NCBI GenBank assembly: GCA_964016885.1 | Contig: OZ024741.1 | Coordinates: forward strand, 208,258,001-208,322,000 | DNA length: 64,000 bases | DNA from: Eledone cirrhosa | Lineage: Eukaryota | Direction of reading: 5' to 3' | In this document: positions 1-64,000 of the stretch, piece by piece | Layout: each line of letters starts with the position of its first letter | Position numbering within the stretch: the first letter of the stretch is position 1 | Program-made: the position numbers and the translations under genes | Notes under the pieces: generated by a model | What the model saw: the letters and a program-made list of their open reading frames with translations, nothing else | Database searches by the model: none | Told to the model about the DNA's origin: nothing

Positions 1-840
1 CATAATTTCATCCTTCAAGTTGGCAAGTTCATTCTCATTCATTTCTTTATCATTTACGATCTCATTATTTTCATTTGGAGTTTCATCTTGAGCATGCATT
101 ACCTCCACTTTTTCGATCCTTTCTTTAATTTGTTGTTGCCAGTGATTCCGCCCCAACCCTGGGATTCGAAGTGTTACAATTTACCTCGTTTTCACTGACA
201 CATGTTTCATTTTCCCTTCGCTGACTTTGTGCTAATAGCTTGATCTGATCAATTTCTATATCAGTTAGTAACTTTTTTCTTACAATATTTCTTCGTATAT
301 TGGCTAGTTTGTTACTGTCAATATAGCCTCTGTTTTCGGGATGTTTCTTTTTCCAGTTGATATATGTCTGTTCTGTATTCGATGTATTTGATGGGTAGTA
401 CATGGCAGTGTAGAAAGCCTCAAGGACTTCTTTATTATCTTCCCTTGACCATTTTCTCTCTTTTTCTTTGGATTTCTTGGTGGTGAGCATGGGGGGCCAA
501 CAGTAGGAGTATTCCGGTTATGGGAGGTCTCCAGCTCCGAAGTGATGAGAAGGTTTGAACCATTAGCTGATTTTTCGGCCCCAGTCTGGTTCCTCTCTGA
601 GGGACGCGGCCCTTTTTTACCCGGGTGACGGCCGATCCGGTATGAGATTTTATCATTAGACATTTACTTTATTTTGTCGCGTTTTATCCTTATCCGCCAA
701 GGGGTAATCATTTCGTGTTACCACTTCTAGAACGAGTGTCAACCAAGACTAGAGGGGTCGTTCTCCCCTAGAGACACGGCTATTCCCCGCCGGCCGCCAT
801 CCCGGTATTTCTTGGTCACGGGGTTTTCTTTTTGTTGGTT
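1..840 (-). mobile_element. 5' end of an R4/Dong-like (RLE) non-LTR retrotransposon: GC-rich 5' UTR plus frameshifted ORF N-terminus (663..125); body lies off-window
   Basis: ORF 125..490 'RKWSREDNKEVLEAFY...WKKKHP...IDSNKLANIRRNIVRKKLLTDIEI' resembles the N-terminal domain of R4/Dong ORFs; upstream ATG at 663 is in another frame. Confidence 0.65.
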
Positions 841-842
841 TT

Positions 843-1800
843 TTAAATTGTTATTATAATGACTGGTTCCTTAATGTGAGCATTGCGTGGCTTAAGAATG
901 AAATTATTAATAATTGTCTCCACTCCAGGCACAAGGCCAGCAATCACCCAGTGCATTACAATAATATAATATACTTTTTGCTGAAGTTGCCTGTTATTGT
1001 TGTTGGCTATGTCGGTGGTGGTGCTGGGGCATTTTATATTGTTGGTGAGGAAGGGGTGAGCCAGCAGTGCCATAGTTGTTGATGTTGACGTTTGGCCGGT
1101 GGCCAGGTCACTAAGTCAATCTATTTATATATTTTGCTAGCCTCTCCCTTGTCTAGTGATACCGCCACCTCCCCTTTCTCTCTCAAGTTAACAGGGGAAT
1201 AGTGGTGGTAGCACTGAAGGAGTGGTAGCGGCGGTGATGGGATAGTGGTAGCAAAGATGGATGGAGTGGTGGCGGCGGTGGCGTTGTCGTTACTGAGTTT
1301 TGTGATATGTAGTATCTATGAGTTTGTGTCGCGTTGTTTAATATATATTGTGTTGACATATTCCCGTAAAATTGGAATTAAACATTTTGTTAAAACTTGA
1401 GACAATAATAATAGTAATTATTATTATGATGCTGGGATTGGTGGTGGTGGTGGTGAAATTGCCGTTTTCTGGCTGTTATATTTAGTGTGATGGGGTAGGT
1501 GGTGTATCAAGTTGCTGGTGTTGGTGAAATTGCTGTTATTTGGCTGTTCTATATAGTGTAGACAGAGGGTGTTTTCTTCCATTTATAACCATTTTCTTTT
1601 TTGAATACAAAATATATAATACAAAATTGAATATTTGAGCGATATAACAATATAATATGGATCCGAAATTTTATGGGACTTGATTCGGTGGTTTATGCAA
1701 CATTTGTACTAAGAATTGTTATTTCACAATTGATTTAAATATGTTAAAAATCAAAAACTTACGGGAGCGATTTCATGACCTTCTACCACCACGTGCCTCT
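843..1800 (-). mobile_element. Probable decayed 5'/ORF1 low-complexity remnant of a Tx1-like LINE
   Basis: CAA/CAC-rich minus-strand composition like the ORF1 N-termini at 2056 and 13860; no conserved domain seen. Confidence 0.3.
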
Positions 1801-1807
1801 TCTTCCC

Positions 1808-1839
<32 letters not shown>
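1808..1839 (+). repeat. (TTA)n microsatellite at the 5' junction of Tx1 copy A
   Basis: Directly visible. Confidence 0.95.
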
Positions 1840-2055
1840 GAATGCTATGGTTGACGGAGGCTCGGCTCTGTAAGGTATTGTAAATTTTGAATGCTATAAC
1901 AATTGTAAATTGTTTAAAACTTTAACGAACTTGTAGATAAAAACACCCTCCTCCCCGTGAGAGGGGTCTTTCTGCCCGTTATTTGGCACTTCGTGGTTAA
2001 ATAACTGCTTATTGGGGTTTTGTGCCCAATATTTATTTTAAACAAAAAAAACAAC

Positions 2056-4094
2056 ATGGCTACGAAAAAGAATTTTCATAGGTCACTCCCACTCATTCCG
2101 TCTTCTTCTTCCCCAATCATCACTACAGCAGAGAGAAGATTGTCTCTCTCCCTCCATTCTTTAAATGTGTCTCTCTCCCTCCCTTCTCTTTCGCAAGCGA
2201 CGACAGAAAAGAAAAGTCTCGTGCAAAGCGTGCAAGATTTCTCCACGACGACGACGACAACGACGAAACAGGTGTGCAGGAAATACGAAAACCCATTTCA
2301 TTCGTCTGACGTCAGGAATAATAACAGTAGCAGCCGTAATAACAACAGCAACAGTGACAATGAAAACAACAGTAGCAGCCGCTACAGCATCACCAGCAGC
2401 ATAAACAACAACAGCATTAGCAGCAGCAACACCAACAACAACCACAGCAACAGCGGCGGAGGCAGTAGTCGTAGTACCTGCAGCAACAACAAAAGTAACA
2501 GCAGCTCTGACGACGACAACAACAACAGCAGCAAAGAAAAACCAATCTCATTTGCAGGTATTGCGAAGAACCTGGAAACAATCCTCATAACAAATGAGGA
2601 ATTAGAGGAAGCGAAGAAGATGGTGACAAAGACTCGACACCGAGCAATCTGCAAGGCAGCGGAAATATTTTTCGAAACCCAACAGCACTGTACGGTCACG
2701 TACCGTACAGTAAGTACAAAATCCCGTAGGGTTGAAAGGGCCACAGAGGCTCAAATACAAAAAGCCTTGGGGTCTGTGTGGCAGCGGAAAACGCACATCA
2801 ACCGAGGCAAAAAATATGCCACCGTAGACGTACTTTTTGCCACACCCCAGGAGGCAAAGGCTCAATCCGTAGTGACCCTAAGGAGCGAGGAAATGGTGTT
2901 GGTGCCCTCCTACTGCGGGCAAGAAATTGTGAGGGTCAAACTGACCCACGTCCCCCCCCCCCCCGGATGGGACCTTCGTGGCTGGCCGCGTCTATCCTCG
3001 TCGGAATCGAGGACAAAACAACTCTACTGCAAGTACAGAAAAAAGTAAGAGAAGATTGGGTCGGCACCTCCATTGAGATGCTAATCCAAACCAACCAGGA
3101 GTGCATCGAAGCTATCCCGGATGTGATAGACTTCGATAACGGCACTCAACTGCCCATAAGTGTTGAGGGCAAACGCCCGAAATGCTTTTGCTGTGGATCG
3201 AAGACTCACCTCAGGGCCTTGTGCAAGGAGAAGACCCTGAGAAAGGAGAAAACCCCCCTCCTTCCGAAACCGGCTCCACGGCTATCAGCAACAGGACAAG
3301 CGGCAACCAAGAACGATAGGTTCGTGGCACCCATACCCACGCCACGGAAATCAAAAACAGCAGCAGCAGTGGAAATATTAACAACAACAACAGCAATACC
3401 AAATGCAGCTGCAACAGAGACTCTAGTGCAAACATCACCAACAACAACAAGTCAAAGAGTGGAGCTGGTACCACTCCCCGACCTCACAGAATCAGACACG
3501 GAGTGTGAGGTGGGAGAAGGATGGCAAAAGGTCGTAAGTAGGCACAAACGCAGAAGCAGCGCATCGTCGCCTTTGAAAAGGGAGGAAAGAAATGAGAAAA
3601 GGGTAAAGTCTACTGCAAAGAGACTCACAGCAGCAACACCCTCAACACCACCACCACAAGCACCAACATCGTAAACACAACAACAAAACACACACACCCA
3701 GCAACAACGACAAGAAAATAGCAGAACCACACCCCACCCCCAGAAAAACAAATGCACGGCAATAAATACACACAACAAGAAACTAATGACTTACATAATT
3801 GAACACACATACATTTCACAACACGACTACATAATACCAGCACCAATCAAAACGCCAACTAACATAAGACTGCTAAAAATAGCACAGAAACAATACACAA
3901 ACATTAAAACGAAATTCCCCAACATAGTTGGTGATTTCAGGGACCTAGGAGAAACTATCAATCGAAGAGTATATTCGGACATACTCATAGAAGAGCCGAC
4001 GACCAGCCGAAGGGACGATTCAACGGTCCCTTCACCAGACGATCAAGTGAAAAGGGATGGAGAAAACATCCTTCCTCTACGAAAAGTACGGTAA
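2056..4094 (+). pseudogene. Tx1 ORF1 (Ser/Asn-rich N-terminus, RRM-like region, zinc knuckle CFCCGSKTHLRALC, Thr-rich linker); frameshifted at the poly-C near 2952 and near 3670
   Basis: ORFs 2020..3048, 2778..3674 and 3786..4094; homologous pieces in the other copies. Confidence 0.85.
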
Positions 4095-4129
4095 GTGGTC
4101 TTTCCCATATTTTCCACTCTATTTTAAAC

Positions 4130-7100
4130 ATGACCTCACTAAGAATAGGCAGCATAAATGCGCGTGGCTTGGGGTCGTCATGGAAGCAGGGCCACCTGCT
4201 CAACGACCTCAGGTCACTAAACATAGATGTAGTGGCCATCAGCGAGACCAGAATCTCCGAAGCACGGGCCTTCGCACAGATCTTCGGCGGCTACGATGTG
4301 TACGCATCCCCCAGCCGTCCTGGATCGGGGGAGGAGTTGCTGTGCTTTTCGGAGAGGTTTGGATCTCGCCATACAGGCCATCTACCTGGACCCAGAGGGT
4401 AAGCTGGTGGTGCTGGACATGACCAGTGGAGACGGGCAAGCTTTCAGGCTAGTGGCCGTCTATGCCCCGACAGGAGCAGGGCGGCCTGATTTCTTCCGGC
4501 GTCTGGAGACCTTTCTTGGAACGTCCCGCTCTTTAGTGTTAGTGGACGACTGGAACGGGATCTTAGATGCACGCTGGGACTGTGTGGGATTAGCGGATAG
4601 GGGAGGAGGGTGCAAGAGCCTCACCAACCTGCTCAGGCGTTTTGAACTGTCTGACAGGTACCGATTGGATTTCCCGAATGTGCCAATGTGGACTTGGAAA
4701 AATCGCATAGGGTCATCCAGATCATATCTAGATAGAGTATTTTGTAGAGAAATAGATAGGTCTAGCATAGGCTGTCCACAATTCAAGATAGTCAGCTACA
4801 CGGACCACAAATTCGTGATCTGTGTGCTTGACTTAGATAGGCTTCATAGACGATGACCCGGCTATTGAAGCTAAACGCATCCTTACCAGCGCGCAAGGCC
4901 TACAGAGACCGGATTAGCGAACTAGTTAAGCAGGCGTTGACGGGGCCCATCGTCAACAACAAGTGGTGGTTTGCTCTAAAAAGAGCAATTAGATAGAGTC
5001 CATTAGGTTTAGTAAGGCTTTAGAAATAGAGAAAAATAGAGCAGAGGGAGAATTAGTTAGAAAATTAGACGAGGCACTTAGCTAAGGCATCGCGACCGAC
5101 GTACTTGCGGCGAAATTGGCCCTTGAGCAATTCTTCAATGCAAAGATGCGTTGTCAGAGCTAGGGTGCGTGCTCTTAGACACGAGGCGACGAAAGCTGTT
5201 CAATGGGCCCGAGTGGGGGAGGTGCGTCGTGGCAACAAAGCCACGATCCTTCATTTTGGTGGACCACGACGGGCGCATGCTACTCGATCCCGGGAAAATG
5301 TGAGATGGACTTTAGTGTCTACCTCGATGGACTGCCGCGGCTCTCGGCCACTGAGGCGGAGTGTTGCGAAAAGCCGATAACAGCCGCTGAAGTACGGGAG
5401 GCAATGACTAGCTGCACAAGGGATAAATCGCCTAGTTTGGATGGTCTGCCCTATGAACTTTACGTACAGATGCCAGACTTGTTCGGAGGCCTCTTGGCAG
5501 ACGTCTACTGCAACTGGCAACAGAACGGGAGAATTCCCAGCTCTGTGAGCCGAGGAGCTGTGACGCTACTGAGAAAGGATCCGAACAAGGGGGATAACAT
5601 AGATAATTTTAGACCCATAACTCTGCTAAACACAGAGTTCAAGATTTTGGCCAAGGTGCTAGCAAAGACGTTGGCGCTTGTCGTTAGTGGTCTGGTGGGA
5701 GAGGCTCAGACATGCGCCATTCCCGACAGATCCATCCACGACAACCTCCACCTCATGCGATACATCGTAGAGAGGGTAGCAATTTAGATCAGTCGAAAGC
5801 TTTCGTTAGGGTCGACCATCGTTACTTAGCGGCAGTCCTGAGGGCGGTTGACTTTGGGCCCGTCTTCAGAGGCTGGATCGCTGCCATGCACAGCGAAATC
5901 TGCTCTGTGGTGAGAGTGAACAGTCACCTTTCGGAACCGTTCAACATCATGCGCTCGGCCGCCAAGGTTGTCCCCTCTCGTCCCTCTTGTACGTATTGAG
6001 TCTAGAGCCATTACTGCACAAACTGGAGACGTTGAGGGGCGTCCCGCGCGAAATAGGATGCGGAAGATCCGTGTCAGCATATGCGGACGATGTCACCGTA
6101 GTGGTGTCGAACGCCAAACACATCGAGGCGAACGGCACTACACTAAAAGGATACGAAGCGGTGACAGGAGCAATGATCAACCAGGAAAAGTCAGGGGGCC
6201 TGCATCTCGGCACCTGGAGAGGCAGGTCCATGCCGTCCAACAGCGTCGTCGGGCGCTGGACGGACGGACCAGTTAAATTGCTAGGATTCTGGTTCGGTCC
6301 GGATCTCCAGACGGACAAAAACTGGGACGAGGTGACGAGCAGGGGGGCTTCTCTCATCCAGAAATGGGCCGAGAGGAAGCTATACCTGAAAGGTCGAGCG
6401 GAGGAGGCTAACGCGTATATCGCGTCCGTCATCTACTACCGCCTGACCGTCGTACCTTGTCCTAAGCCCCGCCTGACTGCGCTGGAGCGTTTGCTCTTTC
6501 GCTTTTTGTGGAAGGGACGCGCTCTGATGGTCAGGCGCTCCTCTGCTGTCAACACCCGCTACGTGGAGGGCTGGGAATGCCGTGGCTGATGATGCGCAGA
6601 CACGCGCTCAGGCTACGACATCTCCACCTCTTCCTCGACGGTGCTCAGGTGCGGTCTCCGTTTGCTAGACGCGTCTTTACCAGCTCGTCTCCTTGACGGA
6701 GCTGCAGTCCTGGGTCAAGCGAAGACCGAGAGGGAGCGCTTGGACACTGGAATGTCTTCACGCGCTCACAGCCCTCGACCAATCGGGCAATGTGATCGGT
6801 GGAAACTCCACCTTGGCGTTCTATAGAGGATTAGTTGGGGGGGGGGGAAGAGCGATGACGTACTTGGGGAAACTCTAGGCGTCGACGAAAAACAACTAGC
6901 CAATCTCTTCGGAAGAACTTTCGGGCCAGGGCCTATGGACAACTTCCAGAAATCCCTAGCCTGGCAGTGCTACCGAGGAACTTTGCCAATTCGGGATAAA
7001 CTCTACAGGCATGGAGGTGCCGTCAGCCGGGCATATCCGAGATGCGAGCAGGTCGACGAAACCGTCCTGCACGCACTCGTCCTGTGTCCGAGCTTTGCTG

Positions 7101-7414
7101 ACTTGTGGGTTTATGTCGAACACCTTGTGTCGCGTGTGGGACGGATCCAGCTATCAGCTGAGTCCATCGTGAGGATTGCCCCGCTCTCTTCCTTTAGCCG
7201 GGAAGGGCAGGCAGTTTTTATCTGTCTGGTGGCCATGGCGAAAGAGATATTATGGTGGACACGTTTGAAAGGGCTGAAGACGAGCACTTACCTCTTCGGT
7301 GATGCCCTGATTAACTTTTTCAAATTTCATTTGAAAAGGAAAATCAGGGTAGAAAGGGAAGTGCTCTCTTCCCAGCATTTTGTTGAAAGATGGGTGAGAG
7401 TGTCTGTAAATTAA
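4130..7414 (+). pseudogene. Tx1 ORF2: APE endonuclease + reverse transcriptase, multiple stops and frameshifts
   Basis: Motifs SINARGL, SYLDRVF, TDH, NFRPITLLNTEFKILAK, DQSKAF, YADDV, ETVLHALVLC. Confidence 0.93.
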
Positions 7415-7657
7415 AGATGGAAAACTGGGAGAGGGCACTTGCCCTGGTGGTCAGGGTCACTGTGGCTTTTTAATGGGCTTTCTCCACGAATGTCCCTCGG
7501 AAGTCTCCCCTTATTGGGGAATTTTTTCATTGTTCTATTATTACATCCTCTGTTTCTTGTTTTTTTTACACGCAGAAATGCCCATTTGTACCGCCCTGTA
7601 TTATCCTGTACTGTCCTTACTGTCTACTTATGTAAACCCTTGTGGTTAATAAAGAAA

Positions 7658-7659
<2 letters not shown>

Positions 7660-7719
<60 letters not shown>
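7660..7719 (+). repeat. (TTA)n microsatellite shared as 3' tail by Tx1 copy A (+) and the Dong-like element (-)
   Basis: Directly visible. Confidence 0.95.
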
Positions 7720-7720
<1 letters not shown>

Positions 7721-10372
7721 GTAACGCTTTTTACCTGGCATATGTTATACCGACACTATACCGAAAGAGCGAGCCATAGCCAATGGCCAAATGTTCTTTG
7801 TCCTTCTATTTCAATTTTCTAACACCTTCCTTAGAATCCTTGTAGTTCCTAGCAAATCTCTTTTCTGCATAATCCCGCCTTGATGGTAATTCCTAGCTTC
7901 TCAAGCCATGCATCCAACCTTTTGCTAATTGCTGCCGGTGCGCCAACCACAATCGGTAATACTTCTATGTGTCTGATTCTCCATAGTTTTCTGATTAGCC
8001 TCTTTAGCTGCTGGTATTTCTCATCAGGATACAAACAACAGAAAATGTCTTTGCAAGGTTTTTAAATTGATAATACCATTCTCAGGACATGGACTGACCC
8101 AGTCAGCATTATTTCTGTATTGACTGCAGGGATGGCTTTCCAGGTATCCGGTCAAAATATTTTTCACTACCCTTTTTTATCATTCCAAGTGCGCCGACTA
8201 AAACTGGTTTTGTACAGGCCTTAAAATGCTACATGTTCCCAAATTCAATTAATAGATCTTTATATTTACAGAGCTGTCTGAACTCTTTCGAAGAGATGTT
8301 ACGATCTGATGAAATGTTCTTGCCAATTAAGAAACATGTTTTCTCTTTATAGTCCTTCACAATTATATCAGATCTGTTGACCTTGATTGTTCTGTCAGTA
8401 TTTACATGGAAATCCCAGAGGATTGTTACGTTCTCGCCTCCTGATACTGCATTTGGGTGATAGTTGTACCATGTTCTCTCTGTTTACAGATCATAAAATA
8501 TGTACACTATCCAGTGTAGGTATAGCCCTACTCTACTATGCCTTGTTTTATATTACTGGGGAGCTAATATTTGGCAGCCTGAAACCAGTTGGTCAATGGT
8601 TTCAATATAGTCATCAAAGAATCGACACCTTTGATCCATTCCATTTCTTATCACATTGTTTTGAAAGTTGCACGTTGGGAGACAATGGTCTTGTGCAGCC
8701 AAAATGAAGCCTCACTCTTTGCCTTTATCCCGGAACTCCTCAGCCACTGATGGGTGAGTGCTTGAACTATATCAGGTTCTTTGCTTCAGGGAACATACTG
8801 CCCCGACAGCGATTATTGCTCTCATTTAGTGCAGTCTCTGTTGGCCTTCATGTTTTGCCAACACTTTGATATTGTTTGTGGCTTTAATTGCAGAATCACC
8901 CTTATTTTCAAACTCTATTTCCAGTTCTTCCGCAAACTTCCCACTTTCCTTCGTGACTGCATATAACCTTTTCTTCATTTCGTAAAAAGCGACAATTTTC
9001 ATCATCCTGTCATCTGTCGTTTTAAGGGTCGATATCCTGTATGAAAGCTCTACCCTCATTTTGTTAGGGAGATAGAGGCAATCCACATCTGCCTTGGGGT
9101 GATGTGTTCTATTTCAGGTCAAAAGTTTCCTAATTTTGATGTCCATTCTCTTAATTTCGTTAACGTTCCTATTCATAATATTGAAAATGAAGGTAACAAA
9201 TGGGAGCGCATTTATGGCAGATAATTTATTTCTCGAGTTAAGCTCCGTTTTCAAGACAACATGCACTCTCCAGTAGTATTCCTTCCTGAATCTCTCTTTC
9301 ATGCTGGCGTGGTGAATACCTTAGCCTTCATTGATACTTTGATATCTGTAGGCTTGTTCCTGTTCTAGTTCCCTAATTACTGTATTCACATCTATTTCCA
9401 TTGAGTTTCTGCTTGTCATTCTGCTTTTATTGAATGTTGCTTTGGCTCATTTTTCCAGTCCAAACAACATCCCCATATCATTGCTGATCATTTTGACTGT
9501 CTTCAGCAGTCCTTCCAGTTCGTTGTCATTTTTGGCATACAGCTTCAAGCCATCCATATAAAACAGGTGATTTATGGTTTTGCTGTCTATTGTGTAGTTA
9601 TATTTCGTTTTGTTGAGCGCTGGAGACAATGAAAATATCAGAAGAGAAAACAAATCACATTGAAAAATACCACAGTTAATACTTATGTTGCTGGAATTTA
9701 TAGTTCCATCCCTGTGTTACAGTAATCGATTTGTGTTCCATATAGACATGTATTTCAGGAAGTTTGATGGCACTGGGGAAATTTTCAGAACTTCCAAAGT
9801 TTTCAAATTCCAGTGCTTTTTTATAATAAACCCCAGCAGTACTCAGACTTCTATTAAGTTTTTTCAGAATCACGTGGTTAACTTGATTAAGTTGGTCTTT
9901 GCAACTGTATGACCCTCGGCGATATCCTTTCTGCTCAATAGGGAAAAGATGATTTTCATCCAGAAATGTGTGGGTTGTCTCAGCCAAGATTGAGGTGATA
10001 ATTTTGTATGATGTGGGAAGGCAAGTGATAGGACGATATTTTTTTAGAATATTGGTTTCTGTCGGTTTTCTCAGGGTTGTACATAATTTCCTTATAACAT
10101 TTGATTGACATATCATCGGTAGATGTTAGCGAAGATAAGCAGAAGTTTGGCACATTATCAATGCCAGATTTCTATTTGTTTGCTTTCTTTAGTTCCAACT
10201 CCAGTTCTTCCATAGTTATATCTGCCTTGCTAAATTATTGTACGTTTCTTCCATGTCCTTTATCCATTCTACATTCGCATTATGAGATTTTTCTGTACTC
10301 CATACTATTTTCCAAAATTCTTCAATTCTATGAATTGAAGGAGGTTCCTTTACTTGAAATATCTATGTCCCG
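7720..10372 (-). mobile_element. Decayed, 5'-truncated R4/Dong-like RLE retrotransposon (RT + restriction-like endonuclease)
   Basis: YRPITCLPTSYKIITSI, EQKGYRRGSYSCKDQL, INHLFYMDGLKLYAK, ELNSRNKLSAIN, EKYQQL...VLPIVVGA; 3' end abuts (TAA)n. Confidence 0.85.
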
Positions 10373-10409
10373 ATTTATTATTATTTTTATTATTATCATT
10401 ATGTATTAT

Positions 10410-12051
10410 TGAGAGCTCCGCAAGGTTGTTAATTTTTCAAAAGTGTTTAAATTGTATTAGTTGTTATATATTTTGCAAAGGGGTCGTAAGACTTCTGACT
10501 TTGCCCTGTGGGAAGAGAGGGACATAATTGTTGGGCCTTTGGGACCAAATATTTGAATTTTATACTTTTTAAATATTAAATCTGTCGTTTCATGAGAGTA
10601 ACTAAAAGTTGAGGGAAGGGTCTCAACAAGCACAATTATGGACAACAGAAAATAATAATTACAAACACAACATGCAACAACGAAATTAGCAACATCACCA
10701 CTAACAACGAGGCACCAACAGCAACACCAAAACAGGTGAAGAGAGAACAGGCAGCAACACAAACTGCAACAAGGAAAACAACAACAACAGCTGCACCAAA
10801 TACAACACCAATAGCAACAACTGCACCAACAAGAGCAACTTGAAGAAGAGTGAAAGCAGCAACAACATCACCAACAATAATGTGACCAGCAACAGCACCG
10901 GCAAGAACAACACACTCAAAATAAGCCATGCTTCACAATTGACCTTTGTCAAAAAGATAAAAAATTGTCCTAGGCATGGAAGTTCATTAAACAAGAGCAA
11001 ACCTGGGTCAAATTAACCGTCCCGGCATTGGCTATACAAGCGGTGGAGAGGAGAACGATGATTTTTAGATGCATTTCAGTGCAGACTCACAACGCCGAGA
11101 TCACTCCGCAAGCCGAAGTTGAATCTGTGCTGAAATGCATCACAGTACATAGCGAGGGGCAAATAATACGGTACCATCCCGGTGCTGTTTAAGTTAGAGG
11201 CCCTCGCTGTGAAACACTCAATGACCACTTAGAAAACGAGTTAGGGGTTTATGTACCCCACCCACATGAGAAGAAGAACAGTGAGATTCCACCAGCACTG
11301 GAATTGTGGTGGCACCTGGTACGTGTGAAGGTGGAGGGGACAGATACCGTCCCGCTCGACTGGTCCGGGGTTGACTTGGAGATACTTCTCCTCATCAGGC
11401 CTAAGGACTTTAGAAAAATTCCGGACCATATCCATCTTCAAAACGGGACGTCACTGCAGATAAAGACTGAGGGCAAAAGACCGCACTGTTTCGTCTGCGG
11501 AGAAACAGCTCATTTGAAAAACTTCTGTCTTCATGTCTTCATCTCAACGTTGACCACCCAGGGGGAAGACGAGGAAAGCTCTTCTACCCTCACCCCCAAA
11601 TACACACACAGAAACAGACACTCCGCCAGAGACAGATACCTCGCCTTCCAGTAGCGAAGGTGAGGCAAAACCAAAAGCAAAGAAATAATAGGTAGCGCAA
11701 GAAAAATAACTCCACACTTCACACACACCCACAACAGAAAATGCAGACACCACGCACACAGCAACACCAACGCCACCCCACCCCCAAGCGAGACAATCAC
11801 AACAAACACTAGAACAAAACAAGATACACGACTTCATGTTAGCAAGTAGGGCCAACAAGGATGTAATGGCTCTGATAGCACGAAGGCAAGAAATAGGAAG
11901 GGGGGCGGGGTATATTTGGAATTAGAACATTTCGCGTGCCAGAAGATTTACTACTGGTACGAATGTCACTCGACTCCTACAGAGGAATTAGAGAGAGCTT
12001 TCCTTCGGACGTAGGAACACCAAATGTGAAAACCATATCAAGACTTTTAAA
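10410..12051 (+). mobile_element. Tx1-like LINE 5' fragment (ORF1 only, decayed)
   Basis: ORF 11304..11654 'IKTEGKRPHCFVCGETAHLKNFC' is homologous to the ORF1 knuckle of copy A. Confidence 0.8.
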
Positions 12052-13880
12052 AGGGTTCTCGGAAATCCTGGTCTCGCTGACGACAGTCGCATCCATATCT
12101 AGTACCCTGAGGTCGTTCAGCAGGTGACCCTGCTTCCAGGACCACCCCAGTCTACAAACATTCAACCATTCTACTCTTAGGATGGCCATGTTGGCAGTCT
12201 AAAAGAGAGAAGGGAAAGGTTTACTTACCTCCCAGGGACTTCCTATGGGAACTCATTTAAAAGACTTGATGCTGGTTTCATATCTGGGGTTCCCACGTCC
12301 CGAGGAAAGCTCTTCCTAATCTCTTTTTATGCTCCGAGCGACATACGTACCATCGTTTGGCCCTCAGGTACGCAAAATGTGCTGGTTCTGAATATTTCCC
12401 CTCCTTTTCTATGTATTGCCTTCGTACTATCAATAGAACATCAAATCCCTGTTGGCTATGCTTATTAACACGGAGTTGTGTTTTGTTGTTTTTGTTGTGG
12501 TTGTTTGCTTTTGGGGGGATTGTGGTGGTGGTGGTGGTGGTGGTGGGGAAGTGGTTGTGTTTGTTGTGTCTGCATTTTCTGTTGTGGGTGTGTTTGTGAT
12601 GTGTAGAGTTTTTTGTGTGCCATCATTTTGATTTTGCTTTAGGTTGGCCTCGTCTTCGCTACTGGAAGACGAAGTGACTGTATCTGTAAGATTGTGTCTG
12701 TGTGTTTGTATTTGTGTCAAAGTGTGTGTTTTGGAGAGTAGGGGAGGGGAAATCTCTCCTCATTTTCCCCGCGTGTGGTCCAAGTTGGTGGTGGCGTTTC
12801 TGCTATTGTTGCTGCTGCTGGTGGTGTTGTCGGTGCTGGTGTTGGTTGTAGTCCCCGTCCCGGCGTCTGCAGCAGTAGAGGATTTCGACCTTTTGTATTT
12901 TTTAGCTGAGGGCAGAAGGCTCGCAAATGAGTTGTTTCTCCACAGTCATTATGTACAGTACCGTTCCTCTTTTGAAGACGGAAGTGGTCCGGGATTTCTT
13001 TTAGGTCTTCTGGCCTGTTTTGGAGATGTTTATCCAAATCGACACCAGACCAGTCCTCTCTGGCTGTTTTTCTTGCATCTATCGAGGCAGCATCTGTCCC
13101 CTCCACAACCACCCATCCCAGGAGCCACTACAAATCTAGTTTTGGTGGAATCCTGGGCATGCGGACTCTAATAGTTCTTTTTCCCACGTGGGAGGGGTAC
13201 ATGATGACCTTGCTGGTTTTGCAAGGGGGTTACAAGTGTTTCACAGCGAAAGCCTCTGACTTAAACAACACCGAGATGGTGCCGTATTGTCTTTCCCTCG
13301 CTGTGTACTCTGTGTAATCTCTGATGAACATCAACGCAGCTTCGACTTCTGCTTGAGGAGTGACCTCCGCTTTTTTTAGTCTGCACTGAAGACCACCTTC
13401 CTCCTCTCTACCGCTTATGTGACCTCTGCCGGGACGGTTAATTTGGCCCAGGTTTGTTCTTGTCTGGGCTAAAGTCCTTACTAAAGCATGGCCTTCTTTT
13501 TAGCTGCTACGGCAGCGAAAGAGTTCTTCTTGTTGTGTGTATTGCTGTTGCCGGTGATGTTGCATGTCACGTTGTTGTTGGTGGTGGTGTTTGTGGTGGT
13601 GTTGTTGTCGTTGCTGCTTTCACTCTTCTTCAAGTTGCTCTTGTTTGTGATGTTGGTATTGCTGTTGGCGCACTTGTTGTTTTCTTTGTTAAGTTGGTTT
13701 TGGTGTTATTGTTTTTAATTTCGTTGTTACTCTTAGAGCTGTTGCTGCCGTTGCTCGCTTCACCTGTTTCGTTGTTGTTGTTGGTGCTGTCGCTGTTCCT
13801 GTTGTTGGTGTTCGTGTTGCTAATATCGTTAATAATAATAATTTTAATATATTTTCTTAATTACTCCAAATATATTTAGA
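12052..13880 (-). mobile_element. Tx1-like LINE 5' fragment (ORF1 + first ~45 codons of ORF2), inverted relative to the previous fragment
   Basis: ORF 12717..13112 'REDWSGVD...CGETTHLRAFC'; ORF2 start 'MAILRV...WKQGHLLNDLR...VSETRIS' at 12189. Confidence 0.85.
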
Positions 13881-14046
13881 CACTGTGGATTTTAAAAGCA
13901 CGTATATGCTGATATCGTAATTTAAAAGAATTTTCAATCAAATTAATATAATCCTTAAATATTGTATGGTTAGCTGCGAATACTTTTGCTCAATAAAAGG
14001 TGGTCTCTATTGTCGAATTATTTAAGGGTCATTTTTCGGTTTCAAA

Positions 14047-14376
14047 AGAAGAAGAAGAAGAAGAAGAAGAAGAAGAAGAAGAAGAAGAAGAAAGGCGGTG
14101 TTAGCGGTGGGCATGGTGTAGTGAGTTAAGTGTTGGTGGTGGCGGCGATAATGACAGTGATGATAATGATGGTGATATAGTTGATGTTGGTGAGAGAGAA
14201 AGTTGTGATGGCAGAAATGGTGACGATGGCGGTGATGATTATCATCTTTATCATCATCATCCTTATCATAAGAGTGGTGGCGGTGTTAGTTTTGATTAAA
14301 CAGATCTAAAGCAAAACCTGGAAGTAATTATTAGCTTTGATCCTCGGCGATATACTAATAAATATCCCCCCCCCCA

Positions 14377-14451
<75 letters not shown>

Positions 14452-14460
14452 TCTCTCTCT
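14047..14460. repeat. Microsatellite cluster: (GAA)n, GAT-rich, (CT)n
   Basis: Directly visible. Confidence 0.9.
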
Positions 14461-15127
14461 CGTTAACCCTCCTGCCACTACTGATATTTCTCCGTATTTA
14501 TTGTCATTAACATCAATGTCTTTATCTTTCTAAGTCTTCTGTTCTGTCTCTCTTTTATGTTTCTGTCCGTCCGACAATGACGTAAGTCCGGTCCACGTGC
14601 AACCAGAGCTATTATTGTTGTTGTCGTTGTTACAGTTCTTGTTGCAACTGTTGTTGCTGTTGTTGTTATCCTTACTATTATTATTATGTGGCATAAAATA
14701 ATAAAATGTTTCTAAAAAAGATACAGCAGCAGCAGCAACAACAACAATAATAACAACAACAAATCAACATCAACAGGAAGACGGGAACAACATCAGCAAT
14801 ATTCAGGGAAGAATAAAACATTATAATAATCATCCCCATCATCATAACCATCTAAAGCAGCTACGTCACTACTATTACTACTATCATCAAAAACACCATC
14901 GTCTTCGCAGTCGTCATCGTCGTCATTGTCGTCGCTTTTGTGTCATTATCGCTAGAACAAAAGTATGGTAAACAGGTAAAAACAACGAGAGAATAGGAAG
15001 AGGAGAGATGTAACGCTGTGCTCCAGCTTGGCTGTAGGCATGATGGCAAAAAATAAATTAAAAACTGAAAAACTAAAGAACATGTTTACCCCAGGTAAAC
15101 AAATATATGAGAAGAGTATGACAATAT

Positions 15128-15310
15128 AATTGACAGAAAGTAATTGTTTTTGGCACACGGCAGAAACTTGAAGGGGCGGGGGGGGGGGGGTAAAGTTGAT
15201 TGAATCGAACCCAGTGCGTTACTGATTCCTTTTTTATTGGCCCCGTTAGGATGAAATTCAAACCAGGATTTGAACTCACAATGTAAAGGGCCGTTTGTGA
15301 AAACACTCAT
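15128..15310 (-). mobile_element. Diverged tRNA-derived SINE (Nin/Deu-domain-like family)
   Basis: Reverse complement resembles the GAGTTCAAATCC...TTTCATCCT..GGGG core of the copies at 47111. Confidence 0.65.
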
Positions 15311-15458
15311 TAATTTTGATCCTTGACAATATTCTAATGTATCCCTCATGTTTGTTTGTTTCTATGTTTGTTTGTTTCTATGTATGTATGCATGAATGTA
15401 TATACATATGTGTGTATGTACATATGTATGTATGTACATACATATGTACATACTTATG

Positions 15459-16058
15459 TCAGGTCACCACTTGGTGCTACTGGTAACATGTGTCCCAGTA
15501 CAACCTGTCTCATGGTCGGGTCGTTGGCGCCTAAACTGGCAACCCCACCAAGGTTTCTTGGTGGGGAGGGTGACTTTGGACATCCTGCAGGACTAAAAAC
15601 AAAACCTGTCAAAGGGCAGAGGAGCTCTTAAGTGTCAATGGCCATCCAAAATCACCGGGAGAGATGACCCCTTAGCCTTTGTCAAGGCAGAATTCTAGGA
15701 GAAGGAAAACTCTGATATAACACCTGCAACCCTGATGGTATCCAATGATGTTGACTTATTCTTCTTTTTGGTAAATATCTTGGTTAAGAGAGTGGGACTG
15801 GCTTTGTGCAGTGCCTTTGCTCACTATAAAAGCTTCACGGCACAGACATTGCTTTGTATCTGGAGATCTCTCTGCACTTGTCGTCACATGGTACCATGTA
15901 CACTATGTGTCAATAATTGTCACAAGTGGAGTGTTTGTGCCAGAGTTTTCAAGTCGCTGGCTGGACTAAAAAGTCACACTCGTTCAGTGCATCGGTAGGA
16001 GTTCTCCTACATGGATATAAAGTAGTGGCCGTACTCAAAAACGAGTTGGCAGCCACCA
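15459..16058 (+). mobile_element. Internally deleted RTE-like LINE (5' UTR fused to C2H2 finger and 3' end), set in (TATG)n
   Basis: RTE-type leader 'CTAGGAGAAGGAAAACTCTGA'; 'C..VCARVFKSLAGLKSHTRSVH'; 3' hairpin GTGGC..ACTC/GAGT..GCCAC then (TATG)n. Confidence 0.7.
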
Positions 16059-16809
16059 TGTATGTATGTATGTGTGTATGTATGTATGTATGTGTGTGTT
16101 TATGTATGTGTGTGTGTGTATGTGTGTATGTATGTATGTATGTGGGTATGTATGTGTGTGTGTCTGTGTGCATGTATATATGTGTGTATGTATGTATATA
16201 TGTATGCGTGTATGTATGTGTGTATGTATATATGCCAATCAGAAACGATTACGAGAGAAAGGAGACAGAAAATTAAGAGAAATATTTAGATTTAGAATAA
16301 GTTGGACTGAAAAAGGAACAGGGAGAGATAGGGAGAGAGAGGGGGGAGGAGACAGAGAGAGGGAGAGAAAGGATAAACAGAGAGAGCTATCTAGCATTGA
16401 TGCCATAACCCAACACCTACGACCACCACCATCCCTATATACTCCCGCCCCATATGACAGCACCACTGTCCCTAGTAACATGGTGATGTCACAGTATTAG
16501 TCACTAACTCCCCTTACCTTGTCTATGTTGGCTATTAGCGGGACTAGAACAATACCCCAAGTATCACCGCCATATGTACCACCATCTGCACCACATACAC
16601 CATATATCTCACCACAAACACCAAAGACACAACTAGCATTACACCATCCTAACCTTCACAACCACCATCATTACTGCCACCATCATTACTGCCACTATCA
16701 TCACCAACACCACCACCAGCAATACCGTCATATTCACACCATAGTTAATGAATACCACCATTAAGATCACTGTCGCTAACACCACCATTACCACTATCAT
16801 ATATATAAA

Positions 16810-16841
16810 TATGTGTGTATCATCCATATATATATGCGTGT

Positions 16842-16887
<46 letters not shown>

Positions 16888-16942
16888 GTGTGTGTGAGTA
16901 TACATACATATATATATATATATATATATTTATATATGTATG

Positions 16943-17018
<76 letters not shown>
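16810..17018. repeat. (GT)n/(TA)n microsatellites; similar tracts at 17990-18370, 19342-19425, 29580-29720, 30000-30092, 30840-30947, 37246-37343, 54043-54112, 59097-59172, 63530-63672
   Basis: Directly visible; source of the YIYI/CVCV ORFs. Confidence 0.95.
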
Positions 17019-17019
<1 letters not shown>

Positions 17020-17021
<2 letters not shown>

Positions 17022-17162
17022 CAGCATAGTTATTGGCCTTTGCGTTCTGAGTTCAAATCCGCCGAGGTTAACTTTGCCTTTCATCCTTACGAGGTCGATA
17101 AAACAGAGTACCCGTGATGCACTGGGGGTAATCGTTGGCCTTGTGCTAAAAGTAGAAATTAT
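17020..17162 (+). mobile_element. 5'-truncated SINE (Nin/Deu-domain-like family)
   Basis: B box GAGTTCAAATCC + GCCTTTCATCCTTACGAGGTCGATAAAA core. Confidence 0.85.
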
Positions 17163-17354
17163 TATTCAATTAATGAAAGCTGGTTGTTCATATAATCCGC
17201 CGACTTTTTAGTAAACAGATGTAAAGCACTCTACGATTTGTGAGGTATCAACCGGAGTTTTAGTATAATAAATAAGAGAGTCGGTTTTATTCGTACATCT
17301 TTTTATCACATAAAAAGATGTACGAATAACACCATCTCTCTTATCCATAAGATG

Positions 17355-17622
17355 TGGAGGCGCGTGGCCTAGTGGTAAGGGTGCTGGACTTACGATCTTA
17401 ATGTCGTGGGTTCGATTCCTGGGATGCGTGTTGTATTCTTGACCAAAACACTTCATTTTACGTGGCTCTAATATACTCAGCTGAAAATGAGTACAAGCAA
17501 TACCTGGAGGTTTAACCCTTGTCCAGCGGGGAGTCTTGTACTCTCAGTCGTTTCACGCCATGAAACCGGGATAAACACCGGCCAAATGAGCCTTCTGGCT
17601 TTAGATAGACATGAGACTTTTA
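17355..17622 (+). mobile_element. tRNA-derived SINE, second family (3' half also at 41876-42040)
   Basis: A box TGGCCTAGTGG, B box GGTTCGATTCC, non-tRNA body, AGACTTT-type tail. Confidence 0.8.
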
Positions 17623-17626
17623 GATA

Positions 17627-17880
17627 TCTATATATATAAAACTGATGTTGTCTGCGTCCTCATTTTTGCAAAGTCTATACAAATCCACATTTCTACTCCT
17701 TTTGACTTGTATATATTCCATGTATATATTCTTTGCGGTCTAAAGATATAAACTGCCGCTTTTTTTTTTTCAATTTTCTGTCGTTAAAGGATGTTAGGCG
17801 CCGGTTATCCATCTCCGTCGCGCTCTTACAATATCTGTCTGTATGCCTGCTGTCAGCATAACGTCATTCTGACGTATTAT
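17627..17880 (+). mobile_element. Helitron 5' end fragment
   Basis: A|TCTATATATATAAAACTG start identical to the Helitrons at 28329 and 37514; no 3' end seen. Confidence 0.55.
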
Positions 17881-18060
17881 CTTACTCTTTTACCCTTTTA
17901 CCTGTTTCAGTCATCCGGCTGAGGCCATGCTGGGGCACCGCCCTTTCGCTACATTCACACACAGACACGCGCGCACACGCGCGCAATTATATATATACAT
18001 ATATACTTCTATATACATATATATATACACATATATACATATACACACACATATATACAC

Positions 18061-18109
<49 letters not shown>

Positions 18110-18195
18110 CAAACACATACACATATATAGATATACACATATACACATATATAAATATACACATAAAAATATATGCATATATACACACACACACA

Positions 18196-18227
<32 letters not shown>

Positions 18228-18272
18228 CATACATACATACATACACACACACATATATATATATGCATACAT

Positions 18273-18304
<32 letters not shown>

Positions 18305-18307
18305 GTA

Positions 18308-18376
<69 letters not shown>

Positions 18377-18844
18377 GGTATAGAAAGTATTGTAGCAAAA
18401 AGCCAACAGTATTCCATAATATATAAGTGACTATAGCGTCAAAATGGGAAAATAGTTAACGTAAGATGTGGGAAAAATAATTCAAACTCAATTCAAAAAG
18501 AATCAGGATATAGATTTATCCAACAGAATTTAGTGAAATCCAGGGAGAAATAAATAGAGCCTTACCTCATGATAAAATATATATATATACACACAGATAC
18601 ATTGTAGGTCGCTTTAACCCGTCTTTTTTTATTCAACAAATACCAACAAATACCAAGTAAACGGAGCGTTGACAAGAACGGTGGCAAATGAATTTTCGAG
18701 GTCAGCAGTTTCCTCCCGAGCGGGATTCTCTGCTACAGCTTTTCGTAATAATACCGAAAAACGTACTGCTGGTCACTCCTTCCTCCAAAAGCCGTACAAA
18801 GCATCTCTCTCTCTTTATATATATATATATATATATGTTATAAG

Positions 18845-19130
18845 AACAGATTAAAGTTTAAGCAAAGAATCGCTGCTTTCAACATTAACGGGATCTTCTG
18901 AAACTAAAAAATTTAATCTGTGAACGCAGAAGTAAATATTTCGAGAAACGTTGCAACCGAAGGAAAACAGAAAGACGATATTTTGGTTCATGAAGACGTT
19001 CCCTGGTTATGAACAGCAAAAAAGCGAGGATAATACGTCGTTATGTGGACCTAGAAGAACAATTTCATGCAAAGACAAGACCAAGTTTATGGTATAAATG
19101 GAGTCGTTAGACTAATATTCTATTTAAAAT
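18845..19130 (-). mobile_element. Diverged solo pLTR of the PLE1 family, with HHR at 18855-18905
   Basis: Colinear similarity to 35005-35280. Confidence 0.85.
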
Positions 19131-19340
19131 AACAGAATGATTTCCAGCCCCGGAGTAATGATGTAAATAAAATTGAAAACGAAAATAACAGAGGTTATTA
19201 AAATAGTAAATAGTGAACATTTAGGCCAGTACATACGTATGCCCCGACGGACATACACATACATACGCACACACAAATACAACACACCCGCATGTGCAAA
19301 GCAGTTGATTCCTTTAACTTTGGTTTGCCACTTGATTTAA

Positions 19341-19430
<90 letters not shown>

Positions 19431-19483
19431 TTATTTATTTATTAATCTCTCTATCTCTCTATCTTTATTTATTTATTAATCTC

Positions 19484-19530
<47 letters not shown>

Positions 19531-19531
19531 C

Positions 19532-22500
19532 TTTTTCTGTCTGACGCGTGGAACATCGCCGGTAAGCTTTTTTGTTAATTTCTATACAAAAAAACCGAAC
19601 TAATTGTTTGAAAAAACATAACATTTTGTAGATTAACCCCCAAGGTGAATTGTCAGCTGGGTGGTAATCCCATTTTTCGCCCCTGTAGGGGTGAAAATTT
19701 TATTTTGAAAATTGTTTTAACATATCAGATTTTACAAACTAAATAACTTGAGCAACACAAGAACGCTGGAGAACATCAATAGAGAAAAGAGAGAGAAAGA
19801 GGCAGATATTAACGTTATATCTGCTTCTGCTACTATGGACGTCGCCATAGATACGACTGTCAACAAAGAGGAATATATATGACCACTTGAAGATTTTAAA
19901 ATGTCTACCATCGAAGCGGAGAAAAATAACAATAACACACAGGAAAACACAGGAATTAAACCCATTTAACATACATACACATGAAAAAGACATCAACAAC
20001 TCTACAGATACATCTACACATAATGTTTCACCTCGACAAGGAACTGAGATTTCCAACACCGAGGCTAACAACGATAACAACAAAAACAAGAGCAACACCA
20101 CACAAAAAAAGAAAATGTCTTTTGCTGAAACAGTGACCAAAAAACAAGATTTTATAAATCTTGATATCTCCAACGCAAGAGATATGCTCCAGCAAGGGAG
20201 AAAATTTGTAGCTTTCGAAGAAAGAGGTGGGTTTAGAATTAACTCACCCCTTGAAATAAAGGAAGACACAATTCGCAGATCAGTCACCTTTAGGACTGTG
20301 TCAAATTCCACAAGAAAGCCGACATTTGTTAGCCAAGCAGATATTGAAGATACTTTCAAGGAAATTCTAGCAAATGTCAATTTTCTCCAGCGAGGAAAAC
20401 AGTACGGAAGTGTTTCCGTACTGTTTAAAAGCGAGGCCCTCGCCCAAAAACATTCTGTGACACCAATGGTGTCAAAAGCATACACCTTTTTCCCTACATA
20501 CATGGGAAAAAGGATACAAAAAATAAAAATAAAAAACATACCCCAAACATTAACATCTGGTGGATCTTGGCTGGCTTCGTAGAGCCAGAAACTGATATGA
20601 TTCTGTCGATACGAAAATCTATTCGACAAAGGTGGGCGGGTACAGATTTGGAGATTCTGTTGCAAATGAAACCGGAGAGAATCACCTAAATACCCGAAAG
20701 AGTCGTCATCTATAATAACAACAAAATAAACATTTCGGTAGAAGGACGAAAATGTCATTGCTTTCGCTGTGGTAGCACAGCACACCTAAAAGCCTCTTGT
20801 CCACAAACACACAACAACAACATTATTAAAAAAACACTATTACCAACACAAACACCAAAACAACCACCTCCACCACAAGTACAACGACAGACGAAACGAG
20901 CAACCACACCAAAACAAACAGACACTCAACCAACAACGACAGAAAAAACAGAGACAACACCCCTGAAAAACACAGCCCCACTCCATCCCACTCCATCAAA
21001 CACTACCACAAACACACACACCGAAACACCACCACCACACAACATACCCCTACCCCACACACCTGACGATGATCATTTATCGACGGATGAAGCTGCTTCT
21101 CCTTCTTTAAGTGAAGAAGTGGGAGAACCGCGGAAATCTAAAAAACAAAAAAAGAGACATCACAAAACCCCCAAAACTCCAATCACAAACACGAACACAC
21201 AAACACAGACACAAACAACAACACAAACAACACCACAGTCAAACATCCGCCTATCAGCAAAACACCAGCCCAAACACAAGCACCCACCATAAAAAGAAAA
21301 ATCCCGGACAAACAACAAACTAAAACAACACAACAAAAACACAAACAACAAGAGTTTGATGGAGGTCATCTCCCAAAACCACAAGGTGGAGACGGAGGCA
21401 AAACTTTCGTCAAGGCAGAATCGTCTCCACACCTTAAACTTATAAGGGTTTCTAAGGAAACCTATAATGACTTAAAAAATAAATGTTCACAGGACGTGGA
21501 CAACCCCTGCCACAAACCCATCAACCGCATCCTGTTAAAATGTTTCCCCACCCCACCCAACACCCCATCCAGCACCCAAATGGATATTGAACAACCCGAT
21601 CTCCAGGAAACGAAAAGGTAAGTGCAACTTTCGTCCTTTTTCTCCAACTTTTCTTCACCAACATGGCTAGTTTACGAGTTGGAACCATGAATGTGCGTGG
21701 CCTAGGGATGCCCTGGAAACAGGGCCAACTTTTAAACGACCTTAGGTCACACAGTACGGATGTGATAGCCATCACCGAGTCCAGCATCCACAACAGGCAG
21801 CAACTAAGCCCCATCTTCGACGACTTTGAGATCTACGCATCTCTTTGTCAGCCAGGAGGTGGAGGTGGAGTGGCTGTCATGTTTCCGAAGAACCTGGACG
21901 TCGAAGTACAGCAAGTACACTTGGACCCGGAGGGTAGACTGGTAGTCCTAGACGTGAACAGTATTGGAGGTGGAGCCTTCAGACTGGTGGCCGTTTATGC
22001 TCCGACCGGGCAATCGCAATCGCGGCCAGACTTCTTTAAGCGTCTATAGTCTTTTCTAGGAACGTCTCACTCCTTACTTTTAGTGGGGGATTGGAATGGT
22101 ATCCTAGATGCACGATGGGACTATGTGGGAGCATGTCCAAGTAGAGGGGGTTGCAACAGCCTCAAATCTTTAATTGGCCAATTCCAACTGGCCGATAGGT
22201 ATCGATTGGATTTCCCGCTTGCACCACAGTGGACGTGGGCAAACCGCAATGGGACATCTAGATCGTATTTAAATAGGTTCTTCATTAGAGAAAGGGACAA
22301 GGAGATTTTAAGCTGTCCACGAATTCACATGGTTGCCTATTCAGATCACAAGTTAGTCGTCTGCTTAGTCAACCGTGATAGAATACATAGACAGGGACCC
22401 GGATACTGGAAGCTGAACGTGTCGTTGCCGGCACGTAAAGCTTACAGTGAACGGATAAGTGGACTAGTCAAGCAACAATTAACAGAAGCCATCGGCAGCA

Positions 22501-25335
22501 ATAGATGGTGGTACTCTCTCAAGAAAGCAATTAGAATAGAATCGATAGGTTATAGCAGAGAGTTAGCCTTAGAGAAAAACAGAATAGAAAGAGAACTAGT
22601 AGCCAAGGTAGAGGAGGCACTTAGAAGTGGCAACGCGGCTAGAGTGTTAGCGTCGAGAACGGCATTGGACCAATTCTTCGATGCGAAACACGAAGGGTGC
22701 GTGGTCAGAAGCAAAACACGTGCTCTAGGAAACAAAGGAGCGAAAGCTGTCAGCTGGGCCCGAGTGGCGGAGGCAAAAAGTGGCATAAAGTCCACGATTC
22801 GGTCTTTGAAAGACCAAAACGGACGCGTGCTACTTGACCCCAAGCTAATGTGCGCGGCCTTTCAGCGGCATTTGCGCGACTGTTTGAGCAGAACGACGGT
22901 GAGCCGAACGGGGCAATGGACTTTAGTTCATACGTCAACGGCTTGCCGCGTCTCTCGAACACGGACGCCGAGTTCTGCGAAATACCGATCACGGAAACTG
23001 AGATACGGGACGCTCTGGGCCGCTGCGGGAAACGCAAGTTACCCGGTCTAGATGGTCTACCCTACGACCTTTACATAGGCATGCCGGACTTGTTCTATGG
23101 CGTCCTCGAAGCCGTCTACTGCAATTGGCAGCAGAACGGAGAATTCCAAGTTCTGCAGGCAAGGGCGTTGTAACGCTGATCAGGAAAGACGAGAACAAGG
23201 GGGAAGAAATTAACAACTTCAGGCCCATAATTCTGCTCAAAGCAGAGTTAAAGATTTTGGCCAAGGTGCTAGCGACGAGGTTGGCGCTTGTCGTCGAGAA
23301 CCTTGTAGGGAAAGCGCAAACGTGTGCAATCTCGACCAGGTCCATACACGACAACCTCCACCTCATGCGATACATGAGAGGGTGGGTAGTAAACCCGGCT
23401 TCGGTGGGGCTCTGATCAACTTGGATCAGTCTAAGGCATTCGATAGGGTCGACCATCGATACTTGGAAGCGGTTCTCAAGGCGGCCGGTTTCGGTCTCGT
23501 GTTCAGATGATGGATCGAGGCGATGCACACCAGCATCTGCTCGGGGGTCAAGGTGAGCGCCTACCTATCGGAGCCGTTCGCAATTACGCGTTCCATTCGA
23601 CAGCGGTGCCCTCTCTCGTCCATTCTGTATGTATTGACTCTAGAGCCACTACTGCAGAAATTGGAGCTGTTGCAGGGCATCCCTCTAGAACTGGGACTGC
23701 GCGAAGCGGCGTCGGCTTATGCCGACGACGTGACGGTAATGGTGTCGAGCACCTCGGAAATCGGGGTGATCGGCAACTTACTGAAAGAATAGGAAACGCT
23801 GACTGGAGCAAAACTAAACCCGGACAAGTCTGTCGGTTTGCAACTCGGTACGTGGAGAGGCAAACCGATGACGTACGATAGCGTTGTTGGACGCTGGACG
23901 GACGGACCAGTGAAATTGCTCGGGGTCTGTTTCGGTCCAGACCTCTAGATGGAGAAAAACTGGAACGAGGTCACGGCCAAGGTGTTTGCACTCACCCAGG
24001 AGTGGGCAGAGTGCAAACTGTCCTTGAAAGGTCGAGCGGAGGGGGCGAACACTTTTATAGCGTCCGTCATCTACTACCTTGACTGTTGTGCCTTGTCCCC
24101 GTGAACACCTCACCAAGATGAAACGCATGCTCTTCCAGTTTCTGTGGAAGAAGCAGGCTCTGCTGGTTAGGAGATCCGTCTGCTCTCAGCACCCTTCCAA
24201 CGGAGAGCTGGGAATGCCGTGGCTGATGATGCGCAAACATGCGCTGAGGCAGCGGCATCTACAGGTATTCCTCACCGACCTCCAACCGGTGTGGGCACCG
24301 TTTGTGAGACAGGCTTTCCCACAGCTCGTCTCGCTGACGGAGCTGCAGTCCTGGGTCAGGAAAAGACCGAAAACGATGGGCGCCTGGCACATTGAATGCG
24401 CTCAGGCGCTCACAGTCCTCTGGCAAGCGAGCGCAGCAATAATTGGAGACTCCACTTCGACACTCTATAGAGGGATTGTACGTTACAAGGGCGACGACGT
24501 GCTCGGAGAGACTCTGGGCGTCGAAGACGATGAGCTCACCAGTCTGTTTGGTAGGACTTTCCGCCCGGGACATATTGACAACTTCCAGAGGTCCCTGGCC
24601 TGGCAGCGCTACCGAGGAGCTCTACCGGTTCCTGACAAGATCTACAGGCACGGATGCCCCGGCAGGGATCCTTCCAAGAGGACGTGTCCAAGATGCGCGC
24701 AGGACATTGAAACACTGCCCGGGCGTACCGACCTGTGGAACTATGCAGAACAACTGCTGTCGCGTATGGGACAAATCCAGTTGACTGCCGAGTCCATAGT
24801 AAGGATCAAACCGCCAGCCTCTTTCGAAGACGAAAGAGAGGCGATTTTACTCTGTACGGTGGCTATGGTGAAAGAAGTTATATGGTGGACGAGGTTGAGA
24901 GGACTGAGGACAGATGCCTTTCTCTCCGGACAACAATTGATTCCCTTCTTTAAGTATCACTTTAGAAGGAGAATCAGGGTGGAGAATCAGGGTGGAGAAT
25001 CAGGGTGGAGAGGCACTGTACCCCAGTAAATTTACTGAAAGGTGGGTGAATGAAGCGAAAATGGCCCGAGTGATTGGGCCTTCTGTTTATAAGCCTGTAG
25101 GTTGAAGAAGAGAGCAAAAGGAAGAAAGGCGCACTTACACAACACGCTCCTGGTGTTGAGGGCTGTTCTATCGACGGGGTATTAAACAACCCATTTGTGG
25201 CGCCTCCTCCCAATTGGGGATTTCGATTGTTGTAATTGTTTGTTTTTATATTTTTTACACGAGTGTATGTAAAATCCCCGGCATGTCTTTGTATTGTTCC
25301 CTTTTCTTGTGCGCCCTTGTGGCTAATAATGAAAT
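19532..25335 (+). mobile_element. Near full-length L1-Tx1-like LINE, family B (decayed); ORF1 ~19730-21621, ORF2 21663-25100
   Basis: ORF1 'RRSVTFRTVS..RGKQYGSVSVLF' with CHCFRCGSTAHL-type knuckle; ORF2 TMNVRGL, GDWN, SDH, GPGYWKLN, YADDV; flanked by (CTAT)n. Confidence 0.92.
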
Positions 25336-25379
25336 ATATCTATCTATCTTTCTCTCTATTATCTATCTCGGGAACACCT

Positions 25380-25570
25380 ACAAAACGTGTTCCTGGTGTT
25401 GAGGGTTGTTTTATCCACGGGGTGTAAAACAACCCTGCAGTAACGTTCCACATTATTGGTGATTTCAAATGTTATTTTATTATATATAGTTTATTGTTAT
25501 TTATTAATGTTAAAGTTACGTCTTGTAATCTCCCATTTTTGTACGCCCCTGTGACAAATAAAAAAGATAT
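25380..25570 (+). mobile_element. Extra Tx1 family-B 3' UTR fragment
   Basis: Similar to 25138-25335, including the CCC(T/C)TGTG..AATAAA end. Confidence 0.7.
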
Positions 25571-25572
25571 CT

Positions 25573-25677
<105 letters not shown>

Positions 25678-25718
25678 TTATTTATTTATTAATCTCTCTC
25701 TCTCTATCTATTTATCTC

Positions 25719-27780
25719 ACTGAGATACGGGACGCTCTGGGCCGCTGCGGGAAACGCAAATCACCCGGTCTAGATGGCCTACCCTATGAGTTTTACATAG
25801 GCATGCCGGACTTGTTCTCTGGCGTCCTCGAAGCCGTCTACTGCAATTGGCAGCAGAACGGGACAATTCCTAGTTCTGAAAGCAAGGGCATAGTAACGCT
25901 GATCAGGGAAGACGAGAACAAGGGGGACGAAATAAACAATTTCAGGCCCATAACTCTGCTCAACACAGAGTTAAAGATTTTGGCAAAGGTACTAGAAACG
26001 AGGCTGGCGCTTGTCGTGGAAAATCTGGTAGGGAAAGCACAAACGTGTGCAATCCCGACCAGGTCCATACACGACAACCTCCACCTCGGGCGATACATCA
26101 TAGAGAGGGTGGGTTGTAAACCCGGCTTCGGTGGGGTTCTGATCAATTTAGATCAGTCTAAGGCATTCGATAGAGTCGACCATCGATATTTTGAAGCGGT
26201 TCTCAAGGCGGCAGGTTTCGGTCCCATTTCAGAAGCTGGATCAAGGCGATGCACACCAGCATCTGCTCGAAGGTCAAGGTGAACGCCTACCTATCGGAGC
26301 CGTTCGCAATCACGCGTTCCACTCGACAGGGATGCCCTCTCTCCTCCATTTTGTATGTATTGACTCTAGAGCCACTACTGCGGTTGGAGCTTTTGCAGAG
26401 CTTTAGAACCGGGAATGCGAAAAGCGGCGTCGGCTTATGCCGACGACGTAACGGTAATGGTATCGAAAACCTCGGAGATCGAGGTAATCGGCAACCTACT
26501 ACAGGAATACGAAAGGTTCACAGGAGCAAAAATGAACCCGGACAAGTCTGTCGGGTTGCAACTCGGAACGTGGAGAGGCAAACCGATTCCCTCCGACAGC
26601 GTCGTCGGACGCTGGACGGAAGGACCGGTGAAATTGCTCGGAGTCTGGTTCGGTCCAGACCGCCAGGTGGAGAAAAACGAGAACGAGGTCAAGGCCAAGG
26701 TGTTTGCGCTCACCCAGTAGTGGGCAGAGTGCAAACTGTCTTTGAAAAGTCGAGCAGAGGTGGCGAACACTTTTATAGCGTCCGTCATCTACTACCTTGA
26801 CTGTCGTGCCTTGTCCCCGTGAACACCTCGCCAAGCTTGTGAGACAGGCTTTCCCACAGCTCGTCTCGCTGACGGAGCTGCAGTCCTGGGTCAAGAAAAG
26901 ACCGAAAACGCTGGGCGCCTGGCACATTGAATGCGTTCATGCGCTCTCAGTCCTCTTGCAAGCGGGCACAGCAATCAGTGGAGGTTGCACTTCGACATTC
27001 TATAGAGGGATTGTACGCTACAAGGGCGACGACGTGCTAGGAGAGACTCTGGGCGTCGAAGACGATGAGCTCTACCAGTTCGTGACAAGATCTACAGGCA
27101 CGGCGGGGATCCTTCCAAGAGGACGTGTCCAAGATGCGTGTAGGACATTAAAACCGTCCTGCACGCAATTGTACACTGCCCGAGCGTAACTGACCTGTGG
27201 AACTACGCAGAACAACTGCTGTTTCCGTATGGGAGAAATCCAGTTGAATGCCGAGTCCATAGTAAGGATCAAACTGCCAGCCTCCTTCAAAAATGAAAGA
27301 GAGGTGGTTTTCCTCTGTATAGTGGCTATGGTGAAATAGGTTACATGGTGGACAAGATTGAGAGGACTGAGGACAGATGCCTTTCTCTCCGGACAACAAC
27401 TCATTGCCTTCTTTAAGTATCACTTTAGAAGGAGAATCAGAATGGAGAGAGAGCCACTGCACCCCAGTAAATTTATTGAAAGGTGGGTGAATGAAGCCAA
27501 AATGACCCGAGTGATTGGGCCTTCTTTGTTTATAAGCCTGTAGGTTAAAGAAGAGAGCAAAAGGGAGAAAGGGGCACTTGCACAACACGCTCCTGAAGTT
27601 GAGGGTTGTTCTATCGACGGGGTATTAAACAACCCATTTGTGGCGCCTCCCCCCTATTGGGGATTTCGATTGTTATATTTGTTTGTTTCAATATTTTTTT
27701 ACACGACTGTACGTAAAATATCCGGCATGTCTTTGTATTGTCCCCTTTTCTTGTGCGCCCTTGTGGCAAATAAAGAAATC
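25719..27780 (+). mobile_element. 5'-truncated Tx1 family-B copy (RT to 3' end, two internal deletions), (CTAT)n tail
   Basis: Highly similar to 22997-25335; RQGCPLS and YADDV motifs. Confidence 0.92.
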
Positions 27781-28161
27781 TATCTATCTATCTATCTATT
27801 TATTTATCTATCTCTTAACCAAAAGCAGATCAGAAAATAAAATATATATACATCCGTATTATTATATTCTACAGGATACATTTTCTTCTCCATTGTTACG
27901 TCAACATACACAACCCATCAGTGATTTAATATCGTGTCTTAATGAACTGACAAGCGATGAATCTAAAAGATGTAATATAATCATCAATTAATCTAGCGTC
28001 TGTTCGTTTCTTCCTCTCTGTCTTTCTATTTCTTCATTACATTGTGTTTGCATTGTTTTTTCCGTTTACATTTTGCTCACACACACACACATATATATTC
28101 GTGTATGTGAGTGGGTTGTTTGTCTGTATGTGTGTATGTGTGTATATATACGTTTGTGCGC

Positions 28162-28240
<79 letters not shown>

Positions 28241-28328
28241 GAGTATATGTTGGTTGTATACCCACACCTCAGAATGCAGTCTGTAGCACTCGACGAAGTG
28301 CGCAGGTTGGTTTGGTTATCCGGAGTAA

Positions 28329-29205
28329 TCTATATATATAAAACTGTGGTTGTCTGTCTGTCTATCGATTTTTGGCACACATCTCCTCTTAGAATCTCTC
28401 ACGGAATTGCACCGAAATTGCTATACTTGTACATTGAGCCCTAGCGAAGACAACGGAAAAAAAAAATTTCAAATTGACCCACCCTATGTGACGAAATCGA
28501 ATATGATGTATCGATTTTTGAGCGTAAGTTACCAGTTATTTCCCTTTGTTCTGTTTACATTGAGCGTCTTACGTAAAAAATTACGCTGGCTTTAACAGTT
28601 GTCGAGCCAGCAAAATATTGACCTGCAAAATTCATCAGTTCGAACACTAAGCTTCCGTTTTGCTTCATTTCCATTTAAAAGCATTTTAAAACAATATTTT
28701 TACTTGAAAACAAGTCTATTTAAAGACTACGTAAAACAAGCAAATATTTCGTCGTTAGGCGTGCAGACAGACAGTCGTGCAGACAGACAGTCGTGCAGAG
28801 AGGTGATATAGGCGTGCAGACAGACAGTCGTGCAGAGAGGTGATATAGGCGTGCAGACAGACAGTCGTGCAGAGAGGTGATATAGGCGTGCAGACAGACA
28901 TAACTGATAATTTGGTTACGCTAATGTTTTTCTCTGCGTTGCAGTGTTTACATTTTCGATCTTTGTTAATAAATAACCAGTGCAGTTTCTATCCCCAGCA
29001 TCCTCTTTTGTTATAACATTCGGGTTATCGTTATGTTTTCTTAACTTCATAAGGCATATTGTTGGTTGAGGGAATATTAATCAAAAACACCACATGCAAG
29101 TCTGCACAGTAGACACTACAGTTTTTAAGCCAAGAAAGAAACTTAACATTGTAACTTTAACACAGCTACTGAGCGACCCCGAGCAACGCCGGGCTTTACT
29201 GCTAG
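28329..29205 (+). mobile_element. Non-autonomous Helitron with an internal 37-bp tandem repeat (~28758-28880)
   Basis: A|TC 5' end, subterminal CCCG..CGGG hairpin, CTAG|T 3' end, no TSD. Confidence 0.85.
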
Positions 29206-29260
29206 TGTAAAATAAAGTAAAATAAATAAGTCAAATATTTAAAATTTAGCTTCGTTTATT

Positions 29261-29315
29261 ACTGCTATATATATTTCGGTGACAGGCATCTTTGGCTGTG
29301 ACCTCTTCAGGCATT
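29261..29315 (-). ncRNA. Type I hammerhead ribozyme
   Basis: UGC-CUGAAGA-stem II (GGUCACAG/CUGUCACC)-GAAA-UAUAUA-UA|GCA, then AAUAAA. Confidence 0.85.
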
Positions 29316-29570
29316 AGTGTGGTATAGACAAGTACATATGTTGTTGAAGTGTTGAAGTTGTCAATACTGTGATATGCCCTGTTCCTGGTTGGGTTGTTAT
29401 TTCACTGAGGAACTGGAATCATATGAATTCAAACAAACGAATTTCTGTGTCAAAGGGCCTCTTCTCCTCTCATTGGTCATTTGTTAGAACATTCCTCATT
29501 CAAAAGTCTATAGACTTTTGAATGAGGAATATTCTAACAACTGACCAATGAGAGGAGAAGAGGCCCTTAT

Positions 29571-29684
<114 letters not shown>

Positions 29685-29689
29685 CAACC

Positions 29690-29718
<29 letters not shown>

Positions 29719-29723
<5 letters not shown>

Positions 29724-29996
29724 ATCAAAAGATGGTTAAATGAGTTCCATGTATTTTATTATGCGCATTTCAAAAACAAATATCATCATGCAATAACATT
29801 TCTGTTTTCATCAGATAAAACACAAATGTTATTGCATGATGATATTTGTTTTTGAAATGCGCATAATAAAATACATGGAACTCATTTAACCCTCTTTTGA
29901 TCTTATATTTTATGTATACTCCAGTCCTACAAACTGTAGAGTGATTCTTATCCGATATCTGCATTGCTTTATTGTACTACAATAAAACTCACCTCC

Positions 29997-29999
<3 letters not shown>
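29719..29999 (+). mobile_element. Palindromic PLE pLTR remnant (IR 29719-29906) plus tail, within (TA)n
   Basis: ~90-bp arms; degenerate HHR (AUGAUGA...GAAAUGCGCAUA); tail hairpin 29918-29942. Confidence 0.75.
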
Positions 30000-30095
<96 letters not shown>

Positions 30096-30227
30096 TGATA
30101 CATCAATGACGAATTGAAACGTTGGCGCAATCGTTATTTAATATGTTAACTAAACACACGTATTAGCGTAGTCGTTGCACTAATCTAATTTAATTATATA
30201 TATTATAGTTTATTATATATATATAAT

Positions 30228-30335
30228 AATCCCGCCAAGGTTAACTTTGCCTTTCATCCTTACGGGGTCGATAAAATAAAGTACCAGTAATATACTGGTT
30301 AACTGCTGGCCTTGTGTCTAACGTAGAAACAATTA
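30228..30335 (+). mobile_element. SINE 3' portion (Nin/Deu-like family)
   Basis: GCCTTTCATCCTTACGGGGTCGATAAAATAAAGTACC core. Confidence 0.85.
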
Positions 30336-30376
30336 TATATATATATATAGTTTATATTATATAAATATATAGTTTA

Positions 30377-30701
30377 TTATAACAACTTGAAATTGATTAA
30401 CATATAAATAAACATATGAAGCAAACACAGGGGATAATTTTTACAAGTGTGTAAGCACACATAGCTAGGTAGGTAACTAAATAAAGTTAACTAGAACTTC
30501 AAAAATAGATACCTTATAATATGATTAATCTTCCCTGTATATATTCCATTAAAGAAATGTATTTCACCAATTAATGGAATGGTAAACCACGGTAATGCTA
30601 GTTACCTACCTAGCTATGTGTGCTTACACACTTGGAAAAATTATCCCCTGTGATTGTTTCATATGTTTATTTATATGTTAATCAATTTCTAGTTGTTATA
30701 A
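30377..30701. repeat. Inverted repeat, ~103-bp arms, ~120-bp spacer; probably a PLE-type remnant
   Basis: 30377-30479 is the reverse complement of 30599-30701; no HHR core recognised. Confidence 0.75.
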
Positions 30702-30824
30702 AATGGTCGGACCTATTCATTAGAATCTTGGAGCTTATTTTACGCGTGATATGGCGCGTGCCTTTCTGGCATGACACCCATAATTTTGATTTAGATTAAT
30801 TTTGGATATAGATATAGAGTTTAT

Positions 30825-30930
<106 letters not shown>

Positions 30931-31436
30931 CGTGTGTGTGTGTGTGTGAGCGGAAATACTTATTTATGCGTAGAAATACGCATACTGTGTCTGAGTGCCT
31001 GTTGTAAATACTTAAAGAAAGAAAAACGCGGAATGAAACCCTACTGGTTTGTAGTCATCTATTATTGGAAAAGTTAGGAGATTTCTTGTCGCTAGTTATT
31101 TAACTTTGAATACTTAGAGAACGGCATACATGTTGTATACGTCACTATGATTCAATCATGTACACATATTTCCTGACCTCAACTTGTACATTTTCTACCA
31201 TTCAATGGTCATGCGACGATGGAGAAGTCGTGACGTGTTCTAACGTAACAGGTTGAAGACATATAGTCACAAATTTGTACATAGACGACAAGTGTCTTAT
31301 GAACAATGACTATTGAGAAGTTTATCCTCTAACAAGAACAATCAATTGTGGTTATATGTGTAAATGTATATATATATATATATATATATATGCATACACA
31401 CACACACAAACATACACAAAACACACACACAAATAT

Positions 31437-31514
<78 letters not shown>

Positions 31515-32762
31515 TTATTAAAATAACAGATTAAAGTTTAAGCAAAGAATCGCTGCTTTCACACTTAACGCGATCTATATATATATAGTAATAATAATAA
31601 AATTGAAGACTAAAATCCAAAGAGGGCTCGATAAGGAAAATATATATTAAATATATATATATAGTAATAATAATAAATTTGAAGGCTAAAATCCAAAGAG
31701 GGCTCGATAAGGATAAATATATATCAAATATATAAGAACCGTAGAGCAAATATTTATTAAAATAACAGATTAAAGTTTAAGCAAAGAATCGCTGCTTTCA
31801 CACTTAACGGGATCTTCTGAAACTAACAAAGTCAATCTGTAAACGCAGAACTGGATATTTCAAAAAACGTTGCAACCGGAGGAAGCCAGGAAGACGATAC
31901 TTTGGTTCGTGGTAACGTTCGCTGGCAAAGAACGGGAAAAAACGAATAATACGTCATTAATAGGAGCGGAGAAAAACAATTACGTGCAAGGACAGAACCA
32001 CGTTTATGGTATAAAAGAGGTCGTAGACTAATGTTCTCTATGTGGTGCATAGAGACGTTCTCTGGCAATGAAGGAAAAAACGAAGATAATAAGTCATATG
32101 TGGAGAGTGGACAACAATAGCACGCAAAGACAAAACCACGTAAATGGTATAGCAGAAGTCGTAGACTAAAATTCTAACTAGGAGACCAAATGAATCTCCG
32201 CTACAGAGTTAAGAACAAAGTAAATAAATACAATACAGAAGTAATAGAAACAAATAAATACATACACGCAAACAGATACGTACATACACAAGCATACGCA
32301 AAACCTTACCATAGGTATACAAAACCACGCACATATAAATATGTGTGTATGTGTATGCTTGTGTACAAATAAATAAACAAATAAATAAATAATTACATAA
32401 ACGTATATAAGTAAATAAATACGTATATAACAAGCGCACACACATACCTACATATAAATACACGAATGTTCGGAGACGTAAGTCAACTAAAACAAGAAGT
32501 AGACATATACACACACCCACCATACGTACGAACCTGAATACTCACGCAGACGCAAAACTCCCGTATACACTTAGCCAAACCCTAAATACCAGAATATGTA
32601 AAAATTATACGCCAAACAGTCAAATATACGTACGAGAAGGTATACATACCTTCACAAAACATACGGGTAATATATACTTACCTATGCAAATAAGTAAAGG
32701 AATAAACAAAACATATACTTAGCTACCACATCAAGACGTAAAATATCCACGTATAGATCGTG

Positions 32763-34861
32763 CTATCCGTTAGGGTATAACGTGGGGCTGTAATACAGGA
32801 AAGTTTTGTGCAATTTATGTTTACAAACCGAAATTGCCTCAGATTTTTTGTTTAAGATGTGGTCTGTGGCGTGGAGTATTTCCAGGATTTCCTCATCGGC
32901 GCAGAGGTCACATGGTCTTTTATTTCCGTTATACGATCTAGCCCTAGCTAGGATCTCCCAGTGTAACTTATATTGAGTGTGGTTGTCTTTTAGACTCCAG
33001 ATATAAGCTGAAAGTGACGTCATATTCCTTCTTAGAGAGTAACGAAAAGAATGGGTATGCATGTAAAGACGCTGCTTGAAACTATTGGCGGTTAACCCTA
33101 TGTAGGCCCTACGGGACGTGGGTGTTACAACTTACGGATAGGGGGCAATCAGCCCGATTCCTACAATTACAGTTAGTACTAACTACAGGGTTGCACGTGT
33201 TCCTACGGCTAGGTAGTTTAGCTAAATTTGAAGCTGTGATGTTATGTGCAAGGTTAGGAGTCGTAGAGTAAGAAATTTTAATAGTATTTCTATTAAAAAT
33301 TTTACTATATTTATGTGTAGGGGGAAAATGCTTCGTAATAAGGGAAAGAAAGATCTTAGCTAATGGTGTGGCCACCTCCATATTATATGGTGGGTTAAAC
33401 CAACAAATGCGACGGGATCTATTTCTTCTAGGTCTATTTTCGTACTCTGTATATGCTACCTTATCGACAAATCCACTTCGAGCAAGAGCTTCATTGTAAT
33501 AAGTGGAATGGTCGTTGAAAATGCGCTCGTTGGTGGAAAGACGGGAAAGCCTCAACGAAACGTTTTTTACCAGGTTCTTGGTTATGCTGGCAGGATGGTT
33601 GGAATGCTTACTTATGTAATTAAGCGTATCATTCGGCTTTCTATACGGGTAATACAACCCATTCAATAAATTGAGGGTAACGTCGAGGTAATTAACGACC
33701 GAGAGATTGGCCTCAACCTGTATAGAGAGGTTGAAGCCTTTAAAGAAGGCTGTGAGTTCTTTTCTGAACTTGTCGCAAGCACGAGGTCCGCACTTAGTCA
33801 TGGTCAAAAGACCATCGTCACGGTACAAACCACCGCCCGCGTTGGGGAATTCGTCCTTGATAGAGAAAAGAAGGAAAAGGCCAATAAGATCAGTAACCTC
33901 CGCAGAGTCACTGGCGCCCATACTCACGCCGAATGGGGGTACTATTGGAATTTTTAATCCAAATAGAGTCGTCGAAATTAATCACCGACTTTCGGGCATT
34001 AAGGATGACATCAACTTCGAAATCCTTAACCACTGTGAGTGTTTTAGCGAAATTGATAGCTCTAAGGAGAAGTGGTAAAGTGATGGAAGAGTAGTAATTG
34101 TTGATGTCGAATTGGATAAAACGGCAATGTTCCTTGTTACATATGCCGTTGAACCAATCAATCACCGCGAAAGAATTGTTCCACAGTGCGAGAGGGGCCA
34201 AACTTCTAATTTCAGGTATAATTCTATCAAGAATCGTTTTACTAAGTCTACCTAAATCGGACTTCGTAGGGTTAATAAGCCGAATAGAGGGGTTGTTCGG
34301 AAAATTGGATTTGTGAACCTTCAGGGTAAAGTGGGGAGAGATAGGGTCCAGAGGTTCGGTCCGGTCCAGGATGTTGAGATCAGATGTGATTTTAAACCCA
34401 GCATCGTTGATTTCATTGATGACACACCTATTAGTTTTACGGTAATCCTTAGCTACAGCATTATGTAGTAGTTGATGGTAAGTACTGCGCTCCACTTGAT
34501 ATAGGTTGCCAGTTTTGTCGGAATGGACGTGCACGGCATTAGAATCCTTAATAGAACGAATTCTATTCTTCAGGTCTTGCTGGAAGGAATTGCTCCTATT
34601 CCGAAGTTTGATACTCCGAATGAGTTCCAAGACATCATTTTCGAAGGGTAGCAATGCTGGGTTCCATGGAGGGTTATTATAGGTTTTAAATCCAAATTTA
34701 TCCTGTTTGTTGTCTGCTTTTCGCGGATTATCGAAATAAAAGGCACGCCAACGCAACCTTTTAATGAACGCGTCTGTTTTCTGTATCAGGAGTTTTAGGT
34801 ATGTTTTCCTGCTTGGTACGGGTATGTTCTTTGTAGAAATATTCAGATGTTGTTTCTGCAT
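32763..34861 (-). pseudogene. PLE1 RT + C-terminal GIY-YIG endonuclease; two frameshifts (~33920, ~33110)
   Basis: KNIPVPS..FIKRLRWRAFYF..FGFKT, FIQFDINNYYSSI, MGASDSAEV, LYRDDGL, WFNPPY, CNCR..CPL..C, TSLSAYIWSLK, CDLC. Confidence 0.9.
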
Positions 34862-35014
34862 GATGAATATAAGTCAGTACAGTGCTCAACCGAAGGAGCC
34901 AAATAGTAATAATAATAAAATTGAAGACTAAAATCCAAAGAGGGCTCGATAAGGAAAATATATATCAAATATATAAGAACCGTAGAGCAAATATTTATTA
35001 AAATAACAGATTAA

Positions 35015-35065
35015 AGTTTAAGCAAAGAATCGCTGCTTTCACCCTTAACGGGATCTTCTGAAACT
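35015..35065 (-). ncRNA. Hammerhead ribozyme with variant core CAGAAGA (copies at 31774-31824 and 18855-18905)
   Basis: AGUUU-CAGAAGA-UCCCguuaaGGGU-GAAA-GCAG..UUGC-UU|AAACU. Confidence 0.75.
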
Positions 35066-35449
35066 AACAAAGTCAATCTGTAAACGCAGAACTGGATATT
35101 TCAAAAAACGTTGCAACCGGAGGAAGACAGGAAGACGATACTTTGGTTCATGGTGACGTTCGTTGGCAAAGAACGGGAAAAAACGAATAATACGTCATTA
35201 ATAGGAGTGGAGAAAAACAATTACGCGCAAAGACAGAACCACGTTTATGGTATAAAAGAGGTCGTAGACTAATGTTCTCTTAGGTGGTGCATAGAGACGT
35301 TCTCTGGCAATGAACGAAAAAACGAAGATAATAAGTCATATGTGGAGCGTGGACAACAATAGCACGCAAAGACAAAACCACGTAAGGGTGAAAGCAGCGA
35401 TTCTTTGCTTAAACTTTAATCTGTTATTTTAATAAATATATATATATAT

Positions 35450-37245
35450 ATATATATTATAAATTAACAGGAGGCTGGACTGGTGTAATTGCTTAAAAGG
35501 TTTATTATACTATGATCATTTCAATGACCGGATTCAGTATGAATCCGGTGACATCATCAGGTATTTTAAATATAACAAAGGACTATCATAGACAAAATTC
35601 ATGGGGCTGAAAATCAGAGACATGAGGGCGACCGAACATTTAGCAGCTTCTACCCCAGTCGGTTGCCCTCAAGTGGTGATTATTAAGCCTACTTATGTCC
35701 ATCTGATGAAGGGGCATAGTCTTATAATGTACTACTATCACCCCGTCAAAGACAGATGCCAGCGTTGAGATCAGGTTACAATCAAGCTGATCATGCGTGC
35801 TAGAAAGTGGTGCGAAAAATATTATTTCAAAGAACATATCTCTTCAACAAAGCTACATATAGTAATATATAGTGGGCGTCTGTATGGTATAATGTATGTT
35901 CAGAAATTACGATTAACAATTAGACACGTTGAATTTATGTTTAAGTTTAGAAGATGCCATTTAAGATGAAATTAGTAAAATAAGGTTTGTTTTAAAGTTA
36001 TGAGATTTAGTTAAAGGAATTTACAGAAGGAGGCTTTTATGAAAAAGTTTAAGTGTATTATAGATAGTCACGATAAAGTTTCAAGGTAGAATATAAAGTA
36101 AAGATTAAGCCCATGCTTAGCGGTCAATAACCAGCGACGTTGCGGACCACCGGTCAGCCCGGGGCCCAACGGCGTGTCAGCCGTTCCGAGTTTTATCGTC
36201 TAGCGAAAGAAATGGACATTTATTTTTCCGAGCACTCCAGGAATGTAACTGTCTTAAGGGTCGGGAAGTCCGCCACCGCCGGCTGGCCATCGTATATACC
36301 AAACGATTACTAGTTATTCACACTGGTGGGGGATTTAGTTAAGTGCTAGTAGAAGGAGGCATGATAAAGTTAAAAGTTATGATTAAGCACCCGGCCGATT
36401 AACCCACTCGATATGCTAAGATGTCTGTTGATGATTGTAGTTATTTTTCGGCATTTGACGATGTTAATTTTTGGTAAGTCTTGATGACTTTTGCTGCATG
36501 AAATGATACCATAGAGGCCTTGTAAAATCTTATTTTGCCACTACGTTTTTAAACCTAATTGAATTCTGCAAAATATTAGTTATGTAGTTTCTCATGATAC
36601 ACCGCAGTGCGCACAGCTTTGGGGTCTTGGGTTTTTAGCCCTAATTCTCTCATTGAGCTGTCGTAGAGCCACATTATCTTTATATATTATATCGATGTCT
36701 TTTGATATAAATGCTTCTAACACTGGTCGAGCAGTGTTTTGTGGGTTAGTGTGTAATATATTTCTAGCGTTACCACTCACCACTTTCATCCTATCAAACG
36801 TTATTAATTTAATTTTTATTCTATACATGGCTTGAACAATGGTTGGTCTCTCGTTCTGGAACTAATATGTTTCTAAAAATTCAAGATATCTACTGATGAT
36901 TACAGTTTTGGGATTCACCATTTGCCGATGTTAATCAACAGTAAATGGTGGTGATTTTTGCTACATGAAATGGTACCATATAGGCCTTGTAAAAACTTGG
37001 TGGCAGTGTAAATATAATGCTTATATTGCCTCTCCGTTTTTTAGTCTGGATTATTAGATATAATTCTCTGATAGATCTATCATAAGCCACATGTTCATTA
37101 TATACTATACTTCGATCTCTTTTGATATATATATAAAGTAAAGATTAAGCCCATGCTTAGCGGTCAATAACCAGCGACGTTGCGGACCACCGGTCAGCCC
37201 GGGGCCCAACGGCGTGTCAGCCGTTCCGAGTTTTATCGTCTAGCG
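35450..37245 (-). mobile_element. Degraded PLE of another family with partial direct repeat (36092-36205 = 37132-37245)
   Basis: Terminal HHR + AATAAA, (TA)n flanks; ORF 36592..36828 weakly resembles a GIY-YIG C-terminus. Confidence 0.6.
35507..35564 (-). ncRNA. Type I hammerhead ribozyme
   Basis: AUAC-CUGAUGA-stem II (ACCGGAUUCA/UGAAUCCGGU)-GAAA-UGAUCA-UA|GUAU. Confidence 0.88.
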
Positions 37246-37249
37246 TATA

Positions 37250-37343
<94 letters not shown>

Positions 37344-37513
37344 TCCATCAATGACGGTAAAGAATTAATTGTGTTGTGAAGGTTCTACAGATACAATACA
37401 CCAATATATTCAGTGGTCCACTGAAATTGACTCAGCCAGTATCATAGAAGACAACCATCAACATATCATCCCTGACATAACTGTCGGCTCACCTGACAAC
37501 ATAACGACAATTA

Positions 37514-37857
37514 TCTATATATATAAAACTGAGGATGTGTGTGTGTGGGGGGGGGGGGGTATGTGTGTGTGTGTGTGTTTGTGAGTTTGAATCCCTAAGT
37601 ACCCAACCTACTTTTTTCCAACTTTACATATGTATTACTTATGTTTCAGGGAGTGTTATGCACAGAAAATTCTACTTTTTGATCCCCTAGGGTCCACATT
37701 AGGTAAAAACCTGCATTTTTTCAGCTTTTTAGGGGTTTTTTGAGGCGTTACGGCAGACCGATTTCCTTGAAATTGTAACTATGTGTTAGTCAGCCTCTTC
37801 GTCATATCCTGAGCAAAGAAAATCCCGCACAATCATCTATATATATAAAACTGAGGA

Positions 37858-37941
<84 letters not shown>

Positions 37942-38375
37942 TGAGTTTGAATCCCTAAAACTCGAGAAGTACCCAACCGACTTTTTTCAACCTTTACATA
38001 TGTATTACTTATGTTTCAGAGAGTGTTATGCACATAACATTCTACTTTTTGATCCGCATTAGGTGAAAAACTCCATTTCTTCAGCTTTTTAGGGTTTATT
38101 TGAGGCGTTACGTCTAGCCGATTTTCCCAAAATTTCAAGGCATATTATGCACATTAAAAAAATTTATTTTCTTGATCCCCTAGTGCCCGCATTAGATGAA
38201 AACCTGCACTTTCCCTGCTTCATCGAGGAAAATCTTAAAAATTATCCAGCCATCAGAGTATTCGGTTTATCTTCTTTACGTATTGTCCAGGCATACAGTT
38301 TTTCCACGATTAGGTCTGTTGGCGGTCTGCGTTCCAAAATACTTTATCCCATGCAACGTCGGGCACCACTGCTAG
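37514..38375 (+). mobile_element. Non-autonomous Helitron with duplicated 5' end (second start at 37836)
   Basis: Two A|TCTATATATATAAAACTGAGGATG starts; 3' CCC..GCAACG..GGG hairpin and CTAG|T. Confidence 0.82.
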
Positions 38376-40010
38376 TGTACAATACAATTAACAGAAGGCC
38401 ACTCATAACCTCCCAGCTAGTGTCCTGATTGATCGCTGACGCCGACAGTCATCTTATCAAAGATATCATGAAATACAAGTTATATCTCTAAACATTTCCT
38501 ATCCCAGCTTTTCATCCCAGTTTTCAAATAGGCAAATATGCCTCTTGTCGTGAATAATCGCTTCATTTTCCTTACCTTCTATATTATTTGAGACGGTAGT
38601 GAGATCAGCCATAATTAATTTTCTATGGAGCAGCAACGTCCTAAATTCCAGCAAGTATGGTTTATCTGCAATGGCACAAACTACTCAATACAGCTTCTAT
38701 ACCGAGTCATTGACATTTTCAAAGTTTTGGGATAAGACTCAAACACAGTTATCATATATCTGTTTTCAACGGAGGTAATCACAGTACTTTGTTGAAAAAT
38801 TATCCGATATTTGACACCAACAGAAACTACCACACTGAATTAAGTGTTTCCTGATAAACAAACAACGCTAATCTACTGACAGTTACCAACAAAGTAGGTG
38901 ACTGGATAGTACTTCAATCTGATAGAAATCATGTTTAATGGACAGAACAACATATTAATGTTTTTAAAAAAATTACATTTGAACTTATTCACTGTGAAAA
39001 CTAGGATGGTCTTAAAAGGCCATTTTCTCTTTCCGCTGGAGAATTTCTCATGGCGCCTAACCATTTCAGAGATATATAAATGCCGATTAACAACAGCCAC
39101 AGCTGGAGAGCTATCATAAACAAAAAAATTGATGTGTTTCGAATATGATCTCATCGGTACTCGGAGCTTTCCGGTCCAGAGACACAGATGTCATCATAAT
39201 TTTATTGTATATCTGTTAGACACGCAGTGACTAACAACAGAATGTTTTAAGTCTGCGTGTCTGACATATATGCGTAGCTTGTGAATAAAAAAATTCAAGG
39301 GGTGTCGCTGGCCGTGGTGATAATCGCTGCCAAACATGTTTTGTGATGTATCGTCTTATTGGCTAATTTCATCGTCTTATTGGTTAATTTCATCGTCTTA
39401 TTGGCTAATCAACCAACGAGAGTAATTGTTGCTCAAAAGCATCCGCCATTTTGTTTGCATGATTATTTATCGTTTCGCTTTCGAATCTTCCTCATGTATT
39501 TCGTCGTTTATCATCAAAATATTTTTTCTCGTTTTGGTAAGTTATATTGTTAATTTATATATGATTTTTAAAATTTATATTAACTATTTTATTTTCAGTT
39601 CGTTATAACATTCTTATAATATTGGTTGTATCATATTTACTTGTATATTTGTCCATATTATTGTTCCTTTTATGTTAGATTATTTTATTATTATTATGTT
39701 AGATTATTTTTTTTATTATTATGTTAGACTATTTGTATGTAATATTTAATTTTATTAATTCAACTATAACAATTATTATGTCAAATATATTTATTTAATA
39801 TTGATTGTTTTTTGTAGTTGTTTATATTAAAAGTTGAAAATATTTTAAGACATCTTACAATTATATTTATAAATTTAAGATCATTTATAAAATAACAATT
39901 ACATAATCTAATTACATTACAATGCACTGGGTAATTGCTGGCCTTGTGCCAAAAACTAGACACAATTAATATATATCATGTTTAACTAGAGTTATTATAA
40001 GCGCTGGATT

Positions 40011-40200
40011 GGCGGTGGATTGGCAGTATCGGTAGAGGGTCGCACGCCATGCTTTCCAGCACAGTTACGTCCCTTTACGGACTGAGTTCAAATCCCGCCG
40101 AGGTTAAATTTGCCTTTCATCCTTACGGGGTCGATAAAATAAAGTACCAGTAATACACTGGGATAATTGCTGGCATTGTGCCAAAAAGTAGAAACAGTTA
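40011..40200 (+). mobile_element. Full-length SINE (Nin/Deu-like family); others at 44093-44225(+), 46301-46488(-), 46533-46720(-), 47111-47300(+), 47314-47502(+), 58470-58640(-)
   Basis: GGCGGTGGATTGGCAG..CGG A-box region, GAGTTCAAATCC B box, shared core and tail. Confidence 0.9.
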
Positions 40201-40378
40201 TTACAAGCGTTGCCTTAAAAAAATATTAAACTATACCTGAAAAATGCGCAAGCTCAAAAGAGCCACAACATGTTATAATAAACCTTCAAAAGTGAGGGAC
40301 TAGAGTTGTTGCTCAAAAATAGTGTAATCATTATCTATCGTACACTCTGTGGCATGCTTTTATAAAAAAGAGACTCAT

Positions 40379-40526
40379 AACGAACTCAAGACGACACGAT
40401 AATTATTTAAGTGAATTTATAATATAGAATTCGGTTTAAGTGCATTTCGTATTAATCATTACTAAACATATAATATGAGATATTAAACATTAGCTTAAAT
40501 AATTATCGTGTCGTCTTGAGTTCGTT
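40379..40526. repeat. Inverted repeat (33-bp arms) with partial tail hairpin 40534-40579; likely PLE remnant
   Basis: AACGAACTCAAGACGACACGATAATTATTTAAG and its reverse complement. Confidence 0.7.
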
Positions 40527-41335
40527 TTGGTACGCTCTCATCATATAAAATACAAAATTTGTTTCATAACTGGTGATAGTTATAAATCTCCCGAGTCTTA
40601 CAATTAACCTGTTAATAATTTTATTGAGAGGTTAATTGCATAAGTTTATTTTAAAAACTACCCGGTTTAGTGCTTATTCGATTTGTGCTATTTATGCAAT
40701 TTTTTGCATGGTATACACATACTGAATTCATTTGCCAAAATCTGGGGGTTTTCTCCCTGTGAATTCCACATGTGCTTTTACTCGGCTCTGTGTCATTCAC
40801 AAATTTGGTACAGAGTAAAGTACCTGTTGATAACGTGATATTCCTTGTTCGATCATTATACCTAAAGCTTATAATTTTAAGCAGACAGTATTTTGATTTA
40901 GGTGTCATAGAAACTCTGCATTTGGATTTTAACATCAATTCCAATGGGTCCAGGTCAGTGTTTTTTATCATTTATTTTGTTTTGACCGGTTTAGGTTGAT
41001 TTTCTTTTTGGCTTAGGTGGTTGATGCTTTCTTGACCACTTTTTCAGTTTTGTATGGCGTTTTAACATATTGTTTGGCTCTGCTTTTTTAACTATGCTTG
41101 CCAGCATGTTTCTGAATTTTTGCCTTTCGTTTCGCTTTTTCTACCCGCCGAAATGCGATTCTCGCTGAATTTATATTTATATATATATATATATATATAT
41201 ACAAATGTAATCTGAGATTTTCGAATATTAATAATAACATTCGATTCGTTTGCAATTATGCAAACAAGCCTCAATTGTATAGCCATGTCAGTAGAATGAA
41301 CACTTCATTCTTGCTCTTGTGTTGGCATGCGAACA

Positions 41336-41385
41336 GAACTGCAGGCACTAATGTTTCTGGGTATCACCCTTCATCAGTACAGCTC
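41336..41385 (-). ncRNA. Hammerhead ribozyme, probably inactivated (GCC instead of GUC at the cleavage triplet)
   Basis: 8-bp stem I GAGCUGUA/UGCAGUUC, CUGAUGA, GGG/CCC stem II, GAAA. Confidence 0.75.
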
Positions 41386-41696
41386 ACTGTCACCTGCCAA
41401 ACTGTCAGAGCTAGTGAAAATATATGCTATTTTCAAAAATACTCAGTGACTGATCGGCCAGATTTGCATACTAGCAGACTGGATTATCAGTAAGATCTGC
41501 ATATTAGCAGATCCACTGATTTGCATATCATCAGACTGACTACTCAGTTTCCTGTATACGAGCGATAAATGGCTGGCTTTGCCAAATTCAAATAAAAAAG
41601 AAAATTTCGCTCTACATTGCTGAATACATTGTAATCTGAGTTTTTCTTCTTTTATATATATATATATATATATATAAGTGTATATATATATACATT

Positions 41697-41734
<38 letters not shown>

Positions 41735-41760
41735 AATACTTATATATAAATGTATATATA

Positions 41761-41843
<83 letters not shown>

Positions 41844-42439
41844 TGTTATATTTTATATATATATATATATATAGTATACTCAGCTGAAAATGAGTACTAG
41901 CAATAGCTGGGCCTTTAGTCTGCAATGAACTGGCGTCCTTTCCAGAGGGAAGTTTGTACTCTCAGTCACTTCACGCCATGAAACCGGGATAAGCACCGGC
42001 CAAATAAGCTTTCTGGCTTAAAACAGACTTTAGACTTATTTATAGTAGAATGGAATGATATTCTGTTAAATCGAACTACGCTTTAAGTAAGTAAATTTAT
42101 ACATCATGTAAAGAGGGTAGTTGATTTTATTTAACTGAGAAATCTCTATGAATGGATTAGCTCTGCTTCATTCGGTACAAATTTAGCGTGGGTACAAATT
42201 TAGCGTAGGTTACAATAAATATACGTACTCATAAAGTTATGAATTTTGTTTTGCTGTGAAATTAGTATCACAGGCATTTTCGACAGCTTGGGTTCAGGAT
42301 CGATCCGCCCATTTTCAGATGTATTTGCTAGACTGAAATACATAATAATAATGACTGTATATATTTATTCATAATCACAGTGCTTTAGTGTACAGTACCA
42401 ATTATTGCGTTAATCATAAGTTGTGTTTACACTTTAGCA

Positions 42440-43200
42440 AGGCAAGACGGGCAGATGATATAAACATCGTAGTTAAGACACCCCCACTAGAGAACAGTCA
42501 GGAACTAGAGAAAAACACAATGGAAAGCATCCAGCAAATAGCAAACTCCATCCACCAGAGCATTAGAGTTACTATAGACTACTCAAGTAAACACCCCAAC
42601 CATCGATTACCTGTACTAGACACAGAGCTCTGGTTAGATACCATTAACAACAAAAAACAAATCCTCCATTCCCATTATGCCAAACCCATGACTTCCAAAC
42701 ATCTGATCCACCGAAACTCGGCCGTTTCGGACCATACCAAAATCAACATACTGATTGCGGATTTGGTACGGGTGATGAGAAATGTGTCCCGCATGTGCAA
42801 CCCCGAAGAACTAGAGAGACACATACAACACTTCATCCACCGTATGCAGTTCTCTGGCTACAATCAGAGAGATAAAATCAGAGTGTATAGAGGAGCCAGA
42901 ACCAAATGGGAAAAAATGGTAAATAATGACATAAATGAGAGCAAATTTTGGAATAGAATAGAAAGAACTAGGAACAAGGCTAATAGAATACACTCATTGT
43001 ATGATAGCAATAAATACCAGAGTGTAATGTTCATCGATACAACCCCTAACGTTGCCTTTCATCTCACAGATGTGAGAAAAACCACAGACCCTCCATCTCA
43101 ACTCTACTTTTGAAAAGCAGAAGCACTGTGAAACCGGTAAAGGAACCAAATGAATATATATATTTTTTTTTTAAATAAGACTCCAGTTGCATTTTCGATT
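42440..43200 (+). mobile_element. PLE fragment from a non-Naiad lineage (RT motif E + thumb) joined to a pLTR with HHR at 43107-43142
   Basis: RLPVLDTELW..HYAKPMTS..HRNSAVSDHTKINIL..RVMRN..MQFSGY; UUGAAAA-GCAG/CUGU-GAAA-CCGG-UA. Confidence 0.8.
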
Positions 43201-43212
43201 TCACCTTTTTTT

Positions 43213-43242
<30 letters not shown>

Positions 43243-43247
<5 letters not shown>

Positions 43248-43432
43248 AACCAGTAAGACCCCGACAGCTGAGCTCAAGCCGTTTCGACGGCTAATTCTGA
43301 GAATTAGCCGTCGAAACGGCTTGAGCTCAGCTGTCGGGGTCTTACTGGTTCCTATTACCCACTCTACTACCTCAAGTATTGAGTACTTTGGTGCGTTATG
43401 GTCCACCTGGTTCCTTACCACATTTCCTTCGT
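43243..43432 (+). mobile_element. Perfect palindromic pLTR remnant (43243-43355) plus tail
   Basis: Half HHR GAAA-CGGCU/AGCUG-UC; tail hairpin 43361-43384. Confidence 0.82.
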
Positions 43433-43867
43433 TATATATATATATATATATATATTTAGAAATACACAGATACATGCGGACACACACATATACATGAATG
43501 CATCCGCACCCAACCGTGAGTTAAGGGTGCCAACTTCACCGATGTTGCTCAATGAATGACTGGGACAGACCAATCCGGTTGAATTAGACTGAACCAGTAT
43601 CAGAGTTAAAAATACATTATGAAGAGAGAAGAAACATTTAGATATAATTAGTAATAAAATGTATCATACCTAAACTGCTCCTAGATTCCTCGACTACGTA
43701 GTTTCGTGGCATAAACAAAAACAATACATCATAAAGATATAGAGTCCTTGCGAGGTCTGCCGACTTATCAAGAGGATACCTCATTTTACTAGTCTCAAGA
43801 ACGCGTCTACACGACGTGAGAAAGAATCCCAAAAGGCGGAGGGGGAGATAGTCACGCGATATAACGG

Positions 43868-43990
43868 TCGAGAAACAGAGCTAAGCCTCTTATAACCCCG
43901 AAGAAAATACCACGGAGGCGGAGGGGGTATTTATATCCGCCTCCGTGGTATTTTCTTCGGGGTTATAAGAGGCTTAGCTCTGTTTCTCGA
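43868..43990. repeat. Inverted repeat, ~55-bp perfect arms
   Basis: Directly visible; followed by ACTC..TAGAGT at 44002-44021. Confidence 0.8.
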
Positions 43991-44229
43991 GAGAAAAGAG
44001 TACTCAATTCCGAAGTAGAGTTTAAATATTCATTTTATTAAGGCTAAATATTACTCTTTGAGTTTCGGAGAGTGATAAACAGGCGAAACTCCATCCCGCC
44101 GGGGTTAACGTTGCCTTTCATCGTTACGGGATCGATAAAATAAAGTACCAGTCACGCACTGATGTCGATTTAATCGACTTTCTCCCGCCCCCCAAATTGC
44201 CGGCCTTGTGCTATATAAGAAAATATTAT

Positions 44230-44262
<33 letters not shown>

Positions 44263-44387
44263 AAGCAAAGAAAATTTCAGTGATAAGAAAGATTTCCTGG
44301 TATACTCCGGGTTGGTATCCAGTTTCGGCGTGAAAATCCAATAAAAAAAATACAACGAATTTGAGAGGGCTACATAATCGTTGATAT

Positions 44388-44778
44388 ATATGTATGTAAA
44401 AGGTAAACAGAAATAACAACACAATCGGTATAGTATATGGAAGGAATATATTAGGTTAACGTTTGAAATAGCAGGAAGAGGGTCTTAACGTTTTGGACGC
44501 TAGTCCTTCATCAGAAGAATGAATGAGAAAATAAGATAGATTGAAGGGAGAGATGTCAACATCAGTGGACCTGTTATTTTTATCTAAAGACAATTTTTCA
44601 ATTTCCAACCCACCCGTCCCTTCAATCTATCTTATTTCTCATTCTTTCTTCTGATGAAGGACTAGCGTCCGAAACATTAAGACCCCCCTTCCTGCTATTT
44701 CAAGCGTTAACCTAATATATTCCTTCCATATACTGTACCCATTGTGTTGTTATTTCTGTTTACCTTTTACATACATAT
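44388..44778. mobile_element. Palindromic pLTR pair (~160-bp arms) with minimal HHR at 44647-44682 (+)
   Basis: UCUU-CUGAUGA-aGGAC/GUCC-GAAAC(G/A)UU-AAGA. Confidence 0.85.
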
Positions 44779-44785
44779 ATATATA

Positions 44786-44846
<61 letters not shown>

Positions 44847-45153
44847 TCATGTGTACATTTGTAAGAGTAATTATGTATTTATGTGTGCGTTTGTATACAT
44901 GCATGTGCATTTGTATATTTATGTCTATACATGCGTGCATGTTTGCTGCAACACAGATCAGACGTTTTCTTCACGTGAGAATATTTATTTATTTTATTTA
45001 TTTATTTATTTATTTATCACGTCTGCAATTTGAGAATTTCCATCGGAAACCACTTGAGAAATTGTCAAAAAGGTTAGATAGTATGCCTTTCCCTGTTTGT
45101 TCTCAACTGAGAAAAGAACGTGAAAGCATGCACCCCATCTCCTTCTTTCTTTC

Positions 45154-45232
<79 letters not shown>

Positions 45233-45341
45233 TATATAAATTCATAGATATACTTGTAACTATACACATGTTCATATATGTATGTATGTACATGCACACG
45301 TGCACACACAAGCACATACACATGCACGTACACACACATCC

Positions 45342-45372
<31 letters not shown>

Positions 45373-45869
45373 CGTGCGTGTGTGTCTGTCTGTGTGTGTG
45401 TGTGTGTGTAAGATTGCATTTGTAAACTCATGGGAAAATTGCTCAATACAAAATTTGAGTATAATATTTATTTATTATATCTTTGAGACTCGCGATCACT
45501 CTAGAGGCGATTTCACAAGGTACAATATTATGGCGCCTTACATTGCCTGAACCAATGCATATACCCAGTACATCTTCCAGATATACTCTGTAAAATCTCC
45601 CCTAGTTACGCAATCAGCGAATAATCATAAACATCAGAGTAGTAACAGAGGGTAATATCAGGAATATCACACACACACACACATGAACACACATACACAC
45701 GCGCGCACACACACAGATAGGAACATAAATATATATACGTGTGTCAGAGTAGTAACATAGGGTATTCCCAGGAATACCATACACATACACACACACACAC
45801 ATGAACACACACACATACACACACGAACACACACACATACACACACATACACACACACATACACACACG

Positions 45870-45957
<88 letters not shown>

Positions 45958-45962
<5 letters not shown>

Positions 45963-46258
45963 AAACGAAAAATCAGTGATGCATCTGAACTCAATTTATT
46001 GTGTGTTGCAATTGTATCGCCGGCGGACAGCTCGAGACGTGATCATTGTGTGGGTCTGTCTGATTCTGGACCCACAGGTTCGCAGGTCCAAAATCAGACA
46101 GATCCACACAATGATCACGTCTCGAACTGTCCGCCGGCGACACAGTTGTAACACACAATAAATTGAGTTCAGATGCATCACTGATTTTTCGTTTTCTATT
46201 ATATCATACTCTGCTCAGAGAGTGCTCAACCGGCATACCGCCTATTGAAGCATCAGAC
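45958..46258 (+). mobile_element. Palindromic remnant (~115-bp arms, 45958-46199) plus tail
   Basis: IR with AATAAA in the right arm and hairpin 46208-46223; no canonical HHR core. Confidence 0.7.
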
Positions 46259-46488
46259 ACACACACACATATATATATATATATACAGATATAGATATAT
46301 AATTGTTTCTACTTTAGGCTCAAGGCCAGCAATTACCCAGTGCATTACTGGTACTTTATTTTATCGACCCCGTAAGGATGAAAGGCAAAGTCAACCTCGG
46401 CGGGATTTGAACTCAGATCGTAAAGGGACGTAACTATGCTGGAAAGCATGGCGTCCGACCCTCTACCGATACTGCCAATCCACCGCCC

Positions 46489-46537
<49 letters not shown>

Positions 46538-46727
46538 GTTTCTACTTTAGGCACAAGGCCAGCAATTATCCAGTACATTACTGGTACTTTATTTTATCGA
46601 CCCCGTAAGGATGAAAGGCAAAGTCAACCTTGGCGGGATTTGAATTCAGACCGTAAAGGGACGTAACTATGCTAGAAAGCATGGCGTCCAACCTTCTACC
46701 GATACTGCCAATTCACCGCCATATATA

Positions 46728-47092
46728 TAATAAACGACAGATATATGTTTTATATCCTCTCTATATATTTTATTATATATATTTCGAAGATGTAAAGTTG
46801 TATGTATAATATAAAGCAAAACATGTCCTCCTGAGACAAAATACATAGAACATGTATAATTTTTTCCAGATCAGTGACCAGCAGGCATATAACCAGAAAA
46901 ACAGCGCATAAGGGGTTTACGTGATTGGGAGAAAACGTTACAGTGGGTTTAAACGAAAAAATTATACATTTTCTATGTATTTTGTCTGAGGAGGACATGT
47001 TTTGCTTTATGTTATACATAAAACTTTACATCTTCGAAATATATATAATGAATAAATAGAGATGATATAAAGTATATATCTTTCGTTTATTA
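46728..47092. mobile_element. Palindromic pLTR pair with HHR at 46981-47052 (+)
   Basis: UUUGU-CUGAGGA-long stem II-GAAA-UAUAUA-UA|AUGAA. Confidence 0.82.
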
Positions 47093-47532
47093 CTATTATT
47101 AAATAAATGAGGGCGGTGGATTGGCAGTATCGGTAGAGAGTCGGACGCCATGCTTTCCAGCATAGTTACGTCCCTTTACGATCTGAGTTCAAATCCCGCC
47201 GAGGTTGACTTTGCCTTTCATCCTTACGGGGTTGATAAAATAAAGTACCAGTAATGCACTATTTAATTGCTGGCCTTGTGCCTAAAGTAGAAACAATTAT
47301 TATTAAATAAATGAGGGCGGTGGATTGGCAGTATCGGTAGAGAGTCGGACGCTATGCTTTCCAGCATAGTTACGTCCCTTTACGATCTGAGTTCAAATCC
47401 CGCCGAGGTTGACTTTGCCTTTCATCCTTACGGGGTCGATAAAATAAAGTACCAGTAATGCACTGAGTATTTGCTGGCCTTGTGCCTAAAGTAGAAACAA
47501 TTATTATTATTAAATAAATAAATAAATAATTA

Positions 47533-50500
47533 ATAAATAAAAATAAATAAAAAGAACCTGGAAACCATCCTTATAACAAATGAGGAATTACAGGAAGCAA
47601 AGAAGATGGTGACGAAAACCGGACACCGAGCAATCTGCAAGGCAGCCGAAAGATGTTTCGAAACTCAACAGCACTGTACGGTCACGTACCGTACAGTAAG
47701 CACAAAATCACGTAGGGTTGAAAGAGCCACAGAGGCTCAAATACAAAAACCTTAGGGTCTGTGTGACAGCGGAAAACGCATATCACCCGAGGCAAGAAAT
47801 ATGCCACCGTAGACGTGCTTTTTGCCACACCCCAGGAGGCAAAGGCACAATCCTTAGTGACCCTAAGGAGCGAGGAAATGGTGTTGGTGCCCTCCTACTG
47901 GGGGCAAAAGATCGTCAGGGTTAAACTCACCCGAGTCCCCTACCCCCCACCCCCGGGATGACCCCATCTTGGCTGGCCGCATCTGTCCTCGTCGGAATCG
48001 AGGACAAAACAACTGTACTGCAAGTACAAAAAAAGGTACGAGAAGATTGGGTCGGCGCCTCCATTGAGATGTTAATTCAAACCAACCAGGAGTGCATCGA
48101 AGCTATCCCGGATGTGATAGACTTCGATGACGGCACTCAACTTCCCATAAGTGTTGAGGCAAACGCCCGAAATGCTTTCGCTGTGGGTCGAAGACTCACC
48201 TCAGGGCCTTCTGCTATGATAAGACCCTGAGAAAGGAGAAAACCCCCTCCTTCCGAAACCGGCTCCACTGCTACCAGAAACAGGACAGGCGGCAAGCAGG
48301 AAGGATAGGTCCGTGGCACCCATACCCACGCCACGGAAATCAAGAACAGCAGCAGCAGTGGAAGTATTAACAACAACAACAGCAGCAGCAGTGGAAGTAT
48401 TAACAACAACAACAGCAGCAGCAGTGGTAGTATTAACAACAACAACAGTAATACCAACTGCAGCTGCAACAGACTCCACTGCAACCATCACCAACAAGAA
48501 CAAGTGAAAGAGTGGAGCTGGTACCACTCCCTGACCTCACAGAATCGGACATGGAGTGTGAGGTGGGAGAGGGATGGCAAAAGGTCGCAAGAAGGGACAA
48601 ACGCAGAAACAGCGCATCGTCGCCTTCAAAAATGGAGGGAAGAAATGAAAAAAGGGTAAAGGCTACTGCAAAGAGACTTACAGCAGCAACACCACGAAAC
48701 ACCATCACCACCCACACTAGCACTACCATCACAAGCGGCGGCAACCCTACCGCCAACAACAACAACACCTTCAACACCACCACCACAAGCACCAACATCG
48801 CAAACACAACAACAAAACACACACACCCACCAACAACGACTAGAAAATAGCAGAACCACACCCCACGCCAGAAAAGGAAATTCACAGCAATAAACACACA
48901 CAACAAGAAACTAATGACTTACATAATTGAACACACAGACATTTCACAGGCACGACTACATAATACCAGCACCAATCAAAACACCAACGAACATAAGTAA
49001 GAATATCACAGAAACAATACACAAACATTAAAATGAAATTCCCCAACGCAGTTGGTGATTTCAGAGACCTAGGAGGGACACTCAACCGGAGAGTATATTC
49101 GGGCATACTCACAGAAGAGCCAACGACCAGCCGAAGGGACGGTTCAACGGTCCCTTCACCAGACGATCAAGGTAAAGGATGCTTTCTCACTTGCCCCGTT
49201 CCTCACCCAACATGGCCGTATTCAGGATCGGAAGTGTAAACGTGCGTGGCTTGAGTTCGGTTTCGAAGCAGGGTCACTTGCTTAACGACCTCAGGTCACT
49301 AAACATAGATGTGGTGGCCATCACGAGACGAGAATCTCCGAAACGCAAGCCTTCGCACCGATCTTCGACGGTTACGAGGTATATGCATCTCCGAGCCGTC
49401 CGGGAACGGGGGGGGGGGGAGCGGAGTGGCTGTGTTGTTTCGGAAAGGCTTGGGTCTCGCCATACGGACCATCTTCCTGGACACAGAAGGTAAGTTGGTG
49501 GTGCTGGACGCAAGCGGCACCGAAGGCAACGCTTTCAGGCCAGTAGCCGTCTACGCCCCGACAGGGACAGGACGGCCAGATTTCTTTAGACGTCTAGAGA
49601 CCTTTCTTAGAACGTCCCGCTCTTTAGTGTTAGTGGGCGACTGCAACTGTATCTTGGATGCACGCTGGGATTGTGTGGGGCTAGTGGATAGGGGAGGAGG
49701 GTGCAAGAGCCTCACCAGCCTGCTCAGACGTTTTGAACTGTCTGACAGGTATCGACTGGATCACCCGAATGTGCCAATGTGGAGATGGACAAACCGCATC
49801 GGGTCATCCAGATCGTATCTCGATAGGGTATTCTGCAGAGAACTAGATAAGGCTAGTATAAGTTGTCCACAATTTAAAATAGTCGACTACACAGACCATA
49901 AATTTATGATCTGTGAGATCGAAATAGACAGACTCCATAGATAAGTGCCTGGTTACTGGAAGCTGAACGCGTCTTTCCCGGCGAGCAAAGCCTACAGAGA
50001 CCGGATTTACGTATTAGCGTATTAGTTAAGCGGGCGTATTACAGATTAGCGTATTAGTTAAGCGGGCGTTGACGGGAGCGGTCGTCAACAACAGGTGGTG
50101 GTTCGCCCTGAAAAGGGCAATTAAATTAGAGTCGATTAGGTTTAGCAAAGGACTAGTGATAGAGGAAAATAGAGTAGAGGGAGAGCTAGTCAGAAAGCTA
50201 GAAGAGGCGTTTAGGACAGGCATCGCAACCAACATGCTTGCGGCGAGATTGGCACTCGACCAATTCTTCAACGCAAAACACGAAGGCTGCGTTGTCAGAG
50301 CAAGAGCGCGTGCTCTGAAACATGAGGGGACAAAAGCCGTCCAATGGGCCCGGGTGGCAGAGGCGCAACGTGGCAATAAAGCCATATTTCGGTCTTTGTC
50401 TGACCAAAACAGGTGCGTGCTGCTTGAATCCGAGCAGATGTGTGAAGCTTTTCAGCAGCACTTTGCTGAACTGTTCGGGAGCAGCGGCGGGCCGGATCGG

Positions 50501-52976
50501 GGTATGGACTTCAGTGCATACCTCGATGGACTGCCTCGGCTCTCGACGACCGCAGCACAGTGTTGCGAAAAGCCAATAAGAGCCAGTGAAATACGGGAAG
50601 CGATGACTAGATGCACGAGGGGTAAATCGCCAGGTTTGGATGGTCTGCCCTACGAGCTTTATGCCTTTATGCCAGACTTGTTCGGTAACCTCTTAACAGA
50701 CATCTACTGCAACTGGCAGCAGAATGGGAGCATTCTTAGTTTTGTGAGCCGGGGAGAGATGGCGCTGCTGAGAAAAGACCCGAACAAGGGGGATGTTATC
50801 GATAACTTCAGGCCCATAATCCTGCTAAACGCAGAGTTCAAGATATGCGACAAGGTGTTAGCAACGATGTTGGCGCTTGTCGTCAAGGTCTGGTGGGAGA
50901 GGCACAGACATGCGCCATTCCGGACAGATACATACACGACAACCTCCACCTCATGCGATACATCATAGAGAGGGTGGTTTAGGAACCTGGCACGGGTGGG
51001 GCCCTGATCAACGTGGATCAATCCAAAGCATTCGATAGGGTCGACCATCGGTACCTGGCGGCGGTCCTCGAAGCAGCCGGTTTCGGACCCGTTTTCAGGG
51101 ATTGGATCGCTGCGATGTACAGCGACATCTGCTCAGTCGTGAGGGTGAACGGTCACAACAGTTCAGCATCATGCGCTCGGTCCGCCAGGGTTGTCCCCTC
51201 TCGTCCCTCTTGTACGTATTGGCTCTCGAGCCGTTACTGCACAAACTGGGGGCGATGAGGGGCGTCCCACGCGAACTAGGATGCGGGAAATCCGAATCGG
51301 CTTGCGCCGACGACGTCACCGTGGTGGTGTCGAGCACCAGACACGTCCAGATGCTCGGCACCGCTCTCAAGGAATACGAAGCGGTGACAGGAGCAAAGAT
51401 AAACCAGGAAAAGTCGGTGGGCTTGCAGCTCGGCACCTGGAGAGGAAAGTCCATGCCGTCCGACAGCGTCGTGCGGCGTTGGACGGACGGACCAGTTAAA
51501 TTGCTCGGGGTCTGGTTTGGACCGGACATTCAGATGGAGAAAAACTGGAACGAGGTGACGAGCAGGGTGGCCTTCCTCACCCAGAAATGGGCCGAGAGGC
51601 GCTGTCCCTGAAAGGCCAGGCGGAGGTGGCGAATACGTACATCGAATCCGTCATCTACTACCGCCTCACCGTCGTCCCTTGCCCCGGCCCAACTCTCACC
51701 AAAATGGAACGTCTCCTCTTCCGCTTTTTGTGGAAGGGACGCGCTCCCATGGTCAGACGATCCATCTGCTGTCAACACCCATTGCGTGGAGGACTGGGCA
51801 TGCCATGGCTGATGATGCGCAAACATGCGCTGAGGCTGCGACATCTCTGGTGCTTCCTTGACGGTGAACAGGTGTGGTCGCCGTTCGCCAGACACGTTTT
51901 TCCACAGCTCGTCTCTTTGACGGGACGGAGCTGCAGTCCTGGGTCAGGAATAGACCGAGGGATAGCGCTTGGAAACTGGAATGTCTCCAGGCGCTCACTG
52001 CCCTCTGCCAGCTGGGCACCAGTATCGGTGGAACATCGACCTCGGCGTTCTATAGAGGACTAGTGGGGGAGGGGAGGACGCCGTTCGTGGAGAGATCCTG
52101 GGCATCGAAGAAGATCAGCTGTTTGCTCTCTTCCGGAGAACTTTCAGCCGAGGGCCTATGGATAACTTCCAAACATCCCTGGCCTGGCAGTGCTACCGGG
52201 GAGCGTTGCCGGTTCGAGATAAGCTCTACAGGCACGGAAGTGACGTCAGCCGAGCCTGTCTGAGATGCGCGCAGAGCGACGAAATCGTTGTGCACGCACT
52301 CGTTCAGTGCCCGAGCATTGCTGACTTGTGGGGCTATGTCGAACAGTTGCTGTCGCGTGTAGGACTGATCCGGTTATGGACTGAGTCCATTGTGCTGATG
52401 GTCTCGCCGTCTTCGTTCAAGGAGGAAGGGCAGGCGGTTTTCATCTGCCTGGTGGCCATGGCGAAAGAGATTGTGTGGTGGACAAGGTTGAAAGGGTTAA
52501 AGACAAACACTTTCCTCTTCGGCGAATCCCTAATTAACTTTTTCAAGTTTCACTTGAAGAGGAAAATCAGGGTAGAGAGGCAAGTGCTACCTTCTAGAAA
52601 GTTTGTTGAAAGGTGGGTGAATGTAGCGAGAATGGTCCGAATGAACGGGACCGCTCTGAATATACGCTTGTAGTTTGAGAAATGGAAAAATTGAGAGAGG
52701 GCACTTGCCCTGGTGGTCAGGGTGGCCTTGATCTTTTGTGCGGTTTTCGCCACGAGTAACCCTCTGATGTTTCCCCCCTATAGGGGAATTTTTCATTGTT
52801 TCATTTTTCATTTTTATTGTTTATATATATATTTTTTTTCTATGTCTTTTTTTTCTTTTTTATATAAATAATAAAATTCTTTACACGCACAAAACCCACA
52901 TCGTACCGTCCTGTACCGTTCTGTGACATCTGTAATGTTTTTCTTGATGTCAGCCCTTGTGGCCAATAAAGAAATC
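47533..52976 (+). mobile_element. 5'-truncated L1-Tx1-like LINE, copy D (family A), (TTA)n tail; ORF2 49212-52673 disrupted
   Basis: ORF1 nearly colinear with 2565-4045; ORF2 APE/RT motifs; CLRCAQSDEIVVHALVQC. Confidence 0.92.
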
Positions 52977-53008
52977 ATTATTATTATTATTATTATTTAT
53001 ATATATAT

Positions 53009-54039
53009 ATACGCCGATTATGCATTGTTGTATAATATACGCAGACAGGGTGCAGTGCACCCTACTGCTGCATTGAGTGTGGCCGAAACTCGAATCCGGG
53101 AATTATTATAGGCACCCGTTTTACGTGTGTTGTCTTGAAGCGAATAACTATGTGTATACTCTGGGAATGTATCCTACATTACATATTGAGTAAGCTGAGA
53201 TACAACTCCTTATTATTATCTCCCAACTAGCGGACTAATGAGAGTAAGTTAAACAATTTTTCACTTTTTTTATTATTTTGTTTTGATATGGACTCGAATT
53301 CCTGCTATTAATTTTATCTCTCACTCTTTAAGTTGTGAAATAGAATGGTTTACGCACGTGGCTGCCGCAATCCAGCTCGCTACTCTATATCGCTGCATAA
53401 TAGATACTGGAATTTAATGTCCGTTAAAGGTTCTTGGCACTACCATTGTTACTATCGCTTTCCTCTAGCCATGGGACTTGGAGACCTGAGCCGAATGCTA
53501 CCATTCTATTATACATCGATGTGGGACTGCTCTTTCTAATAATCATCTGTTCACTATCTTATTAATTTGTGTGAGACACGTTGGCTGACAGGAACGAAAA
53601 TATTTGTTTTCTATTTTCCCGCCAACACGTAAAGTTTGTAAATCGGTGGCTGGTCGGTGGACAGATTTGTATCAGATTCCAGTTGCTAATCACTTTACTG
53701 TGTCGGCCGTCACAAACAGTCATACCCGGCATGGGCTGGGGTTTGGATTCTGTCGATCGATTGGTTATTGATTAGGCGATACCTGCTGATGAAGCCCCAT
53801 ACGCCGATTATGCATTGTTGCATAATATATGCAGACAGAGGGTGCAGTGCACCCTAATGCTGCATTAAGTGTGGCCGAAACTCGAGTCCGGGAACTATTA
53901 TAGGCACCCGTTTTACGTGTGTTGTATTGAAGCGAATAACTATGTGTATACTCTGGGAATGTATCCTACATTACCTATCGAGTACGCTGAGATACATCCG
54001 GTCTTGGCATGGATAAATATGGTGGGTCTGTCAACTCCT

Positions 54040-54040
<1 letters not shown>
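53009..54040 (+). mobile_element. Non-coding PLE-type unit with direct repeats (53009-53203 and 53799-53995)
   Basis: ~195-bp direct repeat holding the HHR 3' half and tail hairpin; (TA)n flanks. Confidence 0.8.
53782..53892 (+). ncRNA. Hammerhead ribozyme with a large branched stem II
   Basis: CCUG-CUGAUGA-[~84 nt]-GAAA-CUCGAG-UC|CGGG. Confidence 0.85.
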
Positions 54041-54116
<76 letters not shown>

Positions 54117-54422
54117 CAATGATAATAAATAAATGATAACTATATTTATAAAACCATATTTATTTTATTATATATATTTCAAGGGTACCAAAAGACTTTT
54201 GTACGCTTTCTTCAGAAAAAATACAAAATTTGTTTCATAAATAGAGACATACCCAGGAAAATCATACCTTATCAGTTGGATATTCTCTGGATAGTGGAAA
54301 TGTATTAGGGATTTTTCAAACTTATGGGTGAATATGCAAATGAATATGTAAATAATTGAAAAACAACCGTTTATTTAAACGACTATGGAGAGAAAAAAGA
54401 GAGAAGAGAAGAAGGACAAAAT

Positions 54423-54509
<87 letters not shown>

Positions 54510-57031
54510 AGAAGGAAAAAACCAAAGATGAATAAAAAAAAAAATTTAAAAACGTTAACTTGAGGGAAATATATTCGGACAATTACGTATGTTTATATGT
54601 ACATATATATCTTAAAATTATGGGTATTTATATTAATTGTTAAAATTTGTTTATAATATAATATTTTTCATTCGTTTATAAGTAGATAAATAAATAAATA
54701 TATAAATAGATAGGTATATCATGTTATAGATATTTGTTCAAATGAGTTATGAGGGATATTGGTTTTGTATTTTATGTAAATAAACGTATTCAAAATTGAG
54801 AATAATTTAAAATTAAATTAAATTAAATTAAATTAAGTGCGTTAAGTAAGAATATATATATTTATATGATTTAAAAGGGAAGATAAGGAAAAAACTCCGG
54901 TTTTATTTATTTATTTGTTAGTGTGAAACTATTTAGTCAAAATAAGTATGGATGTTTAAGATACATTTAGCTAGAATCAGTTAGTGGTTATTAATCTATT
55001 GAAAAATATTGAAAAAATATTGAGAAAATATTGAAAAGATATGGAAAAAATATTGAAAAAGTATATTGAAAAAATATATTGAAAAAAATATATTAAAAAA
55101 TTTTGAAAAGAATATTGAAAAAATTTTTTTTTTTATTTTAAATCTTGAGAAAAAATCTTTTGAAAAAGCTTTTGAGAAAAATTTTTAAAATTTCATTTCA
55201 AAATAAAATTTTTTTTATGAGATAAGTAATTTTTAAAGAAATAAAAAATTATTCAAATTAAAAAATAAAAAAAAATTAGAATTATATACGTATATATTAT
55301 ATGTACATTTTAAAGAAGTGGAAGTACAACAAATATTAGAGATATTATGATTTAGAGATATCAATATATTAAAACTAAATAGATGAGATTAATAGGAATA
55401 TTATAATTATAATTAAAAGTTCTGAATAGTTCTGAATGTTGAATTTTGGCGGTGCAACTTCTACAGAATTTAAAAGTGGCTGGAATAACCACAATTTTTC
55501 TTTCCGAATATTTGATAAAAAATCTTCAACTTCTCTTTCAAACCTGATATGGAACTTAAAATGCAAGAATATAGACTATTCATTAGCTTGGGAAACAGCC
55601 GCATACCGAAACACAGCTCTATCCAGATTCTACAAATTGTGTATTGAGGAATTTTTTTATATACTTAACTGTAAAAACTCAATTAATCTAAGAACGAATT
55701 TATTTAATTCTTGTAGACATCGCCAGAATTCAACATTCAGAACTATATATAACTTATAATTATACTTATAATATTCCTATTAATCTCATCTACTTGGTTT
55801 AATATATTGATAGCTCTAAATCATAATATCTCTAACAATTTTCATATAATATATACGTATATAATTCTAATATTTAAACAAATTTTTAATTTGAATAATT
55901 TTTTATTTCTTTAAAAATTACTTATCACATAAAAAATTTTTTTGAAATGATTTTTATTTTATTTTTCTCAAAAATTTTTTTTTCATTTTTCTCAACATTT
56001 TTAAACATTTTATTTTTTTATTTTTTCAATATTCTTTTCAATATTTTTTAATATATTTTTTTCAATATATTTTTTCAATATATTTTTTCAATATTTTTTC
56101 AATATCTTTTCAATAACTTTTCAATATGTTTTCAATAGATTAATAACCATAACTGATTCTGGCTAAATGTATCTTAAACATCCATACTTATTTTGACTAA
56201 ATAGTTTCACACTAACAAATAAATAAATAAAACCGGAGTTTTTTCCTGATCTTCCCTTTTAAATCATATAAATATATATATTCTTACTTAACTCACTTAA
56301 TTTAATTTAATTTAATTTAATTCGAAATTATTCTCAATTTTAAATACATATTTATTTACATAAAATACAAAACCAATATCCTCATAACTCATTTGAACAA
56401 ATATCTATAACATGATATACCTATCTATTTATTTATTTATTTATTTATCTACTTATAAATGAATGAAAAATATTATATTATAAACAAATTTTAAACAATT
56501 AATATTAAGATATATATTTACATATAAACATACGTAATTGTCCGAATATATTTACCTCAAATTAACGTTATATGATTTTTTTTATTCATCTTCGGTTTTT
56601 TCCTTCTTCTCTCTGTCTCTCTCTCTCCCTCCCTATCTCTCTCTATCTCTATCTCTCTCACACTATTTTGTCCTTCTTCTCTTCTCTCTTCTTTCTCTCC
56701 ATAGTCGTTTAAATAAACGGTTGTTTTTCAATTATGTATATATTCATTTGCATTCACCCATAAGTTTGAAAAATCCCTAATACATTTCCACTATCCAGAG
56801 AATATCCAACTGATAAGGTATGATTTTCCTGGGTATGTCTCTTAAATTTTGTATTTTATTTGAAGAAAGCGTACGAAAGTCTTTTGGTACCCTTGAAATA
56901 TATATAATAAAATAAATATGGTTTTATAAATATAGTTTCCATTTATTTAATATCATTGAATATTTACTCCATGAATCTGTTGAGTGCTCTAAATCAGTTA
57001 TAAACATTTATATTTATATTTGTCGGATTTC

Positions 57032-57036
<5 letters not shown>
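54117..57036 (+). mobile_element. Large palindromic Naiad-type PLE remnant (~1.2-1.3 kb arms; spacer encodes GIY-YIG C-terminus 55436-55759); HHRs at 54162-54232(-) and 56853-56913(+)
   Basis: Arms are reverse complements; 'GATSTEFK..NNHNFSFR..STSLSNLIWNLK..KLCIEE..NSCRH'. Confidence 0.88.
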
Positions 57037-57073
<37 letters not shown>

Positions 57074-57075
57074 TA

Positions 57076-57462
57076 TACGATATTAGATAAATGGAAACTA
57101 TATTTATAAAACCATATTTATTTCATTATATATATTTCAGGGATATCATATTAACAATATGTTATGCCTTCTTCAGACAAAATACAATATAGACAGTTTT
57201 ATAGATAAATAGATTTGACATACCGTTCAACATCGACTTGTATTTGAAAAAGTTGATTTGGCAGTATAAAACTGTCTATATTGTATTTTGTCTGAAGAAG
57301 GCATAACATATTGTTAATATGATATCCCTGAAATATATATAATGAAATAAATATGGTTTTATAAATATAGTTTCCATTTATCTAATATCGTAAATATACT
57401 CCAAATACTTGTTGAGTGCTTTTATATCAGTTATAAATATTTACTAGTTGTAACCCAACAAT
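57076..57462 (+). mobile_element. Palindromic pLTR remnant (57076-57392) with HHR 57285-57348 and tail
   Basis: AUUUUGU-CUGAAGA-stem II-GAAA-UAUAUA-UA|AUGAAAU; related to the 46728 and 54117 units. Confidence 0.87.
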
Positions 57463-57478
57463 TTAAATATAACTTTCC

Positions 57479-57537
<59 letters not shown>

Positions 57538-57546
<9 letters not shown>

Positions 57547-58392
57547 GACGTAAAATAAGAAAATTATAAAAATTAACTTACTTACTAAAATTTCACTCCA
57601 ACTAATTAGTTTCTGAAAGGGAATAAACATGGTTTCCAAATGGAAAGCATGGAGAAGCCGTTTCGTCATCAGGAAGTCTGTCCACGCATCGCCTGGTAAC
57701 TTAGCTGAGAGCAGACTTCCAGATGACGAAACAGCTTCGCCATGTTTTCCATTTGGAAACCATATTTATTCCCTTTCAGAAACTAATTAGTTGGAGTAAA
57801 ATTTTAGTAAGTAAGTTAATTTTTATAATTTTCTTATTTTACGTCTTTCATATAATTGTTCTGCATCCCCTTGCATTGAACCACAAAGTTGCTAAGACAA
57901 AACCTATGTATTTGCTAGCATAGGTATACATCTGTATATATATGTTGGTAGATATACTAATTCTTTATAATTATCTCTAAATTATTTTGTTGAGCAAAAA
58001 TTTGCCAAAACTGCTACTATAGTTCATAGTAATGGCTCGGCTACTGTCTTTTTAACACCCCACTCCTCACTGATTAACCTCGATGTCACGTGATTGATTC
58101 TTTTGAATTTGCCACCGGCCAAGTAGGCAGTGATTTTTTCAATGTCTTGGAATTTAGTCCACGCTTGCTTTTTTCCATCCACTGAATTATTTTTGTATAA
58201 GTTCCCTGTGTTCACGCATCGCCTGGTAACTTAGCTGAGAACAGACTTCCTGATGACGAAACGGCTTCTCCATGCTTTCCATTTGGAAACCATGTTTATT
58301 CCTTTTCAGAAACTAATTAGTTTGAGTGAAATTTTAGTAAGTTAATTTTTATAATTTTCTTATTTTACGTCTTTCATATAATTGTTCTGCAT

Positions 58393-58394
<2 letters not shown>
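57538..58394 (+). mobile_element. PLE-type remnant: inverted pair (57538-57854) plus third direct copy (58213-58394)
   Basis: Three copies of a ~145-180-bp unit containing CTGATGACGAAAC; tail hairpin 57858-57881. Confidence 0.78.
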
Positions 58395-58452
<58 letters not shown>

Positions 58453-59091
58453 AGATGAATAATTTGGATATAATTGTTTCTACTTTTGGCTCAAGGCCAG
58501 CAATTACCCAGTGCTTTACTGGTACTTTATTTTATCAACCCTGTAAGGATGAAAGGCAAAGTTAACCTCGCCAGGATTGGAACTTAGAATGGCAAGGGCC
58601 GTAATTCTATGCGTCTGACCCTCTACCGATACTGTCAACCAAATGCGAAGAAGTTCGATATATTAACCACTTAGGGAAGAAAATAGTATAATTGTTTTTT
58701 TAAAATCAATTGAAAATCAAAGAGGTACTTCAAGTCATTTGTTTAATGTCTAAAACGAAAGCTTCGTCAGGTATTAATTCAGGATTTAGATGATAGAGTC
58801 CCAAAGGAACACAAAAATCATAGTTAATAGAGTAAATAAATTGAAGAGGTTTTTAAACTAAAAAATTCAAGAAATACAGATAAAGATATTTATCTCAGGG
58901 GATGTGGAAACAAAGCAGTTGCTTAATTTTGTTAAATAAACATGAATTCTTTTCAGCAATAAAAAATAATAAGGATTTATGAAGATAGTTTTTAAAACAA
59001 GAATATTATTTTTATCCGGTAAAGCATATGCGGACCATTTGATTAATTGTCTATGTAAGTATTTTTCTTTTCAGTAGCAAGCCATTAATTA

Positions 59092-59176
<85 letters not shown>

Positions 59177-59866
59177 TCTCCACTATATATATATACATTC
59201 TCCATATATATATATATAACACTTCTCCATTCTTTCACAAATAGAAAACTAAGGCACTCCACTTCGCTCGCGGACTACATCACATCACTAAAGGACTTAA
59301 ACATCAGCTTCTCCACGCACTGGGAGATTGTCGGTAGGGCTGCACCGTACAACTTCAAGAGGAAATGCGATCTTTGCCTCATGGAGCTCTACCACATCAT
59401 AACTGCACCCCACGAGCTCATCAACAGCAGAGCTGAAACAGCGATAAGTTATACACATCGCTTAAAAATATACTTCTTCAGATGGGTTAAGGATGAGGAG
59501 TGAAACCGTGCACCGGATCTCCCTGCAGCAAGTCTTAACACACCGGCGGGCAGGCGCTGCAAAATAACACCCAGGAAACAATCCTTGCATACCAGACCCA
59601 GCCTCAAACGACTCAGACAAACAGATGCAGCAAAAAGAAAAAAAAACTCTCAAAATAAGCGTTGATTACATGCGTATCGACAATGGTAAGGTTGTAACCT
59701 CATCTCGTAGCAGATAAACAAATTTGTCCGGGAAAGACTGCCCTAACACCGGCCAGAATTACCTCCCTTAACCTGCTGCAAAATCAAAACAAGCTATGAA
59801 CCTTAACGTGGATTTAACCCCAAAAACTCTTTCCGAGCAATGTAAGGAACACTTTTGATTATTTAT

Positions 59867-59906
59867 GCCCTTGAGAAGCCCAACTGGGCGAAACGTACGT
59901 AGGTGC
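59867..59906 (+). ncRNA. Minimal hammerhead ribozyme, U3-A8 variant (second copy 63031-63070)
   Basis: GCCC-UUGAGAA-GCCC/GGGC-GAAA-CGUACG-UA|GGUGC. Confidence 0.85.
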
Positions 59907-60166
59907 TGTTTTAAATAAACATGTTTTAACGGTCTATTCTCCGATTTTTTACTTTCCCACGTGCTTACGCTCTGCTAACTCAATATTAACTAAATATTAA
60001 CACTTCGAATATTTAATACTGCCGGCACTAGTATCGAGCACCTTTGGCATACGCTACTTGGAAAATAACTATATGTAACACCTACCCTCCCCTTTTTTCT
60101 CTCTCTCGATACGTAAATACTGTATTACCGTGCTCCTTTGTAGAGCATCTCGCCTTATTTGCCATT

Positions 60167-62902
60167 ATGTTGGAGAACCAGCCGTTACCTATGTCTCTCA
60201 AGTGTATCCCCTTACCCAGCAGAAAAACCTACCTTAAACTGCTTATAGACGCTACTAACTCGTTTATACGGAGAGTCAGATGGAAGGCCTACCACCTGGA
60301 TGAGAACACCCGTAACCTTCTTGAACCCAAAGAGAGGTATGGCTTCAAAACATACCGAAACCCACCGCACAACACCTTACTGGACTCCTTTGAAGAGGAC
60401 CTGCTGAAAATGATCAAAAACGTTAAGTTCAGAAAGAAACACCAATGCAGCAATCCATTCTTAACGTCCCTTGATACACTAATAACTAAGATCAAGAATG
60501 ACCCGCACCTCTTCGTCACCTCCGACAAAACCAAAAAGCTGTACAAGATGGACGCGAGTAAGTATAAAAAATTCATCTATAAGGAACTACACAAACACTA
60601 CAAAAAGACACCCTCTAGTACCCTAAATGTCATAAATAGAGTAGGGAAGGATATAGTCACCAGCTTAGAAATAGAAAAGCACACTAACCCGTACGTCCCT
60701 CTGACGCCTAAATTCTCTCTTAAGGATCACAAATATGACTTTAATGAAAGCCCCTCTATTAGACTAATATGCCCCTCTACATCAGATATAGGTAAGATTA
60801 GTAAAGTGATTCTCGACAGAGTACGACTGGAGCTTAATAGAAAGACTAAGGTCTGCCTCTGGGGCAACACCGACCAGGTCATAAATTGGTTCACCGAGTT
60901 GCCGGATAAAGCCACCCTGAAATTCATCCAGTTTGACATAGATAGTTACTACGCCTCTATCTCCCCCATACTCTTAATTAAGGCACTTATCTTAGCTAAA
61001 TCTAACACTAACCTCACTAAAAAAGAAATAGACATAATTCTAGCGGCGCGTAGAACCATTATCCAGTTCGAAGGCTCCCACTGGACCAGAACCAACCGTC
61101 CTGATAACTTCGATGTCACGATGGGGTTCAGTGACTCAGCGCAAGCAACTGACCTGGTCGGGATATACCTCCTACATAAGCTTAGGGAAGAGATACCGGC
61201 CCTACAAGGAGGTGTATATAGGGACGACGCCCTGTTTACCGTTAGGAACCATAGCCCCCGTAGGATAGAGAACCTTAACAAACATATACACAGGTTCTTC
61301 AAGTCATACGGCCTATCCGTAACTATGGACCTCAACCACAGGGTTGTCAACTTCCTGGACGTGACCCTGGAGTTGAGTACGGGCTTATACAAGCCATACC
61401 ATAAGCCTGGAGAGTGCCTCTCTTATATTAATTATGCCTCCAACCACCCTAAGTAAACTCTCAACTCCATAGTCTATAGTATCTCACATAGAATCTCGAG
61501 GCTATCCGCCAATGAGGATATCTTCAACCAAGCGGCAGATTACTACAATAGGGCCTTGATAAGCGCCGGCTTTAACCGAGGAATTTCCTACATCCCTAAC
61601 GCTAGCTCTAGAACCCCCCCCCCCTCTAATAAAACGAACGTTATAGTGAGCTATACCTATAACCGATCACGCGGCGACCTCGTTGAAGTCGATTATAATA
61701 GAATAGATAACCGCATTAAAGATCACGACCCCGGCGACGGTGACCACTGTAGATTACACTAACTATTCCCCTATTACAAAACCAACAAAGGCGACGGCCT
61801 ACTACCAACGCCTTACAACCATCATCTTCCTGTACATAAACATGGAAGAGATAGGAAGAGGACCCGAGCATAAAGTGAAAGGGGCACCGAACGGGCGACT
61901 GCGCATTAACACATAAGAGCGGTCACCTAGATGGAACCACCCGTAGCAAACGTACAAGGACACGTAATCGCCACCGTAACGTCCTATGGTTCCACCTCCT
62001 CCCCTACTCTCGGAGTGTGGCCTCCAACATACCCCGGATGTTCTTCGAAGCCTTAGAGAAGTACTTCCCGCCCAACCATAAGTATAGAAAAATTCTTAAT
62101 AGGAACAATATAAAAATATCCTTCTCTACTACTCCTAACCTAGCAGACATCATAGGAACAACGAACCGCAGTAAGATCACCAAGACACAGCACCTCGACA
62201 CAGACGCACCTACACCTGACAATAACTATATCAGCCTTAACAACTCCCTGGCAGCATCCAATAGTGTTGGCAACGGCATCCGCAGACGCAACAAGCATAA
62301 CCGCGAAATGACTGGGGAACATGCAGGACATGACGTGCGGAATAACAATCGCACCACCCCCCGTGCTGTGGGTTGTAATGGTGCTAACGACAGCTGCGGT
62401 AGCGTAGGTAACAACGTAGGCAGCAACAATGATAGCCTTACCGTCGGAAATAGACGGAACCGCGACAGAAATTTCAACTGCCGCGACAGAGGACGCTGCG
62501 CCCTTAGAGGATACTGCCTGACTGATAGGGTTATATATATAGATGCACTATTACTAGCCACAATAGCGTTAAACATTATATAGGGGCTACCTCCGGCCCG
62601 TTCAAAATTAGGTTTCGGCACATCTCCACTCTTTCACAAATAGAAAACTAAGGCACTCCACTTCGCTCGCGGACTACATCACATCACTAAAGGATTTAAA
62701 CATCAGCTTCTCCACGCACTTGGAGATTGTCGGCAGGGCTGCACCGTACAACTTCAAGAGGAAATGCGATCTTTGCCTCATGGAGCTCTACCACATCATA
62801 ACTGCACCCCACGAGCTCATCAACAGCAGAGCTGAAACAGCGATAAGTTATACACATCGCTTAAAAATATCCTTCTTCAGATGGGTTAAGGATGAGGAGT
62901 GA
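60167..62902 (+). pseudogene. PLE2 RT + GIY-YIG ORF; premature stop at 61454 and later frameshifts
   Basis: KCIPLPSRKTYLK..RRVRWKAY..YGFKT, FIQFDIDSYYASI, FDVTMGFSDSA, VYRDDAL, NCRDRGRCALRGYC, CDLCLME. Confidence 0.9.
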
Positions 62903-63167
62903 AACCGTGCAACGGATCTCCCTGCAACAAGTCTTAACACCCCGGCGGGCAGGCGCTGCAAAATCAAAACAAGCTATTTAACCCCCAAAACTCTTTCCGA
63001 GCAATGTAAGGAACACTTTTGATTATTTATGCCCTTGAGAAGCCCAACTGGGCGAAACGTACGTAGGTGCTGTTTTAAATAAACATGTTTTAACGGTCTA
63101 TTCTCCGATTTCTTACTTTCCCACGTGCTATATATATATATATATTATATATAATCTATTGATGTTC

Positions 63168-63320
63168 ATACATGGAACAATATCGCTACCCCAGGTTTCA
63201 TGGTAACAAACTCGTATTAGCGCCTGAATAATGGTCACTATTTTGATACCTTTTGTTTTCTGGAGGTATAGTCAAATTTGTACCTTGAAACCTTCGGCAG
63301 CGCTATTGTTCCATGTGTAT
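63168..63320 (+). mobile_element. Short palindromic pLTR remnant with degenerate HHR 63218-63305
   Basis: Stem I UAGCGC/GCGCUA, CUGAAUA, long stem II, GAAACC..GG(C/U)A. Confidence 0.7.
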
Positions 63321-63336
63321 ATATATATATATATAT

Positions 63337-63410
63337 ATGAGAGTCGGCTGAAAAGTTCATATGCGGCTCATAGTGTAACCAAATGAGGTTTATTTTAACC
63401 ATAGTCCCTC
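63337..63410 (+). mobile_element. Possible mariner-like terminal fragment
   Basis: TA-TGAGAGTCGGCTGAAAAGTTC resembles mariner TIRs; no partner end in the window. Confidence 0.4.
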
Positions 63411-63524
63411 AAAAGAAACAGTGTAGTTATTAATAAAAAAGTTGAGATATATGCATACAAGATTTCACACCTCTAGTATTACGCTTCATCGTTTCACTCT
63501 ACCCTCGTATATATATATCATAAA

Positions 63525-63673
<149 letters not shown>

Positions 63674-63739
63674 TCTAGAATACTAAAATATTCTCTTTGT
63701 ATGTTCGTATATGTTCAATATTTGGCTGGAACAATTCAT

Positions 63740-63995
63740 TCTGCAGCAGGAAAATTTAGATCAGAAGACAAGACTATTCTCTTGTCAGGAGATTAAGCTG
63801 GAGTGGCCCTTATCTTGATTAAGTTAGCAAACGGGCCCTTTAGGTGTGGGCACCCATAAACGAATAAACGTACGACTTTTGACGTCAAGATTTATCATCT
63901 CACACGCTAAAGTCACGAGGGTACCGACAAGGATTCCTTTTATCAACAACTTCATGACGCAGTCAATGATTGAAACCAATAAAAGAATAAAGTCA
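63740..63995 (+). mobile_element. Possible decayed LINE APE-endonuclease fragment followed by a SINE-type 3' tail
   Basis: Broken translation ILLSG..GVALIL..KDSFYQQL; GCAGTCAATGATTGAAAC..AAAAGAATAAAG. Confidence 0.35.
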
Positions 63996-64000
63996 TGATG

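Follow-up and report, generated by a model that had tools for sequence, protein, structure and literature searches.

Hydra-clade Penelope-like elements (PLEs) in the genome of Eledone cirrhosa end at two fixed 3' sites, A and B, each lying just 5' of one copy of a small bulged hairpin, and their head-to-head insertions almost always join one arm of each kind. Among 418 sampled 3' ends from seven families present in the window (the whole 64,000-nucleotide stretch analysed here, contig OZ024741.1, positions 208,258,001 to 208,322,000), 398 fell at the two sites (227 at A and 171 at B), 16 ran on and 4 lay elsewhere, whilst 116 of 119 head-to-head pairs were A+B (one was A+A and two were unclassified). 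The RT-EN protein probably docks on both hairpins of the sense RNA, starting TPRT about 6 nt from each, a fixed distance at which copies end.

Hydra-clade elements in the window

Two full elements and their parts are located as follows.

31661–35382, minus strand: PLE1, a Hydra-clade Penelope-like element with 5' pLTR, ORF, C-terminal EN and a 3' pLTR ending at site B
35007–35080, minus strand: putative type I hammerhead-like fold of PLE1, read by eye, with a variant core (U4 to A)
34991, minus strand: site A of PLE1, given as the final base of the junction extended as far as possible, which leaves 2 nt to hairpin 1
34944–34988, minus strand: hairpin 1 of PLE1 (GCUC..UC-GAGC), second copy at 31747–31702
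34903, minus strand: site B of PLE1, 3 nt before hairpin 2, giving an A–B tail of 88 nt
34884–34899, minus strand: hairpin 2 of PLE1 (GCUC-C(UUCG)G-UU-GAGC), for which folding gives the outer 4-bp stem only
31511–31575, minus strand: short PLE1 piece that meets (TA)n at site A
31585–31639, minus strand: short piece of PLE1 tail that meets (TA)n at site B
35383–35439, plus strand: short inverted PLE1 arm that stops at site A and is paired with the long arm stopping at B (31661)
59220–63129, plus strand: PLE2, a Hydra-clade element whose 3' pLTR stops near site A at 63129
59969–60039, plus strand: hairpin 1 of PLE2, with the family's modal end 6 nt upstream
60132–60146, plus strand: hairpin 2 of PLE2, with the family's site B 6–11 nt upstream and a tail of about 160 nt

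Both elements had been annotated initially as Naiads, wrongly: they are Hydra-clade PLEs with EN at the C-terminus, and the N-terminal endonuclease and DKA motif of Naiads are absent. The PLE1 ORF starts with an ATG at 34861, carries two frameshifts (about 33940 and 33110) and closes with a GIY-YIG-type EN (about 33110–32770); positions 33128–32784 align to residues 603–699 of protein P0004 (E 1e-22), which over the same residues has a weak GIY-YIG match (E 0.046). The PLE2 ORF runs from about 60167 with a stop and frameshifts, and its EN part is located after the RT and within the pLTRs, the 5' pLTR containing the 3' part of EN. RWR and SDKT were found in PLE1 and RWK and SDKT in PLE2, so that both carry DKT. 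Read by eye, PLE1 has a CxCx5C linker (CNCRNRADC), no CCHH, and CxxC and CxH next to the conserved E and N (CDLC..E, N..CKH), and in PLE2 the first C of CxCx5C is replaced. Identity to P0004-type proteins was 36–42% and Pfam scans of the ORF pieces gave no significant family; the Hydra placement rests on domain order and motifs.

Domain order, RWK/RWR, DKT, the CxCx5C linker and the lack of CCHH agree with the Hydra clade as set out in the accessible portion of Craig et al. 2021 (PMC8557442), which also gives the clade a hammerhead in the pLTR, (TA)n targeting, inverted 5'-truncated copies and a tail often at one end only. Targeting of this kind was evident here, a TA/CA-type run beginning within 4 nt after 338 of 402 sampled ends. 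According to the same portion, Naiads share pLTRs, tails, inverted copies and the (TA)n preference, but differ from PLE1 and PLE2 in their N-terminal EN and lack of canonical hammerheads. Three peptide words aimed at a further fragment (42355–43113) were absent from the accessible part of that paper's supplement.

Two end sites at a common distance from the hairpins

PLE1 shows four (TA)n junctions in the window, two before each hairpin as initially annotated: those at site A (31511 and the inverted piece 35383–35439) end in AATAAATAT, and those at site B (31585 and 31661) end in TTACTAT. An AATAAA lies just upstream of site A. Genome-wide, exact patterns gave 37,984 anchors before site A, with 18,224 stopping at A and 10,598 entering hairpin 1, and 18,221 anchors before site B, with 14,622 stopping exactly at B and 478 continuing. 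In contigs from public sequencing runs, loose (AT)n ends at 34903 and 34991 numbered 106 and 140 respectively in run X1, and 1 and 3 in run X4, which is from another organism and study; the matching runs listed included none of RNA. The longest alternating TA stretches of PLE1 (7 and 8 nt) fall within hairpin 1 and are unused as ends; two of 65 PLE1 ends first placed in these stretches were, on reading, A ends.

Tandem hairpins were likewise found in both full elements, as described. The PLE2 3' end at 63129 does lie 3 nt before the equivalent of the hairpin at 59969–60039, but it is atypical of its family, in which 26 of 52 sampled ends fall 6 nt before hairpin 1 and a single one at 3 nt. A further 19 of the 52 share one alignment position, the family's own site B, and two end sites are therefore not special to PLE1. 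The initial proposal that PLE1 uses two alternative start sites was too weak a statement, because all seven families mapped have both sites, in the sharp two-peak pattern anticipated, and pair them in inverted insertions. In the window families an optional tail is delimited by two fixed 3' ends, a trait of the PAc type (see below).

Ends had been placed 2–11 nt from the hairpin. Their proximity held, but that spread is mostly junction ambiguity around a common distance of about 6 nt, which peaks by lying inside 72% of 344 junction intervals (5 nt, 58%; 7 nt, 57%; 2 nt, 6%). Distances vary between families, site B being mostly 10–11 nt away in PLE2 and 7–11 nt in P57, whilst site A intervals are centred later in P29 (7–14 nt) and are broad in P46. 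In a predictive check, patterns built free of the motif showed that the main run-on of P29 and P57 has GCTCC 6–7 nt beyond site B. The first end classifier over-extended into TA runs, and all final counts come from a revised version. Exact-match anchors favour young copies, loci were the first matches along contig C1, and end counts were made without the loci selected for run-on (L001–L030, L251–L300) or matches with <230 nt downstream.

Palindromes and tandem units

Further families are represented in the window by inverted insertions, named here by position.

29722–29999: P29 palindrome, left arm to A, right arm through hairpin 1 (starts 29918) to B
43246–43435: P43 palindrome, A + B, hairpin 1 at 43361–43384
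43453–43990, minus strand: P44, piece of a 594-bp tandem unit, ending at site B (about 43453), hairpin 1 at 43606–43547
45958–46258: P46 palindrome, A + B, hairpin 1 starting at 46208, with an internal deletion in this copy
54119–57037: long inverted insertion of P57 with its A end at 54119 and its B end near 57037, hairpin 1 at 56966–56985
57079–57481: P57 palindrome, A + B, hairpin 1 at 57398–57417
57544–58394: P58, a 530-bp tandem unit inserted in inverted form, left arm to A, hairpin 1 at 57858–57881 (GUUC/GAAC variant)

Seven palindrome short arms had been described as stopping close to a hairpin, and for six this was upheld, at 3–14 nt before a motif hairpin (end, with hairpin start in brackets): 29906 (29918), 43355 (43361), 46199 (46208, decayed), 56958 (56966), 57392 (57398) and 57854 (57858). 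The seventh, 43990, is not an element end. Sequence continues past it in 25 of 25 genomic copies, the neighbouring hairpin (44021–44002) shows the motif on the other strand, and the short inverted P44 arm is cut there with no terminus, the true family ends lying elsewhere in the 594-bp unit. The motif was used to place site A of P44 ahead of the mapping, which then put array ends at unit positions 288 and 452–455; no canonical hammerhead core was seen in the P44 upstream stretch.

Run-on copies of P29, P43 (L141) and P57 contained hairpin 2 and a Hydra-type ORF. The P46 run-on search gave no recurring continuation, and hairpin 2 was not found for that family. The tandem units P44 and P58 retain both hairpins (P58 hairpin 2 at about 57974–57995) and both ends, with one exception at the right end of P58, where the copy at 58209–58394 stops about 10 nt inside the next hairpin 1. 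Palindromes at 29454, 30377, 40376, 44399 and 46760 showed, by eye, no clear motif at their arm ends.

A conserved, duplicated hairpin motif

The motif is a bulged hairpin, RCUC-[helix]-U(U/C/A)-GAGY, located just 3' of each end site and present in two copies that lie after the hammerhead-like motif and before the start of the ORF. Single hairpins fold weakly (z -0.35 to -2.64 in all eight tested), and the relaxed motif alone occurs near chance in the window (25 matches, against 7–20 in 20 shuffles). The evidence for the motif rests on position and cross-family conservation, and no single hairpin suffices.

Conservation was assessed in 42 non-redundant Hydra-type 5' regions from metagenomes, found with an alignment query; a search with the single PLE1 protein as query confirmed nothing. 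At least one hairpin was present in 40 of the 42 regions and two in 27, whereas two hairpins occurred in 1/42 reverse strands, 1/199 ORF windows and 75/4,200 shuffles. Hairpin spacing corresponds to tail length, at 55–91 nt in 25 of the 27 two-hairpin regions and about 80–165 nt in E. cirrhosa. Among the alignment stops listed for metagenome contigs, 9 of 20 fall 1–6 nt before a hairpin, with the other 11 in or near the hammerhead, at cross-family divergence points or at other breaks. By eye, the motif is also held by the published consensi Hydra-1_Ajap (two copies), Hydra-2_Ajap and Hydra-2_Amil, in the part of file S7 of PMC8557442 that was accessible.

Inner helices differ freely in sequence and range from 5 to about 65 nt in length but retain pairing: 34 two-sided changes were counted against 10.9 in shuffles (0 of 500 shuffles reached 34), and 98% of inner pairs were paired against 23–59% in slid controls. 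In sense, these helices included six G-U against one A-C. The inner helix was scored in two ways, by an author-named structure (gapped there in 20 of 49 rows) and by an alignment-free count. RNAalifold recovered only the invariant 4-bp stem from the hairpin alignment, with no covariation. The outer stem lacks covariation because it is almost invariant, and it could be a sequence signal; a few outer stems carry A-C or U-C in sense (P44, P58, L316).

Folding of the PLE1 hammerhead-like element showed an outer stem I, and the cut is predicted near 35020, which places it 29 nt upstream of site A. Canonical-type cores were found in P29, P57, P58 and 25 of the 42 metagenome regions, and the PLE2 and P43 cores appear by eye to be variants of the U3-A8 type. 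An Rfam scan of the window detected no hammerhead or relevant family, only microRNA-type chance matches.

Pairing of sites in head-to-head insertions

Pairs were chosen from lists by proximity, blind to end type. Under independence about half would be A+B; a first pass gave 111 of 113 (p 6e-31), and five further P44 pairs, read individually, were all A+B. Six of seven exceptional pairs called by the first classifier proved A+B on reading. Either arm may be longer by kilobases, with A longer in 15 of the 116 A+B pairs, B longer in 18 and the two within 30 nt in 83. No inverted partner was seen for 76 of 150 scored ends, a noisy single-arm census inflated by classification misses and used only qualitatively. 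Arm identity was higher within than between pairs in PLE2 and P57, uninformative in PLE1 and P29 and low in P46 and P58, and it does not distinguish a single RNA source from gene conversion or from a single active master.

Probable initiation at the hairpins

The initial annotation had the RT docking on the hairpin and starting cDNA just 5' of it on a (TA)n primer. The sharp ends close to the hairpins were borne out, and RT docking is suggested, in line with the internal initiation of Poseidon in vitro (PMC11167929). According to the accessible text of that paper (Frangieh et al. 2024), Poseidon of Anolis carolinensis (PAc) initiates internally at two sites bounding a 'tail', with both target strands nicked and extended, a predicted dimer and a need for RNA downstream of the start. 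PAc resembles the present elements in its two sites bounding a tail, AT-rich target and little or no primer homology, but belongs to another clade, has its sites within the ORF and a tail of 30–40 nt rather than 55–165 nt, and by eye shows no GCUC/GAGC motif in the sequence available. By eye, its template may form a 3'-bulged hairpin (+121 to +147) directly after the +111–118 start window. That text names an 'AC-rich stem loop' and describes no duplicated conserved hairpin, fixed distance or site pairing.

By analogy with anole Poseidon in vitro, the genomic ends are probably initiation points on sense RNA, and the hairpin would act as docking site and ruler, with 0–5 nt of primer pairing to the AU-rich linker tuning the register. 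Two RT active sites, likely of a dimer, may each occupy one of the hairpins, with nicks in opposite strands of the (TA)n target supplying the primers, and the two cDNAs would be joined at their truncated ends to give a head-to-head insertion with the tail on one side only; single-armed copies would arise where only one cDNA was fixed. For a long copy to end at B, hairpin 2 has to lie 3' of the copy's 3' UTR, which requires as template either a tandem transcript or a hammerhead-cut circle. We tentatively suggest that Hydra-clade PLEs carry out such programmed twin priming, with one RNA, two hairpins and an RT-EN dimer initiating about 6 nt upstream of each hairpin on opposite (TA)n strands, a scheme that is possible but falls short of the confidence we place in hairpin-directed initiation itself.

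In the twin priming of L1, two target nicks prime two cDNAs that are joined as an inverted insertion, with a variable second priming site and two non-overlapping parts. Hydra elements differ in that the two starting points are fixed and the same upstream region is copied in each arm.

Hairpins might also dock the RT with the sites used sequentially and no coupled dimer, first-strand synthesis beginning at one hairpin and the other end being primed afterwards by a second nick or re-initiation, or the A end marking the point at hairpin 1 where copy-back of the first cDNA halts. The 83 pairs with near-equal arms are also predicted by fold-back, the turning point is close to the hairpin of hammerhead stem II in every one of the 32 P43 pairs, and self-priming has already been proposed for PLE palindromes in the part of PMC3846280 available to us. 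We nevertheless regard sequential use as unlikely: in 15 of the 116 pairs the A arm has sequence absent from the B arm, up to about 2 kb (L417, L438), and so is not a copy of B cDNA, single-armed A-ended copies occur, and A and B share the same geometry of about 6 nt to the same motif.

Alternatively, EN may resolve a DNA intermediate, reading the motif as DNA, either as an inverted repeat or as a single-stranded hairpin, and cutting about 6 nt away, staggered between motifs. This follows the earlier published reading of the tail, which the accessible text of PMC8557442 ascribes to EN-mediated resolution and gives as 30–40 bp; Penelope EN required the tail region for plasmid recognition (Pyatkov 2004, as cited in the available text of PMC11167929), and an outer-stem A-C, as among the P44, P58 and L316 variants, is a G-T wobble on the opposite strand. 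The idea appears improbable given that Poseidon tail boundaries are RT start sites on sense RNA in vitro (PMC11167929, accessible text), that inner helices vary yet stay paired with the sense-strand excess of G-U over A-C, and that precise 3' with variable 5' ends suit TPRT.

That AU-richness for the (TA)n primer, polyadenylation or a ribozyme cut sets the ends, with the hairpins as bystanders such as promoter or translation elements, is very improbable and largely refuted by the counts: most junctions do have 1–5 nt of TA microhomology, AATAAA precedes PLE1 site A and the hairpins lie directly before the ATG, but longer alternating TA runs in tails go unused (those of PLE1 and one of 9 nt in P58), PLE2 site A has 0–1 nt of homology, P43 has sharp ends with no alternating TA run of at least 4 nt in its region, junctions are followed by TA/CA-type runs and not poly(A), the predicted PLE1 cut lies about 30 nt upstream of A, and P44 and P58 preserve both hairpins with both ends. 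AT microhomology and polyadenylation, which the initial annotation had itself raised against its reading, thus fail to explain the ends.

Implications for PLE biology

Internal initiation at two sites giving a tail is already published for Poseidon (PMC11167929, accessible text), the one in vitro study found, which gave start sites and no defined RNA signal in that text. Our literature search found no paper on the motif, the distance ruler or a counted A+B rule; the main text of PMC8557442 does not use the word 'hairpin', and although the twin motif is visible in its consensi, the accessible part holds no comment on it. Papers on non-LTR retrozymes and PLE hammerheads (PMC4209133, PMC7229834, bioRxiv 10.64898/2026.07.22.740005) also report, in their available text, tandem non-autonomous units sharing PLE ends and propose a circular template for partial tandems, without describing an RT-recognition hairpin; P44 (594 bp) and P58 (530 bp) are longer than retrozymes (170–400 nt).

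Hydra-type copies number tens of thousands in E. cirrhosa (single exact anchors: 37,984 for PLE1 and 40,240 for P57), and the end rules offer a practical route to annotating Hydra-clade ends and their non-autonomous partners. PLE reverse transcriptases are the sister group of telomerase. The findings bear on how a PLE RT chooses its template and on the origin of inverted insertions with a one-sided tail, and they put forward a candidate signal that is minimal, duplicated and found across the clade, together with a distance rule that can be measured and a strict rule of pairing. If programmed twin priming is true, tail length, one-sided tails and palindromes would all derive from hairpin spacing, and the closest relatives of telomerase RT would have, in a hairpin of roughly 20 nt, a portable cis signal.

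Hydra-clade elements and truncated relatives

Within this 3.0-Gb animal genome, the window holds two full Penelope-like elements:

35382-31661, minus strand: PLE1, encoding a reverse transcriptase, then a GIY-YIG-type endonuclease
59220-63129, plus strand: PLE2, encoding a reverse transcriptase, then a GIY-YIG-type endonuclease

Both carry RWR/RWK, DKT and a CxCx5C linker (first C substituted in PLE2) and lack CCHH, the features listed for the Hydra clade by Craig et al. (PMC8557442), and on these sequence features PLE1 and PLE2 are assigned to that clade. They are therefore not Naiads, the label given in the initial annotation, but combine Hydra-clade motifs with an endonuclease placed after the reverse transcriptase. 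The ORFs of both window copies are interrupted. The short palindromes of the window are 5'-truncated head-to-head insertions from other families, of which P29, P43 and P57 have run-on copies (those continuing past an end site) that lead into Hydra-type ORFs, while P44 and P58 form tandem units of 594 bp and 530 bp.

Two fixed 3' ends per family

Ends were sampled using exact anchors upstream of them, with the first matches along one contig fetched together with 97 further stretches picked by closeness of opposite-strand matches, and aligned to a natural run-on copy per family (a tailed copy for P46). Site A lies just 5' of the first of two bulged hairpins and site B just 5' of the second; class windows were 21 and 25 nt wide, and counts omit loci chosen for running on and matches with <230 nt downstream. 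Among 418 distinct ends from seven families, 227 fell at A and 171 at B, with 16 running on and 4 elsewhere. The initial annotation had expected 3' junctions to gather near the hairpin, with two start sites in PLE1; ends indeed cluster at two sites (398/418), in PLE1 and in the other families. Genome-wide, 37,984 PLE1 anchors before A included 18,224 with an exact end at A and 10,598 continuing into hairpin 1, the remaining quarter being variants missed by exact patterns, and 14,622 of 18,221 anchors before B ended exactly at B (478 ran on). Loose (AT)n ends occurred at both PLE1 positions in contigs of public sequencing runs, one of which (X1) possibly supplied the assembly itself, and also in the few contigs of a run from a different organism (X4). 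Site-B ends of P46 (L181-L199) were mostly followed by (AC)n, not by (TA)n as in other families.

In the window, the four PLE1 junctions and the PLE2 end lie within a few bases of their initially annotated positions. Six of seven palindrome ends were likewise placed correctly to within a few bases, but at the seventh, 43990, the break is internal: sequence continues past it in 25/25 genomic copies of the P44 family, and its adjoining hairpin sits on the opposite strand. One window copy, ending at 58394, is an exception that stops within hairpin 1.

Given the AU-rich linker, junctions were scored as intervals rather than points. A distance of 6 nt to the hairpin was the most frequent value, falling within 72% of 344 junction intervals. 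Exceptions were site B of PLE2 (mostly 10-11 nt) and of P57 (7-11 nt), and site A of P29 and P46, with broad or later intervals; two linker variants were seen in P57, and subfamily divergence from the single reference copy may explain some exceptions. Microhomology was rejected as the cause of the ends, since longer TA runs within the tails (the stretches between A and B) are unused as ends.

A bulged hairpin 3' of both sites

In the motif 3' of both sites, RCUC is followed by an inner helix of unconstrained length, then by a 2-nt 3' bulge whose first base is U, and finally by GAGY; the next two bases are usually AC or GC. Hairpin 1 of P58 shows a two-sided change (GUUC/GAAC), and the outer pair is mismatched in P44 and P58 hairpin 2; the outer stem is otherwise nearly invariant and thus uninformative on covariation. 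Single hairpins fold weakly, and the relaxed motif occurs in the window near chance. Site A of P44 was predicted from the motif before mapping, which agreed. Motif-free patterns retrieved hairpin 2 in P29 and P57, 6-7 nt beyond site B; the same search of P46 run-ons did not recover hairpin 2. Further motif hairpins were found in the window:

17258-17228, minus strand: ACTC..TA/TC-GAGT-GC, AT-rich linker before it
28326-28288, minus strand: ACTC..TA/TC-GAGT-GC, AT-rich linker before it
44021-44002, minus strand: UUCG-type loop; another family's tail fragment, joined to the cut P44 arm

The first two are probably tails of further families.

A metagenome search using a Hydra-type alignment as query yielded 77 loci, 51 with at least 170 nt upstream of the ORF start, leaving 42 5' regions once near-duplicates were removed. 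Two hairpins were present in 27, one in 13 and none in 2, compared with two hairpins in 1/42 reverse strands, 1/199 ORF windows and 75/4,200 shuffles. The first inner-helix pair was formed in 67/70 hairpins and the next two in 50/70 each, values reached by 0/2,000 partner shuffles, and 49 hairpins held 34 two-sided changes against 10.9 in shuffles, which keep kinship among loci. A hammerhead core lay upstream in 25/42 regions, and in 24 of these its distance to the first hairpin was 42-67 nt; 9/20 listed alignment stops on metagenome contigs fell 1-6 nt 5' of a hairpin. Published coral and sea-cucumber Hydra consensi also carry the motif, with two in tandem ahead of the ORF in Hydra-1_Ajap (by eye). 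Separately, full ORFs of L314, L358 and L361 (1034) begin just 5' of hairpin 2 and follow a TA-rich stretch, placing the 5' boundary near site B; published Hydra consensi likewise begin at a hairpin.

Pairing of ends in head-to-head insertions

Among 119 head-to-head insertions without a long TA run between arms, 116 joined one arm ending at A to another ending at B (A+B), one was A+A (L389) and two were unclassified; a first classifier had given 111/118 A+B, and six of its seven exceptions were A+B on reading. All five visible P44 pairs were A+B. Arm lengths, a few of them unreliable, agreed to within 30 nt in 83 pairs; the A arm exceeded the B arm in 15 pairs and fell short of it in 18, by kilobases in some cases. 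Copy-back of the B arm therefore does not account for every A arm. Copies with a single arm were common, A and B types alike. The tail described as "often at one end only" in PMC8557442 and PMC3846280 is a qualitative form of the A+B rule.

Other features of the window and of a P43 copy

35060-35054, minus strand: variant hammerhead core U4A, PLE1 (by eye)
59870-59895, plus strand: variant hammerhead core of U3-A8 type, PLE2 (by eye)
Upstream in locus L141: variant hammerhead core of U3-A8 type, P43 (by eye)
29220-29567, minus strand: hammerhead-like core (CTGAAGAG..GAAA) in a fragment that also has a short inverted arm
44399-44767: palindrome in which each arm carries a canonical hammerhead core, extended on one side by sequence lacking the motif (by eye)
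42355-43113, plus strand: RT-like fragment
46269-46720, 47094-47509, 40011-40203, 30228-30333, 58470-58638: abundant ~190-230-bp repeat (direct, inverted, tandem), presumably SINE-like
2005-7680, 19851-27581, 47552-52997: several decayed LINE-type elements, their endonuclease-RT ORF preceded by another ORF (ORF list, by eye)

The palindrome at 44399-44767 perhaps represents a separate PLE clade whose signal differs. We take the RT-like fragment to resemble the Naiad C-terminal region; it showed no similarity to the Hydra-type reference protein P0004, and three of its peptide words had no match in the accessible supplement of Craig et al. (PMC8557442).

Proposed initiation mechanism

Internal initiation and the tail are already known. 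For the anole Poseidon element, Frangieh et al. (PMC11167929) showed internal reverse transcription starts at two tail-bounding sites and nicking and extension of both target strands, with a dimer predicted. In the PAc template given in the Methods of that paper, a UACG-loop hairpin with a 3' bulge (+121 to +147, by eye) comes after the window in which most in vitro starts fall (+111-118). No account of the clade-wide hairpin duplication, of the distance of ~6 nt or of the A+B rule with its counts appeared in the literature searched, which excludes older and subscription papers.

By analogy with anole Poseidon, the Hydra-clade protein would dock on each bulged hairpin and start ~6 nt upstream. 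We consider it highly probable that the hairpins set the ends; a coupled version, in which two active sites, one per hairpin, would be primed from opposite (TA)n strands, appears moderately probable. Long copies ending at B, such as PLE1 of the window, would need a tandem or circular template; locus L369 has two ORF starts, each behind an identical 5' region, and circles have been proposed (PMC4209133). The strictness of A+B pairing favours one RNA rather than two as template, a reading on which arm identity bears, suggestively, for PLE2 and P57 only.
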